DNA of 64,000 bases from Corallococcus exiguus (GTDB lineage Bacteria > Myxococcota > Myxococcia > Myxococcales > Myxococcaceae). The notes under the pieces are model-generated. The model saw only the letters and a list, made by a program, of their open reading frames with translations. It was not told where the DNA came from and made no database searches. Where the stretch lies: assembly GCF_009909105.1 (NCBI RefSeq), contig NZ_JAAAPK010000002.1, forward strand, positions 221,827-285,826, written 5' to 3'. Position 1 is the first letter of the stretch, and each line of letters opens with the position of its first letter. The translations under genes were made by a program, and so were the position numbers. Of this stretch, positions 1 through 64,000 are shown one piece after another.

Positions 1-1364
1 AACCCGATGAGTCCGCGCGCGGGGATGCGGAACTGGAGCCGGGTGCGGCCCGAGCCCAGCTGCTGCATGTCCGTCATGCGGCCCTTGCGGGGCCCCAGGC
101 GCTCCGTCACCACGCCCACGCTGTTCTCCGGCACGTCGGCGAAGAGCAGCTCCATGGGCTCGTGGAGCTGGCCGTCCACCGTCTTGGTGATGGGCTCCGG
201 GTTGGAGGCCGTGAGCTCGTAGCCCTCGCGGCGCATGTTCTCGATGATGACCGCCAGCGCCAGTTCGCCACGGCCCACCACGCGGAACGCGTCCGGCGTC
301 GCGGTGTCCTCCACGCGCACGGCCACGTTGCGGTAGGCCTCGCGGTACAGACGCTCGCGCAGGTTGCGGGAGGTGACGTACTTGCCCTCCTTGCCCGCCA
401 GCGGCCCGTCGTTGACCTTGAAGATCATCATCATCGTGGGCTCGTCCACGGTGATGCGCGGCAGCGCCACGGGCTTCTCGAAGTCCGCGATGGTGTCGCC
501 GATGCTGATTTCCTCGATGCCCGCGATGGAGACGATCTCACCCGGGCCCGCGTCCGGGATCTCCTGGCGCTTCAGGCCGGAGAATCCGAACAGCTTGACG
601 ATCTTGCCCTGCTGCACCTTGCCGCCCTCGCGGACGACGGACACGGGCATGTTCGGGGTGATGCGGCCCGCCTGCACGCGACCCACCGCCAGACGGCCGA
701 CGTAGTCGTCGTAGTCCAGGTTGGCGACGAGCAGCTGCAGCGTCGTCTGCTCCGCCGGGGGCGGGGGCGGGGGCGGGATGTGCTTGATGATGGCGTCGTA
801 CAGCGGCTCCAGCGTCTTGCCCGGCACGTCCAGCGACGTGGAGGCCTGACCCTGGCGGGCGACGGTGTAGAGGACGGGCATCTCCAGCTGCTCTTCGTTC
901 GCGCCCAGGTCGATGTAGAGCGAGTACACCAGGTCCAGCACTTCCTTGGCCCGGGCGTCCTGACGGTCGATCTTGTTGATGACCAGCACGGTCTTCAGGC
1001 CCATGGCCAGCGCCTTGGTGAGCACGAAGCGCGTCTGGGGCAGGGGGCCTTCGGCGGCGTCCACCAGCAGGATGACGCCATCGACCAGGCGCAGACCGCG
1101 CTCCACCTCGCCACCGAAGTCGGCGTGGCCCGGCGTGTCGATGATGTTGATCTGCATCCCCTTGTAGGAGACGGCAGTGTTCTTCGCGAGAATGGTGATG
1201 CCCTTCTCGCGCTCGAGGTCGTTCGAGTCCATGACCCGCTCGGCCACGTGCTCATTGGAGCGGAAAGTCCCCGCCTGCCGGAGCAGGTGGTCGACGAGGG
1301 TGGTCTTGCCGTGGTCGACGTGGGCGACAATGGCGACGTTGCGAATGTTTTCGCGAGAGATCAT
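1..1364 (-). CDS. typA: GTP-binding translational GTPase TypA/BipA (N-terminal about 455 aa; C-terminus runs off window start)
   Basis: Reverse-complement translation from ATG at 1364 reads [32 protein letters not shown]...[40 protein letters not shown], with G1-G3 GTPase motifs. Not in the ORF table because no stop falls inside the window. The plus-strand ORF 162-1715 is its antisense shadow. Confidence 0.9.
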
Positions 1365-1530
1365 GCGGACCAACTGACGGAAAAGAAGGTGCGAGGAGAG
1401 ACGCCCAGAACGGGGGTTTCTCAATCCCACCGGAACCCGGAAGGCGGGGGCTTATATGCCGGGGGCTTCCCACCTGCAATGAAGGCGGGTGTCCAGCAGG
1501 CAAACAATCAGCCCCCTGCCTGCTGGGCGC

Positions 1531-2454
1531 TTATCCCACCTTTGGCGGAATTTCCGCGGTCTCCACTCCCAGACGCTCCCTCAGGAAGCGCTCCACCCGC
1601 AGCTCCACCAGGCCTGGAACTTCCAGTGGGGCGGTATGGGTGCCCTCGGAAATCATCAGGAGCTCAGAGGAGGGGATGCGCTCGGCCATCTTCCGGGACA
1701 GCCAGCCGGGGGTGAAGCGGTCCTTCTCCCCGGCGACCACCAGGGTAGGTACGTCCACGTGGTCCAGGTGGTCCTCGGCGGTGTGGCTCGCCAGAGAATC
1801 CAGGGTTCGCACGAAGACGACGGGGTCCATGCGTGCCAGATGCGTGAAGTAGGGGGCCAGGTCGTTGCGGGCGATGAGGTCCGGGTTCATCTCCAGGCGG
1901 ATGGCCAGCTGCACCACCAATTCCGTGGTGAGCGCCCCGTGCACGATGCGCGCGGTGTGCCGGGGGAAGCGCTCCACCGCGGCCCTCAAGGTGGGGAAGA
2001 GGCGCTTGAGCATCGTGGAGTCATGGAAGGTGTCCAGCGGCAGGCCGTAGCTGCCGCACACCAGCACCAGCCCCTCCACGCGCCGGGCGTAGCGGCGATG
2101 GAACTCCAGCGCCACCTGCACGCCCATGGAGTGGCCGAAGAGGACGGCCTTGTCCATGCCCGCCGCGTCCATCACCCGCGCCAGGTCGTCGCAGGTGTAC
2201 GCCATGCCGATGCGCGTGCGGTCCGTGGGGACGGTGCTCTTGCCGTGGCCCCGGTAGTGCCAGCGCAGCACGCGGTGGCGCCGGCCCAGGTAGGGCAGCA
2301 GGTACTTCCAGGCGAAGCCGTCACAGCCCAGGCCGTCGCACAGGACCGTGCCCGGGGCCCCGTCCCCCCGCACCTGGTAGTAGAGGTCCGCGCCGTCCGG
2401 CACCCGCAGCGAGTCCTGCCGGAAGGAGACCGCCTGTCCGTGGGGTGCGCTCAC
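1531..2454 (-). CDS. alpha/beta-fold hydrolase
   Basis: C-terminal 300 aa of ORF 1531-2799 reads ...LFGHSMGVQVALEF... (GxSxG nucleophile elbow) with typical alpha/beta hydrolase layout. Start GTG at 2454 is preceded by GGAGG and overlaps the stop of the upstream activator (GTGA). Confidence 0.7.
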   Translation of the reverse strand: MSAPHGQAVSFRQDSLRVPDGADLYYQVRGDGAPGTVLCDGLGCDGFAWKYLLPYLGRRHRVLRWHYRGHGKSTVPTDRTRIGMAYTCDDLARVMDAAGMDKAVLFGHSMGVQVALEFHRRYARRVEGLVLVCGSYGLPLDTFHDSTMLKRLFPTLRAAVERFPRHTARIVHGALTTELVVQLAIRLEMNPDLIARNDLAPYFTHLARMDPVVFVRTLDSLASHTAEDHLDHVDVPTLVVAGEKDRFTPGWLSRKMAERIPSSELLMISEGTHTAPLEVPGLVELRVERFLRERLGVETAEIPPKVG

Positions 2455-4043
2455 GCCTCCACCTCTTCCGTGTCCAGCCCCTCGGGGATGCCCTTGTCCA
2501 GCCCGTAGCGGGAGATTTTCAAGAGCAGGTTGGAGCGGCTGATGCCCAGCTCGCGCGACAGCCGGCTCTTGTTGTAGCGGGTGCGCACCAGCCCCTGGTG
2601 GATCATCTCCTTCTCCAGGGACTCCACCGCTTCGTGCAGCTTGCCGTGCGCGCGCGGGGCGATGAAGGGCCCGCCGCCGGGGACGACCGCGTCGCGGATG
2701 CGGCTGGAGAGCAGGTCCGCGGGGATGACCTCCAGCTCGCCTCCCAGCACCAGCAGCCGCTCGATTTCGTTCTCCAGCTCGCGGATGTTCCCTGGCCACG
2801 CGTACGCGCCCAGGATGCCCAGGGCCTCCGGCGCCAGGCCCCGCGCGCGCTGGCCCTCGCGGTGGTGCTTGCGCAGGAAGTGGTCGATGAGGACGGGCAG
2901 GTCGTCCTTGCGCTCGCGCAGGGGCGGCAGCTGCAGGCGGATGACGTTGATGCGGTAGAAGAGGTCCTCGCGGAACTCGCCGCGCTTCACCATCTCGCCC
3001 AGGTCCTTGTGGGTGGCGGCGATGACGCGCACGTCGACCTCGCGGGAATGGGTGCCGCCCACCGGCAGGAAGGTGCCTTCCTGGAGGACTCGCAGGAGCT
3101 TCACCTGGAGGGCGGGGGACATGTCGCCCACCTCGTCCAGGAAGAAGGTGCCCTGGTCCGCGACCTCGAAGAGGCCCTTCTTGTCCTTGAGCGCGCCGGT
3201 GAAGGAGCCCCGGGTGTGACCGAAGAGGGCGCTCTCCAGCAGGTTGTCGTTGAAGGCGGAGCAGTTCTGCACGACGAACGGCTTGTCCTTGCGCGGACCG
3301 TTGTGGTGGATGGCGCGCGCCACCAGCTCCTTGCCCGTGCCGGACTCGCCGTTGATGAGGACGGTGGAGTCGGAGTGGGCCACCTTCTCCATCAGGCGGA
3401 ACACTTCGTTCATGGCCCCGGAGCGGCCGATGATCTTCTCGAAGCGGTAGCGGTTGGACAGCTCGGAGGCCATGGACTGGATGGTCTCTTCCTTGCGCGT
3501 GAGCTCCACCTCCTGGTTGGCGATCTCCGTGACCGCGAACTCCAGCAGGTCCGACAGCTTGCTCAGCTCCGAGCCGTCCAGCACCGGCACGCGCTCCGCC
3601 GCGCCCTCCAGCTCCAGCATCGCCCCGGGCGCGATGTCGCGCATCTTGCCCAGGAGCACCTGTCCGTCTCCGGGCATGAGCGGCTGCCGGGCGAAGCCCT
3701 CCACGAAGAGGAAGCCCTCGTACTCGTTGCGGATGTAGAGCGGCGCGCCCACGATGGACAGGCGCAGGTGGCAGTCGTGGAAGAGCGAGCGGCGCAGGTT
3801 CTTGGCGGCCTTGAACTTCTCATGCAGCACCCGCACCGACTGGGCACACCGCCGCATCCCCTCCCGCGCCCCCAGCGAGTGGCGGCAGAAGTCGTTGGGC
3901 GGCGGGATGAAATCCCCGCGCTGCCAGTCGTGAACCAGGCCGTTGCGATCCGCGAACGAAAGCTCCACCTGCCACCACTTGCGGATGACATCCCTCAACA
4001 TGACAATGGTGTGCAGATTCTGATGCTTCTCGAAGTCCATCCC
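2451..4043 (-). CDS. sigma-54-dependent Fis-family transcriptional activator (NtrC/bacterial enhancer-binding protein, N-terminal sensory domain)
   Basis: Central AAA+ sigma-54 interaction domain: [21 protein letters not shown]-like [32 protein letters not shown]-terminal HTH ...[23 protein letters not shown]. Start chosen at internal Met MDFEK (4043); ORF table begins earlier at 4175. Confidence 0.85.
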
Positions 4044-4153
4044 CGCGTCCCTCGGCCTGTTGCGGATCAGGACAACGGATCTACGGGGTTGTCCGAAATC
4101 AATCCAGCGGCACCTGTCCGAATGAAGGCGCTGTTGGCGTACCCTGGTTCCCT

Positions 4154-5149
4154 GTGAGCGCACCCCCACATACACACGGCAGGGCCGGGCACGGTCATTC
4201 GCACGACCACGACCATGACCACTCGCATCATGGGCATTCGCACGGCCATTCGCACGGTCCCCGCAAGGGCGGGCTGGCGGAGGAGCGGCGCAAGGACCGG
4301 CGGCGGCTGCTGTTCGCGCTGGGGCTGACGGCGACCATCATGGTGGCGGAGGCGGTGGGCGGCTTCCTCACCAACTCGCTGGCGCTGCTCTCCGACGCCG
4401 GGCACATGCTGACGGACGTGTCGGCCATGGTCCTGAGCCTGCTGGCGCTCTGGTTCGCCGGGCGGCCCGCGGACCTGAAGAAGACCTACGGCTACTACCG
4501 GATGGAGATTTTGAGCGCGCTCCTCAACGGGGTGCTGCTGCTGGTCATCACCATCTTCATCCTGATGGAGGCCTGGCAGCGCATGCGCACGCCCGCTCCG
4601 GTGGAGTTGGGGCCCATGGCGCTGGTGGCGGGCATCGGCCTGGTGGCGAACCTGGCGGCGCTGGGCTTCCTGCACCAGACGCACTCCATGAACGTGCGCG
4701 GTGCGTTCCTGCACGTGCTGGGGGACACGCTGTCGTCGGTGGGCGTGCTGATTGGCGCGGGCGTGATGTGGTGGACCGGCTGGTACGTGGTGGACCCCAT
4801 CATCTCCGTGCTGATTTCGATGATCATCGTCGTGGGCGCGCTGCGGCTGGTGAAGGACGCGGTGGACGTGCTCCTGGAGGCGGTGCCCGCGCACGTGGAC
4901 CTGGAGCAGGTGCGCGACCTCATGGGAAAGGTGCCGGGCGTGCAGGCGGTGCACGACCTGCACGTGTGGACCATCTCCAGCGGGATGTACGCGCTGTCCG
5001 CGCACCTGGTGGTGGCGGACCCCATGGTCTGCAACAACGACGACATCCTGTCCGCGGTGAAGCACGACCTCTTCGACCGCTTCGGCATCGACCACACGAC
5101 CATCCAGATTGAGAGCCAGTCCTACGCCCACCTGGGCGAAGTGCACTGA
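4154..5149 (+). CDS. cation diffusion facilitator (CDF) family metal efflux transporter, His-rich N-terminus
   Basis: N-terminal HGHSHDHDHDHSHHGHSHGHSHG tract, six predicted TM helices, conserved CDF motifs (LSDAGHML, HVLGDTLSSVGVL) and C-terminal cytoplasmic domain. GTG start. Confidence 0.85.
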   Translation: MSAPPHTHGRAGHGHSHDHDHDHSHHGHSHGHSHGPRKGGLAEERRKDRRRLLFALGLTATIMVAEAVGGFLTNSLALLSDAGHMLTDVSAMVLSLLALWFAGRPADLKKTYGYYRMEILSALLNGVLLLVITIFILMEAWQRMRTPAPVELGPMALVAGIGLVANLAALGFLHQTHSMNVRGAFLHVLGDTLSSVGVLIGAGVMWWTGWYVVDPIISVLISMIIVVGALRLVKDAVDVLLEAVPAHVDLEQVRDLMGKVPGVQAVHDLHVWTISSGMYALSAHLVVADPMVCNNDDILSAVKHDLFDRFGIDHTTIQIESQSYAHLGEVH

Positions 5150-5196
5150 CTCACGCTTGCGAAAGGCGCGCGGGGAGGGAATCCTCGCGGGCCTCT

Positions 5197-6240
5197 ATGA
5201 GCGTGCTGGACAAGGTGTTGTCGCTGCGGCCGGGCAACGTGGTGGCGCGGGTGGGCCCGGGCTCCCGGGTGCCCCTGTTGGATCCACGAGAGTTGCTTGC
5301 GGCGCTGGAATCCACGCCCATGGCGCTGCCGTGCCTGCCGGTGCTGTCCAAGGGCGCGCTGCCGGGCCTGTTGGGCGCGGCCCGCGCGGAGGACTCGGTG
5401 CTGGGCCTCTCCTGCCCGCACCCCCTGGCGGACCGGGGCGCGCCGGAGCGCTTCGTGAGGGCGGTGCACGCGGCGGCGCAGGAGGCCGAGCACACCCGGC
5501 CCCTGTTCCTCCAGGCCGGCCCACTCCGGGTGAGCTCCACGGACGCGGACGTGCTGGACGCGCTCCATGACGGCATCTTCCGCGTGGTGGACGCGGGCTT
5601 CGCGCTGGTGTCGCTGGACCTGTCGCGCCTCACCTCCTACGAGGCCGTGGAGGCGGTGAACGCGCTGGTGGGCCCGCTCAAGGAGCGCGAGCTGTCGCTG
5701 GAGGTGTCCCCGCCCCAGCTGTCTTCCGGCGGGCTGGTGGACGCGTGCGCGACGCTGCTGGAGGGGCTGGCGCAGTGGCAGGTCCCGCTGCGCTTCCTGC
5801 GCGTGTCGGACGCCCAGCTGGGAGAGGGCGAGCTGGACGTGGAGCTGCTGCGGCAGGTGGTGGAGACGGCCGCGGGGAAGGGCGTGTCGGTGTCGGTGGC
5901 GGAATCCTCCACGGGGCCCGCGCGGGGGCTGTCCAGCTACGTGGCCGTGGGTGTGCGCAAGGTGGACCAGGGAGGGCCCTTCGGTCCGCTGGCCCTGCGC
6001 GCCTGGCCTCCGGAGGTGCGCGAGGCGGTGGTGGCGCGGGCCCAGGCGGCGGGCATGCCGGCCGGGGAGCTGCTCTCCGTGCTGGAGGAGGGGCTGCCGC
6101 CCCTGACGCCCTCGGCCCGGGAGACGCTGGAGGCGCTGTCCTTCGCGGAGGCCACGGAGGCCCTGGTGGCGCTGGGGGCGCACCGGTCCGCTTCGGTGGC
6201 CATGGCGTTCCTCGCGAAGCCGGGCGGGGACCTGGGCTAG
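5197..6240 (+). CDS. hypothetical protein (Ala/Leu-rich, no recognised motif)
   Basis: 347-aa ORF in the correct intergenic position between the CDF gene and rsmD. No family recognised by eye. Confidence 0.45.
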   Translation: MSVLDKVLSLRPGNVVARVGPGSRVPLLDPRELLAALESTPMALPCLPVLSKGALPGLLGAARAEDSVLGLSCPHPLADRGAPERFVRAVHAAAQEAEHTRPLFLQAGPLRVSSTDADVLDALHDGIFRVVDAGFALVSLDLSRLTSYEAVEAVNALVGPLKERELSLEVSPPQLSSGGLVDACATLLEGLAQWQVPLRFLRVSDAQLGEGELDVELLRQVVETAAGKGVSVSVAESSTGPARGLSSYVAVGVRKVDQGGPFGPLALRAWPPEVREAVVARAQAAGMPAGELLSVLEEGLPPLTPSARETLEALSFAEATEALVALGAHRSASVAMAFLAKPGGDLG

Positions 6241-6250
6241 AAGGGCGCGC

Positions 6251-6808
6251 ATGCGCATCGTTGCAGGCAGCGCGAAGGGTCGGGCCCTGACGGGGCCCAA
6301 GCCGTCGTCCGGACACATCCGCCCCACGGCGGACCGGGTCCGGGAAACCATCTTCAACATGCTGGGCCAGTTCCTGGACGGCCAGGCCGTGCTGGACCTG
6401 TACGCGGGGACAGGCGCCCTGGGGCTGGAGGCCCTGTCGCGGGGCGCGGGCCGGCTGGTGCTGGTGGACCAGGACCGCGAGGCCCTGGCCCTGTGCCGGA
6501 AGAACACCGACGCGCTGGGCTTCGCCGCCCAGGTGTCCATCCTGGCGCAGCCCGTGGTCCGCGCGCTGGAGACGCTGGGCAAGCAGGGGGCGAAGTTCGA
6601 CCTCGTCTTCGCGGATCCACCCTACGCGGCGCGCGTGGTGGAGACGGTGCTGGAGGCGGTGGTGGCCGCGGGCGTGGTGACGCCGGGCGGCATGGTGATG
6701 GTGGAGCACGACAAGCGGGAAGCGGCCCCGGAGGCCCACTCGGGGCTCGCCCTGGAGGACCAGCGCCGCTTCGGGGACACCCTGGTGAGCTTCTACCGGG
6801 CCCCGTGA
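6251..6808 (+). CDS. rsmD: 16S rRNA (guanine966-N2)-methyltransferase RsmD
   Basis: MRIVAGSAKGRAL...GHIRPTADRVRETIFNML...VLDLYAGTGALGLEALSRGA...FADPPY motifs. Conserved synteny with coaD immediately downstream. Confidence 0.8.
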   Translation: MRIVAGSAKGRALTGPKPSSGHIRPTADRVRETIFNMLGQFLDGQAVLDLYAGTGALGLEALSRGAGRLVLVDQDREALALCRKNTDALGFAAQVSILAQPVVRALETLGKQGAKFDLVFADPPYAARVVETVLEAVVAAGVVTPGGMVMVEHDKREAAPEAHSGLALEDQRRFGDTLVSFYRAP

Positions 6809-6855
6809 CGTGCGCTTGACCGGCCCCGTGGGCCCGCCGAGACTTCAACGCACCC

Positions 6856-7338
6856 ATGCCGGTCGCCATCTATCCTGGTTCGTTCGATCCGCTCACCAAC
6901 GGGCACCTGAGCCTCATCCAGCGCAGCCTGAAGATGTTCGACCGGCTCATCGTCGCCATCGCGGTGAACCCGAAGAAGACGCCCCTCTTCAGCCAGGAGG
7001 AGCGCATCGAGCTCATCCGTGAAGCGGTGAACGACCCCCGCGTGGAGGTGGACGCCTTCCACGGCCTGCTGGTGGACTACGTGCACCAGCGCAACGTGAG
7101 CGTCGTCATCCGCGGGCTGCGCGCGGTGTCGGACTTCGAATACGAGTTCCAACTGGCGAACATGAACCGCAAGCTGGCGCCGGACATCGACACCGTCTTC
7201 ATGATGACGGGTGAGGACTACTTCTACATCTCCTCGCAGCTGGTCCGGGAGGTCGCGACCTTCGGGGGGAACGTGGATGGGCTCGTCCCCCCGAACGTCA
7301 ACGCGGGGCTGAAGAAGAAGTTCGGCCCGAAACCGTAG
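6856..7338 (+). CDS. coaD: phosphopantetheine adenylyltransferase
   Basis: [23 protein letters not shown]...[26 protein letters not shown], the classic CoaD nucleotidyltransferase signature. Confidence 0.9.
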
Positions 7339-7407
7339 CGGCAGGCGGGCGACGCAGGACGTCCGGGAGGCTTGTCCGCTTCGGACGTTCCGCGCTAGGC
7401 AGGACGC

Positions 7408-8601
7408 ATGAAACTCGCCCGCCGGCTGCAAGCCATCAAGCCCTCCGCCACCCTGGCCCTCAACGCCCGCGCCAAGGCGCTCGCGGCGAGTGGGAAGGAC
7501 GTGGTGGTGCTCGCCGCCGGTGAGCCGGACTTCGACACGCCGGAGTTCGTGAAGCAGGCGGCCATCGACGCGCTCCGCACGGGCTTCACCAAGTACACCG
7601 CCACCGCGGGCATGCCGGAGCTGCGCGAGGCCGTCTGCCGCAAGCTGGAGAAGGACAACGGCCTGAAGTACGCGGTGGATCAGGTGGTGGTGACGGCGGG
7701 CGGCAAGCAGTCGCTCTACAACTGCTTCCAGGCGCTGCTGGACGAAGGCGACGAGGTCATCATCTTCGCGCCGTACTGGGTGAGCTACCCGGACATGGTG
7801 CACCTGGCGGGCGGCACGCCGGTCATCGTCCCCACGCGCGAGGAGGACGGCTACGCGCCGGACCCCGCCGCCATCAAGAAGGCGCTCACCCCGCGCACGC
7901 GCGCCATCGTGCTCAACAGCCCGGCCAACCCCACGGGCGCGGTGTACTCGCGCGCCACGCTGGAGGGCATCGCGGACGCGGTGCGCGGGCACGACTGCAT
8001 CATCGTCACCGACGACATGTACGAGAAGCTCCTCTACACGGGGGAGCCGTTCCTCAACCTGGGCAACGTGGCGCCGGACCTGGTGCCCCGGCTGCTGCTG
8101 TCCAACGGCCTGTCCAAGTCCCACGCGATGACGGGTTGGCGGCTGGGCTACGCGGCGGGCCCCAAGGCGCTCATCACCGGCATGCAGCTGGTGCAGGACC
8201 AGTCCACCTCCAACGCGTCCTCCATCACGCAGAAGGCGGCGCTGGCGGCGCTCAACGGCCCCACGGACACCATCACCGCCATGGTGAACGAGTACCGCGA
8301 GCGCCGGGACTTGTTCGTCGCGGGACTCAACGCCATCCCCGGCATCCGCTGCCGGCTGCCGGAAGGCGCCTTCTACGCGATGGCGGACGTGCGGGGCCTG
8401 ATGGGCAAGACGTACAAGGGCAAGCCGCTGACGGACTCGCTCCAGCTCTCCGAGGCGCTGCTCAACGACTTCCTCGTGGCGGCGGTGCCGGGAGATCCGT
8501 TCGGTGCGCCGGGCTACATCCGCATGAGCTTCGTCACCTCGCGCGAGGTGCTGCAGAAGGGCCTGACGCGCCTGCGGGATTTTGTCGCGGCGCTGGGTTG
8601 A
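7408..8601 (+). CDS. pyridoxal-phosphate-dependent aspartate/aromatic aminotransferase (class I)
   Basis: 397 aa; AAGEPDFDTP, NSPANPTG, SKSHAMTGWRLGY (PLP-lysine region) are typical of AspC-family aminotransferases. Confidence 0.85.
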   Translation: MKLARRLQAIKPSATLALNARAKALAASGKDVVVLAAGEPDFDTPEFVKQAAIDALRTGFTKYTATAGMPELREAVCRKLEKDNGLKYAVDQVVVTAGGKQSLYNCFQALLDEGDEVIIFAPYWVSYPDMVHLAGGTPVIVPTREEDGYAPDPAAIKKALTPRTRAIVLNSPANPTGAVYSRATLEGIADAVRGHDCIIVTDDMYEKLLYTGEPFLNLGNVAPDLVPRLLLSNGLSKSHAMTGWRLGYAAGPKALITGMQLVQDQSTSNASSITQKAALAALNGPTDTITAMVNEYRERRDLFVAGLNAIPGIRCRLPEGAFYAMADVRGLMGKTYKGKPLTDSLQLSEALLNDFLVAAVPGDPFGAPGYIRMSFVTSREVLQKGLTRLRDFVAALG

Positions 8602-8610
8602 GGTGAAGAG

Positions 8611-8650
8611 GCGGTCTGGGACAGTGAATTCCCAGGCCGCTTCGTCGTCT
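8611..8650 (+). terminator. candidate stem-loop terminator after aminotransferase gene
   Basis: GCGGTCTGGGA-cagtgaatt-TCCCAGGCCGC hairpin (one mismatch) followed by a weak U-tract (ttcgtcgtct) directly after the stop at 8601. Confidence 0.3.
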
Positions 8651-8744
8651 GGAAAGCCACCGGACGCACCGACGAGCCCCCACGCGGGCCAGGTGCGGAA
8701 GGCATCGCGCCGGCCGGAGCGCGCTTTCCCTGAAGAACCCACCC

Positions 8745-8933
8745 ATGATGGCCCTGAAGACTCGAAGCAGCGTGCTCTGCGCGCTCCTGATGGCCGTTGT
8801 GTTGTCCGCGTGCGATCCCGACGCCGGGTCCTCCATTGAAGCCGAGCGCGATGGCTTCAAGACCGCGTCCGAAATCCTGATCGTGATCCAGGACCCGGAT
8901 CCCGTGAGCATCACCCTGCAGCCGGCGCCTTGA
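8745..8933 (+). CDS. small putative lipoprotein (62 aa)
   Basis: N-terminal signal peptide with lipobox LSAC (MMALKTRSSVLCALLMAVVLSAC). Short, so coding status uncertain. Confidence 0.3.
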   Translation: MMALKTRSSVLCALLMAVVLSACDPDAGSSIEAERDGFKTASEILIVIQDPDPVSITLQPAP

Positions 8934-8982
8934 CGAAAGCAGCGGGGCGCCCGGGAGTAACGCCGGGCGCTCCTTGGCGTCT

Positions 8983-9738
8983 TCAGTCCGTGTACGCGAA
9001 GGCGTGCCAGCTCAGGTCCGGGCTGCCGCGGAAGAGGAAGATGGCCGCGTGGCCGGAGAGGTTGCCCACCGCGGCCCAGGTGTCCTTGAGCGCGCGCGGA
9101 TCCAGGCCCAGGCGCGCGGGTGGCTTGCCGTACTTCTTCTCCATCTCCGCGATGGGCAGCACTTCGATGTCGTAGAGGGTGACCAGGTCCGTGCGGCGCG
9201 AGCGCAGCTGCTTCACCCATGCCTGCACCAGCTCGTCGGGCGTGTTGAAGCGCTTGTCCTCCAGCTGGAACGGGAAGATCAGCTCCGTGGACGCGTTGCG
9301 CACATCCCCCGTCAGCAGGCTCTGGAAGAGGAAGCGCGCCTCGTTGTGGATCACCGAACGGGCGATGCCCTCGGGGGACAGGTCCTCTTCGGTGGGGCGC
9401 GCGGCTTCGCGACCCGGGGCCAACTGGACGGTGCCCGCGGAGGAGGGGGTGGGCGGCGTGGGCGGACGCGCCGTGGGGGACATGGGCACGGAGCCCGGAG
9501 GCGGGGTGGGAGCCGGCGTGGGCTTGCGAGGGGCCGGAGTGGGAGCCGCCGCTGGAGCCTGGGCCGCGGGGGGCTGCTGGGCCTCCGGGGGGGCGGGCGT
9601 CGGAGCCGGAGTGGGCGCGGCGGGGGCTGGCGCCGGGGTGGGCTCGGCGGGGGCGGGCGTGGCGGCGGCCGGAGCGGTGTCCTGGGCGAGGGCGGGCGCG
9701 GAGAGAAGGACGAGCAGGGCCAGGGGCCAGCGACGCAT
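8983..9738 (-). CDS. secreted Pro/Ala-rich protein of unknown function
   Basis: Start at internal Met MRRWPLALLVLLSAPALAQD (signal peptide) with GGAGG RBS 7 nt upstream; ORF table starts earlier at 9939. Low-complexity PAPT linker, then a globular C-terminal domain. Confidence 0.55.
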   Translation of the reverse strand: MRRWPLALLVLLSAPALAQDTAPAAATPAPAEPTPAPAPAAPTPAPTPAPPEAQQPPAAQAPAAAPTPAPRKPTPAPTPPPGSVPMSPTARPPTPPTPSSAGTVQLAPGREAARPTEEDLSPEGIARSVIHNEARFLFQSLLTGDVRNASTELIFPFQLEDKRFNTPDELVQAWVKQLRSRRTDLVTLYDIEVLPIAEMEKKYGKPPARLGLDPRALKDTWAAVGNLSGHAAIFLFRGSPDLSWHAFAYTD

Positions 9739-9880
9739 GAAACCTCCGGAGGGAAGCGCGGCAGCGTAGCAGAGGACGCCGGGCCGGGGTCTCCCGAGCA
9801 AGCAGGCATCGGACGGTCTCTTCGCATGCCACAACGCACCGCGTGCATGTGGCGGCGGACGTTGGTATGGGGGGCGCCCG

Positions 9881-12800
9881 ATGCCCAAGCGTACCGATAT
9901 CCGGAAGGTTCTCGTGATTGGCTCGGGCCCGATTGTCATCGGGCAGGCCGTCGAGTTCGACTACTCAGGCACCCAGGCGATCAAGGCGCTTCGGGACGAG
10001 GGCGTGGAGGTGGTGCTGCTCAACAGCAACCCCGCCACGGTGATGACGGACCCAGAGTTCGCGCACCGCACCTACATTGAACCCATCACCGTGGAGGCGG
10101 CGGAGAAGATTCTCGCCGCCGAGCGCCCGGACTCGCTGCTGCCCACCATGGGCGGGCAGACGGCGCTGAACCTGGCCAAGGCGCTCGCGGAGAAGGGCAT
10201 CCTGGAGAAGTACGGGGTGCGGCTCATTGGCGCGTCCCTGGAGGCCATCAACAAGGCCGAGGACCGCCAGCTCTTCAAGGCGGCCATGCAGAAGATTGGC
10301 GTGGCGCTGCCCAAGAGCGGCTACGCGACGACGCTCACGGACGCCATGGCGCTGGTGGAGGAGATTGGCTTCCCGGCCATCATCCGTCCGTCCTTCACGC
10401 TGGGCGGCACGGGCGGCGGCATCGCGTACAACCGCGAGGAGTTCGAGGCCATCTGCCGCTCGGGCCTCAAGGCGAGCCCCAACTCCACCATCCTCGTGGA
10501 GGAGAGCGTGCTCGGCTGGAAGGAGTACGAGCTGGAGGTGGTCCGCGACTCCGCGGACAACGTCATCATCATCTGCTCCATCGAGAACCTGGATCCGATG
10601 GGCGTGCACACCGGTGACTCCATCACCGTGGCGCCGGCGCAGACGCTGACGGACCGCGAGTACCAGCGCATGCGGCAGGCGTCGCTGGCCATCATCCGCG
10701 AGATTGGCGTCGACACGGGTGGCTCCAACATCCAGTTCGGCATCCACCCGCGCGACGGCCGCATGGTCGTCATTGAAATGAACCCGCGCGTGTCGCGCTC
10801 CAGCGCGCTGGCGTCCAAGGCGACGGGCTACCCCATCGCGAAGATCGCCGCGAAGCTGGCGCTGGGCTACACGCTGGACGAGCTGCGCAACGACATCACC
10901 CGCGACACGCCGGCCTCCTTCGAGCCGACGCTGGACTACGTGGTGGTGAAGGTGCCGCGCTTCAACTTCGAGAAGTTCCCCAAGGCGGACCGCACGCTGA
11001 CCACGAGCATGCGCTCGGTGGGCGAGGTGATGGCCATTGGCCGCACCTTCCCCGAGGCGTACATGAAGGCGCTGCGCTCCATGGAGCTGGGGCGGGTGGG
11101 CCTGGAGTCGCCGGAGCTGCCCACGGAGAAGGAAGAGCGGGAGAAGGTGCTGCACGAGGGCCTGCGCGTGCCCCGTCCGGAGCGCCCGTGGTTCGTGGCG
11201 CAGGCCTTCCGCGAGGGCATGACGGTGGAGCAGGTGCACCAGCTCTCCGCCATCGACCCGTGGTTCCTGCGGCACATCGAGGCGCTGGTGCACGAGGCGC
11301 AGTCGCTGGCGGACATCGGTCGCCTGGATCACCTGGCGGACGACGTCTTGCGTCAGGCGAAGGCGCACGGCTTCTCCGACAAGTATCTGGGCAACCTGAT
11401 GGGCTACCCGGAAGCGGAGGTGCGGGCGCACCGGCACTCGCGCGGCATCCGTCCGGTGTTCAAGCGGGTGGACACCTGCGCCGCGGAGTTCGAGGCGTAC
11501 ACGCCCTACCTGTACTCCACCTACGAGGAGGAGGACGAGGCGCCCCCCACGGACCGGCAGAAGGTCCTGATTCTTGGCAGCGGTCCCATCCGCATCGGGC
11601 AGGGCATCGAGTTCGACTACGCGTGCGTGCACGCGGCCTTCGCGCTGCGCGAGGCCGGGTACGAGACGGTGATGGTCAACTGCAACCCGGAGACGGTGTC
11701 CACGGACTACGACACGTCCGACCGCCTCTACTTCGAGCCGCTGACGATTGAGGACGTGCTGGAGGTGTCCCAGCGTGAGAAGCCGGTGGGCGCCATCGTG
11801 CAGTTCGGCGGGCAGACGCCGCTGCGCCTGAGCGTGCCGCTGGAGCAGGCGGGGCTGCCGATCCTGGGCACGTCGCCGGACGCCATCGACCGGGCGGAGG
11901 ACCGCGAGAAGTTCTCCAAGCTGATTGAGAAGCTGGGCCTGAAGCAGCCGGAGAACGGCGTCGCGCGCAGCCACGCGGAGGCCTTCAAGGTGGCCGAGCG
12001 GATTGGCTATCCGGTGATGGTGCGTCCGTCGTACGTGCTGGGCGGGCGGGCGATGGAGACGGTCTACGACGCGTCCAGCCTGGAGCGCTACATGCGCGAG
12101 GCGGTGAGCGCGTCGCCGGAGCACCCGGTGCTGATCGATCGCTTCCTGAAGGACGCCATCGAAGTGGACCTGGACCTGGTGGCGGACCGCACGGGGCAGG
12201 TGCTGATTGGCGGCGTGCTGGAGCACATCCAGGAGGCGGGCGTGCACTCGGGTGACGCGGCGGCGACGCTGCCTCCGCACTCGCTGTCGCCGGACCTGGT
12301 GGAGCGGATGAAGGACCAGGCCATCTCCATGGCGCGCGAGCTGGGCGTGGTGGGCCTGATGAACGTGCAGTTCGCCATCCAGGGGAAGAACATCTACATC
12401 CTGGAAGTGAACCCGCGCGCGAGCCGCACGGTGCCGTTCATCTCCAAGGCGACGGGCGTCCCGATGGCGAAGATTGCCGCGCTCTGCATGGTGGGCAAGA
12501 CGCTGAAGGAGCTGGACCGCACGGAGGAGCCGGAGTTCCGGCACGTGGCGGTGAAGGAGAGCGTCTTCCCGTTCGCGCGCTTCGCCGGGGTGGACGTGAT
12601 CCTGGGCCCGGAGATGAAGTCCACGGGCGAGGTCATGGGCCTGGCGGAGGACTACGCGTCCGCGTTCGCGAAGAGCCAGCTGGCGGCGGGCGTGAAGCTG
12701 CCCAAGAGCGGCCGGGTGTTCATCTCCGTGAAGGACGAGGACAAGCCGGCGGTGGTGGACCTGGCGCGGCGTCTGCGGTCGATGGGCTTCACCCTGACGG

Positions 12801-13132
12801 CGACGGCGGGCACGCACGACTACCTGCTGACGAAGGGCATCGAGTCGCAGCGGGTGCAGAAGGTGAAGGAGGGCCGGCCGAACATCGTCGACAAGATCGT
12901 CGACGGGGAGATCGTCCTGGTCATCAACACCACCTTCGGCAAGCAGGAGATCTCCGACAGCTTCTCCATCCGCCGTGAGGCGCTGATGCACTCGGTGCCG
13001 TACTACACGACGGTGCAGGCGGCGCGCATGGCGGTGGGAGCGCTGGAGTCGCTGAAGCGCTCGGACCTCGCGGTGAAGCCGCTGCAGAGCTACCTGTACG
13101 GCGAGAACGGCGTGCCCCCGGCGCGCCGGTAG
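9881..13132 (+). CDS. carB: carbamoyl-phosphate synthase large subunit
   Basis: 1083 aa; [33 protein letters not shown]..., duplicated ATP-grasp halves, MGS-like C-terminal domain. The 1008-aa antisense ORF 9965-12991 is spurious. Confidence 0.95.
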
Positions 13133-13146
13133 TCCCGTGAAGACTC

Positions 13147-13180
13147 GCGGCCCCTGGGTGTTGGGGGGCCGCGTGTTTCA
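13147..13180 (+). terminator. candidate rho-independent terminator downstream of carB
   Basis: GCGGCCCC-tgggtgtt-GGGGGGCCGC hairpin followed by gtgtttcac, 15 nt after the carB stop. A 430-bp noncoding gap follows. Confidence 0.45.
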
Positions 13181-13563
13181 CTCGCGTCGCGACCCGGGGA
13201 AAGCACCCGCCTTGCGATGAGTCGCATGGCCTGGCTGTTTTCACGCATTTGAAGACATGCCCTGGAGGGCTCGGGCTGCCGGAGCACTCCCGCGCCAATG
13301 CCCTGCCGGACGCGCCCATGCTGGCCGAGGGCCGTTATCCCCGCTTCGCCACCGAGGGCGAGCTCACGGCGCACTGCTATGGGCAGGAGTCCGCCGCGGC
13401 CTGATGCTGGAATGGAGCGGGTTGTAGGTGCCTGGAAGCACATGGCCTCCTGTTCAATCCAGCTCCCTCCGTGGTATCCGCATACTTTTGCGCCCCGCGA
13501 GGCCGGGGGCTCGGTCTGCTCCCGAGACGTACGAGTGCTCCCACTGACACGAGGGGTCTTGTC

Positions 13564-14337
13564 ATGACGTCGGCATCTATTCTCCGCTGGCGGTCCCCCT
13601 CGTTCCTTCTCTTGATTCCCGCGGCGTTGTCGGTGTGCCTGCTGACCAGCTGCGAAAGCCCCCAGGACAAGGTTGTTCGTGGCTTGATGGAAACCAAGGC
13701 GTGCAACGGCTGTCAGTTGGTCGGGGTGCGACTGGAGGGGGCCGTTTTGCCAGGGGCTCAGCTCCGGGACGCCGCCCTGCGGGAAGCACAGCTTGCCCGG
13801 GCGAATCTGCGTGGCGCGGACCTGAGTGGCGCCTCCCTGGCTTCGACCGACCTGCGGCACGCCGAGTTGCAAGGCGCCCTCTTCGAAGGGGCCTATCTGA
13901 CGGGCACCCAATTCCAGGACGCCAATCTGGAAGGGGCGGACCTTCGTGCGGCACGCTCCCTGGAAAGCGCTGACTTCACAGGTGCGAATCTGCGGAAGGC
14001 TCAGCTTGCAGGCAGCAGGTTTTTTGGCCCAGCCGGTCCGTATCAGCGCACCGAGCGCTCCCACTTCTACTCTGTCCCCAGCGGTGGGGCGAGCTTGCCT
14101 CGGGCGGACCTGCGAGCCGCGGACTTGAAGAACGCGGTCCTCGCATCCTGCAACCTGCAAGGCGCCCAACTTCAGGGCGCCAGCTTGCGCGATGCTTCGC
14201 TGGAGGGCGCTGACCTTCGCGGAGCGAATCTCCAGGATGCGGACCTGCAAGGGGCCCAGCTTGAGCGTGCCATCTGGGTGGATGGCACCCGCTGTGGGCC
14301 TGGCTCTATTGGCCGCTGCACCCCCGAGAAACCATGA
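13564..14337 (+). CDS. pentapeptide-repeat lipoprotein
   Basis: Signal peptide plus lipobox (LLTSCES) from ATG 13564, then more than 20 tandem A(D/N)LxG pentapeptide repeats (ANLRGADLSGASLASTDLRHAELQGA...). ORF table start 13471 is probably too early. Confidence 0.7.
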   Translation: MTSASILRWRSPSFLLLIPAALSVCLLTSCESPQDKVVRGLMETKACNGCQLVGVRLEGAVLPGAQLRDAALREAQLARANLRGADLSGASLASTDLRHAELQGALFEGAYLTGTQFQDANLEGADLRAARSLESADFTGANLRKAQLAGSRFFGPAGPYQRTERSHFYSVPSGGASLPRADLRAADLKNAVLASCNLQGAQLQGASLRDASLEGADLRGANLQDADLQGAQLERAIWVDGTRCGPGSIGRCTPEKP

Positions 14338-14346
14338 CCGTCCGTC

Positions 14347-16200
14347 TCAGCGTCTCAGGCTGTTGATCTGCTCCTCGATGAGGGCGCGGACCTTGGGATA
14401 CAGCTCTTGTCGGCTGACGGAATGTGAAACCCGCATGAAGTAGGACAAGCCTCCGTAAGAAACGGGAGGCGTGAACTCCAGCTTGTTCGAAGCAAGGGGG
14501 TACGGTTCAGCAGGCTTATAGGGAACGTGCATGCCGCTCGCTTTGGGGAGCGCCTGCATGGACGGAGAAACTCTCAGGGTGACCTCCAATTGCCCGACGC
14601 TCCGCTCCTTGAGGATGCCAACATGGGTCTCGAGCACCGCGCACAGCTCCGCGAGGGCCGCGACCGCTGGAATGCTGATCATTCCGCTGGCCTCGCGGAA
14701 GAGTCTTCCCGGATCGGTTGGAAGCGCCATCAGATTGGTCGGCAGGTACTTGTTTGCTTTCAGCCAGACCACCAGCCAGTCAAGTGTGCGCCGGATCGTG
14801 GTGACGGTTTTCCCCTGTTCGGCGATCAGCGTGCTCACAGGGGCATGATTCGCAAGAAGGGTGAAGACGAGGTTCATCAAATCGGTTCGAGCGGCGGTAC
14901 TGGCGTACCTGGCTTCACACTTTTCCAGCCGGCCAACGAAGTTGTCGAAGTTGGCATCCAGATGGAACTGCGCGTACGCGTCCTCCTTGGTGATGTCGAC
15001 GTCGACGATCCGGTTCGCGAAGGGCGATTGCGCGTACTGGGCCTTGGGGGATGAAGTCGTGTTGTCGAATTTGTGGATCTGTTGCTCAAGGACCTGGGCA
15101 AGCAGGTCCCATAATGGGCCGCTCAGGGTCTTCGGATTGATTTGAAGGAGTTTGGAGATGGCTCTCAGGGGGCTTGAGACATTCAAGTCGTCGAAAAAGC
15201 CCATGAGCGGGTAGCGTCCGCTGGCCTTTCGGGCTTGGAACGCCTTGAGCGCTGGCGACAGACTGGTCTCGACTTTGTTCAGCTCGGCCTGAAGCCGATT
15301 GGCGAGATCGTTGCTGATGATCTGTCGATTCTTTGGGGCATCGCCCGTCATCTCGACTGGCACGTCGAAGGTGATGACGTTGTTGAGCGCGCAGATGACC
15401 TCGCGGGCCTTGGCAAGGGCGGTCTTGACGCTGTTGAGGGTGTTGATGCAGCTGTCGTAGAGCGCCTTCCCCTTGGCCGGATCCATCAACAACTTCAAGT
15501 CAATCCATAGGGAAGGGTCGGCATCCTTGAGTCTCGTGGACTTGACGGCGTCCTCAAACACACGGGTGTCGAACTTTATCTTCTTGAGCTGGGCGCCGAA
15601 GTCGTCGAATTCGGACCGCTTGAAGGCATCGTGAAAAGGGAGGAGTGAGAAGTCGGCAACGACCCTCTGGGTCAGGTCGTATTTGTTGTAGACGTTGATG
15701 ATCTTGCACTCCTTGTGGAGTGCCTTGGTGTTGACGTGGTGTTGCTTCGTGAAGAACGGTGTCGAGAGATAGGTGATGCTGCGGATCTTCCAGCGCTGGG
15801 GCCATGCGACGGCTGCCTGGGCCGTCAGCTCGTTGATGACATTCCCGCCATGTGAATGGCCGATGAGATGGAATGCGACTTCCTGGTTGAGGAAGCCCTT
15901 GTAGTAGGCGCTTTGTCCGTTGGCGCCACAGAGGCGGTTGGCCAGGTAGGTCCCCGCGATCGTACGGTTGGAGGAACCATTGTCCCCCGTCCATCCGTGA
16001 GCCGTGAAGATGTGGACATGGGTGTAACGCTTGTGGATTTCGTCGATGGTCTGCCGCAGGGCGGGGTTTTCCTGCCAGTACCAGTCTGGGTCGTTGATGC
16101 TCTTCTTGCGCTGATAACTCGCGGAGCGCGCCTTCAAGTCGCTGTTGACCGGGTCTACTGTTCCGCTCACCAAGACGATGATGTTGGGAATGTCGGACAT
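14347..16200 (-). CDS. alpha/beta hydrolase-like protein (putative lipase/esterase; GHSHGG nucleophile elbow) with long C-terminal helical domain
   Basis: Start at MSDIPNIIVLVSG (ATG 16200, GAGGAAAG upstream). HLIGHSHGGNVINEL is a GxSxG motif in a hydrolase-like N-terminal about 250 aa. Local GC is clearly lower than flanking DNA. Confidence 0.6.
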   Translation of the reverse strand: MSDIPNIIVLVSGTVDPVNSDLKARSASYQRKKSINDPDWYWQENPALRQTIDEIHKRYTHVHIFTAHGWTGDNGSSNRTIAGTYLANRLCGANGQSAYYKGFLNQEVAFHLIGHSHGGNVINELTAQAAVAWPQRWKIRSITYLSTPFFTKQHHVNTKALHKECKIINVYNKYDLTQRVVADFSLLPFHDAFKRSEFDDFGAQLKKIKFDTRVFEDAVKSTRLKDADPSLWIDLKLLMDPAKGKALYDSCINTLNSVKTALAKAREVICALNNVITFDVPVEMTGDAPKNRQIISNDLANRLQAELNKVETSLSPALKAFQARKASGRYPLMGFFDDLNVSSPLRAISKLLQINPKTLSGPLWDLLAQVLEQQIHKFDNTTSSPKAQYAQSPFANRIVDVDITKEDAYAQFHLDANFDNFVGRLEKCEARYASTAARTDLMNLVFTLLANHAPVSTLIAEQGKTVTTIRRTLDWLVVWLKANKYLPTNLMALPTDPGRLFREASGMISIPAVAALAELCAVLETHVGILKERSVGQLEVTLRVSPSMQALPKASGMHVPYKPAEPYPLASNKLEFTPPVSYGGLSYFMRVSHSVSRQELYPKVRALIEEQINSLRR

Positions 16201-16247
16201 GGCTTTCCTCGTGTCGTGAACTGGGAACAACAGGGCCAGGTCCGCGC

Positions 16248-17231
16248 TCACCACTCGCCGCTGGCGCCACCTCCGCCGGAGCGACCGCCCATTCCCTTGA
16301 ACGCGGTCTCCGTCAGCGGCTGGCTCTTCAACGCGGGGTGGAGATCCAGCAGGTACTGGACCCACTTCTTCGCGTTGAGCTCCCGCGGCGTTTCGAATTC
16401 CGCCTTCCGGCGATACACGCCCCGCCATTCAGGTTGGGTTGACCACAGAGAGGCACCGTCATCCGTGCCGTAGGTCTTGGGGTGGCCTACGTTCAGACGG
16501 AAGCCCTTGGCGTGGACGTAGTTCGCGAGCAGGTTGCTCCAGAGGGAGATGATGGTCTCGCGGATGTCGACGAAGATCCCGGGATCCACCTCCATGAGCT
16601 TGAACAGGAGCAGCGAGGAGCGCTCGACCGCCGAGGACTCCAGGTAGAAGACGGGGGTGGGGCCGCCACTGTAGGGCGTGAACTTGCCGCTCTCGACCTT
16701 GCCGACCTGGAGACTTCCTGCGTTCCATCCGGGCATCCCCGGCTGCAAGAGGCCGAAGACCCAGGACCGGCGGCCCGCGAGGAAGTGATACGCATTGTAT
16801 TGAATCAAGACGGAGAGCGCCGAAAGCGGCAGGATCGACAGGGGCTTCTCCAGACCCTCGGAGAAGTTGCGCTTGAGCGTCTGCGCGGCGAACCCCTTGT
16901 TGGGATCCTGCCAGAGGACGTGGACCCAATCGCTGTGGAAGTCAGGCAGGTTGATGCCCAGCGCCGCGAGCTTGACGTCGAGCAGGAAGCGAAGCGTCCG
17001 GGTTTGCTCGAACTGCCGGGTCGACCAGGCGACGCTCGCCTGGTTCTCCTGCATGTTCTTACCGAGCCCATTGAAGAACTTGGGAAAGTCCTTGGTGAAC
17101 TCCGCCACGAGCACCGGGAGTTGCTTCTGCGGATCGCCCTGGAGCCCAGGAACGCTGAAGTGGATCCGGAATTGATTCACATGGAAGTTGCCACTGCCCC
17201 TGGCGATCTTGAGCTCCGTAAAGTCCATCAC
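16248..17231 (-). CDS. hypothetical protein (no signal peptide), middle gene of low-GC cassette
   Basis: 327-aa ORF, 4-nt ATGA overlap with upstream lipase gene. No recognisable motif; C-terminal Gly-rich tail. Confidence 0.5.
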   Translation of the reverse strand: MMDFTELKIARGSGNFHVNQFRIHFSVPGLQGDPQKQLPVLVAEFTKDFPKFFNGLGKNMQENQASVAWSTRQFEQTRTLRFLLDVKLAALGINLPDFHSDWVHVLWQDPNKGFAAQTLKRNFSEGLEKPLSILPLSALSVLIQYNAYHFLAGRRSWVFGLLQPGMPGWNAGSLQVGKVESGKFTPYSGGPTPVFYLESSAVERSSLLLFKLMEVDPGIFVDIRETIISLWSNLLANYVHAKGFRLNVGHPKTYGTDDGASLWSTQPEWRGVYRRKAEFETPRELNAKKWVQYLLDLHPALKSQPLTETAFKGMGGRSGGGGASGEW

Positions 17232-18997
17232 CTACCTCCTGGTGAAGAGCGCTGTGCCGAGCTTCTTCCCAGGCTCCCCTGGTTGATGAGAGGGAGCCTC
17301 GTCGCCACGTAGGTGTTGTCGCGGTCCATGGTCAGCCGATCCGGCTGAAGCATCTTCACGTCGAACTTCGGAGGAGGAAGATGCAGCGACTTGATGGCAA
17401 GGCCTTGCAGTCCCCCCACTTCATCGAGTGCGACCTTCAGCGTCACAAGCGGAGGAAGGAGTGTGCGAGCGAGTTTGGGCAGGGGAGAGTCGTAAGACAT
17501 AACCTCTTTCATGAAGGATTTGACCGGAGCCCCCATGATCGCGTCGATCTGCTTCATCACCGACCGGTAGAGTCTCGGGATATTGAGCACCCCCAGGCGC
17601 TTCTTGCGCATCTCCTCGACGATGGGGCTGTGGATGTTGTCGCTGGACTGGCCGGATGACTGGGGGCCTACCGTGAGCCGGGTGCGTTTGGTGGTCCCGT
17701 TGGGGCCCAGCAATCGCTGGCTGTGGAGAGCCCCAAGCGCCGCTCCCACGCTCTTGGCGGCCTGGGCGTTCCCTCCGGCATATGCGATTGCCACCGCGGC
17801 GAGCAGTTGCTTGATGTTGGAGGTCCTCATCACCGCTGGGAACAGCTCCTTCTTGACGACGATCATGAAGAGGATGCCCAGCACGTCGGTGAGGAGATCA
17901 TCCACCTTGTGCAGAGAGCCATTCTTGAGAAGCCTCCGCAGCTCCGCCGTGGCGGCTCCCTCCAGGATGGTGGCGTTGCCTGCAAGCAACGTCTCGCCTG
18001 CGAGTGAGACGACATCTCCCTGGGTGAGATAATGAGTCGCCAGCGGGCCCTTGGGGGCCTTGAGGCGGTTCGCGGTCTTTCTATCGACGCCGGGTGAGTT
18101 GAAGGTCACCACCTGGAGAACCGAGTCCCCGAAATCGACCGCCACCCGCTGCGCCATGGCGCCACCCAGGCTGTGTCCGACGACAACGACGTCCTTCCTG
18201 CCAATGCGCGTCAGCAGTGTCTGGAAGAGCGCGCGGGTCTGCTTGAAGGCAGTTGCGCCAACCCCCGCGGGGTCCATGTCCGCGACGGCATCAGGTGCCT
18301 TCTCGAACTCGGTGCCGCGGACCGCGATGATGGGATGGTTTCCACGGGATGGCTGCAGCCAGTAGGCGAACACGCCATGGGTCTTGTTATGGGGGTCGCT
18401 GCCCTCCATCTGGACAATGGTGTAGTACAGGGGCTGTATGCCCGGCTTCTTGGAGTAGGGGCGTTTGGTTGAGACGGCATAGGTCGCCGGGAACTTCAGC
18501 TCGGGCATTGCCCAGAGCTCCGGCGTTTCAGCGCGATACAGGAACCTGTCGACCTGGATGCCAGCCTGTGCGCCGCCGCCCTGGTTGTTCAGATAGGCGA
18601 AGTCGTGAGCCAGGTACTCGTAGAACTCGTGGTCGGGCGTGAAGTCCTCGGCCCATGGCTCGGGTGGCGCCTTGGGCATGACGATGGGCCGCGTGGCAAC
18701 CCGGGTGTTGTCCTGGAGGATGTGCTGGGTCTGGAGACGCAGTGCGTTCAGATCAATGTGAAGCGCATTGGAAGGCGACGCGTGTGTCTTTGCCGCTCCC
18801 GAGCCGGACGCCACCGCCAACACGTTGGACTCCGGGATGTAGACCTTGTCACCTGGTTTGATGTGGTCAGGATCGGGCCGTGTCTTCCGGAGCGCGGCGT
18901 TTCGTGGGTCTTTGTAGACGACGCGCCAGTCCGCGATCCGGTAGGACGCGGCGATGCTGTACAGCGACTCTCCGGCCTTGACGACATGCTGGGTCAT
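17228..18997 (-). CDS. LysM-domain protein fused to class-3 lipase-like alpha/beta hydrolase
   Basis: N-terminus VKAGESLYSIAASYRIADWRVVYKDPRNAAL...IKPGDKVYIP is a LysM fold signature. VVVGHSLGGAMAQRVAVDFG matches the Lipase_3 GHSLGG motif. Start overlaps stop of the giant upstream gene (ATGA). Confidence 0.65.
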   Translation of the reverse strand: MTQHVVKAGESLYSIAASYRIADWRVVYKDPRNAALRKTRPDPDHIKPGDKVYIPESNVLAVASGSGAAKTHASPSNALHIDLNALRLQTQHILQDNTRVATRPIVMPKAPPEPWAEDFTPDHEFYEYLAHDFAYLNNQGGGAQAGIQVDRFLYRAETPELWAMPELKFPATYAVSTKRPYSKKPGIQPLYYTIVQMEGSDPHNKTHGVFAYWLQPSRGNHPIIAVRGTEFEKAPDAVADMDPAGVGATAFKQTRALFQTLLTRIGRKDVVVVGHSLGGAMAQRVAVDFGDSVLQVVTFNSPGVDRKTANRLKAPKGPLATHYLTQGDVVSLAGETLLAGNATILEGAATAELRRLLKNGSLHKVDDLLTDVLGILFMIVVKKELFPAVMRTSNIKQLLAAVAIAYAGGNAQAAKSVGAALGALHSQRLLGPNGTTKRTRLTVGPQSSGQSSDNIHSPIVEEMRKKRLGVLNIPRLYRSVMKQIDAIMGAPVKSFMKEVMSYDSPLPKLARTLLPPLVTLKVALDEVGGLQGLAIKSLHLPPPKFDVKMLQPDRLTMDRDNTYVATRLPLINQGSLGRSSAQRSSPGGR

Positions 18998-21900
18998 GAC
19001 ACCCGCTCCTGCTGGGACTGAGCCCGCCGTCCCTGGCGCGCCAGCCCCAGGCCCAGCAGGAGCAACAGGGCCAGCGCCGCGCCCCCATCCCCGCTGGTTC
19101 CACAGGCGCAGCCGCCGCCCGTGCCTCCCAGGGTCCTGGCCTGTGCCTTCAGTGTGAGCGAGGCCTCCGTCGTCGTCTCTCCTCGCAGGCGCAGCTTCAG
19201 CGTTCCCTCCGCGGGGCCTCCCACCTCTCCGTGGAAGGTGACGCTCACCGTCGTCTGGGCTCCCGGCGCCAGCTCCGCGTCCAGGGCGCTCGCGTCGATC
19301 ACGAACGCCGGGTTGGTGTTCTCCACCACGCTCAACCTCGCCGGCGACGCGGACTGGTTCGTGAGCGTCACCGTGCGCGCCGTGCTGGTGGCGCCAATGT
19401 CCACCCAGCCCAGATCCAACTCCATGGGCTCGATGGTCAGGAAGCTGGCCACCGAGATGCCCGACAGGGCCACCAGCGCCGCGCGCTCCTGGTCCTTCGT
19501 GCCCAGCACCAGCGTCGCCTTCGACGCGCCAATCACTGACGTGTCGTACTTCAGATCCAGCGTCAGCGAGTCACCCTGCGGTAGCGCGCGGCCCTCCGCG
19601 CCCAGGACGGGAGACACCACCACGAAGTTCGTGGCCTGGGGTCCCTCCACCTTGGGAGGCATCACCACCAACTCCTGGGTGGTGTCATTGGTGAGCACCA
19701 CCTTCGTCGTCGCCGGCTCCGCCTGGCGCACGGTGCCGAAGTCCACCGTGCGATTGAGCGCCCGGAACACCGTGGAGAGCCCCCGGCCCGACAGCGACAC
19801 CTGCGCCTCCGGCGACTCCAGGTCGTTCGTCACCACCAGGAGGTTGGCCTTGGACGTGACGTCCGGACGGGGGACGTACTTGACGAAGACGTCCTTCGAT
19901 TCCTGGGCTGCCAGCGTGAAGGGGAGCGTGGGCGCCGAATCCAGGCTGAAGTGCGAGGGCTCGGAGTTCTCCGAAGCGGCGATGATCTCCAGCCCCCGCA
20001 CCACCAACGGCTGGAGGGACTCGTTGGTGAGCTTCACGAAGCGGATCGCCGAGGCGGAAGACTCGGCCACCCGGGCGCCAAACTCGAGCGTGGGAGTGGA
20101 CAGGCTGAGCTGGCTCGTCCGGCCCTGGCCCCCCAGCTTCACGAGCATGGTGCTCGCCTGGCTGTCTTCGGAGGTGATGCGCAGGTCCGCGTTGAAGCGC
20201 CGCTGGGCGTCAGGACGGAACTGGATCGACACATCCAGGCTTCCTCCCGGGGTCAGCGCCAGGGGCAGCGTTGGCTTCTGCAGGATGAACACTCTCGCAT
20301 CCTCCGCCTCCAGCGAGATCTCCTTCACGGTGAGCGTGTTGGCTTCCGAGCCGCTCCCGGCGTCCGGGGACCCAGCTGGCGCAACATGCGTCAGCCTCAG
20401 TCCAATGCCTTCCGAGGTCGCGTTCACCCGGGTTCCTCCAAAGTCCAGAGAACCGTCGAAGGTCTGGCCGTCACGGCGCGCCACCGCGAGCCTTGCCAGC
20501 GTGGCCGTTCCCTGAAGGGTGAGCTCCAGCGGAAGCTGGGAGGACGCCTCCACCCGCACCGTGGCCTTGGCCGTCCGGAGTCCGCCCGTCGACCCCTGCG
20601 GAGTGAAACGGAGTTTCACCGTGGCACTGCCATTCGCGGGCACCTTGGGCAGCGTCTCCTGCACGGAGAACTCCGAGTTCCCCGCGGGGATCGTCACGGA
20701 AATGTTCGCGTCGGTGATACCGGTGTTGTTCACCGTCACCGTCTTTTCCAGGGACGAGCCGAAGTTCACGCGCCCGAAGTCGATGGTAGAGGGCGACAGA
20801 CTCACGCCACCCACTCCATCCACGATCAGCTTCACGACGGTGGACGACGGATCCGCGTTGCTGGAGATGACCAGGTTGCGCTCGATCTTGAGGAGCTGGG
20901 TGGGCTTCGCGGTGACGTAGAAGGCATGCGCGGCGCCGGGCTCCACCGTGAAGGCGGGCACGACGGGACTCAGGGTGGAGGGGCAAACCGCGGTCTTCTG
21001 CGTGTCCACGCGCAGGCAGAATTGATCCGGAACGGACACGGAGTAGATCACCAGCGGGGCCTTGCCTTCGTTCTTCACCACCACCGGCTGGGGATCCCCT
21101 TCGACCGTGATGGCTTGAGGCGCGAATTCAGGTGTGCCACCGGGCAGTGCCAACACGGGGATGGTGCCCCGGCCCGAGACCGTGATGGTCTGGTCCGTGC
21201 TTTCGTTCGAATTGCTCAGCACGTGCACGGCGCCAGTCACTTCCAGCGCGGACTCGGGACGGAAGGTGACATCGAGCTGAAGGGGCACATTTCGCTCAAT
21301 GGTGACGGGGAACTGCTGGTTGTTCTGCAGCCTGGCTGTGAAGGGACCGCTCCCCGTCGCATTGGTGATGGTGAGGGGGGCGGAGCCGATGTTCGTCAAG
21401 GTGACGGTCTGGGTGCTGGAGGACAGCCGAGGGATGTCATTGAAGACAAGCTGATTCTTGTTCATCTGCAGTTGCGCGACCGCGGCGACGCCGGACAGCT
21501 TGACGATCAGCCTGGCCGTGGCCGGTGCCTTCGCGGCGAGCTCAAGGTCGCCGAAGTAGTTGCCCGGGCGCTGGGGGACGAACGTGATTTCGATCTTGCG
21601 AGTGCCATTCACCGGGATGGTGGAATTGGATCCACCAATCAGATCGATGTTGAAGGTTCCAACGCTGGTGGCCACCTCCGCCAGGTCAACCTCCACCAGC
21701 CCTGTGTTGATGATGTCCACGGGCAGCATGAGCGAGCCTCCTGGCTGCGTGGCGGGGAAGACCACGGCAGCCAATGACGTGGAGAACTTGGCCTCCGCGC
21801 CAGTCCCCTGCAGTGGGAAGCTGCGCTTCGTCTCGATATTGCTGAGAGTCCCCCGGTAGGTGATCTCCAGGCTGGCTTCGTACTCCTGGTCCTCGATGTT

Positions 21901-24843
21901 GGGACTGAAGGTCACCCGGAAGGGCTGGGGCCGCTTCGCACCCTTCTCGAGCACGGGCTCGGAGCTGGTGACGTTGTCCACGGAGAACGCCGTGCCGGAC
22001 GGTTCAATGTGGACATCGGTGACCTTCAGCGGCTCGGACGCGGAGATGCTGTTGCTCACGTTGAGGCTGAGGTTGACGTGGGTGCTCCGGTTCTGCTTGT
22101 GGCCGAAGTCGATCTCGCTCGCGGTGAAGATGGCGTTGGGGCCATTGGAGTTGCCCTTGACGACGAGCACGGGCGGAAGTTGCCGGTCATTCGTGGTGTA
22201 GAAACGCAGCCGCGCCTCCAGGTCGCCCGTGTTTGTCTTTGGACGGAAGAGCACCTTCACCTTGGTTTCCCCGCCCGGTTGCAGGGTCTGGGGCGGGAAG
22301 TCGACGACCTGGAACAAGGTGTTGTTGTCCTCCGGGACGACCTTCGAGAGGAACAGCGCCTGGTTGCCGCTATTGCGCAAGGTCGCTTCCTTCGTGGATT
22401 CACCTCCGGGGGCCACGTTGGGCATCACCAGCGGGTTTGTGACCAGGGTCAGCTCCGCGGCGAACGCCCGGCCGGTGATTGTCACGGGGGGCACGGCCTG
22501 CGAGGCATCCGTTTGGAGTTGGAGCGTCTTCGAATAGTTGCCCGAAGTGGTCGCGGCGAAGGTCACCGTCACCGGGGCGGTACCCCCGTTCTTCTGGACG
22601 GTCAGGCCTTCCGCCGGAATGCCAGAGATCGTGAAGGGGTCCAGGAGCCCGGATGCGACGGGGAACACCTTGATGGGCCAGTTGGTGCCGTTCGAGAGGA
22701 TCAGCTGCTGGGGCTGGGGCTGATCGCCGACGGTGTAATCAGGGAAGGTCAGCGTGCCCGTGCTGATTCCCAGGGAAGTCTTGCGCGCGGTGCCATGGAG
22801 GGGCACGTTGGACACGCAGGTCGTGGTGGGCGACGTACCGAAGGAGAGCACGCCATCCACTGCGCCGCTCTCATTGGCGCCGGGGTTGAAGGTCACGAAG
22901 AGCTCACGTGCCGCGGAGCCCGGTGCCAGGGTGAACGGCGTGGTGGGGCTCACGGAATAGGAACTGCCGCCCATCGTCACGGCGGGCGTCACCGTCAGCG
23001 CGACCGTCCCCGTGTTGGTCACCGTCACCTTCTTCTGCTCACTCCCCACGTCTCCTGCCTCCTGTTCGGCGAACTCGAACGAAAGGGGGACGATGCCCAG
23101 GCAGACATTGCCCGGCGTCTTGGCTCCGGACAGGGAGAGTTCGGGTGCGGCGGGGTCGTTGCTGGTGAAGGTGAGCTTGCCGGTCGTGGCGCTCGTCTGC
23201 GTCGGGCGGAACGTCAGCTGGAGGCGCTGGGTGTCTCCGGGCGCGAGGTTGAAGGGGCCCGAGGGATTCACCCGGAAGGGGGAGTCCTGTGGCAGCGTCA
23301 GTGCGGTCACCGTGAGCAGGCTGTCTCCGCCGTTCTTGACCGTGACCTCCTGGGGCGCGCTGTCGGTGTCGAAAGGCGTCTGCTCGAAGGCCAGCGTGGT
23401 GCGGCTCAAGACGAGCTTCGGGCTGGACGGAGTCGTGCCTGAGAGCGTTACGGATTGATCCGCGACATTGCTCTTGAAGACCAGGGTGTCGGATGGAGTC
23501 CCGGTCGGACGCGGTCGGAACGTCACTTTCAGGCGTTGGGTTCCTCCGGGGGCGATGCTGAAGGGGGCCGCGGTATCGACCCGGAAGAAGGAGTTCTGGG
23601 CCAACGCCAGTTGGGTCACGGTGAGCACACTGCCGCCTTCGTTCCGGACCGTGACTTCCTGGGGGGCACTGTCGGTGTCCAGGGGCGTCTGCGGGAAGAC
23701 CAACGCGGTGAGGCTCAGCACGAGCTTGGGCGGGATGACCGCGGGCGTGGCGCCAGACAGGGAGACGCCTGGCACGTCAGTGCCGTCGATGGTGAAGGCG
23801 AGGGTCTCGTTCCAGCTGCCCGTCACCGTTGGGCGGAACGTCAACTTCAGACGTTGGGTATCTCCCTTCGCGAGACTGAAGGGACCCACGGTGTCGACGC
23901 TGAACGGTGAGTTGGCGGGCAGCTTCAACTGGCTCACCGTGAGCAGGCCGTCGCCGTCGTTCCGAACGAGGACCTCCTGGATATCACTGGCGGTGTTCAC
24001 AGGCGTCTGCGCGAAGGCCACCGCGGTGCGGCTCAAAACGAGCTTCGCGGGGGACAGCCCCTCACCCGTGAGCAAGGCGTATGGCGGAGTGGGGCACACG
24101 GCGGACGCGGTCGTCAGGAAGAGCGCGCTCGAGCGGGGGCCCAGGTGGTCAACGGTCAGGGGGTTGAAGCTCACCTCGAGCGTCGTCGAGCTCGCGGGCG
24201 GGATGGTCACCGAGGTGTTGGACACACTGAAGGGGGCGGTGGCGGAAGGCTCCATCGTGAAGTTCACAGTGCCCAGGTTCATCACCGTGACGCTTCTCGA
24301 TGTCGAAGACCCCAATTCATGGGCGCCGAACGCCACGGACGTTTGTCCGAGGACGATCAGTGGGCCCGAGGCCTTTCCTTCAAGCTCCACGACAATCGTC
24401 GGGGCGGCTGGATCATTCGTGTGCAGCGTCAGCGTGCCGCGGAAGGTACCGGGCTGGAGCGGCGAGAATCCGAACCGCACGGTCATGGCTTCCGTGCTGC
24501 TCACGGGCGTGATCGGGACGGAGCAGTTGGTTTCACAGCGGTTGGCCGCCGTGTCGTACAGGCCGTTGAAGGTGAAGGCCCCGGTGACGCTCACCCGGTA
24601 GATCGTGAGCGCCGTGCTGCCGGTGTTGAACAGCTTGATGGAGTCCTGCTGCGGCGAACAGGAAGGCTGTTCGCCGAAGTCGATGGAGGTGTCCGACACG
24701 CTGAGCCCAGGCGTGCCAGTCGCGGGTAGCAACGCCTCGATGGGGGCCTGGGTGGTGCCGAGCTCCGGCGGTTTCTCCGATTCAGGACCGCAGGCAGTGA
24801 GGACGCACAGTGCAGCCGTCAGGATGAGCAGGATGCGTTGCAT
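18994..24843 (-). CDS. giant (1949 aa) cell-surface lipoprotein with tandem Ig-like/ASH (choice-of-anchor-D-type) repeats and C-terminal MYXO-CTERM sorting signal
   Basis: Lipoprotein signal MQRILLILTAALCVLTACG. At least 3 near-identical 100-aa repeats (LVLSRTAVAFAQTP...TFRPT) plus many degenerate beta-sandwich repeats. C-terminus GGGCACGTSGDGGAALALLLLLGLGLARQGRR is a Cys-rich motif plus TM plus Arg tail, typical of MYXO-CTERM. Starts 10 nt after the tssJ-like stop. Confidence 0.75.
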   Translation of the reverse strand: MQRILLILTAALCVLTACGPESEKPPELGTTQAPIEALLPATGTPGLSVSDTSIDFGEQPSCSPQQDSIKLFNTGSTALTIYRVSVTGAFTFNGLYDTAANRCETNCSVPITPVSSTEAMTVRFGFSPLQPGTFRGTLTLHTNDPAAPTIVVELEGKASGPLIVLGQTSVAFGAHELGSSTSRSVTVMNLGTVNFTMEPSATAPFSVSNTSVTIPPASSTTLEVSFNPLTVDHLGPRSSALFLTTASAVCPTPPYALLTGEGLSPAKLVLSRTAVAFAQTPVNTASDIQEVLVRNDGDGLLTVSQLKLPANSPFSVDTVGPFSLAKGDTQRLKLTFRPTVTGSWNETLAFTIDGTDVPGVSLSGATPAVIPPKLVLSLTALVFPQTPLDTDSAPQEVTVRNEGGSVLTVTQLALAQNSFFRVDTAAPFSIAPGGTQRLKVTFRPRPTGTPSDTLVFKSNVADQSVTLSGTTPSSPKLVLSRTTLAFEQTPFDTDSAPQEVTVKNGGDSLLTVTALTLPQDSPFRVNPSGPFNLAPGDTQRLQLTFRPTQTSATTGKLTFTSNDPAAPELSLSGAKTPGNVCLGIVPLSFEFAEQEAGDVGSEQKKVTVTNTGTVALTVTPAVTMGGSSYSVSPTTPFTLAPGSAARELFVTFNPGANESGAVDGVLSFGTSPTTTCVSNVPLHGTARKTSLGISTGTLTFPDYTVGDQPQPQQLILSNGTNWPIKVFPVASGLLDPFTISGIPAEGLTVQKNGGTAPVTVTFAATTSGNYSKTLQLQTDASQAVPPVTITGRAFAAELTLVTNPLVMPNVAPGGESTKEATLRNSGNQALFLSKVVPEDNNTLFQVVDFPPQTLQPGGETKVKVLFRPKTNTGDLEARLRFYTTNDRQLPPVLVVKGNSNGPNAIFTASEIDFGHKQNRSTHVNLSLNVSNSISASEPLKVTDVHIEPSGTAFSVDNVTSSEPVLEKGAKRPQPFRVTFSPNIEDQEYEASLEITYRGTLSNIETKRSFPLQGTGAEAKFSTSLAAVVFPATQPGGSLMLPVDIINTGLVEVDLAEVATSVGTFNIDLIGGSNSTIPVNGTRKIEITFVPQRPGNYFGDLELAAKAPATARLIVKLSGVAAVAQLQMNKNQLVFNDIPRLSSSTQTVTLTNIGSAPLTITNATGSGPFTARLQNNQQFPVTIERNVPLQLDVTFRPESALEVTGAVHVLSNSNESTDQTITVSGRGTIPVLALPGGTPEFAPQAITVEGDPQPVVVKNEGKAPLVIYSVSVPDQFCLRVDTQKTAVCPSTLSPVVPAFTVEPGAAHAFYVTAKPTQLLKIERNLVISSNADPSSTVVKLIVDGVGGVSLSPSTIDFGRVNFGSSLEKTVTVNNTGITDANISVTIPAGNSEFSVQETLPKVPANGSATVKLRFTPQGSTGGLRTAKATVRVEASSQLPLELTLQGTATLARLAVARRDGQTFDGSLDFGGTRVNATSEGIGLRLTHVAPAGSPDAGSGSEANTLTVKEISLEAEDARVFILQKPTLPLALTPGGSLDVSIQFRPDAQRRFNADLRITSEDSQASTMLVKLGGQGRTSQLSLSTPTLEFGARVAESSASAIRFVKLTNESLQPLVVRGLEIIAASENSEPSHFSLDSAPTLPFTLAAQESKDVFVKYVPRPDVTSKANLLVVTNDLESPEAQVSLSGRGLSTVFRALNRTVDFGTVRQAEPATTKVVLTNDTTQELVVMPPKVEGPQATNFVVVSPVLGAEGRALPQGDSLTLDLKYDTSVIGASKATLVLGTKDQERAALVALSGISVASFLTIEPMELDLGWVDIGATSTARTVTLTNQSASPARLSVVENTNPAFVIDASALDAELAPGAQTTVSVTFHGEVGGPAEGTLKLRLRGETTTEASLTLKAQARTLGGTGGGCACGTSGDGGAALALLLLLGLGLARQGRRAQSQQERVS
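23150..24045 (-). repeat. three tandem ~300-bp intragenic repeats (protein-domain repeats) within the giant surface-protein gene
   Basis: Both DNA and protein level: LVLSRTAVAFAQTPVNTASDIQEVLVRNDGDG..., LVLSLTALVFPQTPLDTDSAPQEVTVRNEGGS..., LVLSRTTLAFEQTPFDTDSAPQEVTVKNGGDS.... Coordinates approximate. Confidence 0.6.
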
Positions 24844-24852
24844 GAGGCGACC

Positions 24853-25365
24853 TCAGTTCTCGGCGTGGAGGGCCGGGGCCTTGGCGGTGGAGGAGGGTGG
24901 GGGCTTCGGGGCGGCGGGCGGTTCGGGCGGCTTCGCCGCGTCGTCGCCTTCCTTGGGGGCCGCAGGCTGGGTGCCCGTGCGGATGCGGCCTTCCAGCAGT
25001 TCGATTTCCAGGGAGCCGGGCGCGGGCGTGTTCACGAACTGCTGCCAGGTCCCGTCCGGGGCGGTGAAGAGGAACGACACCGCCACCGGCGTGTTGTCCG
25101 GCAGCGGCACCTTCATGCGCTGCAACCTGCCCGGATAGATGACCTCCGAGAGCAGCACGTCCGCGTCCGGCTGGAAGATGCGCGCGGACACCTCACCGTA
25201 GGACTCCACGGCGAACTGCTTCGGATCGACCTTGCGCACCAGCATGTACATCGGCCGGCCCTGGTTCGTCCCTGAGGGGGCCTTCACGCTCAGGTGCAGC
25301 GTGCTCGGCTGACACGCGGCCAGGAAACACAACGCCAGGGGGATGCAGCCTGCCCACGGTTTCAT
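24853..25365 (-). CDS. tssJ: TssJ-like type VI secretion outer-membrane lipoprotein
   Basis: 170 aa, lipoprotein signal (LALCFLAAC). Size and position immediately downstream of tssM with 4-nt overlap. Beta-rich body followed by a Pro/Ala-rich tail. Assigned by context and size more than motif. Confidence 0.5.
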   Translation of the reverse strand: MKPWAGCIPLALCFLAACQPSTLHLSVKAPSGTNQGRPMYMLVRKVDPKQFAVESYGEVSARIFQPDADVLLSEVIYPGRLQRMKVPLPDNTPVAVSFLFTAPDGTWQQFVNTPAPGSLEIELLEGRIRTGTQPAAPKEGDDAAKPPEPPAAPKPPPSSTAKAPALHAEN

Positions 25366-28300
25366 CGCGGCACCTCGCGGAACGGGATCCAGGGCTCACC
25401 CTTGAGCCCGACGCGCAGCTCCATCACCCCGTCCGGGGGCGTGGCGGCTCGCGCTCTCAACGACCACTTGCGGTGCTGCGGGTCTTCCGTGGCCTGGGAT
25501 GACTCCAGCAGCCGGAAGCAGCTCCACGCCGAACGCGACTTCTCCAGCGACGCGTACTGCACCGCCTGCTCCGTGGGCGCACGCAACTCCAGCATCAGCG
25601 ACGCCGTCTGCTGGTCCCACCACGCCAGCGGGAACTCCTGCCACGACGGACTCTGGTTGTACGCGAGGAACGTCGTCTTGCCGCACTTGAGCGAACCCAG
25701 CGTCACGAAGCTGCCCGGTACGGGCGCCTTCGGCAGCGGCAGCGGCATCACCTGCAACATCAGCGGCCGGGGCCTGCCCTCCGCGTCCCACAGCACGCGG
25801 GCCAGCCGCGACAGCTTCCCCAAGGAGGGCAACATCCCCTGCGGGAACGCCAGCCGCGACTGGAGCGCGCTTCGCGGTACCCACTCCGAGCCTCGCTCCT
25901 CGCACACCGGTGTCAGCACCCGAGTCACGAAGTCCCAGAAGGCTCCGTCGAGCCGGCGCAGCACCTCCAGGTCTTCCTGCGCCACCTCCTGCGACGCGTC
26001 CGGCGTGAACGGATAGTGCTTCAGCAGCGGACGCAGGAACCGGCCCGAGGCCTCGTCCCACTGCCGCTCCAGGGTTCGTTCAATCTCCCGCTGGCCCAGC
26101 TCGCGCACCGCGAGGAACGGCTGGCGGAAGGGCTGCCGCAGCTCTCCGATGAGCCCCTGCTGGTCCAGCCACGCGTCCACCTTGCGCAGGTAGGACGTGT
26201 CGTCCTCCATCATCATCGCGAAGGCCAGCCTCCCCAGCGGCGTGAGCAGCTCCTGGAGCTTCGCGGCCCCGCCGGCCGGCTGAGCGCTGCCAGTGGCCAG
26301 GCCTCCCGTGAGCGACGCTGTCGCCTCCGCGGGCACCATGCCCGGACGGGGCACCGCGTTCAGCTCGTCCGACATCTGGGCCACCAGCGCCCGGTAGGGG
26401 TTGAGCGCCGTGTAGTTGCCCGTCTCGTCCGGCTTCATCACCGTGGCGATGGGCTTGAAGGGCGCCACCGCGTTGCGCAGGGATTCGTAGAAGGGCCCCT
26501 CCAACGGCTCCAGCGCCACGCTCTGGGCGACGTCGCGCAGCATGTCCACCAGGTCCGAGGACGGCTGCGTGAGACGCGACAGCTCCTCCGCCAGGAGCGC
26601 GGGAATCACCGCCTGGAAGCGGTAGCCGCCCACGCGCTGGAACAGGCGGTTGCGGTACTGGACCGCGAACTGGTTCACCTTGCGGCGCACGTGCTCGTGG
26701 CGCTGCAACACCTCCTCCACCGGCAGCCCCGAACCCTTGATGCGCGTGGTGAACTCATCCACCAGCGGGCGCAACCGCGTGTCGAATTCCAGCCGGTCCG
26801 ATGCCAGGCTCGCGCCGCTCCGCGCCGCCACCGCCTCCTCGCCCTCCACCACGCCAAAGGGCATGCGCCCCGTCTTCTCGTGGTAGCGCAAGAGCGCCTG
26901 GTGCAGGAGCCGCGAGCTGTCCTTGGGCCGGAACTCGAAGGTGCTCTGGAGCACCGGGACCTGGAGCACCGAGGGGCCGTTGCCCGGCAGCCACAGGCCG
27001 TCGCGCACCAGCAGCTCCGCCACGTTCATCTTCTGAACCGCCTTCACGCCCAGGAAGGCCTCTTCCTCCATGCGCAGCACGTTCGTCAGCACTTCGCGGT
27101 GGTCGTTGATCCACGCCACCGTCCTGATGGTGGAGGGGATGCCCCGGAAGCGGCTGGTGTCCACTCGCGCCTCGGAGGCGGCCAGGAGCTCCAGCGCGCG
27201 CGGCAGACTGCTAAAGCGCGCGCTGTCATCCAGCAGCGTCTGGAGCCTCCGTCGCTCGTCCTGCATGGACTCCAGCTCCGCGTCCAGCTGCTCCAGCGCG
27301 CGCGGCTCCACGGCCCGGTTCGCCAGCAGGTCCTGCAACCGCCGCAGGTGCGCCTGCCACGGCATCAACTGGGACTCCTGCGTGAGCGGCTCCGGGTAGG
27401 GCCAGCGCGCCCAGCTGGCTTCGGGCGTGTCCGGCGCGGACCACGGCGGATTGCTCATGACGACGTAGTCGGCCACCAGGGAGTCGTTCAGCCCCACCGC
27501 CGTCACCCACGAGCGCCCTCCCTCCAACGCCGCCGCGTCCGCGGCAGGCTCCGCCGAGCCGTCCTCCGACACGAAGCCCCAGTTCGGACGCGTCTTCAGG
27601 CTGGACAGCACCAGTTGGCCCAGCGGCTCCTCGCGCGAACCGTGCAACGCGGCCAGCAGGTAGACGACCTGCTCCGGACGGCACGTGTCCGGCTGGCGGT
27701 GGCACTTCTCCAGGGCGGGCCGGATGTGGGCCTCGCGGATGCCTCGCGCCAGGCGTTGGCGCAGGTCCTCTCGCGCGTCGGTGAAGCTGTAGCGCAACAG
27801 CGGCCACGTGTTCATGGCCCGCCACAACGAGTCCAGAGAGTGGCCCGCGGCGACCACCGGTTCCTGCACCGCGGCCCCGGACACCTCCTGCCCCTGGTCG
27901 CGGATGCGCTGGACCATCTCCTCGAAGCGCTGCACGCGTGTGCGCGCCTGGCCCAGCCTCCACGCGAAGTGCCCGTACACGGCCAGGAGCGGCAGCGCGC
28001 ACGCCAGCCCCAGCAGCACCGCCCGGCGCAGGTGGATGTGCAGGTAGCGCTCGTGGACCGCTTTCGCCGTGCTGGCCTCGGCGGACACCGAGAGGACGTC
28101 AGGGTCCCTCGTGTCCTTGTCCGCGGACGACAGCGACACCGTGGCGAGCCGGGGCGCATACGCCAGCGTCTGGCCCTCCATCAGCGCCGTCACGAAGCGC
28201 GACAGCGCCTCGAAAGGGGCGTGGCCCTCCGAATAGAAGTGCTCCAGCCGTTCGAAGGACTCCACCGGAAGCGACGTGAGACCCAGCGCCAGGTAGTGCT

Positions 28301-29063
28301 CCTGCGCCTTGAGCAGCGAGCCCACCTGTCCCTCCTGGCCCGACGGGGGCAGGGGGAAGCGCAGCGGCACGTGGTAGGCGCGCAAGAGCTTCGCGAAGTC
28401 CGCGTAGCCCTCCCGCTCATCCAGGTGGGTGAGGCACAGGCGCGTCTCCAGCTCGCCCCCGCGCACCTCCGACAACAGGTTGAGCCTGCCTCGCAACAGC
28501 TGCGCCGCGCGGCGCACCTCGTCCGGGGGCGTGTCCTGCAGCCAGCGCGCGTCCAGCACCAGCACCGCCAGCGCCTGCTGGCCGCTGCCGAAGCTGTCCT
28601 TCCACAGCCGGCGCAGCGCCTCTCGCGCCTGGGGCGACTCGTCCTCCACGAGCTGCGCGGACAGCTCCTGGGCCACCACGTCCGCGCCCAGGTAGATCTG
28701 GAGCAGCGAGTCCGTGAGGAGGCTGGGCAGGAACTGCCGCGCCTGCCGCTTCCAGTCCAGGTCCAGCTCGATGAGCCGCGACTTGCCCGCGCCCGCAGGG
28801 CCCAGCACCACCACACCTGGCAGGTCCCGTACCGCCACGCGGTGGCGCAGCGGCAGCCCGGCCAGGAACTTCTCGCGCACCTTGCGCAGCCGGTTCTTCG
28901 CCAGGGGCTCCGGCGCGGCGGCCCCTCCGGCCGGCGTGCTCTTGCGCTTCGCGCGCCACACGAGGAACAGCGGCACGAAGAGGGCCAGCAGCGCCAGGAG
29001 GATCAGCGCGTACGGCTTCCACTTCGGCGGAATGAACGCCGTCAGCTTCTTGAGGACATCCAT
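25362..29063 (-). CDS. tssM: type VI secretion membrane-complex protein TssM (IcmF-like)
   Basis: 1233 aa. N-terminal TM helices, then Walker A VVVLGPAGAGKSRL and IcmF-like architecture, a long periplasmic C-terminal domain. Upstream tssL-tssK synteny. Confidence 0.85.
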   Translation of the reverse strand: MDVLKKLTAFIPPKWKPYALILLALLALFVPLFLVWRAKRKSTPAGGAAAPEPLAKNRLRKVREKFLAGLPLRHRVAVRDLPGVVVLGPAGAGKSRLIELDLDWKRQARQFLPSLLTDSLLQIYLGADVVAQELSAQLVEDESPQAREALRRLWKDSFGSGQQALAVLVLDARWLQDTPPDEVRRAAQLLRGRLNLLSEVRGGELETRLCLTHLDEREGYADFAKLLRAYHVPLRFPLPPSGQEGQVGSLLKAQEHYLALGLTSLPVESFERLEHFYSEGHAPFEALSRFVTALMEGQTLAYAPRLATVSLSSADKDTRDPDVLSVSAEASTAKAVHERYLHIHLRRAVLLGLACALPLLAVYGHFAWRLGQARTRVQRFEEMVQRIRDQGQEVSGAAVQEPVVAAGHSLDSLWRAMNTWPLLRYSFTDAREDLRQRLARGIREAHIRPALEKCHRQPDTCRPEQVVYLLAALHGSREEPLGQLVLSSLKTRPNWGFVSEDGSAEPAADAAALEGGRSWVTAVGLNDSLVADYVVMSNPPWSAPDTPEASWARWPYPEPLTQESQLMPWQAHLRRLQDLLANRAVEPRALEQLDAELESMQDERRRLQTLLDDSARFSSLPRALELLAASEARVDTSRFRGIPSTIRTVAWINDHREVLTNVLRMEEEAFLGVKAVQKMNVAELLVRDGLWLPGNGPSVLQVPVLQSTFEFRPKDSSRLLHQALLRYHEKTGRMPFGVVEGEEAVAARSGASLASDRLEFDTRLRPLVDEFTTRIKGSGLPVEEVLQRHEHVRRKVNQFAVQYRNRLFQRVGGYRFQAVIPALLAEELSRLTQPSSDLVDMLRDVAQSVALEPLEGPFYESLRNAVAPFKPIATVMKPDETGNYTALNPYRALVAQMSDELNAVPRPGMVPAEATASLTGGLATGSAQPAGGAAKLQELLTPLGRLAFAMMMEDDTSYLRKVDAWLDQQGLIGELRQPFRQPFLAVRELGQREIERTLERQWDEASGRFLRPLLKHYPFTPDASQEVAQEDLEVLRRLDGAFWDFVTRVLTPVCEERGSEWVPRSALQSRLAFPQGMLPSLGKLSRLARVLWDAEGRPRPLMLQVMPLPLPKAPVPGSFVTLGSLKCGKTTFLAYNQSPSWQEFPLAWWDQQTASLMLELRAPTEQAVQYASLEKSRSAWSCFRLLESSQATEDPQHRKWSLRARAATPPDGVMELRVGLKGEPWIPFREVPR

Positions 29064-29066
29064 GGT

Positions 29067-29405
29067 TCAGCGCTCCCCCCAGCCCAGGACGCGCCCAGCC
29101 CGGCCCGAGCGATGCAGGGCCTCCAGGACGTCCTCCAACGTGTCCACCATGCCCGCGAACGACGCGCGCGCCTTCTCCTGCTCCTCCGGTGACAACCGCG
29201 CGTCACCCGGCCCCGGCATCAGGCGCGCCAGCGTCTGGCCCAGCTCGTCCAGCATGGGTTCCAGGCCAAAGGTCCCGACCCCCAGGCGCGCGGCGATGAG
29301 CCGCCGCACCTCCTGGAGCAGGGCGGGCGCGGCGTCGATGGGGGGCGCGGGCGGAGCCTGGGGGGCCGCTTGTGGCTTCACCGGGTCACCCACCAGAGCA
29401 GGCAC
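29067..29405 (-). CDS. small hypothetical protein between tssL and tssM (112 aa; start uncertain)
   Basis: ORF overlaps tssL 3' end by about 28 nt and ends 4 nt before the tssM start. Ala/Pro-rich N-terminus. Could be a real accessory gene or a frame artefact. Confidence 0.3.
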   Translation of the reverse strand: MPALVGDPVKPQAAPQAPPAPPIDAAPALLQEVRRLIAARLGVGTFGLEPMLDELGQTLARLMPGPGDARLSPEEQEKARASFAGMVDTLEDVLEALHRSGRAGRVLGWGER

Positions 29406-30016
29406 TGCAGCCCCAGCACGCTCGCGGCGCTGATGGCGTAGTAGCGGGCGGGAAAGGCGTAGAGCAACGGCCCAAGGGACTCGCCGGACGCGGCGGAGGC
29501 GGGCGCTGGCGGGGGCGTGACGATGCGCGCGGACAGCCGCTCCTGGTACTCACGCAGCTTCGCCGTATGGCCCAGGTAGCGGCCTCCGAAGCCCGCCGTG
29601 ATGCAGAAGTGGAGCATCTCGAAGAGCAGCGCGGGCGAGCCCGGCTGATCCAGGCGCTGATCCGCCAGCGTGTAGAAGGCCTCACCGCCGCCGTCCTCGC
29701 CGAAGAGGCGGTACTGCAACAGCGGCCACAGCGGCTGCTCCGAGTCCGCGAGCCGCAGGAGGACGCGCTCGTCCACCAGGTACGTGAAGGGCCTCAGCGC
29801 GTCCTGCACCTCCTCGTCGCGGGCGTGGGCGCCCAGGCCCGCGCGCAGCCGCTCAATCACCTCCAAGAGCTCGTCGTGGAGCCTGCGCAGGCCCTCGCGG
29901 CCCAAGAGCCCCGCCGCCGCGGCCGACCCGGGCGCGGCCTGCGGCAGCCACCCGTCCAATACGGACTGGGCCTGCCGGTACTGCGTGAAGACGACCTGCC
30001 AGTGCTCGAGCTTCAT
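29378..30016 (-). CDS. tssL: type VI secretion membrane-complex protein TssL (DotU-like)
   Basis: Start at internal Met MKLEHWQVVFTQYRQAQSVLDGW (ATG 30016; ORF table begins at 30364 in low-complexity sequence). DotU-family N-terminal domain features (FYTLADQRLDQ...FCITAGFGGRY) and C-terminal TM segment (ISAASVLGLQCLLWWV). Confidence 0.7.
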   Translation of the reverse strand: MKLEHWQVVFTQYRQAQSVLDGWLPQAAPGSAAAAGLLGREGLRRLHDELLEVIERLRAGLGAHARDEEVQDALRPFTYLVDERVLLRLADSEQPLWPLLQYRLFGEDGGGEAFYTLADQRLDQPGSPALLFEMLHFCITAGFGGRYLGHTAKLREYQERLSARIVTPPPAPASAASGESLGPLLYAFPARYYAISAASVLGLQCLLWWVTR

Positions 30017-30027
30017 CGCGCCCCCCG

Positions 30028-30606
30028 TCAGCCCACGTTCACCATGCCGCCCTTGATTTCCGCCATGCCGTCCGCCTTGAGCGCCAGCTGCGCCTTGGCG
30101 GTCACCTTCACCTGCGGCCCCTCCATGGCGATGTCCTTCTTGCCCTCCGCCTTGACGGACGGGGCATTCAGGGAGAGCACTCCGCTCTTGGCCTCCAGCT
30201 GGACGTCGGCGCCCTCCACGCTGAACAGCTTCGCGGCCTTCATCGTCACGGCCTTGTCCGAGGAGAGAGTCGCGTCCTTGGTCGCCGTCTGCGTCAGCTC
30301 GTCCTTCGTGGTGACCGTGAAGGCCTTGGCGCTCTCCAGCGCGAACGTGTCGTCGCTCTTCCACGACGAAGCCTTCGTGGACGTCACCTCGATGGTCTCC
30401 GCCTTCAGCACGAAGGACTTGCAGGTCACCGTGACGCTGTCCTGCTTCTGCACGATGGTGCTGGTTGCGCTGTCACCCTTCACCTCCAGGGTGATGGACT
30501 CACCGTCCATCTTCACCGTCTGGAGGATCTTCCCGTCCTTGTCCTCCGTGGTGAGGGTGAGGCCCTTCTCCTTGTCCATGTCGATGATGCAGATGAGCTT
30601 GGGCAT
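30028..30606 (-). CDS. Lys/Thr-rich all-beta protein resembling the C-terminal beta-helix (gp5/VgrG DUF2345-like) spike domain
   Basis: 192 aa, no signal peptide. Alternating polar/hydrophobic beta-strand periodicity throughout. C-terminal ...LEAKSGVLSLNAPSVKAEGKKDIAMEGPQVKVTAKAQLALKADGMAEIKGGMVNVG resembles the terminal ...ITL..DG.I.I.G..I.I.AG segments of VgrG/gp5 beta-helices. Functional call is tentative. Confidence 0.4.
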   Translation of the reverse strand: MPKLICIIDMDKEKGLTLTTEDKDGKILQTVKMDGESITLEVKGDSATSTIVQKQDSVTVTCKSFVLKAETIEVTSTKASSWKSDDTFALESAKAFTVTTKDELTQTATKDATLSSDKAVTMKAAKLFSVEGADVQLEAKSGVLSLNAPSVKAEGKKDIAMEGPQVKVTAKAQLALKADGMAEIKGGMVNVG

Positions 30607-30633
30607 GCGCGCCGTTCCCCCGTCGGTCCGCCG

Positions 30634-47810: not shown

Positions 47811-49769
47811 GTGATTCGCGAGATCCTCAGCGGACTGCTATGGCAGGGCCGGGTGGCCTTGCGCAGCGGCGACGTGCGCGTCTTCGCCGCGCATGGCTAC
47901 GTGGATGAAGGCTACCGGCCTTCGCGCGTGCCATTCCTCTCCGTTGTCGGCCCGCTGGGCTTGTTCCCCGAACCCGAGCGAGAGAACGGCCGCACGGGCG
48001 TCGCCACCTTCCGTGTGCCGGGCCACCTTGTCGGCAGGCCTCGCGCTTCCGCGGACAGCGTGCCGCCCAATGGCTCGCTCAAGCTGCGCCTGGATGGCCG
48101 CGCCACCGTCACCCTCACGGGGTTGCCGGGCGGCTCGTTTGCTTCCACCGCGACGGGCCCCGCGCTCGCTGACGCCATCAACGCGCGGCTGGCGGATGCG
48201 CTCACCGGTGGACTCTTCCAGGAGCCCACGGGCGCGCCGCTCACGGACCCGTTGCTGCTGGAGGCGCTCGCTGGCGTCATCGCGCGCTGGGACGTGGAGG
48301 GGAGCCGGCTCGCGATCAGCTCCGACGCGGGCATCCCCTCCATGGAGTTCCGCTCCAGCGTGGAGGTGCTGCCCGTCGCTGGTGGCATCGAGGGCCCTCT
48401 GGGCCTGGAGCCTCCGGAGCGCTCTCAAGAGGGCAGGGTGTTCCTCAGCAAGATCCGCGCGCCCAAGGCCATGGCCATCGACGTGCAGGTGGACCTGTGG
48501 GCGGGCTCGCAGGTGGACCTGGCGTCCATCATGGACACGGTGGCGCTCTCCATCCCCACGCGCGGGCAGCTGGTGCTGCGCCCGTCGCTGCTGGCCGAGG
48601 ACGTGCCCGAAGGCGCCACGACGGTCCGCCTGCTGACGCGCGGTGAGCCCACCACGGCTCTGTCCCTGGTGCACCTGGAGGCCAGCGACCAGAACCTGGA
48701 GCGCGCGCGCGGCGGACGCGTGGACCTGACGCCCGGCGCGTCCTTCCTTCCCACCGCCGAGGGCCTGCGCCTGTCCGGCACCGGCACCGCCTCCGTCCTC
48801 GTCTACCCGATGCCCGCCGTGCCCGACCCCTTCCACGCCGACAATCCGGCCCCGGACGGGCTGGCGCTGTCGGTGGGGCTGCGCGTCGCCGCTGGCGCCG
48901 TGGCCGCGCAGTCGCTGCCGGTGGCCGTGCTGATGGCGCAGGGGCAGCCCGTGCTGCGGCTCATCGTCCGCTACGAGCAGGTGGACACCCGGCTCATGGG
49001 CGAGGTGGTGGCCACCGCGACGCTGGCGCAGGCCACCGGGACGCAGGTCGCGGAGACGCGCTGGCGGCTTCCGGTGGAGCGGCTGGAGGCCGGCGTGGTG
49101 CTGCACGCGCGGCTGGAGGCGGGGGAGGGCGTGGTGTGGCTGTCGGCGGACGGGGTGCCGCAGCCGCTCCAGGATGCGGAGGCCACGCCCGCGCCGCCCG
49201 TCGCCGCGCCGGGCGTCACCGTCGCCGCGAGCGACATGGTGCTCACGCTGGGGGCGCAGACGGGCACTCCGCTGGACTTCACGGTGGACCACGTGCACCT
49301 GGTGGCGGAGCCCGTGGGGCCGTTGGATCCGGCGCTGCGCCGCTCCGTCACGGCGGCCTCGCGCCTCAAGCCCGGTGACGTGGTGGTGCTGGGCTCGAGC
49401 GACGACGGCTACCGCGTGGGCAAGCAGCGCTTCCAGGCGCTGGTGCTGGGGCTGGATGGCGACCGCGTGACGCTCAGCCGTCCCGTGGAGGGCGCCTGGG
49501 CCCGGGGCCGCACGCTTGTGTTCCAGGAGGAGTGCTTCTTCTTCCAGACGCAGCTGCGCCGCCGCGACGACCTCTTGAACCACCTGTACCGCTGCTGCGT
49601 GGACTACCGGGTCTCCGCGCTGATGGACGAGCCGAACGCGCGCAGCACCGCCCGCCTCGTCGAGACGCCGCGGGTGGACCTCATCGCGCGCGGTGCTGCG
49701 CGAGGCGCCAGCGGCCATCCGGGAACATCTGTCACCGAAGTCGATACCGCCAGGCGCGGGACCATCTGA
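47811..49769 (+). CDS. hypothetical protein (652 aa) immediately upstream of eCIS sheath gene
   Basis: GTG start after GGAGGG; ends 16 nt before the sheath gene RBS, so probably co-transcribed. No motif recognised. AT-rich tract (47633-47660) lies upstream. Confidence 0.5.
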   Translation: MIREILSGLLWQGRVALRSGDVRVFAAHGYVDEGYRPSRVPFLSVVGPLGLFPEPERENGRTGVATFRVPGHLVGRPRASADSVPPNGSLKLRLDGRATVTLTGLPGGSFASTATGPALADAINARLADALTGGLFQEPTGAPLTDPLLLEALAGVIARWDVEGSRLAISSDAGIPSMEFRSSVEVLPVAGGIEGPLGLEPPERSQEGRVFLSKIRAPKAMAIDVQVDLWAGSQVDLASIMDTVALSIPTRGQLVLRPSLLAEDVPEGATTVRLLTRGEPTTALSLVHLEASDQNLERARGGRVDLTPGASFLPTAEGLRLSGTGTASVLVYPMPAVPDPFHADNPAPDGLALSVGLRVAAGAVAAQSLPVAVLMAQGQPVLRLIVRYEQVDTRLMGEVVATATLAQATGTQVAETRWRLPVERLEAGVVLHARLEAGEGVVWLSADGVPQPLQDAEATPAPPVAAPGVTVAASDMVLTLGAQTGTPLDFTVDHVHLVAEPVGPLDPALRRSVTAASRLKPGDVVVLGSSDDGYRVGKQRFQALVLGLDGDRVTLSRPVEGAWARGRTLVFQEECFFFQTQLRRRDDLLNHLYRCCVDYRVSALMDEPNARSTARLVETPRVDLIARGAARGASGHPGTSVTEVDTARRGTI

Positions 49770-49785
49770 AACCAGGAGGATGAAC

Positions 49786-52107
49786 GTGGCTGAGCGACTG
49801 CATCCGGGCGTCTATGTCGAGGAAATCAGTGCCGGTGCGCGCCCCATCGAAGGGGTGGGCACGTCCACGGCGGCGTTCGTCGGACGCACGGCGCGAGGCA
49901 TCCCGGCCCTGGCCTCGTTCGTCACCGGCTTCGCCGAGTACGAGCGGGCCTTTGGCGGACACGAGCCCGGGGAGGCGGGCCTCGTCGCGCAGGCGGTGGA
50001 GGCCTTCTTCGATTCGGGCGGGCGGCGCGCCTACGTCGTGCGCGTGCTGCCCTCCGACGCGGTGGGCGGCGTGTCCACGCCCCTGGTCGCCAGAGCGGGC
50101 GGCAGCCTCAACGCCCTCACGTTCCTGGCGCGGGGCGCGGGCGAGTGGTCCGACTACTTGCGCGTCAACGTGAGCGACTCCCTCAACTTCCCCAGCGAGG
50201 CGTTCCGCGTGGAGGTGATGTGGACGGAGGCCGGGGCCACGCGCCGCCTGGAGACGTTCGAGGACGTGCGCATGGACCCGTCCAGCGAGGACTATGTCGG
50301 CGACCGCATCAACGACATCTCCCGCTACCTCCGCGTGCGCGACGAGTTCCAGGTGGCGCTCGCCGCGAGGGCACCCGGCGCGGTGCTCGTCCCGGGCGTG
50401 CCTCCCCGGCTCAAGGCCGCCGTGCTGGCCAGCACGAAGTACAGCCTCTATGACGGCGGCAAGCTCCAGGTCTCCGCCTGGGACGAGGCCCAGCCGGACC
50501 TGCCCCGCACGACGCTGGACGTCTCCATCACCCAGGCCCTGGTGGTGGCCGCCGTGCCGGCCGCCGCGTTCGTCAACGGCCGAGCGCAGCTGACCGCCAC
50601 GGAGCTCAAGGCCTTCCTCACCCAGGCCGTTACCGCGGCGGGTCTCACCAACACCTTCGTCATCGGAGGCACGGACTCGCCGGAGATTTCGCTGAAGGTG
50701 GCCACCGGGCCCACGCTCACCATCCCCAAGCCCACGGGCGCGACGTACGACCTGGACCCGGAGGACGCGAAGGTCACCGTGGGCTCGCCGAGCGGCACCA
50801 CGGTGGTGCCCATCCCCATCCTGGCGGTGGACAAGGGCGCGGTGACGCCCGCGGAGTTGAACCACTCGCTGAGCGTGGCGCTGGTCGGCAAGGTCGCGTC
50901 GGTGGTGACGGATGCGCAGGGCAACACCGTCATCACGGGCCTGGCCACGGCGGCGGGCACCTCCACGCTGTCGCTCTCCGCCACCGGCTTCACCGGCACC
51001 GCCGCCGCCGGCACGGCGGGCACGAGCGCGGAGTCCTTCGACGGGCTCCAGCTCTCCATCAGCGAAACGCTCCAGCCCACGGTGCCTACCATGCTCCGGC
51101 AACTGGGCTTCGCGCCGCGCGCACGTGGTTACTCGGATGATTCGCCCGCGAACCCGGTGGTGCGGCCGTCTTCTGTGACGAACCTGCGCCTCCTGGGCGG
51201 CGACGACGGCGCGGGCCTCCTGGACACGTCCGACTTCGCGGGCGACGCGAAGCTGCGCACGGGCTTGCACGCGCTGGACACGGAGGACGTCAACATCGTG
51301 GCGCTGCCCGGCAAGAACGAGGTGTCGTTCATCGCCGCGGGCGTCGCGTACTGCGACAACCGGGGCGACTGCTTCTTCCTCGCGGACGGCCCCGGCGGCG
51401 TGGACAAGGACTTCGCGGTGGTGCCGGACGACGCGAAGCAGTTCGTGGAGGGGTTGCCCTCGCGCTCGAAGAACTCGGCCATGTTCTACCCGTGGATCCG
51501 CGTGGCGGACCCCGTGGGCGTGGGCCGCAATCCCACGCGGCTGGTGCCTCCGTCCGGCCACGTGGCGGGCCTCTTCGCGCGCACGGACACCACACGCGGC
51601 GTGTGGAAGGCGCCCGCGGGCATCGAGGCTTCTCTCGCCAATGCGCTGGGCCTCCAGTACCCCGTCATCGACGCGGAGCAGGATCTGCTCAACCCGGCGA
51701 GCCTCAACTGCCTGCGCCAGTTCCCCGGCGTGGGACTCGTGTCGTGGGGCTCGCGCACGCTGGGGCCGGAACCCGAGTGGCGTTACATCCCGGTGCGCCG
51801 CACCGCGCTCTTCCTCAAGGAGTCGCTGAGGCGCGGCCTGATGTGGGCGGTGTTCGAGCCCAACGACGAAGAGCTCTGGGGCCGCATCCGCGTCGCCATC
51901 GAGTCGTTCATGCTGGGGCTGTTCCGGCAGGGCGCGTTCCAGGGCAGCACGCCGGAAGAGGCCTTCAGCGTCGTCTGCGACCGGAGCACCAACCCGCAGG
52001 AGAACGTGGACGCGGGCATCGTCACCGCGCAGGTGGCGTTCGCGCCGCTGAAGCCCGCGGAGTTCGTGGTCATCGAAATCAGCCAGAAGAGCCTGCTGGC
52101 GGCCTGA
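49786..52107 (+). CDS. phage-tail-like contractile sheath protein (eCIS/PLTS sheath, Afp2/Pvc2-like), long form
   Basis: N-terminus AERLHPGVYVEEISAG (sheath PGVYVEE motif). Conserved C-terminal sheath domain ...GLVSWGSRTL...IPVRRTALFLKESLRRGLMWAVFEPNDEELWGRIRVAIESFMLGLFRQGAFQG.... AGGAGG RBS. Start could be ATG 49780 or GTG 49786. Confidence 0.85.
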   Translation: MAERLHPGVYVEEISAGARPIEGVGTSTAAFVGRTARGIPALASFVTGFAEYERAFGGHEPGEAGLVAQAVEAFFDSGGRRAYVVRVLPSDAVGGVSTPLVARAGGSLNALTFLARGAGEWSDYLRVNVSDSLNFPSEAFRVEVMWTEAGATRRLETFEDVRMDPSSEDYVGDRINDISRYLRVRDEFQVALAARAPGAVLVPGVPPRLKAAVLASTKYSLYDGGKLQVSAWDEAQPDLPRTTLDVSITQALVVAAVPAAAFVNGRAQLTATELKAFLTQAVTAAGLTNTFVIGGTDSPEISLKVATGPTLTIPKPTGATYDLDPEDAKVTVGSPSGTTVVPIPILAVDKGAVTPAELNHSLSVALVGKVASVVTDAQGNTVITGLATAAGTSTLSLSATGFTGTAAAGTAGTSAESFDGLQLSISETLQPTVPTMLRQLGFAPRARGYSDDSPANPVVRPSSVTNLRLLGGDDGAGLLDTSDFAGDAKLRTGLHALDTEDVNIVALPGKNEVSFIAAGVAYCDNRGDCFFLADGPGGVDKDFAVVPDDAKQFVEGLPSRSKNSAMFYPWIRVADPVGVGRNPTRLVPPSGHVAGLFARTDTTRGVWKAPAGIEASLANALGLQYPVIDAEQDLLNPASLNCLRQFPGVGLVSWGSRTLGPEPEWRYIPVRRTALFLKESLRRGLMWAVFEPNDEELWGRIRVAIESFMLGLFRQGAFQGSTPEEAFSVVCDRSTNPQENVDAGIVTAQVAFAPLKPAEFVVIEISQKSLLAA

Positions 52108-52670
52108 TGCCCACGCCCGTCCCCGCCAACGCCCGCAACCCGCTGCGGACCTTCCAGTTCCGGCTCCGGATGAGCACGTCCGCGGCCGGCGACTACGTGG
52201 CGGGAGTGCGCACCGTGTCCGGCCTGTCCGTCAGCGTGGGCGCCTATGAGACGTGGGAGGGCGGCAACAACCTGCACCGCTACGCGCAGCCCCACAAGGT
52301 GAACTGGGAGCCGCTCGTGCTGGAGCAGGGGCTGGCGCTGGACGACACGCTGGAGCGCTGGGCGCGCGCGGTGCTGGAGTTCGCACGCACCGGCAAGGCG
52401 CCCGGCGAGCCGGTGAAGCGCGACCTCTTCATCGACGTGTGGGACGCCTACGCGCACCCCACGGCCGTGCCGCCGCCCGGAGGCATGGAGGCGCGCATCC
52501 GCAGCTTCCACGTGCACAACGCGTGGGTGAGCAAGCTCCACGCCCTGCCCAAGCTGGACGCCATGGCGGGCGAGGTGGCGCTCCTGACGCTGGAGCTCAC
52601 CCACGAGGGCTGGGAGCCGGTGCCCCGGCCCGTGCTGTCCATGCCCGCGACGAGCCTCCCGACGCCCTGA
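52107..52670 (+). CDS. phage-tail tube protein (T4 gp19-like; eCIS inner tube, Afp1/5-like)
   Basis: 187 aa, ATGA-coupled to sheath. NPLRTFQFRLRM...GVRTVSGLSVSVGAYETWEGGNN...EPLVLEQGL matches the gp19 tube family pattern. Confidence 0.8.
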   Translation: MPTPVPANARNPLRTFQFRLRMSTSAAGDYVAGVRTVSGLSVSVGAYETWEGGNNLHRYAQPHKVNWEPLVLEQGLALDDTLERWARAVLEFARTGKAPGEPVKRDLFIDVWDAYAHPTAVPPPGGMEARIRSFHVHNAWVSKLHALPKLDAMAGEVALLTLELTHEGWEPVPRPVLSMPATSLPTP

Positions 52671-52694
52671 CGTCCCCATTCGAGGAGTGAAGCC

Positions 52695-53186
52695 ATGCCC
52701 CGATTCGTCGAATCCACGAAGCGCGACCCGTACCGCAACTTCAACTTCCGCGTGCTCTTCAACAACATCGAGGTGGCCGCGTGCCGGAAGATTTCCGGCA
52801 TCACCGGCACCGTGGAGGTGGTGAAGTTCCGCTCCGGCAACAGCCCGTCCTCCGTGGACGAGCTGTCCCCGGGCCGGGTGCACTACGAGCCCCTCACACT
52901 GGAGGCGGGCCTCACCCAGGACACGACGTTCCGGGACTGGGCCACCCAGCTCATCCGGCACGAAGCCACGCCCGGATTCCGCTCGGCGGAGCCGGACTTC
53001 CGGCGCACCGTGGAGATTCTCGTCTTCGACCTGGACTTCAACCGCGCGGTGAAGAAGTTCGTGCTGCGCAACGCGTGGGTCTCGAAGTTCACCGCGATGT
53101 CGGAGCTGGCCGCGGAGGCGAACGAGATCCTCATCGAGTCCCTGGAGGTCCAGCACGAGGGCTTCACGCTGGAGCCGGTGGTCTGA
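52695..53186 (+). CDS. phage-tail tube protein, second paralog (gp19-like)
   Basis: 163 aa. DPYRNFNFRVLFNNIEVAACRKISGITGTVEVVKFRSGN...EPLTLEAGL is the same fold signature as the preceding gene. Confidence 0.8.
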   Translation: MPRFVESTKRDPYRNFNFRVLFNNIEVAACRKISGITGTVEVVKFRSGNSPSSVDELSPGRVHYEPLTLEAGLTQDTTFRDWATQLIRHEATPGFRSAEPDFRRTVEILVFDLDFNRAVKKFVLRNAWVSKFTAMSELAAEANEILIESLEVQHEGFTLEPVV

Positions 53187-53187
53187 C

Positions 53188-54063
53188 GTGCTCCTGGAAC
53201 CTCCCATCCCGGTGCTGCTGCCGCACGGCCTCTTCGACGAGGACGGCCGCTGCCACCGCCAGGGCGAGCTGCGCCCGCTCACCGGCCGCGAGGAGTGGGC
53301 GCTGGCCCAGGCCGGCGAGCGTCCCGGCCCGCGCGCGGTGAGCGGGTGGCTGGCGGCGTGTCTGGGACGGTTGGGGGATTACTCGCGCGTGGACGAGGAG
53401 CTGGCGGCCTGCCTCACGCGCGGAGACCGGCACCACCTGGCGCTGCACCTGCGGGCCCGGATGTACGGGGACCGGGCGACGCTGGTGGCGCGCTGCCCCG
53501 CGCCTGGATGCGAGGCGATGGCGGACGTGGACGTGCGGCTCTCCGCGCTCTCTCCGGAGCGGGTGGACGCGGCGCCGGAGGTGCTCATTGTGGCGCTGCC
53601 AGAGGGACGGGCGGAGGTGCGCGAGCCCACGGGCGAGGACGACGCGCTGCTCGCGGAAGTGCAGGGCACGCGGGAGGAGCGGTCCGCGCTCCTGTGGTCG
53701 CGGCTGGTGGTGGTGGATGGGCAGACGCTGACGCCTTCCGCGTGGCTGGCCCTGCCCGCGCGCTCACGGCACGCGGTGGCGCTGGCGTTGGCGGACGGCA
53801 CGAGCGCGCCGGATCTGGGGCTCCTGGCGCGCTGTCCGAAGTGCGCCGCGTGGTTGGAGCTGGAGCTGGATCCGTTCGCACTGCTGGCTCGCGAGCTGCG
53901 GGGTGGGGCGGCGCGATTGGAGACGGAGGTGCACGTGCTGGCCTTCCACTACCACTGGTCGGAGGCGGACATCCTGGCCCTGCCGCGGGCCCGGCGGTGG
54001 CGCTACCTGGAGCTGCTTCGCAACGAGCTGGAAGGCCGTCCGCTGGTGGATGGCTGGAGCTGA
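53188..54063 (+). CDS. hypothetical eCIS-associated protein (291 aa)
   Basis: GTG start 2 nt after tube gene stop. Cys pairs (CPAPGCEAM...CPKCAAW) suggest a zinc-ribbon-like element. No family assigned. Confidence 0.45.
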   Translation: MLLEPPIPVLLPHGLFDEDGRCHRQGELRPLTGREEWALAQAGERPGPRAVSGWLAACLGRLGDYSRVDEELAACLTRGDRHHLALHLRARMYGDRATLVARCPAPGCEAMADVDVRLSALSPERVDAAPEVLIVALPEGRAEVREPTGEDDALLAEVQGTREERSALLWSRLVVVDGQTLTPSAWLALPARSRHAVALALADGTSAPDLGLLARCPKCAAWLELELDPFALLARELRGGAARLETEVHVLAFHYHWSEADILALPRARRWRYLELLRNELEGRPLVDGWS

Positions 54064-54081
54064 CGAGAGGACGCGCACGCC

Positions 54082-54294
54082 ATGGCCCCACCCCCGGTGC
54101 AAGGACAGGTCGGACTCACCCGCCGCGAGCTGGAGCGTGAGCTCGCGTGGATGCTGCGCAGCGTGCCGGACAACCCCAAGGAGTTCGTGAAGCTGTTCAC
54201 CCAGACGGTGGTGGCGCTGATGGACAAGAACAACGAAGCCATTGCCCGGAGCCTCGCCCAGCGCGAGCCGCCCGGCGCCCGGGGCAACGGATGA
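54082..54294 (+). CDS. small hypothetical protein (70 aa), eCIS locus
   Basis: Short ORF, ATGA-coupled to the next gene. Helical, acidic/basic mix. Possibly an assembly factor. Low confidence. Confidence 0.3.
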   Translation: MAPPPVQGQVGLTRRELERELAWMLRSVPDNPKEFVKLFTQTVVALMDKNNEAIARSLAQREPPGARGNG

Positions 54295-55019
54295 CGCGCA
54301 ACCTGGACCCGACGCTCATCGCGTTCGATCAGCAGCTCCAGAAGGGCATGCTGGTGACGCTGCCGCCGTCGTCCGCCGACCCGAAGGCCGAGTCGGGCGT
54401 GATCGCGCTGCGCTTCCAGTACAACCCGGAGACGGTGACGCGCACGCGCGCGGGCCAGTGGGAGACGAAGCCCGGCAAGACGCCCGAGCAGACCAAGATT
54501 CTCACCGACGGTCAGCGCGGCGGCGGCCTGCACGCCAAGAGCGAGACCATTGCCCTGAAGCTCGTCTTCGACGTGACGGAGGCGCTGCTGCGCGACACGA
54601 AGGGGGAGGGCATCCAGGGCGTGCTGCCGGAGCTGGCCATGCTGGAGGGCATGGCGCTGGGCAAGGACCAGACGGGGGACGAGGAGAAGAAGCCCGCGAC
54701 GAAGCTCGTCTCGCTCAACCCCACGGAGCTGCTCTTGATGCTGGGGCCGCGCACCTTCCCGGTGGTCATCACCGGGATGACCATCGTGGAGCAGCGATTC
54801 GACCCGTCGTTGTTCCCACTGCGCGCGGAGGTGGACCTGCGCATGCGCATCCTGGAGGTGGGGGAGAACGCGGCGAACAGCAAGGTGGAGCAGGCGTTCG
54901 CGAATCTGCGCGACCAGCGCCTGCGGATGGAGGACCTGGCGGCGGTGAAGGGCGCGGACGCGAGCACCCTCATCGCGCAGGCCCTGGCGCCGCAGGTGAA
55001 GCTCAACGGGGCGAGCTGA
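54291..55019 (+). CDS. hypothetical eCIS protein (242 aa), possible tube-like/tube-initiator component
   Basis: Start MTRNLDPTLIAFDQ. IALRFQYNPETVTRTR...LKLVFDVTEAL is reminiscent of tube-family beta-sandwich signatures. Position between tube genes and LysM/gpD matches Afp5/6/7-type components. Confidence 0.4.
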   Translation: MTRNLDPTLIAFDQQLQKGMLVTLPPSSADPKAESGVIALRFQYNPETVTRTRAGQWETKPGKTPEQTKILTDGQRGGGLHAKSETIALKLVFDVTEALLRDTKGEGIQGVLPELAMLEGMALGKDQTGDEEKKPATKLVSLNPTELLLMLGPRTFPVVITGMTIVEQRFDPSLFPLRAEVDLRMRILEVGENAANSKVEQAFANLRDQRLRMEDLAAVKGADASTLIAQALAPQVKLNGAS

Positions 55020-55029
55020 AGAGACGGCC

Positions 55030-55308
55030 ATGAGCGACCCTTCCTCGCGACACAAGGACCTGCCGACGTACGCGGTGCCGCTGGGGCCGGAGGGCGCCAC
55101 GGTGTCGCTGTACGTGCCCCGCGTGGCGCCGAGCGTGCCCACGTCCCTGTTGCACAAGGTGGTGGCGGGGGACCGGTTGGACCTGCTCGCGCAGCGCTAC
55201 TTCAGCGACCCGTATCAGGCGTGGCGCATCGTGGACGCCAACCCCACCTTCGAGCCCGAGGCGCTCCTGGAGCCGGGAACGGTGCTGTTCATCCCGGAGA
55301 AGCCCTGA
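55030..55308 (+). CDS. LysM-like small protein (eCIS baseplate-proximal component)
   Basis: 92 aa. HKVVAGDRLDLLAQRYFSDPYQAWRIVDANP...EPGTVLFIP resembles a LysM fold. ATGA-coupled to the gpD-like gene. Confidence 0.5.
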   Translation: MSDPSSRHKDLPTYAVPLGPEGATVSLYVPRVAPSVPTSLLHKVVAGDRLDLLAQRYFSDPYQAWRIVDANPTFEPEALLEPGTVLFIPEKP

Positions 55309-56495
55309 TGGCGGATCAGCGCGCGGCGTTCCTCCAGCTGTGGATCGACGGGCAGCCCATGACGGACGCCCGCGGCAGGGTGTCGCGTCTGGAGGTGGAC
55401 GAGCGCACCGACGACGCGTCCTCCTTCCACCTGTCCCTGGACATGGCGCCCACGAACTCGGGGGACTGGGACGCGCTGGCGGACGGGCGCTTCGCGCTGC
55501 TCAAGCGCGTCACCATCAGCTTCGGGCTGGGCGCTCCGGACAGCGAGGCGCCGGACGTGCAGGACGTGGTGTTCGACGGGTACATCACCGCGGTGGAGCC
55601 GTACTTCGGCCCCTCCCGCATGCCGGACTCGTCGCTGGAGGTGTACGGGCTGGACGCGTCGTGCCTGATGCACCTGGAGGAGCGCACGCGCTCGTTCAGC
55701 GGGCTGTCCGACGCGGGCATCGTGCGGCAGCTGTACGGTGAATACGGCTTCGCGCTGGACGTGCAGGAGACTGCGCCCGTGCGCGACCCGGCGCGGGCGG
55801 TGGTGCTCCAGCGCGGCACGGATGCGTCGCTCCTCCGGTGGCTCGCGCGACGCAACGGCTTCGAGGTCTTCGTGGAGCGCAAGCAGGGGCCGGTGGGCGC
55901 GGGCGCCAACGCGGCGCCGGAGAGCGTGGGCCATTTCCACCTGCCCCGGCCGGACGGAGCGAAGCAGCCGGACCTGTCGCTCATTCCTCGCTCCACGCCG
56001 ACCGTCATCGAGCTCAAGGCGCGCTGGGAGAGTCACCGCCCCACGGAGCTGCATGGCGAGCACATCGACGAGCGTACGCGGCGGATCCGCTCCGCCACGG
56101 TGACGGCGCCGCGCTTCCCGCGCATGGGACCCACGAGCCGCGCGGACATCCTGAAGGCGCGCATGGCGGCGGTGCTGCCGAAGCGGCCCCAGACGAAGGC
56201 GGTGGGCCTGCAGTACGTGGACGTGCCGCACGACGTGCCGGAGGTGGAGAACCTGGCGTGGTCGGACTACCGCGAGGCGGACTGGCTCGCGGAGGCGAAC
56301 GGCACGGTGCAGGGCCTGCGCTACGAGCGCATCCTCCGCGCGCGGCGCCCGGTGGGGCTCGTGGGGGCGGGCAAGCTGATGGATGGCACCTGGTACGTGC
56401 GCGGCGCGCGGCACCGCTGGGTGTGGGCGGAGGCGCTGGCCCGCTACGAAGTGGACGTGGACCTGGCGCGCGACGCGCTCAACGGGGTGGCGTGA
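55308..56495 (+). CDS. phage late-control gpD-like (gp27-like) baseplate hub protein
   Basis: 395 aa. MADQRAAFLQLWIDGQP...VDERTDDASSFHLSLD... is typical of Phage_GPD family hubs. ATGA overlap at both ends. Confidence 0.7.
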   Translation: MADQRAAFLQLWIDGQPMTDARGRVSRLEVDERTDDASSFHLSLDMAPTNSGDWDALADGRFALLKRVTISFGLGAPDSEAPDVQDVVFDGYITAVEPYFGPSRMPDSSLEVYGLDASCLMHLEERTRSFSGLSDAGIVRQLYGEYGFALDVQETAPVRDPARAVVLQRGTDASLLRWLARRNGFEVFVERKQGPVGAGANAAPESVGHFHLPRPDGAKQPDLSLIPRSTPTVIELKARWESHRPTELHGEHIDERTRRIRSATVTAPRFPRMGPTSRADILKARMAAVLPKRPQTKAVGLQYVDVPHDVPEVENLAWSDYREADWLAEANGTVQGLRYERILRARRPVGLVGAGKLMDGTWYVRGARHRWVWAEALARYEVDVDLARDALNGVA

Positions 56496-56869
56496 TGGGG
56501 CGCGGCCTGAACTTCCCCTTCCAGCTGGGAGACCTGGGCACGCCGCGCACGGTGGGGCCCTCGCAGGTCATCCGCCAGCAGTTGGAGCAGCTGCTCTTCA
56601 CGCTGCCCGGGGAGCGGGTGAACCGGCCGCGCTTCGGGTGCGGCGTGCAGCGGATGGTGTTCGGCGCCGCGAGTCCGGAGGCCGCCGCCACGGCCGAGTA
56701 CATCATCCGCCTCAATGTGCAGGAGTTCATGCGCGACCAGGTGCGCCTGGACGCGGTGAAGGTGAGCGCCGAGGACGCGACGCTCTACGTGGACATCCTC
56801 TACACGCTGCTGGCGACGGGCGAGGAACACGCGGAGTTGTTCCGCCGGGACCTGGAGGCGCCGCCGTGA
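56495..56869 (+). CDS. gp25/GPW-like baseplate wedge protein
   Basis: 124 aa. MGRGLNFPFQLGDLG...QQLEQLLFTLPGERVNRPRFGCGV... is the canonical GPW_gp25 start and core. Confidence 0.8.
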   Translation: MGRGLNFPFQLGDLGTPRTVGPSQVIRQQLEQLLFTLPGERVNRPRFGCGVQRMVFGAASPEAAATAEYIIRLNVQEFMRDQVRLDAVKVSAEDATLYVDILYTLLATGEEHAELFRRDLEAPP

Positions 56870-59800
56870 GCGCGCGGGTCCTGACATTGCCGCTGGAGGC
56901 GTCGCTCGCGGAGGCACAGGCCGCGTTGGAGACCACTCCGCCGGGCGAGGTGGAGTGGGTGCTGCCCGTGGGCGAGGGCGTGCTCACTGCGGACTTCGTC
57001 ATCGGAACGCCCGCGCACGCGCTGCGGCTCACGGGCGGCCCGGGCGTGACGCTGAAGCTCGACGGCGGGACGCTCGAAGTCACCGGGCTCGTCACCGGAC
57101 TGTCGGGCGTGACGGTGGTGGCGTTGGACGCCGGGTTGGTCCTCCTGGGGGCGCGGGTGGAGGTGTCGGACGTCACGGTGAGCGCCACGGCGTCGGGGGA
57201 TTGCGCGGCGATGAGCGTGGAGACGCCGGACGGCACGGTGGTCATCGACTCGCTCACGGTGACGCAGGCGAAGGGCGAGGTGGCGACGGGGCTCCGGTTG
57301 CTGGCGACGGAGGCCCGCGTCACGGGCCTGTCCGTGGACGGCGTGAGGGCCACGGTGGGGGAGGCCTTTGGCGTGCGGGCGGTCTGCCAACGTTCGCAGT
57401 GGGCGGACGTGTCGGTGCGCAACGTCATGGGCATGGAGATGGGCGTGGGCCTGGAACTGGCGGGCTTCACCCATGCGGACCTGTCCGGGCTCACGGTGTC
57501 GCAGGTCTCCGGGCCGAACGCGACCGGAGCTCGGGTGCTGGTGGCTCGGGAGGAGGGCGAGGGCCTGTCCATGGTGGACGTGTCCGTGAGCGAGGTGGAT
57601 GCGTTCGGGGTGCAGTGGAGCATCGGGCTCTTGGTGGCCTCGGCGGGCGCGCTCCAGGTGCGTGGCTTCACCGTGCAGCGGGTGCAGGGCGGGTTCCCGA
57701 TGGGCGTGCTCGCGCTGGGCGGGCGGAGCATCGAAGTGGCCATGGGCCAGGTGGAGGATGTCTCCGCCGGAACGCGCGCCACGGGCATGCGGGTGCTGGG
57801 GGGACCTTCGCTGGAGCCGGTGGTGGTTCGTGACGTGGAGGTGAGCCGTGTGTCCGCGGCGCCTGTTCCGGTGTCCGCGCAGCCCGAGGCGTCCTGGTCG
57901 GACTGGCTCATCGCCGCATTGGATGCACTGTCTGCTTCGGTCGTGGGGCCGCTGACGCTGCCTGCGTTTCCCACCGATGCGGACGTCGTGGGCCTGCACG
58001 TGGCCGCGCCGCTGGGCGGCCTTGAGCCGGTGCTGGACGTGGGCACGCCGGGGGAGATCGCCATCGAGGACTGCTCCCTCTTCGTCATCACCGGCACCGC
58101 GTTGCAACTGGAGGGCGGACTGCGCACGGCGCTGGTGCGACGCACCGAGGCCTGGACGTCCGTGCATGCGGGCTGGCTCCAGGCGGAGCAGCTGTTGCTG
58201 GCACAGCTCACCTGGCACCGGCATGCGCATGGGCTGCGGCTGGGGCCTGGAGAGATTCGCGCCTACGACTCGCTCTTCACGGCCATCGTGGGCGCGCCGT
58301 TCGTGCTGGAGCCGGACGCGGAGCTGTCTGCCTCTCCCGCGCTGTTCGCTCAGGGCGCGGCCCCGCCGTTCCTGGAGGTGGGGCCCCTGCCGTACCGGAC
58401 GCCGGGGACTCCGGAGGTTCCGCCGGTGTTGCTCACTGGCGGCCTGCCGCCTCCGGAGACCGTGGATCTGCGGCTGGTGCCGGATGCGGCCATCTCGCGC
58501 GCGGCCGTGCCGGTTCCGGGCGACGGTCCTCGCGACCCGGCGCCATTCATTGGGGCGTGGGCTCCGGACGTGGTGCCGGGATGTGACGTGAGGGATCCTC
58601 AGCCGCGCCCGTGGCTCGCGGCCCCGGAGCGTCCGGCGCCTGGCGCGCTGGTGGACTACCAGGCTCGCGACGCGCAGTCGTTGCTGGCGGTGATGCTGGA
58701 GCGGGCCCGCACGGTGATGGCGCCGTGGGAGGACCGGGGGCCCGCGGACTTCACGACCATGTTGCTGGAGGCCGTGGCCGCGCAGCTGGACTCGCTGGCG
58801 TACCAGCAGGAGCGCGCGGTGGTGGAGGGCTTCCTGGAGGACGCCCGGTTGCGGCGCTCCGTGGAGGACCACGCGCGTGGACTGGATTACGTGCCGGATC
58901 CGGGGCTCTCCGCCACGGTGATGCTGCGGTTCCGGTTGGATCCGGAGGCGCTCGCGGCGCTGGTGAAGGCGCGGTTGGATGAACTGAACCTGTCGGTGCT
59001 TCCGCCCGGCACCACCGCGCTGGAGTTCCTTACCGGTGGCGGCGTGCTGGAGATTCCCGCCGAAACGCTGGTGGCGAATGTCTCCACGGACGAGCACTCG
59101 CTGGTGTTCGTCACCGAGTCGCCCCTGTCGTACTTCCCCCGGCTGGAGATCGTGACGCTCGCGGAGTCCGTGCAGCCTGGGGACACGGGCGCGACGCTCG
59201 CGGGGCTGTACCCGGAGCTGGATCCCGGCCGGTGGCTGATCCTCTACCGGGGCCGCGGCGAGAGCGGGCACGTGGTGCGAGTGACGTCTGTAGCGCTCGC
59301 CACCGATACGACCTTCGTCGGGTGGGATCCCCGCAGGTTCGCGCCGGAGGTGTTCCTGGCGCCGGGAGACCCCGCACCCGGGCCTCGCGCGACGGTGCTG
59401 GGCAACGTGGTGCCCGCGCATCACGGGCTGCCGGTGACGCCGCTTCCAGAGGGCTTCGAGGCGGACTCGGCGGAGCCCTTCGCGCGCAGCCTCGCGCAGT
59501 GGCGTGCGTTGCTGTCCCCGGTCGTGGACGGCAGCGAGGAGCGCGAGTTCGCCCTGCCGTTCCATCCGGTCAGCGTCCAGGCCTTTGGGTATCCACTGCC
59601 GGAGGAGACGTCGCGGCGCGGGACGCCCCAGCTCCAGGTGAGCGTGGAGGACGACCCCTGGACGCTGGTGGACGACCTGTCCGTCCAGGGGCCGGGGGAT
59701 GAGGTGTTCGTGCTGCGCGCGACCCCCACGGGTGGCGCCAGCCTGCGCTGGGGCGACGGCGTCAACGGCGCCGTGCTTCCGCCCCGGGAGACGACGCTGG

Positions 59801-60633
59801 GACTGTCGCTGCGCGTGGGGCTGGGGACGGTGGCCAACGTGGGGGAGGGCGTGCTCACGCGGTTGCTCCAGGTGCCGTTGGATCCGCAGCGCTCCGCGTC
59901 CGCGGGCGAGCTGCTGGCCCAATCGATGGACGACGTGCGCGCGTTGGTGCGCGTGGACAATCCGCTGCCCGCGGTGGGGGGGCGCGACGCGGAGTCGCTC
60001 GACTCCATTCGCTATCGTGCACCGGCGGGTGTGTCGCAGCCGCTGTCCGCCGTCACGGTCGACGACTACGTGCGGATGCTCCAGCAGATGCCGGAGGTGG
60101 CGGGGGCCTCGGCGCGCGCCGTGGACCGGGACCTGCGCACGGTCATCCGTGTGACGGTGTTGCTGCGCGACGAGGACACGCTCGACCGCGACGAGCTGCT
60201 GCGCCGATGGGCGGGGGTGCGCAGTCGCCTGGAGGAATTCCGCCTGCTGGGCGTGGACGTGGAAGCGCTGCCGCCCAAATGGGTGCCGCTCGACTTGGAC
60301 CTGGAGGTGGATGCCTCGCCGCATGCGCAGGCCGACCAGGTGCGCGACGCGGTGGTGGGCGCCATCGCTGGGGACGGCGGCCTGTTGGATCCGGACCGCT
60401 CTGGCCTGAACGGCGATGTGCAGCTCGCGGACCTGTACCAGGCGGTGCTGCGCGTCCCGGGCGTGACGGCGGTGCGGGTGAAGCGCTTCCGCCGGCTGGA
60501 GCCCCAATCGCAGGAGCGGCTGGAGGCGGGCGTCATTCCCATTGGACCCGACGAGGTGGCCACTGCTCGGGGTGGTTACTGGCCGGGTTCGGAAGGCGTC
60601 CTCACCGTGCAGGTGTGCGGAGGGCTGCGATGA
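56866..60633 (+). CDS. baseplate-J-like (gp6/Afp11-like) putative baseplate assembly protein with about 550-aa N-terminal parallel beta-helix-like extension
   Basis: GTG start overlapping gp25 stop (GTGA). The N-terminal third shows repetitive V/G/T-rich beta-helix-like segments (GVTVVALDAGLVLLGARVEVSDVTVSATASG...). The C-terminal about 650 aa follows the putative-baseplate-assembly / Baseplate_J pattern (...GGRDAESLDSIRYRAPAGV...AVTVDDYVRM...). Confidence 0.7.
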   Translation: MSARVLTLPLEASLAEAQAALETTPPGEVEWVLPVGEGVLTADFVIGTPAHALRLTGGPGVTLKLDGGTLEVTGLVTGLSGVTVVALDAGLVLLGARVEVSDVTVSATASGDCAAMSVETPDGTVVIDSLTVTQAKGEVATGLRLLATEARVTGLSVDGVRATVGEAFGVRAVCQRSQWADVSVRNVMGMEMGVGLELAGFTHADLSGLTVSQVSGPNATGARVLVAREEGEGLSMVDVSVSEVDAFGVQWSIGLLVASAGALQVRGFTVQRVQGGFPMGVLALGGRSIEVAMGQVEDVSAGTRATGMRVLGGPSLEPVVVRDVEVSRVSAAPVPVSAQPEASWSDWLIAALDALSASVVGPLTLPAFPTDADVVGLHVAAPLGGLEPVLDVGTPGEIAIEDCSLFVITGTALQLEGGLRTALVRRTEAWTSVHAGWLQAEQLLLAQLTWHRHAHGLRLGPGEIRAYDSLFTAIVGAPFVLEPDAELSASPALFAQGAAPPFLEVGPLPYRTPGTPEVPPVLLTGGLPPPETVDLRLVPDAAISRAAVPVPGDGPRDPAPFIGAWAPDVVPGCDVRDPQPRPWLAAPERPAPGALVDYQARDAQSLLAVMLERARTVMAPWEDRGPADFTTMLLEAVAAQLDSLAYQQERAVVEGFLEDARLRRSVEDHARGLDYVPDPGLSATVMLRFRLDPEALAALVKARLDELNLSVLPPGTTALEFLTGGGVLEIPAETLVANVSTDEHSLVFVTESPLSYFPRLEIVTLAESVQPGDTGATLAGLYPELDPGRWLILYRGRGESGHVVRVTSVALATDTTFVGWDPRRFAPEVFLAPGDPAPGPRATVLGNVVPAHHGLPVTPLPEGFEADSAEPFARSLAQWRALLSPVVDGSEEREFALPFHPVSVQAFGYPLPEETSRRGTPQLQVSVEDDPWTLVDDLSVQGPGDEVFVLRATPTGGASLRWGDGVNGAVLPPRETTLGLSLRVGLGTVANVGEGVLTRLLQVPLDPQRSASAGELLAQSMDDVRALVRVDNPLPAVGGRDAESLDSIRYRAPAGVSQPLSAVTVDDYVRMLQQMPEVAGASARAVDRDLRTVIRVTVLLRDEDTLDRDELLRRWAGVRSRLEEFRLLGVDVEALPPKWVPLDLDLEVDASPHAQADQVRDAVVGAIAGDGGLLDPDRSGLNGDVQLADLYQAVLRVPGVTAVRVKRFRRLEPQSQERLEAGVIPIGPDEVATARGGYWPGSEGVLTVQVCGGLR

Positions 60634-63146
60634 GCCGCGTTCCCTCCACGCACCAGGCGCTGACGCATGAGCAGCTCCGCACCCGGCTGGGCGAGTCGGC
60701 GCGCATCGTCTTCACCCGGCTGGACGAGGCGCCCACGTGGAATCCGCTCGCGTACGCGGCGCCATCGTCGGTGGACCTGGGGCGGGGACTGCTGGACAGC
60801 GTGGCGCTCGCGCTGCACGTGCTGTGGACGTATCAGCAGGCGTGGGCGGAGGAGGGCTTCCTCGCCACCGCGCGGCTGGAGGACTCCGTCTCCAAGCTGC
60901 TCGGGCACATCGGTTATCGGCCGAGTCCGGGCACCGCGGCGGTGGGGCTCCAGCACTTCCGCTGCAAGGCGAACGTGCGCGGCACGCTGTCGCCGGGAAC
61001 GGCGGTGAATTCAGCGGCGGAGGGGGAAGAGACCGCCGCTGTGTTCGAGACGCTCGCGTCGCTGCGCCTGCTGCCGGAACTCAACGAACTGCGTGCGTTC
61101 CTGCCTCCTCTGGTTGGAGCGGGGACAGGAGCTGGAACCGGGACGGAGACGGGCGGAGGAGCGGGAACAGGTGGAGGCACGGGGACGGGTGGTGGGACCG
61201 GTGCGCCTTCCGGCGAGGCGGGTGAGCCAGGGGCTCCGGCTCCCACGGGCGGCATCTTCGGGCCCGGCTCGGTGGTCGCGGGGCTCCAGGATCGCATCGA
61301 GGTGCAGCGCCACGGTCCGCTGGAGGAACGGCAGGTGGCTCGAGCGAAGCAGGATGCTCGCAAGCTGGCGTCGTTGATGAAGACGTTGGACCTGGGCGGG
61401 GATGCGGCGTGCAAGAGCACGCTGGACGCGCTCTGCGAACAACTGTGCGAGGCCCAGAAGGTCGTGGCGCAGGCCGTGCCTCCGCCCGGCCGTCCCGTGG
61501 GTGCGTTGTCCGAGTCGCAGGAGATCCTCGCCCGCCAGCTCCGCAACTTGCAGAAGCGGCAGGCGGACGCACTGGCCGCGTTGGAGGAGGCGCTGGCCCC
61601 GTGCGCGGACGAGGACCCGGCCGTGCACGCGGTCCGGTTGGACAAGATGGTCACGTTCCTGGATGCCTTCGTGAACAGCCTCATCCAGGAGGCGCGGGAT
61701 CAACTCGTCATCCTCAAGGGCAGTGAGGCGCTGAACCGGGCGGACCAGGCCTTCGGCGCGGACGCGGGAGTGGCCCGGCCGTTGGGCGTGGCGGCATCCG
61801 GTACGGACACGCTCTATCTGCTGCCGCTGACGGATGCCTCCGGGCTCACCTCGCAGGAACCGCCGGTGCGGCCGGGAGACTGGTTCGTGCTGGCCGAGGA
61901 CGTGGAGCGTCTGGGCCCCGGAGGCGCGAAGGGCACGGAGCGGATCTACCGCGAAGCACTGCGAGTGCTGCGTGTCCGCACGGAGGTTCCGCCCGGCCAG
62001 CGAACGCCGATGACGCAGGTGACGTTCCAGCCGCCGCTGTCGCGCGCGTACGCGTTGGACGGCGTGGTGCTGCTGGGAAACAACACGCTCGTCAGCGAGG
62101 GCTCCACGGTGGAGGAGGTCGCCGTGCCTTCGCTGGATCTGCGCACGGTGTCGCTGCTGCATGGGCCGGTGACCTGGCTGCGCGACCCGAGCCGCGCGGG
62201 AGGCCGCCGGCCGGAGGTGTCCCTGACGGTGGGGGGACGCGCGTGGCATCCGGTGGATTCTTTGTTGGACGCCGCGCCTGATGAGCTGGCCTTCGCGGTG
62301 GAGTCGCTGCCGGCCGGGGCCGCGCGGCTGCGCTTCGGGGAAGGGGACCACGGTTCGGCGTTGCCCCTGGGCACGGAGGTGCGGGTCCGCTACCGGGTGG
62401 GCAGAGGGACGGGAGGCAACCGGGCCGCGCTGCGGCTGCTGGCGATGGCGAGCCCGCATCCCTGCGTGGAGAAGACGTTCAACCCGCTGCCGCTGGCCGG
62501 AGGAACGGATCCGGAGGCACCGGCGCTGGCGCGCGTGCGAGGGCCCGCCACGGTGGGCGCGATGGACCGCGCCGTGTCGCTCTCGGACGTGCAGGCGCTG
62601 ACGTTGGTGTTCGACGGCGTGCACCGCGCGAACGTGTTCCGGGATGGCGTGCGCCGCCGTTCGTTGAAGGTGGTGGTGGCCGGGCCGGAAGGAGCAGCCC
62701 TGGGCGCAGCCGATCTGGAAGAACTCCACGCGCATCTGGCGGCACGGGTGGCGCCGAAGGTGGAGCTGAACCTGATCAACCGGCAGCGTGTGGAAGTGCG
62801 GCTGCGGGTGCTGCTGCGCGTGGTGAAGGGGGCTGATCCGGTCGCGGTGCTTCAAGAGACGCGCCTGCGGCTGGGCGTGGACCGAGACCCGGAGCGTGAG
62901 CCTGGTCTGCTGGATCCGGATCGCGTGGAGCTGGGACAGGATCTGCAGCTGTCGGACGTATACGGCGCGCTCGCGGAGATCACGGGCCTGCGCTCGGTGG
63001 TGGTGCAGCGGCTGCATCGCGAAGGCACGCCGCCAGCACTCTTCGAGCGCATCGTCACCGCGCCCGGCGAGCTGCTCGCCTGGGCCCCGCCGTCCGGAGA
63101 AAGCGATGGCGTCGCGCTCACCTACGAGGAGGCCCAGGATCTATGA
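60630..63146 (+). CDS. second baseplate-J-like / putative baseplate assembly protein (838 aa)
   Basis: ATGA-coupled. N-terminal LEDSVSKLLGHIGYRPSPGTAAVGLQHF fits the Baseplate_J N-terminal segment. Central Gly/Thr repeat (GAGTGAGTGTETGGGAGTGGGTGTGGG), then a coiled-coil and C-terminal domains. Confidence 0.6.
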   Translation: MSRVPSTHQALTHEQLRTRLGESARIVFTRLDEAPTWNPLAYAAPSSVDLGRGLLDSVALALHVLWTYQQAWAEEGFLATARLEDSVSKLLGHIGYRPSPGTAAVGLQHFRCKANVRGTLSPGTAVNSAAEGEETAAVFETLASLRLLPELNELRAFLPPLVGAGTGAGTGTETGGGAGTGGGTGTGGGTGAPSGEAGEPGAPAPTGGIFGPGSVVAGLQDRIEVQRHGPLEERQVARAKQDARKLASLMKTLDLGGDAACKSTLDALCEQLCEAQKVVAQAVPPPGRPVGALSESQEILARQLRNLQKRQADALAALEEALAPCADEDPAVHAVRLDKMVTFLDAFVNSLIQEARDQLVILKGSEALNRADQAFGADAGVARPLGVAASGTDTLYLLPLTDASGLTSQEPPVRPGDWFVLAEDVERLGPGGAKGTERIYREALRVLRVRTEVPPGQRTPMTQVTFQPPLSRAYALDGVVLLGNNTLVSEGSTVEEVAVPSLDLRTVSLLHGPVTWLRDPSRAGGRRPEVSLTVGGRAWHPVDSLLDAAPDELAFAVESLPAGAARLRFGEGDHGSALPLGTEVRVRYRVGRGTGGNRAALRLLAMASPHPCVEKTFNPLPLAGGTDPEAPALARVRGPATVGAMDRAVSLSDVQALTLVFDGVHRANVFRDGVRRRSLKVVVAGPEGAALGAADLEELHAHLAARVAPKVELNLINRQRVEVRLRVLLRVVKGADPVAVLQETRLRLGVDRDPEREPGLLDPDRVELGQDLQLSDVYGALAEITGLRSVVVQRLHREGTPPALFERIVTAPGELLAWAPPSGESDGVALTYEEAQDL

Positions 63147-63262
63147 GCCCCGCCTCGACGCGCCCGACCGGCCCCCGCCCCAGGCCCGCGGACATGGGGT
63201 CAGTCTCCGTGGCTGAGAAAGAGGGAACCCTGCGGGGACTCCCGGCTGCGGCGCACCGCATG

Positions 63263-63400
63263 AACCTGTCCGACAGTCGGACAGGATTAAAGGACCCAGG
63301 CCGGGGACCTCCGTGCCAGCCGAGCCGTGAAAACCTGTCCGACAGTCGGACAGGTTTGGAGGACCGAGGCGGGGGACCTCTGCTCCAGCCGAGCAGTGAA
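63263..63400. repeat. two tandem ~69-bp repeat units each containing a perfect 21-bp palindrome (CCTGTCCGAC-A-GTCGGACAGG)
   Basis: Unit 1 63263-63331, unit 2 63332-63400. Palindromes at 63265-63285 and 63334-63354. Intergenic between the baseplate gene (stop 63146) and the gpI-like gene (63509). ORF 63143-63511 across it is rejected. Confidence 0.6.
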
Positions 63401-63508
63401 AGTTGGGACCGTGTCGGGCGGAAGGTGCACGGCACTGATGTTCGGGCGCTTGGCGTGGCGCGTTACGGCGTGGCCGCGACGCTTCCGGTCGTGGAGGGGC
63501 AGGCCCCA

Positions 63509-64000
63509 TGAGCCCTCCTTCTCAGCGGCTGAGCCAGCTCCTCCCGGGTCTCTACTCGGCGCGGGACTTCACGCTCGCGGATCAGCCGCTCCTCAAGCTG
63601 CTCGCCGTGCTGGGCATGGAGCTGGATGCGTTCGCGCGCGCGGTGGATCAGCTCTGGGATGATCATTTCGTGGAGCGTGCGGGTCCGCAGGCGCTGCCGT
63701 TGCTCGCGGAGTTGATGGGCGCACGGCTGATCACCGACGACCCTCGCGTGCAGCGCGGTGTGGTGGCTCGCGCGGTGGCGTGGCGCCGACGGAAGGGCAC
63801 GCTCGCGTCGCTGGAGGAGGTGCTCTCCGTCACCAGCCTCTGGGATGCGGAAGTGGACGAGTCCTTCCGTTCGCTGCTGGAGACCCAGGACCTCAACGAC
63901 TTGCTGCCCTGGCGCGGCCGCAGCGCGGTGATGTGGGATCCCATCGGCCTCGCGGATCCGCTCACCCGCCGCTCGCCTGGCATCGAGCGTCCCCGCGATG
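63509..64000 (+). CDS. phage tail protein I (P2 gpI)-like baseplate/tail protein, N-terminal fragment (continues beyond window)
   Basis: Translation MSPPSQRLSQLLPGLYSARDFTLADQPLLKLLAVLGMELDAFARAVDQLWDDHFVERAGPQALPLLAELMGARLI... matches the conserved N-terminus of the P2 gpI tail-protein family. No stop before window end, so absent from the ORF table. Confidence 0.55.

Follow-up and report, generated by a model that had tools for sequence, protein, structure and literature searches.

The region from 13.4 to 19.0 kb of the analysed stretch of Corallococcus exiguus DNA (64,000 nucleotides; hereafter the window) is a variable cargo bay that contains two independently distributed modules and lies at the 3' end of a T6SS operon. 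We consider it probable that this bay supplies lipase effectors to the T6SS, with the product of gene 2 as an accessory and a pentapeptide-repeat lipoprotein as the immunity protein for gene 3.

A variable cargo bay behind a Francisella-like T6SS operon

On the minus strand, the gene order is tssM, IglE-type tssJ, a giant gene, and then genes 1, 2, and 3 (Table 1). The initial annotation had placed three co-directional genes at the 3' end of the tssM-tssJ operon, after a giant surface protein; all three minus-strand open reading frames were recovered there, and a TssM-like protein, an IglE_N-type TssJ, and a MYXO-CTERM giant protein were identified upstream. Coupling by ATGA overlaps was confirmed for the giant gene/gene 1 junction only: genes 1 and 2 instead meet at TGATG with an overlap of 1 nt (probable gene 2 start ATG 17228, with AGGAGG 5' of the start), and genes 2 and 3 are separated by a 47-nt gap that contains an RBS. 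The true start of gene 3 is ATG 16200 (617 aa), and a 693-aa ORF starting at 16428 was discarded.

Table 1. Features of the cargo bay and of the adjoining T6SS genes (positions in the window)
Feature	Position	Strand	Supporting matches or remarks
TssM/IcmF-like membrane-complex gene	25362..29063	-	IcmF_helical and IcmF_C matches; TIGR03348 C-terminal match
IglE-type TssJ lipoprotein	24853..25365	-	PF22361 IglE_N, 8e-31; NF041245 T6SS_IglE, 1.6e-9
Giant lipoprotein with choice-of-anchor-D/HYDIN-type Ig repeats and MYXO-CTERM sorting signal	18994..24843	-	
24-nt repeat, upstream copy, within the MYXO-CTERM-coding end of the giant gene	19059..19082		Direct repeat D4
Gene 1, LysM-tagged Lipase_3-type hydrolase, 589 aa	17228..18997	-	
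Gene 2, predicted START/SRPBCC-like cytoplasmic protein, 326 aa	16248..17228	-	
24-nt repeat, downstream copy, directly after the gene 2 stop codon	16224..16247		Direct repeat D4
Gene 3, candidate alpha/beta-hydrolase effector, 617 aa	14347..16200	-	
Pentapeptide-repeat lipoprotein, 257 aa, convergent to gene 3	13564..14337	+	Pentapeptide match, 7.7e-45

The secretion operon is a Francisella-like (IglE/IglB-type) T6SS, a subtype called from marker matches (IglE_N, short VgrG, and IglB-like sheath) rather than from phylogeny. Its VgrG is 192 aa long and matches T6SS_TssI_Fran and DUF2345, and its TssC scores best against Francisella IglB (3J9O; 423 bits versus ~360 for VipB/TssC). As in the T6SS of the Francisella pathogenicity island (T6SS-ii), the TssJ lipoprotein is of the IglE type, VgrG is very short, and the sheath protein is nearest IglB among solved structures. 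However, the host here is a soil myxobacterium, the operon adds a giant MYXO-CTERM surface protein, and apparent antibacterial-type effector-immunity modules replace the Pdp and Opi host effectors. The giant gene is the upstream edge of the cargo bay. A profile search detected Ig repeats and MYXO-CTERM in its 1949-aa product, and the gene follows IglE in loci L001, L003, L007, L069, and L070. Its divergence outpaces that of the T6SS core (73-86% versus 91-92% nucleotide identity); the TssM-like gene is 90-95% identical across other Corallococcus genomes.

Module A consists of genes 1 and 2 (16246-19013), and module B of gene 3 and the pentapeptide-repeat lipoprotein gene (13414-16211). In related genomes these genes are accessory and not core: their presence or absence varies among Corallococcus, with clean breakpoints. 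The bay of Corallococcus sp. M7 holds genes 1 and 2, then an SH3 protein, a DUF3304 lipoprotein, and Tle1/DUF2235, and that of C. coralloides KYC2213 holds solely gene 3 and the pentapeptide gene, module A being absent. Three other bays contain gene 2 with a LysM-glycine-zipper protein (MAG PMG_225), gene 2 with a PG_binding_1 protein that has a weak GH19 match (Corallococcus sp. bb12-1), or two gene 2 copies with a PG_binding_1 protein that has a weak AHH match (a metagenome contig). The gene 1-gene 2 pair is co-inherited in the window, in M7, and in at least five C. exiguus-clade genomes, and the module B pair recurs in Corallococcus, Myxococcus, and Archangium. What had been described as one three-gene cassette is instead two modules distributed independently, with a fourth, convergent gene. 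Module A is flanked by a 24-nt direct repeat (21 of 24 positions identical, spacing 2835 nt), which is a duplicate of the 3' end of the giant gene and whose downstream copy forms the downstream boundary of the module. The presence/absence breakpoints found by blastn, with the KYC2213 and M7 junctions aligned, coincide with this duplication.

The region also differs in base composition. GC is 62.4%, 62.6%, and 57.8% for genes 1, 2, and 3, respectively, versus 69.6 ± 3.8% for the 33 other window genes, and GC3 is 0.79, 0.86, and 0.78 versus 0.913 ± 0.042. In 500-bp windows across 14500-19000, GC is 0.57-0.63. The drop in GC noted at the outset is therefore present, at a level of ~58-63% rather than 55-60%, but it does not stop at exactly three genes: the low-GC3 tract takes in the convergent pentapeptide gene, whose GC3 (0.716, z = -4.6) is lower than that of any other gene in the window. 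GC3 z-scores in the cargo region run from -1.3 to -4.6, and the giant gene is intermediate (0.859). Composition, patchy distribution, and the flanking 24-nt duplication all fit the horizontal acquisition suggested in the initial annotation and make it plausible. Neither mobility genes nor tRNA genes were found on the flanks of the cargo region. Since the between-strain identity of module A (89.7%) matches that of the T6SS core (~91%), the module could be old in the lineage and lost elsewhere rather than recently gained.

Two candidate lipase effectors and a convergent lipoprotein

Gene 1 had been recognized as a LysM-Lipase_3 fusion with a GHSLGG motif, in agreement with our Pfam search. A LysM-like domain (~residues 1-56, nt 18830-18997) precedes a Lipase_3/'Phospholipase-like' alpha/beta-hydrolase domain around GHSLGG (~residues 120-365, nt 17903-18640), for which the Lipase_3 score exceeds the Pfam cutoff and Abhydrolase_6 is also matched; gene 1 orthologs have a precomputed match to PF26363 Phospholipase-like. 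The predicted nucleophile is Ser276 (nt 18170-18172), the conserved residues are R227-G228, S276, and D328, and the C-terminal ~220 aa contain no characterized domain. Elsewhere, the catalytic module occurs in fusions with eCIS_core/DUF4157 or with RTX repeats. In Thiodictyon, a standalone gene directly after vgrG shares 37% identity with the LysM region, and a second standalone homolog (LysM + PG_binding_1) lies upstream of a gene 3 homolog in M. virescens. Either fused or standalone, LysM mediates VgrG-effector interaction (PMC10673891), as reported for canonical T6SS-i vgrG loci, in which LysM correlated mainly with peptidoglycan hydrolase toxins (Commun Biol 2023). Like these LysM/PG_binding_1 'conserved domains in vgrG loci', the LysM of gene 1 is N-terminal and fused to a toxin, PG_binding_1-toxin fusions occur at sister loci, and the Thiodictyon LysM gene stands alone after vgrG; the differences are the IglE/IglB-type apparatus, a lipase as the toxin, and the additional conserved START-like gene 2 that accompanies tagged cargo. 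We suggest that gene 1 encodes a cargo phospholipase or lipase whose LysM-like N-terminus most likely docks onto the small VgrG spike.

Gene 3 contains the GHSHGG motif that had marked it as a second alpha/beta hydrolase, and its Pfam matches to alpha/beta-hydrolases are all sub-threshold. The N-terminal hydrolase domain (~residues 1-240, nt 15481-16200) has a predicted nucleophile, Ser116, in HSHGGN (nt 15853-15855); a long helical domain, in which H593 and S596 are invariant, makes up the C-terminal region. No sequence match was found in the PDB. Judged by sequence, gene 3 belongs to an undescribed, widely distributed alpha/beta-hydrolase family of more than 440 proteins for which there is no Pfam model. 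In Aliarcobacter, homologs are found after vgrG and have a gene for a signal-peptide LRR protein downstream; another follows tssD (hcp) on a Bernardetia plasmid, and the family includes at least one fusion to a CIS_spike_tip domain, so that linkage to vgrG, hcp, and the CIS spike tip is seen independently in three other phyla. Homologs in Vibrio quintilis (distant hcp only), Oceanospirillum, M. virescens, and Archangium have no T6SS gene within 8 kb.

Both hydrolases bear features of T6SS lipase effectors, as the initial annotation had proposed in calling them Tle-type: like Tle1-Tle4, they are alpha/beta-hydrolases without a signal peptide, with a GxSxG nucleophile elbow and at T6SS or vgrG/hcp loci, and gene 3 adjoins an exported (lipoprotein) partner, as in Tle/Tli pairs. 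Their placement in Tle1, Tle3, or Tle4, however, failed. Neither lipase is a Tle1 member or matched DUF2235, DUF3274 was nowhere in the Pfam output, and the gene 3 family showed neither DUF2235 profile similarity (hhalign probability 2%) nor a significant Pfam match; in the M7 bay, it is a true Tle1/DUF2235 with its DUF3304 lipoprotein that fills the equivalent slot. Gene 1 has only the Lipase_3 class in common with Tle2-type enzymes and lacks an adjacent periplasmic Tli. No dedicated periplasmic immunity gene for gene 1 was found in either carrier genome (the window and M7).

Could these be ordinary lipases or esterases that lie after a T6SS operon by chance, with no role in secretion? NCBI labels them merely 'alpha/beta fold hydrolase', 'hypothetical', or 'lipase family protein', and many gene 3 homologs are far from T6SS genes. 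Nevertheless, we regard this as very improbable, given the translational coupling of gene 1 to the operon, the lack of signal peptides, a presence/absence polymorphism limited to this exact position, the replacement of the region elsewhere by recognized effectors (Tle1, AHH, and GH19-like), and the independent links of the gene 3 family and of the gene 1 LysM loading domain to spike and tube genes described above.

The pentapeptide-repeat lipoprotein has its lipobox cysteine at Cys30 (nt 13651-13653), is convergent to gene 3 homologs in 4/4 myxobacterial contexts, and co-diverges with gene 3. Lipobox orthologs in C. coralloides (86% identity), M. virescens (50%), and A. gephyra (52%) conserve the Cys caps and loop. 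The gene next to gene 3 homologs encodes an exported repeat protein, either a lipobox pentapeptide or a signal-peptide LRR protein, which follows the logic of a periplasmic immunity protein. The lipoprotein is thus probably the antidote for gene 3, and the earlier statement that no immunity protein with a signal peptide is evident overlooked this partner, conserved in four myxobacterial genomes. Gene 3, a signal-less serine hydrolase, would be injected into neighboring cells and attack membrane lipids from the periplasm of the neighbor, while the lipoprotein would be exported into the periplasm of producing cells and their kin and neutralize it there.

The same genes could be read as anti-eukaryotic effectors, aimed at amoebae, fungi, or nematodes, in which case gene 1 would need no immunity and the lipoprotein would be an accessory factor. 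In favor of this reading, the apparatus is nearest to that of Francisella, which is directed at host cells (PMC5924787), and no immunity gene is dedicated to gene 1; in addition, members of the gene 3 family have weak matches to LCAT and PGAP1, which are eukaryote-type lipid enzymes, and pentapeptide proteins include T6SS accessory proteins as well as T3SS/T4SS effectors. Cargo at other loci nevertheless includes PG_binding-GH19-like and AHH nuclease proteins with bacterial targets, and exported repeat proteins consistently follow gene 3 homologs. The M7 bay holds Tle1/DUF2235 beside a DUF3304 lipoprotein, the usual antibacterial effector-immunity arrangement. We therefore consider the anti-eukaryotic reading improbable and favor the lipoprotein as gene 3 immunity.

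We found no published description of a pentapeptide-repeat lipoprotein as a Tli; the beta-helix of the gene 3 immunity candidate sets it apart from Tli proteins. Pentapeptide proteins are also known as the cytoplasmic T6SS accessory proteins TagAB/TagB, whose Pantoea ananatis homologs lie in vgrG islands and carry neither a predicted signal sequence nor a predicted transmembrane helix (PMC3942780). In a Burkholderia glumae study, a DUF2169 protein and one with pentapeptide repeats are jointly named T6SS accessory proteins (PMC8747328). The Corallococcus protein shares with TagAB/TagB its repeats and a T6SS-associated locus, but it is a lipoprotein with a lipobox and conserved Cys caps, and its gene lies convergent to those of a single, specific effector family, with which it co-diverges.

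Gene 2 and its tagged neighbors

Gene 2, described initially as a motif-less 327-aa protein, indeed has no Pfam or NCBIfam match over its ~326 aa, and no signal peptide. Its predicted fold is a START/SRPBCC-like helix-grip, it contains the motif HFLAGRRSW, and many polar residues (H99, D101, T118, H149, and R155) are invariant in the family. Orthologs with 63-68% identity occupy the same position beside different toxins, without gene 1. Gene 2 is constant, whereas the adjoining LysM/PG_binding-tagged toxin varies between a lipase, a glycine-zipper protein, an AHH nuclease, and a GH19-like enzyme; a deacetylase also occurs. Tagged cargo of the PG-binding type is present at 6/6 gene 2 loci, and such cargo is missing from the one locus that lacks gene 2. 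Because gene 2 is unchanged while its neighbor varies, it looks like an accessory or co-effector and not a lipase-specific immunity protein. It accompanies LysM- or PG_binding-tagged cargo regardless of the toxin domain, most likely serving as an adaptor-like helper or as a partner secreted along with that cargo.

On this evidence, it is distinctly improbable that gene 2 confers immunity to the gene 1 lipase, as an unusual immunity protein located in the cytoplasm or at the membrane, which would make module A a classical effector-immunity pair. Gene 2 is directly downstream of gene 1, translationally coupled to it, and co-inherited with it, and the predicted START-like, lipid-binding fold could conceivably sequester a lipid product or block a lipase. 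Yet its orthologs sit beside non-lipase toxins, and residue conservation is stronger than usual for immunity proteins. The Tli proteins of characterized Tle lipases are periplasmic, unlike the signal-less gene 2 product. One homolog carries in UniRef the label DUF3396, a T6SS immunity family (PMC9635880), but no family member matches DUF3396 in Pfam, even at E ≤ 5.

Alternatively, gene 2 might itself be a conserved secreted effector or enzyme, a constant first cargo to which the adjoining variable toxins are unrelated. The invariant polar residues suggest catalysis or ligand binding, so that an enzyme or ligand pocket is a more likely look than a chaperone; one protein (P0216) begins with a LysM domain and has the gene 2 domain at its C-terminus, in the 'toxin' position, and other members are fused to hemopexin or an S8 peptidase, in a family that is wider than T6SS loci. 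On the other hand, gene 2 has no adjacent immunity candidate, it is conserved from residue 2 with no recognizable delivery domain, and its invariable co-occurrence with tagged cargo fits a helper role better. We hold this alternative to be possible, though unlikely, and retain the accessory or co-secreted role for gene 2.

Compared with the T6SS adaptors and chaperones DUF4123/Tap-Tec, DUF1795/Eag, and DUF2169, gene 2 is likewise small, conserved, and cytoplasmic, and likewise adjoins cargo with a varying toxin and a constant type of N-terminal domain. It differs from them in having no sequence match to any, a predicted SRPBCC/START-like fold, enzyme-like invariant residues, and many remote homologs (25-34% identity) outside secretion loci, mostly amid housekeeping genes.

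A predicted Francisella-type apparatus and the genes at its 3′ end

The minus-strand operon that ends in gene 1 (a LysM-Lipase_3 protein), gene 2 (a predicted START/SRPBCC-like protein), and gene 3 (a GHSHGG hydrolase) begins with T6SS components, and further components are encoded on the opposite strand. The GC content of the window is ~70%, as in myxobacteria, and the nearest relatives of genes 1-3 are Corallococcus exiguus proteins (95-97% identity).

Coordinates of the features discussed (window positions)
Feature	Position	Strand	Remarks
Pentapeptide lipoprotein gene	13564-14337	+	257 aa
Gene 3	14347-16200	-	617 aa
Gene 2	16248-17228	-	326 aa
Gene 1	17228-18997	-	589 aa
Module A (genes 1 and 2)	16246-19013		DNA breakpoints
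Module B (gene 3 and pentapeptide gene)	13414-16211		DNA breakpoints
Giant protein	18994-24843	-	1949 aa; choice-of-anchor-D/HYDIN Ig repeats, MYXO-CTERM
tssJ, IglE type	24853-25365	-	IglE_N 8e-31; NF041245 T6SS_IglE
tssM-like	25362-29063	-
Short VgrG	30028-30606	-	192 aa; T6SS_TssI_Fran, DUF2345
tssK	30634-31887	-
tssB, tssC, tssF	32113-41367	+	opposite strand to operon
Second cluster	47811-63146	+	contractile-injection/phage-tail-like
Sheath	49693-52107	+	second cluster
gp19 tube	52695-53186	+	second cluster
CIS_tube protein	54147-55019	+	second cluster
LysM/tail-X protein	55030-55308	+	second cluster
GPD hub	55221-56495	+	second cluster
Baseplate_J protein	56383-60633	+	second cluster

Three components are those of the Francisella-type T6SS (T6SS-ii): TssJ is of the IglE type, VgrG is short and matches the Francisella TssI model (NF041249 in NCBIfam), and the sheath protein TssC has F. 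novicida IglB (3J9O) as its top solved relative (1e-125, 423 bits, versus ~360 bits for VipB/TssC). Judged from these three components, the apparatus is predicted to be of the Francisella kind. T6SS-ii is regarded as Francisella-specific and host-directed (PMC5924787). We located no published account of an IglE-type T6SS in Myxococcota, in a literature covered incompletely. No PAAR or DUF2169 match was found among the scanned window proteins, and Pfam gave no match for cluster ORFs 34358-35005, 35068-35805, 35708-36709, 36582-37667, and 38065-39696 (T6SS cluster 29067-41367, both strands). Contig L010 encodes a 654-aa homologue of ORF 38065-39696; the N terminus of this homologue appears VgrG-like by eye, also with no Pfam match.

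The giant lipoprotein, which combines a MYXO-CTERM signal with ~15 Ig domains of the choice-of-anchor-D/HYDIN type, follows IglE in every Corallococcus-type locus. It diverges far faster than the T6SS core (58-74% aa identity versus 90-95% for TssM), ranges from 1670 to 2420 aa in length, and is where draft assemblies are usually broken. Conceivably, the T6SS uses it as a surface factor for recognition or contact.

The initial annotation had described a GC drop across exactly three genes coupled to the giant protein by ATGA overlaps. The depression itself was borne out: GC and GC3 are 62.4% and 0.79 for gene 1, 62.6% and 0.86 for gene 2, and 57.8% and 0.78 for gene 3, against 69.6 ± 3.8% and 0.913 ± 0.042 for a reference set of 33 other genes. 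Its limits were not: no gene in the window has a lower GC3 than the pentapeptide gene (0.716), and the giant gene takes a middle value (0.859). A true ATGA overlap joins the giant gene to gene 1; the gene 1/gene 2 junction reads TGATG, with AGGAGG 6 nt ahead of ATG 17228, a start backed by homologues, and genes 2 and 3 are separated by a 47-nt spacer with GAGGAAAG ahead of ATG 16200. Both GHSLGG and GHSHGG are present, and gene 2 has no Pfam or NCBIfam match. A promoter and terminator scan gave nothing above background level.

Two modules in a variable cargo bay

An IglE-based genome scan returned only 7 loci, 5 of which are draft contigs that end in the repetitive giant gene, hence the small census. 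Among genomes sharing the operon, the content of the cargo bay (the interval between the giant gene and carB) is different in each genome compared. Since content differs by genome at one position, the genes are accessory and position-specific, and not core genes conserved in synteny in all relatives. Consecutive NCBI accessions place genes 1-3 in the same order in no fewer than five genomes of the C. exiguus clade.

Cargo-bay content by genome (identity to the window in brackets; < marks a convergent gene)
Genome or contig	Content
Window	gene 1, gene 2, gene 3, <pentapeptide
Corallococcus sp. M7	gene 1 (89%), gene 2 (86%), 361-aa protein (weak SH3-like N-terminal match), DUF3304 lipoprotein, Tle1/DUF2235, more genes, carB
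C. coralloides KYC2213	only gene 3 (71%) and <pentapeptide (83% by tblastn; 86% over mature alignment)
MAG PMG_225	gene 2 (68%), LysM-glycine-zipper protein, 215-aa ORF
Corallococcus sp. bb12-1	gene 2, PG_binding_1 protein (weak GH19 match), then carB
Metagenome contig L069	gene 2, gene 2 paralogue, PG_binding_1 protein (weak AHH nuclease match)
Contig L010 (more distant, no giant gene)	gene 2 adjoining TssM, IglE, and VgrG-like gene; then polysaccharide deacetylase (weak SPOR match)

DNA breakpoints divide what had been taken for a single three-gene cassette into two modules. Module A is 89.7% identical to M7 and missing from KYC2213, with which module B shares 78.8% identity, versus 92% for the flanking T6SS core. 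A 24-nt copy of the MYXO-CTERM-coding end of the giant gene (21/24 identical) lies directly 3′ of the gene 2 stop, 2835 nt from the original. Such a footprint would be expected if module A had entered between a giant gene and the gene 3 directly after it, an arrangement like that of KYC2213. This duplicate is the sole boundary repeat at the region, where a search for mobility signatures found no tRNA genes.

In the M7 bay (contig L001, 12758-16389), gene 3 and the pentapeptide gene are replaced by the 361-aa protein, the DUF3304 lipoprotein, and Tle1/DUF2235 (635 aa); this IglE-type T6SS operon therefore carries a Tle1 with a DUF3304 partner at its 3′ end. At the other side of the bay, the likely pentapeptide start in this strain, ATG 13564, is only ~430 bp from carB (window 13132-13564). 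M7 and KYC2213 each have a rhomboid protein in this interval, the one in M7 with a TPR_16 match, and M7 additionally has a 178-aa protein there; hence, the carB-proximal island edge is also variable.

A LysM-tagged lipase and its companion

Gene 1 combines a LysM-like domain (residues 1 to ~56; Pfam match at residues 4-21, 1.6e-4, over cutoff, extended to ~56 by alignment) with a Lipase_3-class hydrolase (residues 120 to ~365). The latter matches PF01764 at 2.9e-6 (27.7 bits; cutoff 22) around GHSLGG and conserves R227-G228, S276, D328, and a downstream His; in precomputed Pfam annotation, its orthologues are assigned PF26363 "Phospholipase-like". Gene 1 thus has the catalytic features of Tle2-type effectors such as V. 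cholerae TseL (Lipase_3 class, GxSxG) at class level only. PGAP1 fell below the Pfam threshold (18.9 versus 24.3 bits), a PDB sequence search gave only weak generic lipase matches (E ≥ 0.04), and NCBIfam gave nothing informative on genes 1-3. Genes 1 and 3 were rejected as paralogues (hhalign probability 5%, limited to the nucleophile elbow). Full-length homologues of gene 1 are confined to Corallococcus. Its catalytic module is found elsewhere behind eCIS_core/DUF4157 (protein P0005) or, in cyanobacteria, RTX repeats, and on this distribution we consider it a putative shuffled toxin module.

LysM and PG_binding_1 are among six domains found fused to toxin N termini or stand-alone in vgrG loci, and a LysM protein was demonstrated experimentally to bridge VgrG to its effector (PMC10673891). 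Gene 1 carries a LysM at the N terminus of a toxin, one of these two arrangements. The region is 37% identical (residues 1-103) to a stand-alone "peptidoglycan-binding protein" encoded directly after vgrG on the Thiodictyon plasmid pTs485, and is close to the N terminus of a stand-alone LysM + PG_binding_1 protein upstream of the Myxococcus virescens gene 3 homologue; further LysM-toxin fusions are found at L007 and in P0216. From these occurrences and the published survey, we infer that the gene 1 LysM is a putative loading domain.

No Tli-type periplasmic immunity gene lies beside gene 1; gene 2, the sole gene between genes 1 and 3, has no signal peptide. The alternative-frame search for immunity ORFs suggested at the outset yielded no credible candidate, as all such ORFs within 14.3-19.0 kb have shadow-frame composition (GC2 > 0.6).

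The gene 2 family comprises 231 representatives at 50% clustering and has no Pfam model. Conservation begins at residue 2, with H99, D101, T118, H149, G153, R155, and W231 invariant or nearly so and a motif HFLAGRRSW; the conserved polar residues look enzyme-like. Close orthologues are fixed in IglE-type loci, next to a toxin that varies (lipase, glycine zipper, AHH nuclease, GH19-like, or deacetylase). All of these neighbors bear a PG-binding-type domain, namely LysM, PG_binding_1, or a weak SPOR/SH3 match, and KYC2213, the only locus without gene 2, is also without PG-binding-type cargo (seven informative loci). In P0216, a LysM is fused to the gene 2 domain. A constant gene 2 beside changing PG-binding-tagged toxins therefore disfavors a lipase-specific immunity role. 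The locus context favors an accessory role akin to that of an adaptor for gene 2, which may alternatively be a constant co-effector. An assignment to DUF3396 (PF11876, the TsiV-type T6SS immunity family) came from a lone UniRef label and was rejected, since 0 of 16 close members (E ≤ 5) and 0 of 40 diverse members (E ≤ 0.01) matched. Neither Pfam nor NCBIfam matched gene 2 to the T6SS adaptors DUF4123, DUF1795, or DUF2169.

Remote homologues of gene 2 (25-34% identity) are mostly found among housekeeping genes. A metagenome scan recovered 48 loci, most of them short or in unrelated surroundings, which speak neither for nor against a general T6SS link of the wider family, and tblastn against plasmids gave no match. 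On metagenome contigs L064-L066 (~842-5224), remote 363-aa homologues lie directly downstream of a 1093-aa protein, near several ORFs that resemble phage-tail-collar (MdpB-like) proteins by eye only, and on L057 and L058 a homologue adjoins a TssC fragment. These contigs hint that the wider family has further ties to tail-like systems.

The gene 3 family, its lipoprotein partner, and a proposed mode of action

The gene 3 family numbers >442 full-length homologues in Myxococcota, Cyanobacteria, Gammaproteobacteria, Campylobacterota, and Bacteroidota, with H115-S116-H117-G-G-N, D175, H593, and S596 invariant. No family member had a significant Pfam match; weak matches were to LCAT (12 of 33 members), PGAP1 (3 of 33, E ≥ 0.01, below threshold), and Abhydrolase. 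A PDB search gave no sequence match with either a single sequence or a profile. The initial annotation had proposed comparison with Tle1-5, DUF2235, and DUF3274. PF09994 (DUF2235, T6SS_Tle1-like_cat) and DUF3274 (Tle3) matched neither gene 1 nor gene 3, and PGAP1-like (Tle4) matches stayed under the Pfam threshold. Both are GxSxG alpha/beta-hydrolase serine enzymes with no PLD match, unlike Tle5 (PLD, dual HxKxxxxD). A gene 3 profile aligned to the M7 Tle1 protein at the nucleophile elbow only (hhalign probability 2%), and neither gene found a Tle1 match among PDB sequences, which presumably include Tle1 chains.

The family recurs with T6SS genes in independent lineages, as expected of T6SS cargo: at the end of the Corallococcus operon, to which gene 1 is ATGA-coupled, directly after vgrG in Aliarcobacter faecis, and directly after tssD on a Bernardetia plasmid. 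One member has an N-terminal CIS_spike_tip fusion (5.9e-7), and some homologues are orphans. In M. virescens (L015, 3054-9821), the gene 3 homologue follows an EAD1-Trypsin_2 protein, a protein of 796 aa that matched nothing, and the stand-alone LysM + PG_binding_1 protein, with no T6SS gene within 8 kb of it; the locus might represent an island of orphan effectors or the cargo of another system.

Downstream of gene 3, a convergent gene encodes a pentapeptide-repeat lipoprotein with the lipobox LLTSC. Lipobox orthologues converge on gene 3 homologues in C. coralloides (lipoprotein 86% and gene 3 71% identical to the window), M. virescens (50% and 41%), and Archangium gephyra (52% and 42%). With this partner conserved in four genomes, the earlier statement that no signal-peptide-bearing immunity candidate is evident is incorrect. 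All four lipoproteins share CxGC and C..GS.G.C caps and a loop, GPxGPYxRxER..Y.VPxGGA; the Cys caps are probably disulfides, which indicates an extracytoplasmic location. The Aliarcobacter homologue is followed by a different partner, an LRR protein with a signal peptide. By gene context, gene 3 and the lipoprotein form a candidate effector-immunity pair, with a conserved adjacent partner in the predicted target compartment of the toxin. Pairing a hydrolase that lacks a signal peptide with an exported repeat protein would make sense if the hydrolase were injected into the periplasm, by analogy to Tle/Tli logic. TagAB/TagB, encoded in vgrG islands, are cytoplasmic pentapeptide proteins without a signal peptide (PMC3942780); the lipoprotein does not fit this class, as 4/4 orthologues have the lipobox Cys and conserved Cys pairs. 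We located no published account of pentapeptide lipoproteins as Tli proteins in the incompletely covered literature.

From the observed gene organization, modular distribution, gene 3-lipoprotein pairing, and family linkages, we propose that the gene 1 LysM attaches the lipase to the small VgrG, perhaps with the help of gene 2, and that gene 3 travels as T6SS cargo. Both enzymes would cleave membrane lipids in the recipient periplasm. The pentapeptide lipoprotein would shield kin cells against gene 3; protection against gene 1 might be needless or might come from gene 2 or an unlinked gene. The working logic would resemble that of Tle-type effector modules, and the gene 1 LysM tag resembles the described loading-domain class. 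By sequence, gene 3 is unlike Tle1, Tle3, Tle4, and Tle5, and gene 1 has the Lipase_3 class alone in common with Tle2.

Four elements appear to be new, with no earlier report in the literature searched, itself of incomplete coverage: the gene 3 family as a putative T6SS-linked lipase family, the pentapeptide lipoprotein as a candidate immunity protein, a predicted START-like gene 2 accompanying PG-binding-tagged cargo, and the occurrence of all of these in an IglE/IglB-type T6SS of a myxobacterium. Taken jointly, they tentatively sketch a scenario that we consider rather unlikely to hold in full: an antibacterial Francisella-type T6SS in soil myxobacteria with its own cargo loading, in which gene 2 is a new adaptor class for LysM-/PG_binding-tagged cargo on a minimal VgrG, and the pentapeptide beta-helix lipoprotein is a new structural class of lipase immunity against an as yet unrecognized, phylum-spanning T6SS lipase family (gene 3, >440 members).

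An IglE/IglB-type apparatus with swappable, antibacterial-style effector-immunity modules would run against the host-directed view of T6SS-ii (PMC5924787), and the Corallococcus system would be a tractable soil model for cargo loading in minimal-VgrG systems. If confirmed, the gene 3 family would be a new lipase effector class, large, multi-phylum, and with links to vgrG, hcp, and CIS spike tips. Should the lipoprotein neutralize gene 3, periplasmic pentapeptide-repeat proteins would gain a new, testable role, and gene 2 could account for the recognition of LysM- and PG_binding-tagged cargos. Current annotation labels these genes merely "alpha/beta hydrolase" or "hypothetical".

The window also holds a second contractile-injection/phage-tail-like cluster, whose sheath, tubes, hub, and baseplate components therefore identify an eCIS-like system ~20 kb from the T6SS. 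Its LysM has only distant similarity to that of gene 1.

Follow-up and report, generated by a model that had tools for sequence, protein, structure and literature searches.

We found that a 1949-aa giant lipoprotein gene, located in a 64,000-nt window of Corallococcus exiguus DNA (contig NZ_JAAAPK010000002.1, positions 221,827 to 285,826; "the window" below), is, as judged from sequence comparisons, a conserved, fast-evolving mosaic companion gene of one Francisella-like T6SS family in myxobacteria. Its product may be a dedicated, surface-anchored, polymorphic contact/recognition fiber of this Francisella-island-like T6SS lineage, a functional reading to which we give an even chance; from the evidence below we infer its surface location, its part in adhesion or recognition, and its coupling to firing. 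The gene and its parts are as follows:

18994..24843, minus strand: giant lipoprotein gene, 1949 aa (ORF and translation, Pfam/NCBIfam, our own domain HMM)
24790..24843, minus strand: predicted lipoprotein signal peptide with lipobox LTAC and Cys18 (sequence; conserved in orthologues)
20800..24320 (approximate), minus strand: hypervariable central cassette, ~aa 175 to 1350, domains 2 to 12/13 (blastn, per-domain identity, dS)
19144..20109, minus strand: C-terminal Ig-like domains 15 to 17, aa 1579 to 1900 (conserved; AF2 beta-sandwiches)
19024..19119, minus strand: MYXO-CTERM sorting signal, aa 1909 to 1940 (TIGR03901; AF2 helix at the TM segment)

The initial annotation had described a 1949-aa ORF with a lipobox, tandem Ig-like/ASH repeats, and a Cys-rich/TM/Arg tail, and our HMM searches and inspection of the sequence bore out all of these elements; the families that it had proposed for domain annotation (choice-of-anchor D, ASH, and TIGR03901) each scored above the curated cutoff. 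The ORF starts with an ATG, and its GC content at the three codon positions (0.60/0.51/0.86) is as in real genes of this genome. The NCBIfam model NF012200 (choice_anch_D) matched the giant in 15 stretches with 409.3 bits (cutoff 45), and the Pfam entries PF22544 (HYDIN_VesB_CFA65-like_Ig), PF22073 (Cep192_D4), and PF15780 (ASH) did so with 321.9 (cutoff 25.5), 276 (cutoff 35.5), and 210 bits (cutoff 27), respectively. An iterated HMM of our own resolved aa 47 to 1900 into 17 contiguous Ig-like domains of ~100 aa each, with no other sequence between them. Since these domains are mostly 19 to 33% identical pairwise and TRF did not find DNA-level tandem repeats in the gene, the array consists of old protein repeats and is not a low-complexity artifact. 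In the AF2 model of aa 1575 to 1949, three beta-sandwiches are followed by a TM helix, with a disordered linker in between, domains 15 to 17 being all-beta with a pLDDT of 82. Foldseek with this model returned as top matches the ASH arrays of ciliary central-apparatus proteins (E value, 3e-21), with an RTX-adhesin repeat also among the fold matches, and the sole match in a PDB sequence search was HYDIN. The giant thus belongs to the choice-of-anchor D/ASH-type Ig-like array proteins and has its domain family in common with HYDIN-, VesB-, and Cep192-type proteins; the family is generic across phyla, whereas the T6SS linkage, dual anchors, and mosaic polymorphism characterize the giant's subgroup. 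Ig arrays of the ASH type serve as generic scaffolds, and adhesion does not follow from the array alone.

Sorting signals were found at both ends of the protein. The N terminus (MQRILLILTAALCVLTAC, followed by GPE) combines a positive n-region with a hydrophobic h-region and an L-T-A-C lipobox fitting the pattern [LVI][ASTVI][GAS]C, with Gly as residue +2, so that the giant is a predicted lipoprotein. The lipobox is kept in 17/18 Corallococcus orthologues and in every T6SS-linked giant of other genera; the loci whose giants carry it include L004, L006, L021, L030, L031, L032, L034, L035, and L038. At the C terminus, TIGR03901 (MYXO-CTERM) scored 21.5 bits, marginally over its cutoff of 20, on a tripartite tail made of a Gly/Cys motif with the invariant Cys (GGTGGGCACGTSG), a TM helix (AALALLLLLGLGLA), and an Arg-rich end (RQGRR). 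All 18 Corallococcus orthologues keep this motif, and so do the giants of other genera. The tripartite layout, N-terminal signal peptide, and Myxococcota host (Corallococcus) expected of MYXO-CTERM proteins are all present. MYXO-CTERM routes TraA to the cell surface through MrtX and the T2SS, and the MrtX/T2SS pathway is known for MXAN_4924 as well (PMC11980579). The reviewed MYXO-CTERM model does not cover proteins anchored both by an N-terminal lipid and by a MYXO-CTERM at the other end (PMC11980579). The presence of these two anchors on the giant leaves its topology ambiguous, which counts against the surface-fiber reading.

We then looked into the genes surrounding the giant:

30634..31887, minus strand: TssK, the first recognized gene of the minus-strand operon (TIGR03353, 318.7 bits; cutoff 100)
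30028..30606, minus strand: small Francisella-type VgrG-like spike, 192 aa (weak NF041249 and DUF2345 matches)
29378..30016, minus strand: DotU/TssL-like protein, 212 aa (PF09850, 60 bits)
25362..29063, minus strand: TssM/IcmF-like membrane-complex subunit (IcmF_helical, IcmF_C; C-terminal match to TIGR03348)
24853..25365, minus strand: IglE-type TssJ lipoprotein, 9 nt upstream of the giant (PF22361 IglE_N, 106.8 bits)
17228..18997, minus strand: 589-aa LysM-like and class-3-lipase/alpha-beta-hydrolase protein with GHSLGG (start overlaps the giant's stop)
14347..17231, minus strand: variable low-GC cargo, comprising a 327-aa protein and a second GxSxG hydrolase (693-aa ORF) (GC, 0.59 to 0.62)
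41369..43437, minus strand: AMP-binding-like 560-aa protein and DUF4280 PAAR-like protein (homology, sister-clade gene order)
43434..44474, minus strand: TraB-like secreted protein, 346 aa, with a signal peptide and no OmpA domain (homology to sister-clade OmpA proteins)

The VgrG-like gene keeps its position in all loci, a DotU of 212 to 213 aa occupies the corresponding place in L030, L031, and L033, and homologues of the TssM-like product carry the names TssM/ImpL. The cluster also encodes a match to NF041244 (IglI_fam; 230 bits, cutoff 100), and the best PDB match of its TssC was the IglB chain 3J9O_B, with 423 bits against 361 for VipB. The IglE lipoprotein, the IglI family member, the short VgrG, the DUF4280 PAAR-like protein, and the sheath nearest IglB place the window's T6SS in the Francisella-type class; going by family matches and the IglB-closest sheath, not by phylogeny, it is Francisella-pathogenicity-island-like and not canonical. 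The upstream gene, which had been called tssJ-like, is so in kind and can be specified as the Francisella IglE type (PF22361). A PDB sequence search with its product gave no meaningful match, and an exact-sequence database look-up of this protein and of P0026 returned no record.

The spacing between iglE and the ATG of the giant is 9 nt (GGTCGCCTC), with a GAGG motif preceding the ATG; the close spacing reported initially was thus correct, while its length, given as 10 nt, was not. At the other end, the next gene does overlap the giant, as had been noted, its start sharing 4 nt (ATGA; GTGTCATGACC) with the giant's stop. Junctions this tight, a 9-nt gap on one side and an ATGA overlap on the other, suggest that the giant is cotranscribed with its neighbors. 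A promoter/terminator scan at the junctions gave nothing over shuffled expectation, so that an internal promoter is neither supported nor refuted.

The orthologue of the 589-aa lipase-like protein in L033 has a PF26363 (Phospholipase-like) domain, making this protein a candidate T6SS phospholipase effector, and the cargo genes vary in presence among L002, L004, and L033. PADLOC defense models matched neither the giant, the downstream cargo, nor the AMP-binding-like and TraB-like genes. We rejected the reading that the giant itself, which adjoins these putative lipase effectors, is a T6SS-delivered effector or effector carrier, and see hardly any chance for it: the protein has a Sec/lipoprotein signal peptide and a membrane-anchoring C terminus, and its 1949 aa hold Ig-like domains only. 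It had no match to Tss families or to PAAR, VgrG, Hcp, or MIX-type delivery domains in Pfam and NCBIfam, no FIX domain, and no enzymatic or toxin domain by Pfam, NCBIfam, and our own HMM.

Evaluation of other myxobacterial T6SS loci, a comparison proposed at the outset, revealed that the giant is kept with the cluster. A giant of 1,600 to 2,522 aa with a lipobox, an Ig array, and a MYXO-CTERM directly follows the IglE gene in all nine readable loci of the same clade (the window, L002, L004, L006, L021, L030, L031, L032, and L033), at gaps of 9 to 110 nt. These loci come from Corallococcus (three loci), a Myxococcaceae MAG, Vitiosangium, Pyxidicoccus, Archangium, Cystobacter, and Myxococcus, covering at least six named genera, and the giant still follows IglE in L021 and L032, where the cluster is rearranged, with colinear order. 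In all four loci of a sister clade (L034, L035, L038, and L051), the cluster opens with an equivalent giant, which ends 4 to 5 nt before the AMP-binding-like gene, the AMP-binding-like/DUF4280 module directly following it each time. Our first 10-kb maps had pointed to a sister clade without a giant; this was overturned, the giant's best matches lying at the other end of the cluster. The giants of the two clades have only repeat-level similarity (25 to 30%), and orthology between them was not established at the level of single domains. The number of domains among giants ranges from 14 to 27. A third clade, with L036, L037, and ~13 loci with nothing after IglE, has no giant and includes a second T6SS of the same family carried by Corallococcus genomes, so that the T6SS machine is evidently able to work without it. 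A metagenome scan anchored on IglE gave 12 loci, none of which added to what the junctions of the window's clade had shown, as the two that came close were truncated.

This distribution bears on the view that the giant is an operon passenger, i.e., a generic myxobacterial surface protein with no role in the T6SS. That choice-of-anchor-D proteins are widespread in unrelated phyla (as seen among the giant's lower-ranking matches), that a variable cargo island of low GC lies next to the gene, and that the third clade lacks it would all be compatible with a passenger. We nevertheless found this option, raised by the initial annotation, to be unsupported and regard it as quite improbable, since the gene holds its place in 9/9 and 4/4 loci despite cluster rearrangements and across Myxococcota families, and it persists in the loci compared while the cargo downstream varies. 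An HMM scan of all ORFs in L001 to L050 placed such giants only at IglE-adjacent or sister-clade head positions. The giant's best non-Corallococcus matches among 5.8 billion proteins (P0130, P0132, and P0135) are all T6SS linked, these being the three closest relatives outside Corallococcus with context read. In no relative with readable context was a giant located away from a T6SS.

We then analyzed the variation along the protein. Across Corallococcus orthologues, whole proteins are 51 to 86% identical and their C-terminal 375 aa are 76 to 98% identical. In a blastn comparison with L033, identity was 91% down to position 24320, then 66 to 70% or unaligned until ~20800. The central domains are 29 to 60% identical in L004 and L033, the two most divergent close orthologues compared, and their dS values reach 0.46 to 1.18, versus 0.13 to 0.34 in the flanking TssM, TssK, and IglE genes. 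Domains 15 to 17 show 80 to 93% identity in L002, L004, and L033, with dN/dS of 0.16 to 0.35. Four C. exiguus alleles have 61 to 83% identity in mid-protein and 89 to 99% at the C terminus, with incongruent rankings. In the central domains, dN/dS is 0.4 to 0.8, rising to ~1.1 in three domains against L004; as these values are mostly below 1, central divergence could partly stem from relaxed constraint.

Both position and variation matter for the proposal that the giant is a structural part of the envelope-spanning membrane complex, namely, a periplasmic or outer-membrane scaffold (serving, for example, as a spacer, as a platform for assembly, or as a passage through the peptidoglycan) complementing the small IglE lipoprotein. 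The gene comes directly behind tssM and iglE within the operon for the membrane complex, its product has an N-terminal lipobox as in TssJ/IglE, and its conserved C-terminal module is coinherited with core genes, yet we judge a scaffold unlikely. MYXO-CTERM predicts surface export, and 17 extended Ig domains are far longer than the width of the periplasm. Hypervariability and a domain number of 14 to 27 are unlike a fitted core subunit, and the giant sits at the opposite cluster end in the sister clade and is missing from the third.

A possible partner is encoded in the same cluster. The 346-aa protein is 50 to 55% identical to the N-terminal part of OmpA proteins in L034, L035, and L038, and the sister-clade giants adjoin such a TraB-like OmpA protein. 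The family exchanger_TraB (NF033763) is the best NCBIfam hit for the OmpA proteins of L034, L035, and L038, at 87 to 100 bits, and the second best for that of L015, with 23 bits for the window protein and 80 to 100 bits for the OmpA homologues overall under a cutoff of 700; by these scores, the proteins are TraB-like and not TraB. The giant resembles TraA/TraB, the outer-membrane-exchange receptor pair of Myxococcus xanthus (PMC11980579, PMC3325183): like TraA, it is a predicted surface protein with a MYXO-CTERM, varies within species, and is encoded with an OmpA-type TraB or TraB-like partner. TraA/TraB governs contact between M. xanthus cells, and by analogy the giant may have the same role. 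The two differ in that TraA has a PA14-like recognition domain and a Cys-rich stalk, neither of which was matched in the giant at an E value of ≤0.01, in that the giant has an N-terminal lipobox and a much larger size, and in that the giant is tied to the T6SS and TraA/TraB to membrane fusion.

The resemblance raises the tentative possibility of a TraAB-like module, made of the giant and the TraB-like protein, whose recognition is allele specific and which is coupled to the Francisella-type T6SS. The giant would then be a polymorphic self/nonself receptor and not a generic adhesin, with homotypic recognition gating the T6SS so as to spare kin or to aim at nonkin. Intraspecific allele diversity, a recombining variable cassette on a conserved anchor, the MYXO-CTERM shared with TraA (PMC11980579), and the TraB-like gene within the clusters are consistent with such a receptor, as is the giant-less second T6SS of the same family in Corallococcus genomes, which suggests a specialized role for the giant. 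We still find it doubtful, as the giant has no PA14-like/TraA-type variable domain and no TraA-family match, its variable region spans ~12 domains instead of one recognition domain, and the TraB-like scores of 23 to 100 bits are far under the cutoff.

A mediator of cell-cell contact, suggested by the initial annotation, is the best-supported function, to which architecture, polymorphism, the TraB-like neighbor, and an analogy with TasL all point, and we keep it as a proposal. TasL also provides a precedent against the earlier statement that T6SS operons are normally without giant adhesin-like proteins: it is a >380-kDa lipoprotein encoded with Vibrio T6SS2 and required for cell-cell contact and target specificity (PMC9040878), and that of Vibrio fischeri T6SS2 is listed in a review as a "target recognition factor" (PMC13584744). 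Going by its description, TasL shares with the giant a very large size, a predicted outer-membrane lipoprotein nature, a place inside a T6SS cluster, beta-sandwich domains of the adhesin type, and a reach predicted at tens of nanometers; contact and target specificity are shown for TasL and proposed for the giant. No TasL family is among the Pfam and NCBIfam matches of the giant. Unlike the giant, TasL lacks a sorting signal at its C terminus, is part of a canonical Vibrio T6SS-i instead of a Francisella-like T6SS, has a fibronectin-III-like region and not an ASH/choice-of-anchor-D array, and is not described as having a polymorphic cassette.

Two other groups of proteins offer partial likenesses. 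Contractile-injection fibers (phage tail, eCIS Afp13-type) are, like the giant, associated with a contractile weapon and combine a conserved proximal part with a recombining variable distal part, which in the fibers sets the target; the giant differs in having no baseplate attachment and no fiber-type fold and in its predicted Sec export and anchorage in the producer's outer membrane. TslA/TagM1 are also envelope lipoproteins encoded with T6SS genes, and they couple T6SS assembly to cell-cell contact (PMC13584744), but they are small periplasmic T6SS-i proteins without the surface-sorting signal or Ig arrays of the giant.

We propose that the contact/recognition fiber would work as follows. 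The giant would pass through Sec, receive a lipid at Cys18, and have its MYXO-CTERM tail processed by a myxosortase; the product would be a rod or arch anchored at the cell surface, ~60 to 75 nm long if its 17 Ig-like domains are extended. The three C-terminal domains and the anchor may constitute a cell-proximal base kept matched to the T6SS locus, and the central domains may form the exposed part that touches neighbors, with recombination swapping domains between strains. The giant would make or sense cell-cell contact, holding a target in range and/or recognizing a neighbor, and would probably act with the TraB-like outer-membrane protein of the same cluster.

Our search of the literature on myxobacterial T6SS-ii and on MYXO-CTERM with T6SS returned no paper making this link. 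Among the accessory factors for target recognition in a 2026 review, TasL is the only large surface lipoprotein, and the review has no myxobacterial entries (PMC13584744). Current reviews confine this T6SS class to Francisella, and our results draw attention to a Francisella-island-like T6SS family in Myxococcota. For the question of how T6SS-armed cells find, hold, or choose their targets, the giant offers a candidate that is genetically tractable and comes from social, predatory bacteria. Its modular layout, in which the base is conserved and the variable array can be swapped, makes allele swaps straightforward. If the TraAB-like module were true, this T6SS of social myxobacteria would have its own polymorphic receptor deciding which neighbor is engaged, a built-in targeting/kin-discrimination device whose variable cassette moves among strains in the manner of a specificity locus.

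The open reading frame (ORF) at 18994-24843(-) is a real gene: it has an ATG start, translates over 1949 codons and shows gene-like codon-position GC (0.60/0.51/0.86). The encoded protein (hereafter, the giant) opens with a lipoprotein signal peptide, MQRILLILTAALCVLTAC, whose lipobox is LTAC with Cys18. At aa 1909 to 1940 lies a MYXO-CTERM signal (TIGR03901, 21.5 bits for a cutoff of 20), of which the Cys motif, the TM helix, and the Arg-rich tail are all visible. The ORF, lipobox, and sorting tail described in the initial annotation are thus borne out. The gene for IglE, a Francisella-type TssJ lipoprotein (24853-25365(-)), stops 9 nt upstream of the giant's ATG, so that the tight junction noted earlier holds, with a gap of 9 rather than 10 nt; the reported overlap with the next gene is an ATGA junction, the downstream start falling within the giant's stop codon. 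No promoter-like or terminator-like motif exceeded shuffled expectation across 13 to 32.5 kb of the window.

The host is a Corallococcus, and the window's TssM-like protein shares 95% identity with its C. aberystwythensis counterpart. By its sequence, the surrounding cluster (14347-44474, both strands) is a Francisella-pathogenicity-island-type T6SS, because it encodes an IglE_N protein (the window "TssJ," 106.8 bits), an IglI-family protein (230 bits for a cutoff of 100), a short VgrG-like spike (192 aa), DotU, gp25/TssE, a DUF4280 PAAR-like protein, and an IglB-like sheath. Indeed, TssC scored best against Francisella IglB (3J9O; 423 bits, versus 336 to 361 bits for canonical VipB/TssC). Reviews describe T6SS-ii as limited to Francisella (PMC5924787, PMC13584744), and our literature searches found no papers on these myxobacterial Francisella-like clusters. 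The minus-strand operon runs TssK, VgrG, DotU, a 112-aa protein, TssM, IglE, and the giant, followed by a cargo island whose modules are probably exchangeable phospholipase effectors:

Low-GC cargo island downstream of the giant
14347-18997, minus strand: the whole island, GC 0.59-0.62
within 14347-18997, minus strand: LysM-like plus class-3 lipase, 589 aa, GHSLGG motif
within 14347-18997, minus strand: 327-aa protein
within 14347-18997, minus strand: second GxSxG hydrolase, 693-aa ORF, start probably Met77

Between carB and this island lies a pentapeptide-repeat protein gene (13471-14337(+)), kept at the same place in the C. coralloides locus L002 (83% identity). A separate contractile-injection/phage-tail-like cluster (49693-60633(+); Phage_sheath_1 sheath, gp19-type tube, CIS_tube, GPD hub, and a 1416-aa Baseplate_J protein) lies a few kilobases from the T6SS, and in the Archangium locus L030 an eCIS_core protein likewise adjoins the orthologous T6SS.

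The tandem Ig-like/ASH repeats proposed for the giant were confirmed by domain annotation. NCBIfam choice_anch_D matched 15 stretches with 409 bits (cutoff, 45), and Pfam gave HYDIN/VesB-like Ig (322 bits), Cep192_D4 (276 bits), and ASH (210 bits). Our own HMM, iterated on the giant and its orthologues, resolved aa 47 to 1900 into 17 contiguous domains of ∼100 aa with linkers of ∼6 residues and found no domain type other than the Ig-like repeat in this region. Most domains share only 19 to 33% pairwise identity, and TRF detected no DNA-level repeat in the gene. The adjacent domains 3 to 5 (aa 268 to 573; window 23100-24060(-)) are 58% identical to each other and, judged from this similarity, represent a recent internal triplication. 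Since orthologues carry 14 to 27 domains, the array expands and contracts. An AF2 model of aa 1575 to 1949, built with the orthologue alignment, contained three confident beta-sandwiches (mean pLDDT, 82), followed by a Gly/Cys linker modeled as disordered and, over the TM segment, a helix. Its best Foldseek matches in the PDB were ciliary central-apparatus ASH arrays (E ∼3e-21), weaker ones including a bacterial RTX-adhesin repeat, Cep192 SPD-2 domains, an S-layer protein, and protocadherins; HYDIN was the sole PDB match by sequence. The giant is therefore a bona fide member of both the choice-of-anchor-D/ASH repeat family and the MYXO-CTERM class. Domain, PDB sequence, and fold searches found no catalytic or toxin module, and the signal peptide and domain content exclude an effector, a reading to which we give a negligible probability.

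We then compared 29 TssM-anchored genome loci, plus several obtained by exact-protein look-up. According to TssM identity to the window, this Myxococcota T6SS family forms clades A (54 to 95%), B (∼50%), and C (∼42 to 46%), and several Corallococcus genomes have two loci (e.g., L003 plus L018 and L005 plus L019). In clade A, a giant ORF directly follows iglE in every locus readable downstream of iglE, with gaps of 9 to 110 nt; all these giants have a lipobox and 14 to 21 Ig-like domains, with MYXO-CTERM wherever the end is readable:

Clade A loci and length of the giant
L002, C. coralloides: 1848 aa
L033, Corallococcus sp.: 2289 aa
L004, Myxococcaceae MAG: 1883 aa
L006, Vitiosangium: 1633 aa
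L021, Pyxidicoccus fallax: >1721 aa
L030, Archangium lansingense: about 1640 aa
L031, Cystobacter ferrugineus: 2522 aa
L032, Myxococcus fulvus: 1888 aa

The clusters of L021 and L032 are colinear, versus the divergent order of the window, yet retain iglE followed by the giant. In L032 (19500-19895), the giant ORF runs ∼110 codons beyond a MYXO-CTERM-like TM/RRRR, overlapping the next gene, which may mean that the stop codon was lost or that the assembly is wrong here. Downstream of the giant, the cargo consists of only the 693-aa hydrolase in L002, only the 327-aa protein in L004, and the lipase plus a 328-aa protein in L033. As cargo varies among close relatives while the giant stays, the giant is to be counted with the conserved cluster genes and not with the variable island. 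This synteny contradicts the alternative raised initially, that the giant is a mere operon passenger, which we regard as improbable.

No gene follows iglE in clade B, and our first maps lacked a giant there. This was overturned when the giant's best non-Corallococcus matches in a search of 5.8 billion proteins (P0130, P0132, and P0135) proved to sit elsewhere in those clusters. At their loci and at a Stigmatella locus found via the AMP-binding-like gene, the order is a divergent TraB-like OmpA gene, then the giant, AMP-binding-like, DUF4280, two small genes, TssB, and TssC. Clade B giants have 1959 to 3151 aa and lie 4 to 5 nt from the next gene; MYXO-CTERM and a lipobox were read in the three that we translated (L034, L035, and L038). 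The AMP-binding-like gene is common to all three clades and always adjoins the DUF4280 PAAR-like gene; the window copy (560 aa, 41755-43437(-)) is acyl-adenylate-forming-like, only ∼80 residues matching the AMP-binding profile. Clade C, to which the second T6SS locus of these Corallococcus genomes belongs (e.g., L018 and L019), has no such giant at either cluster end. In two Myxococcus loci of this clade (L015, 18883-23720, and L024), iglE is followed by a TraB-like OmpA protein and then by a large adhesin-like protein of another type (AgmC_N plus Ca_tandemer repeats, at least 982 aa), a hint that this slot may be open to more than one kind of surface protein.

A domain-HMM scan of every ORF in loci L001 to L050 found multi-domain giants only after iglE or at the clade B position, and no readable context placed the gene away from a T6SS. 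A dedicated genetic linkage of the giant to this T6SS lineage is thus very likely. The giant is not a Tss core protein. Its operon position would fit a scaffold of the membrane complex, a role that we consider rather unlikely, as a surface-sorting signal and a variable domain number fit it poorly and the giant is relocated in clade B and absent from clade C.

Among the conserved cluster genes, the giant diverges fastest, with identities to the window of 74% in L002 (TssM, 91%), 57% in L004 (82%), and 29 to 31% in L006/L021 (66 to 68%). This divergence is unevenly spread: domains 15 to 17 are 80 to 93% identical in L002, L004, and L033, and domains 1 to 14 are 29 to 60% identical in L004 and L033. 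Across all 12 aligned Corallococcus orthologues, identity is 76 to 98% over the C-terminal 375 aa, compared with 51 to 86% for whole proteins. At the nucleotide level, the window and L033 are 91% identical from TssK to ∼520 nt into the giant, 66 to 70% identical or not alignable between 24320 and about 20800, and beyond that back to 80% and then 89% through the downstream lipase. Nei-Gojobori estimates gave a dS of 0.46 to 1.18 and a dN/dS of 0.41 to 0.78 for the central domains (about 1.1 for three of them versus L004), and 0.13 to 0.34 and 0.12 to 0.27, respectively, for TssM, TssK, IglE, and domains 16 to 17. As the dS of the central cassette exceeds that of the flanks, its history reaches further back than theirs; this indicates that recombination has replaced alleles and that faster point substitution is not the only cause. 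Among four alleles carrying a C. exiguus annotation, identity is 61 to 83% in the middle and 89 to 99% at the C terminus, with incongruent rankings.

A Sec/SPII signal yields a protein acylated at its N terminus. In the MYXO-CTERM class, the TM helix retains the protein in the inner membrane; the invariant Cys is presumably lipidated, the myxosortase MrtX cuts, and the T2SS moves the protein to the cell surface (PMC11980579). From the two signals combined, we infer that the 17 Ig-like domains form a chain that is fixed to the cell surface, would measure about 60 to 75 nm if extended, and might be anchored at both ends. Its conserved base (domains 15 to 17 plus the anchor) would be matched to the T6SS locus, and the variable, recombining center would face neighboring cells. 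We propose, as its likeliest role, that the giant makes or senses the cell-cell contact required by the T6SS, possibly with target or kin selectivity. Such a contact or recognition function has, in our estimate, an even chance, allele-specific recognition accounting for the smaller and unlikely share. The giant probably acts with the help of a TraB-like outer-membrane protein, which is conserved among the clusters. In the window, this is a 346-aa secreted protein (43434-44474(-)) with TraB as its sole family match (23 bits); it is 50 to 55% identical to the N-terminal part of the ∼490-aa OmpA-domain proteins adjoining clade B giants but lacks the OmpA domain.

TasL, the large T6SS2 lipoprotein of Vibrio fischeri (PMC9040878), is the precedent for the proposed function. 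The outer-membrane-exchange receptor pair TraA/TraB offers an architectural precedent in myxobacteria, although the giant lacks the PA14-type domain of TraA and so is not a TraA. As a T6SS accessory, the giant would belong to an already known kind, the large contact-mediating surface lipoprotein, from whose members it is set apart by its MYXO-CTERM anchor, its Ig-array mosaic with a swappable cassette, its probable TraB-like partner, and its occurrence in a Francisella-like T6SS of Myxococcota. At the genomic level the finding has good support, and it is open to experiment; the surface role in T6SS contact is inferred.

What the first reader, a model, noticed from the sequence alone, without database searches (positions are those of the whole stretch)
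47811..64000. Phage-tail-like extracellular contractile injection system (eCIS/PLTS) locus, not a prophage
The block contains a tail sheath, two gp19-like tube proteins, a LysM-like protein, gpD, gp25, two baseplate-J-family proteins and a gpI-like protein. The genes are tightly packed with serial ATGA/GTGA start-stop overlaps from 52107 to 60633. There is no capsid, portal, terminase, integrase or lysis gene in 16 kb. This is the Afp/PVC/MAC-type architecture, and the remaining components (fibre, tape measure, AAA ATPase, cap, payload) presumably lie beyond the window end. Payload and target are unknown.
Basis: partly seen in the sequence, partly recalled or inferred. Interest (0 to 1): 0.75.

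Follow-up and report, generated by a model that had tools for sequence, protein, structure and literature searches.

The report
Myxobacterial phage-tail-like injection system operon
This stretch of a Corallococcus (predatory soil myxobacterium) chromosome is the first 16 kb of a roughly 41-kb headless phage-tail "syringe" operon of a recently catalogued, experimentally unstudied subtype that here lacks the usual assembly ATPase and standard cap gene.

Summary
Positions 47811-64000 carry 13 same-strand, tightly coupled genes, and HMMs confirm a sheath, two gp19-type tubes, a CIS_tube protein, gp25, two Baseplate-J/TIGR02243 proteins and a Tail_P2_I protein. The LysM and gpD calls are weaker. 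No head, packaging, integrase or lysis gene is present.

Orthologous Corallococcus loci (about 90% identical) continue with a 2,537-aa DUF6519/beta-helix fibre, a gp5-type spike, a weak tape-measure candidate and five unknowns. The island then ends. The same roughly 23-gene order recurs in Sorangium, Actinomycetota and Alphaproteobacteria with unrelated flanks, so this is a contractile injection system and not a prophage. It belongs to the "eBAP5" eCIS subtype catalogued in 2026.

- The cap is probably not beyond the window. It is the unrecognised first gene (47811-49769), whose model combines a tail-terminator fold with a lectin-like jelly roll.
- No AAA+ ATPase exists in the Corallococcus island, although Sorangium's copy has one.
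- No payload gene is evident here; relatives carry DUF4157 giants.
- "Extracellular" is unproven. The closest solved sheaths come from cell-anchored (haloarchaeal) and cytoplasmic (Streptomyces) systems.

Moderately interesting variant of a known kind.

The parts
47811..49769 (+). g1, 652 aa: probable tail terminator/cap fused to a ConA/LamG-type lectin-like jelly-roll domain. It is the first gene of the operon.
49780..52107 (+). g2, 775 aa: contractile sheath with a large N-terminal extension.
   Evidence: Phage_sheath_1 and Phage_sheath_1C. AGGAGG ribosome-binding site. PDB hits: 9ezm 8e-89, 8bky 2e-81, Pvc2 8e-42, Afp3 7e-40, pyocin 7e-12, T4 gp18 1e-9.
52107..52670 (+). g3, 187 aa: inner tube protein (gp19/Afp1 type).
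   Evidence: PF06841 3e-20. TIGR02241 at its cutoff. 1-nt TGATG overlap with the sheath stop.
52695..53186 (+). g4, 163 aa: second tube protein or tube adaptor (Afp5/Cis5-like).
   Evidence: PF06841 2e-29. TIGR02241 99.9 bits; CIS5_fam 52 bits, which is below its cutoff.
53188..54063 (+). g5, 291 aa: conserved unknown with invariant CPxxxC...CPxC cysteine pairs (putative zinc ribbon). It sits where phage tails encode assembly chaperones or the tape measure.
   Evidence: No significant family or PDB hit. 45-51% identity across phyla with invariant Cys pairs.
54082..54294 (+). g5b, 70 aa: small helical conserved protein, a possible Afp6/Cis6-like plug (inferred from position only).
   Evidence: GC3 0.89 ORF. 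66-67-aa orthologues sit at the same position in L018, L019 and L020. No family hit.
54291..55019 (+). g6, 242 aa: tube-initiator-type protein (CIS_tube domain).
   Evidence: PF19266 1e-6, 29.1 bits against a cutoff of 27. ATGA overlap with g5b.
55030..55308 (+). g7, 92 aa: LysM / tail-X-like small baseplate protein (weak).
   Evidence: Phage_tail_X 19.6 bits (cutoff 22) and LysM 18.9 bits (cutoff 20.9).
55308..56495 (+). g8, 395 aa: baseplate hub (P2 gpD / gp27-like).
   Evidence: PF05954 21.8 bits, below the 30.1 cutoff. The Sorangium orthologue carries an unmarked PF05954 hit.
56495..56869 (+). g9, 124 aa: gp25/gpW baseplate wedge protein.
   Evidence: PF04965 4e-14.
56866..60633 (+). g10, 1,255 aa: large baseplate wedge protein with a J/gp6-type C-terminus and an N-terminal extension of about 900 aa.
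   Evidence: Baseplate_J 25.6 bits against a cutoff of 21.1. TIGR02243 2e-38 over residues 925-1208.
60630..63146 (+). g11, 838 aa: second J/gp6-type baseplate protein (Afp11/Cis11-like).
   Evidence: TIGR02243 2e-43. PHROG baseplate wedge 1e-13. PDB 9gtp_1K, a Baseplate J-like protein, 2e-6.
63147..63507 (.). Non-coding insert splitting the g11/g12 junction. It holds two tandem 69-bp units, each with the palindrome CCTGTCCGACAGTCGGACAGG.
   Evidence: The insert is absent from L007 and L008, where g11 and g12 overlap by ATGA. There is no Rfam family match.
63508..64000 (+). g12 N-terminus (the full protein is 1,213 aa in orthologues): P2 gpI-type baseplate protein, the presumed fibre dock.
   Evidence: Tail_P2_I 1.7e-8. 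Full-length orthologues in L004 and L013.

Best explanation
The finding is the 5' 16 kb of a roughly 41-kb, roughly 23-gene, single-strand operon in a Corallococcus chromosome. In C. coralloides DSM 2259 the operon starts at COCOR_03262 and its fibre gene is COCOR_03275. It encodes a headless contractile phage-tail-like particle of the eCIS/CIS superfamily, in the subtype whose fibres carry the DUF6519 (eBAP5) anchor.

Inferred working model:
- Baseplate: hub g8, gp25 g9, the J-type wedges g10 and g11, and the gpI-type g12. It is tipped by a separately encoded gp5-type spike (d3).
- It carries giant 2,537-aa beta-helix fibres (g13).
- It nucleates a tube (g6 as initiator; g3 and g4) surrounded by the sheath g2.
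- Growth is stopped and capped by g1, a terminator-fold protein that also displays a lectin-like jelly roll at the distal end.
- When the fibres bind a target surface, the sheath contracts and drives the tube and spike into the target.

Shown: gene identities, operon structure, conservation, and the absence of head genes and of an ATPase.

Inferred: the cap role of g1; the tape-measure role of d5 (or g5); extracellular release; and the nature of any cargo. The unknowns d6-d9 are the only candidates in Corallococcus, while relatives carry DUF4157 giants.
For: - HMM identification of all tail parts.
- Translational coupling throughout: for the window, for L013.
- The sheath is closest to solved CIS sheaths and not to phage or pyocin.
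- No close phage or viral contig.
- The gene order g1 to d8 is identical in Corallococcus, Sorangium, Cryptosporangium, Micromonospora, Mycolicibacterium, Mesorhizobium and a Rhodospirillaceae MAG, each with unrelated flanking genes.
- DUF6519 is an eCIS fibre anchor placed downstream of Tail_P2_I genes (PMC12923769).
- g1 has a terminator plus lectin fold.
- No multi-pass membrane protein was found: a 19-residue hydropathy scan gave at most one hydrophobic window per protein, in g10, g13 and d5.
- DUF4157/eCIS_core proteins end the locus in four relatives.
Against: - Everything past 64000 is read from orthologous loci in other Corallococcus species (g12 N-terminus 87-96% identical, g13 orthologues about 90%), not from this genome.
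- The Afp15-type ATPase is absent here, and no DUF4255 cap is detectable by sequence.
- The LysM and gpD hits in the window are below Pfam thresholds.
- The tape measure is only a weak PHROG hit (3.7e-4).
- The d6 model was too poor to interpret (pLDDT 53).
- No cargo has been identified.
- The nearest experimentally studied relatives are not extracellular.
Confidence: 0.78

Rival explanations
1. It is a payload-free R-type tailocin (phage-tail bacteriocin). The particle is released by lysis and kills competing or prey bacteria simply by puncturing and depolarising the envelope, with specificity set by the giant fibre. No cargo or loading ATPase would be needed.
For: - No ATPase and no identifiable toxin gene in the Corallococcus island.
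- The hub and spike are split into gpD-like and gpV/gp5-like genes, and the baseplate is gpJ/gpI-type, as in P2 and R-pyocins.
- A giant fibre is present.
- The host is a predatory myxobacterium.
Against: - The sheath and tube are of CIS type and only distantly related to pyocin (7e-12 against 1e-40 to 1e-89).
- The operon has no holin or endolysin cassette.
- Relatives with the same structural genes carry DUF4157 effector-type giants, and in Sorangium an Afp15-like ATPase. This suggests cargo delivery is ancestral.
- Five conserved unknowns (d6-d9 and g5) could be cargo or loading factors.
Confidence: 0.15
2. It is a non-released CIS. It would be either cytoplasmic and free-floating, mediating regulated cell death or development as in Streptomyces, or anchored to the inner face of the envelope and firing outward like the haloarchaeal or subtype-iv T6SS.
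For: - The two best solved sheath matches are the haloarchaeal membrane-bound CIS (9ezm, 8e-89) and the Streptomyces cytoplasmic CIS (8bky and 8bl4, about 1e-80).
- Myxobacteria undergo developmental lysis (background knowledge).
- No release or lysis genes are present in the operon.
Against: - A 2,537-aa beta-helix fibre on an eBAP5 anchor argues for recognition of an external surface. By contrast, Streptomyces CIS are described as fibre-less (PMC12923769).
- No multi-pass membrane anchor is encoded in the operon. Only the non-conserved, divergent DUF1622 neighbour is a membrane protein, and it is not conserved in other phyla.
- The distal cap carries a lectin-like domain.
Confidence: 0.2
3. 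It is the tail module of a defective or complete myovirus prophage whose head genes lie elsewhere or have been deleted.
For: All recognisable genes are phage-tail homologues. A tyrosine recombinase lies 6 kb upstream in the M. mageritense locus only.
Against: - The same roughly 23-gene set, with no head, packaging or replication genes, is conserved across three phyla with different flanks.
- No phage in 50,697 records has a sheath covering 80% or more of the query, and IMG/VR has none.
- There is no tRNA or integrase in the window.
- GC content matches the surrounding chromosome.
Confidence: 0.02

Closest known systems
eBAP5 (DUF6519-fibre) eCIS subtype catalogued by the Levy laboratory (Nat Commun 2026, PMC12923769)
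   Same: - The fibre has an N-terminal DUF6519 and a pectin-lyase-type beta-helix ('mega pectin lyase' class).
- It lies directly downstream of a Tail_P2_I baseplate gene.
- The baseplate is Tail_P2_I-based.
- It occurs in Actinomycetota and Pseudomonadota.
- M. mageritense and Corallococcus genomes appear in their genome tables.
   Different: - That work catalogues fibres only. Its main text does not mention the ATPase (0 occurrences), and none of the passages I read describes the cap or the nine downstream genes.
- I could not confirm that this exact Corallococcus locus is in their eBAP5 list, because the files were truncated. The Corallococcus entries I saw were labelled eBAP3, which points to a second, different eCIS in the genus.
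Afp (Serratia entomophila) / PVC (Photorhabdus), canonical class I eCIS
   Same: A sheath, gp19-type tubes, tube-initiator/LysM module, gp25, a gp6/J-type wedge, a fibre and a tape-measure-like gene, arranged as a head-less single-strand operon. Sheath homology is 1e-38 to 1e-42.
   Different: - One 775-aa sheath gene instead of three of 350-450 aa.
- Hub and spike on separate genes instead of a fused VgrG-like Afp8.
- A gpI (Tail_P2_I) protein instead of an Afp12-type protein.
- No PAAR found.
- No Afp15 ATPase and no DUF4255 Afp16.
- The cap candidate is encoded first and not last.
- A fibre about five times longer.
- No Afp17/18-type toxin genes.
Streptomyces coelicolor / venezuelae cytoplasmic CIS (PDB 8BKY, 8BL4, 9GTP; PMC10066040)
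   Same: Second-closest solved sheath (2e-81). g11 matches the J-like baseplate chain of 9GTP (2e-6). It is a class II-type gene order with the tube after the sheath.
   Different: Streptomyces CIS are described as fibre-less and act inside the producer, according to PMC12923769 and the abstract of PMC10066040. This locus has a giant fibre. Its mode of action is unknown.
Haloarchaeal T6SS-like CIS (Halogeometricum borinquense, PDB 9EZM; PMC11566945)
   Same: Best solved sheath match (8e-89). That paper uses a 'Cis11a' label, which implies more than one Cis11 paralogue, so a duplicated J-type baseplate protein may be shared. DUF4157 proteins are associated with the cluster.
   Different: The archaeal cluster encodes cis1-16 including an ATPase, plus a 6-TM membrane anchor, and fires from the cytoplasmic membrane. 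No such anchor or ATPase is present here.
R-type pyocin / phage P2 tail
   Same: A separate gpD hub and gpV/gp5 spike, a gpW(gp25)-gpJ-gpI baseplate order, no ATPase, and fibres docked on gpI.
   Different: Sheath similarity is only 7e-12. The tubes are gp19/TIGR02241 type. There is no lysis cassette or regulator pair. There are many extra conserved genes, and relatives carry DUF4157 effectors.

Membership tests
eCIS core backbone (Chen et al. 2019, PMC6899500: Afp1/5, 2/3/4, 7, 8, 9, 11, 15, 16) | Afp2/3/4-type sheath | tested here: met
   PF04984 and PF17482. Pvc2 8e-42 and Afp3 7e-40.
eCIS core backbone (Chen et al. 2019) | Afp1/5-type tube (gp19 family) | tested here: met
   Two genes with PF06841 at 3e-20 and 2e-29; TIGR02241.
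eCIS core backbone (Chen et al. 2019) | Afp7-type LysM / tube-initiator protein | tested here: inconclusive
   CIS_tube passes its threshold in g6 (29.1 against 27). The LysM and tail-X signal lies in a separate 92-aa gene, g7, and is just below both cutoffs.
eCIS core backbone (Chen et al. 2019) | Afp8-type VgrG (fused gp27-gp5) spike | tested here: inconclusive
   The function is present but split. The gpD-like hub g8 scores 21.8 bits against 30.1 in the window, and its Sorangium orthologue passes. A separate 395-aa Phage_base_V (6e-24) plus Gp5_C spike occurs in orthologous loci. No fused VgrG was found.
eCIS core backbone (Chen et al. 2019) | Afp9 gp25-like wedge | tested here: met
   PF04965 4e-14.
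eCIS core backbone (Chen et al. 2019) | Afp11 Baseplate-J/gp6-like protein | tested here: met
   g10 has PF04865 above its cutoff. g10 and g11 hit TIGR02243 at 2e-38 and 2e-43.
eCIS core backbone (Chen et al. 2019) | Afp15 AAA+ ATPase in the locus | tested here: not met
   No AAA hit in any operon protein. No Walker A motif in the conserved unknowns. The Sorangium Afp15-like ATPase (PF00004 5e-25) has no tblastn match in the window, L013, L014 or L024. A copy elsewhere in the genome ('split locus') could not be tested.
eCIS core backbone (Chen et al. 2019) | Afp16 / DUF4255 (Pvc16_N) cap | tested here: not met
eCIS (functional definition) | Particles are released and act extracellularly on another cell | not testable with these tools
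   Only indirect evidence exists: a giant fibre and no membrane anchor against closest solved relatives that are non-extracellular.
eBAP5-type eCIS subtype (PMC12923769) | Fibre with an N-terminal DUF6519 directly downstream of a Tail_P2_I baseplate gene | tested here: met
   g12 has Tail_P2_I in the window. In orthologous loci the next gene has DUF6519 at 2.6e-8 plus Beta_helix. The fibre itself lies outside the window.
Myovirus prophage | Capsid, portal, terminase and integrase contiguous with the tail genes | tested here: not met
   None found by Pfam, PHROGs or NCBIfam across the window genes, nor by Pfam across about 25 kb of orthologous downstream sequence. Island ends are defined by non-conserved flanks.
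Canonical T6SS | TssB/TssC sheath, Hcp, TssJLM membrane complex, ClpV | tested here: not met
   The operon's sheath is of FI type and not VipA/VipB, and it has no multi-pass membrane proteins. A separate, genuine T6SS cluster lies at 24.8-41.4 kb of the window.
R-type tailocin | P2/pyocin-type sheath and tube with a dedicated lysis cassette | tested here: not met
   The pyocin sheath scores only 7e-12 against 1e-40 to 1e-89 for CIS sheaths. No holin or endolysin family was detected.

The most novel reading that the evidence does not exclude
Corallococcus and some relatives carry a self-sufficient, ATPase-independent contractile injection system. Its distal cap is a new terminator-lectin fusion, its 2,500-aa beta-helix fibres target prey or competitor cell surfaces, and its cargo or loading factors are the uncharacterised d6-d9 proteins. 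On this reading it is a predation or competition weapon that assembles and loads without the Afp15-type ATPase thought to be a universal eCIS core component, and it sits 6 kb from a T6SS in the same chromosome.
Probability: 0.25. Interest if true: 0.65.

Novelty: new variant of a known kind. Interest (0 to 1): 0.45.

Why it matters
Contractile injection systems are being engineered as programmable protein-delivery devices, and their core parts list (eight components including the Afp15 ATPase and the DUF4255 cap) is used both to define them and to find them. A widely conserved lineage that, at least in Corallococcus, lacks both by sequence would be missed by the eight-core-component definition. 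Instead it has a terminator-lectin first gene, a split hub and spike, and a 2,500-aa fibre. It would also show which components are dispensable. In a predatory myxobacterium it is a candidate prey-killing or kin-competition weapon. Its position next to a T6SS contradicts the reported rarity of eCIS and T6SS co-occurrence. None of this subtype has been studied experimentally.

Tried and rejected
1. I first concluded that the whole subtype lacks an ATPase, because the precomputed Pfam column of the look-up of encoding contigs showed '-'. A direct hmmscan showed that the Sorangium 849-aa gene after d6 is an AAA ATPase. I withdrew the claim and restricted it to Corallococcus and L024 after tblastn and Pfam re-tests.
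2. d6, d8 and d5 sit at the positions of Afp15, Afp16 and Afp14. d6 has no Walker A and no PDB or family hit, and its AF2 model was too poor (pLDDT 53) to search. d8 shows no Pvc16_N signal even at E = 10 and no similarity to the Sorangium ATPase.
3. Sequence-profile searches of g1 (full length and N-terminal half), g5, d5, d6 and d8 against PDB sequences gave only noise.
4. Foldseek searches of the g1 model against the PDB and BFVD returned only jelly-roll hits, so they neither confirm nor refute the terminator domain.
5. The concatenated-query homologue search returned g1 and d6 relatives but no d8 relatives.
6. The plasmid collection has no copy of this subtype: there is no g1 match, and the sheath hits belong to other CIS types.
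7. The d8-anchored metagenome scan found nothing. The d6-anchored scan gave one informative contig, L024.
8. The exact-sequence cluster look-up for the sheath and g11 failed, so the source strain is not pinned. g1 is 98% identical to a C. exiguus entry.
9. No sigma-70 promoter or terminator consensus was found upstream of g1, and no Rfam family matches the g11-g12 insert.
10. I considered a programmed frameshift at the conserved 32-nt d4/d5 overlap. d5 is in the +1 frame relative to d4, not the -1 frame, and d5 has its own conserved N-terminus. I therefore treat it as a plain overlap.
Full report
**Source and context.** The window is about 70% GC. The partial last ORF finds 87-96% identical orthologues only in Corallococcus genomes, and g1 is 98% identical to a C. 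exiguus entry. The first 14 kb hold housekeeping genes: a translational GTPase, a sigma-54 activator, CarB and others. A T6SS cluster occupies about 24.8-41.4 kb (IglE_N, TssM/IcmF, TssK, VipA, VipB, TssF). Upstream of the finding lie minus-strand genes: an AMP-binding enzyme, a PAS histidine kinase and a DUF1622 membrane protein. There is no tRNA in the window.

**Checking the observation.** High GC produces many spurious ORFs, so I chose frames by GC3 and starts by context. Thirteen + strand genes result; coordinates are in the parts list. Pfam confirms the following:
- sheath (775 aa)
- two gp19-type tubes
- a CIS_tube protein
- gp25
- Baseplate_J
- Tail_P2_I

The LysM/tail-X protein (g7) and the gpD hub (g8) fall just under their thresholds. 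NCBIfam adds TIGR02241 for both tubes and TIGR02243 for both large baseplate proteins. These models were built on 'phage-tail-region' clusters that I recognise, from my own knowledge, as eCIS.

Six junctions overlap by 1 or 4 nt and the other coding junctions are 1-24 nt. The 122-aa ORF at 63143 is not a gene. No head, packaging, integrase or lysis family hits any ORF.

**Beyond the window.** The genome scan returned orthologous Corallococcus loci. Walking from a homologue search of the next gene gave 27-kb loci from C. coralloides DSM 2259 and C. exercitus SDU142. After g12 (1,213 aa, Tail_P2_I) come:
- g13, a 2,537-aa protein with N-terminal DUF6519 and a right-handed beta-helix
- d1 (113 aa) and d2 (69 aa)
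- d3 (395 aa; Phage_base_V 6e-24 plus gp5 C-terminal repeats, a gp5/gpV-type spike)
- d4 (64 aa)
- d5 (536 aa; helical, with one hydrophobic segment and a weak PHROG tape-measure hit at 3.7e-4)
- d6 (720 aa)
- d7 (404 aa; Pro/Arg-rich and apparently disordered, not called by the source annotation but with a conserved N-terminus)
- d8 (243 aa) and d9 (73 aa)

These assignments rest. All are coupled by overlaps of -1 to -32 nt or by short gaps of 4-31 nt. The flanks after d9 differ between the two species: a 410-aa ORF with no significant Pfam hit plus a minus-strand LRR protein in one, and a metallophosphatase plus a HAD hydrolase in the other. The island therefore ends there. Locus-tag arithmetic (g1 = COCOR_03262, g13 = COCOR_03275) matches my count of 14 genes from g1 to g13.

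**Conservation.** The same order recurs, with 33-50% identity for the proteins I aligned or searched, in:
- Sorangium
- Cryptosporangium
- Micromonospora
- Mycolicibacterium mageritense
- Mesorhizobium
- a Rhodospirillaceae MAG

In every case the g1 homologue (626-686 aa) is the first gene, and the genes upstream of it are unrelated (an NRPS, ABC transporters, a TetR regulator). This pattern, together with the absence of any close phage (best sheath match 39% identity over 54% of its length among 50,697 phage records; none in IMG/VR), excludes a prophage.

**Place among known systems.** Against PDB sequences the sheath scores as follows:
- 8e-89 to the haloarchaeal CIS sheath 9EZM
- about 1e-80 to the Streptomyces CIS sheaths 8BKY and 8BL4
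- 1e-38 to 1e-42 to Pvc2, Afp2 and Afp3
- about 1e-36 to the thylakoid-anchored CIS of Anabaena (7B5H) and 2e-34 to the Algoriphagus eCIS (7ADZ)
- only 7e-12 to R-pyocin and 1e-9 to T4 gp18

It is therefore a member of the Afp/PVC-related CIS superfamily, class II-like. DUF6519 is 'eBAP5', one of five eCIS fibre anchor domains defined in PMC12923769. [quoted passage not shown] Corallococcus and M. mageritense genomes are in its tables. I could not confirm that this exact locus is listed.

**The missing hallmarks.** Chen et al. define an eight-component eCIS core that includes the Afp15 AAA+ ATPase and the Afp16 cap.

- *ATPase.* None of the Corallococcus operon proteins hits an AAA family, and no conserved unknown has a Walker A motif. 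I initially over-generalised this to the whole subtype. A direct scan then showed that the Sorangium gene following d6 is an 849-aa WHD + AAA ATPase (PF00004 5e-25), with a sub-threshold Pvc16_N signal at its C-terminus. The precomputed annotation had shown nothing for it. Using that ATPase as a tblastn probe gives no match in the window, L013, L014 or any other locus. In metagenome contig L024, d6-d7-d8 is followed directly by MsrA, Aat, an epimerase and MatE. The ATPase is therefore variably present in the subtype and absent from the Corallococcus island. The state of four other relatives is unknown, because their loci run off inside a 1,700-2,057-aa post-d8 gene. That gene carries eCIS_core/DUF4157 in three of the four.

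**Other deviations from Afp/PVC.**
- The hub (g8, gpD-like) and spike (d3, gp5-like) are separate genes, as in P2.
- No PAAR was found.
- There is one long sheath gene.
- There are two J-type proteins, one of them 1,255 aa.
- g5 is a conserved 290-aa protein with invariant CPxxxC...CPxC pairs.
- Five conserved 3' genes have unknown function.

**Mechanism and mode of action.** The parts list supports a standard contractile mechanism: baseplate, tube, sheath, cap, fibre-triggered contraction and spike-led penetration. Which compartment it fires in is not settled. The giant fibre, the lectin-like cap and the lack of any multi-pass membrane protein in the operon favour a released, target-binding particle. 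Against that, the nearest characterised relatives act from the membrane (PMC11566945) or within the cytoplasm (PMC10066040). Cargo is unidentified in Corallococcus. The DUF4157 giants in relatives, with an Imm33-like neighbour in Sorangium, suggest that toxin delivery is ancestral. A payload-free, tailocin-like killing mode is a live alternative for the ATPase-less Corallococcus form.

**Verdict.** This is a real contractile injection system and not a prophage. It is a variant of a known kind: a recently catalogued, uncharacterised subtype, here without the Afp15 and DUF4255 hallmarks and with a new terminator-lectin first gene. Interest is moderate (0.45).

Noticed in passing
window 24853-41367: A T6SS gene cluster (IglE_N lipoprotein, TssM/IcmF-like 1,234 aa, TssK, VipA, VipB, TssF-like) ends only about 6.4 kb upstream of the CIS operon. 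A section heading in Chen et al. [quoted passage not shown] The adjacency is not conserved in other phyla.
   Followed up: partly
window 63147-63507 (also L001, L002, L004, L006, L013, L014): A 361-bp non-coding insert splits the otherwise ATGA-coupled g11/g12 junction.
- It holds two tandem 69-bp units, each with a perfect 10-1-10 palindrome, CCTGTCCGACAGTCGGACAGG.
- The palindrome occurs nowhere else in the 64 kb.
- In other Corallococcus loci it is found only in this same gap (1-3 copies, in either orientation).
- It is absent from C. terminator and from a Myxococcaceae MAG.
- The insert is flanked by an imperfect duplication of about 25 bp that regenerates GGAGG plus ATGAGCC for g12.
- A Logan assembly breaks here.
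It could be a MITE/REP-like element or an internal attenuator before the fibre genes.
   Followed up: partly
L017 23630-26179 (Sorangium sp. So ce341): The Afp15-like ATPase of the Sorangium copy has a winged-helix N-terminus, one AAA domain and a sub-threshold Pvc16_N (DUF4255) signal in its last 75 residues. This hints at an ATPase-cap fusion. It occupies the position held by d7-d9 in the other lineages.
   Followed up: partly
L013 19385-19579 / 19548-21158, and the same genes in L015, L016, L017, L021, L022: The 64-74-aa helical protein d4 ends in a conserved R-R/Q-R-Y-R motif. It overlaps the start of the tape-measure-like d5 by 32 nt (29 nt in Sorangium) in every phylum. d5 is in the +1 frame, so this is not a canonical -1 chaperone frameshift.
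   Followed up: partly
window 18994-24852 (- strand): A 1,952-aa protein is built almost entirely of HYDIN/ASH/Cep192-type Ig-like repeats (nine or more HYDIN_VesB_CFA65-like domains). It lies immediately next to the T6SS IglE-like gene.
   Followed up: no
window 14001-18000: GC content drops to 0.59-0.62 against about 0.70 elsewhere, just upstream of the Ig-repeat gene and the T6SS cluster. This may be horizontally acquired DNA. The genes there have no Pfam hit (for example 16248-17231).
   Followed up: no
L013 23314-24528 (d7); L015 23935-25284: A 404-449-aa Pro/Arg-rich, apparently disordered ORF with atypical codon-position GC is not called in the source annotation. Its N-terminus (…LLxxLDRVLHPL…DFRVxP) is conserved between Corallococcus, Cryptosporangium, the Rhodospirillaceae MAG (L016) and L024, and its start and stop overlap both neighbours.
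   Followed up: partly
tool behaviour: The precomputed Pfam column of the look-up of encoding contigs showed '-' for a protein that scores PF00004 at 5e-25 when scanned directly. Blanks in that column are not evidence of absence.
   Followed up: yes
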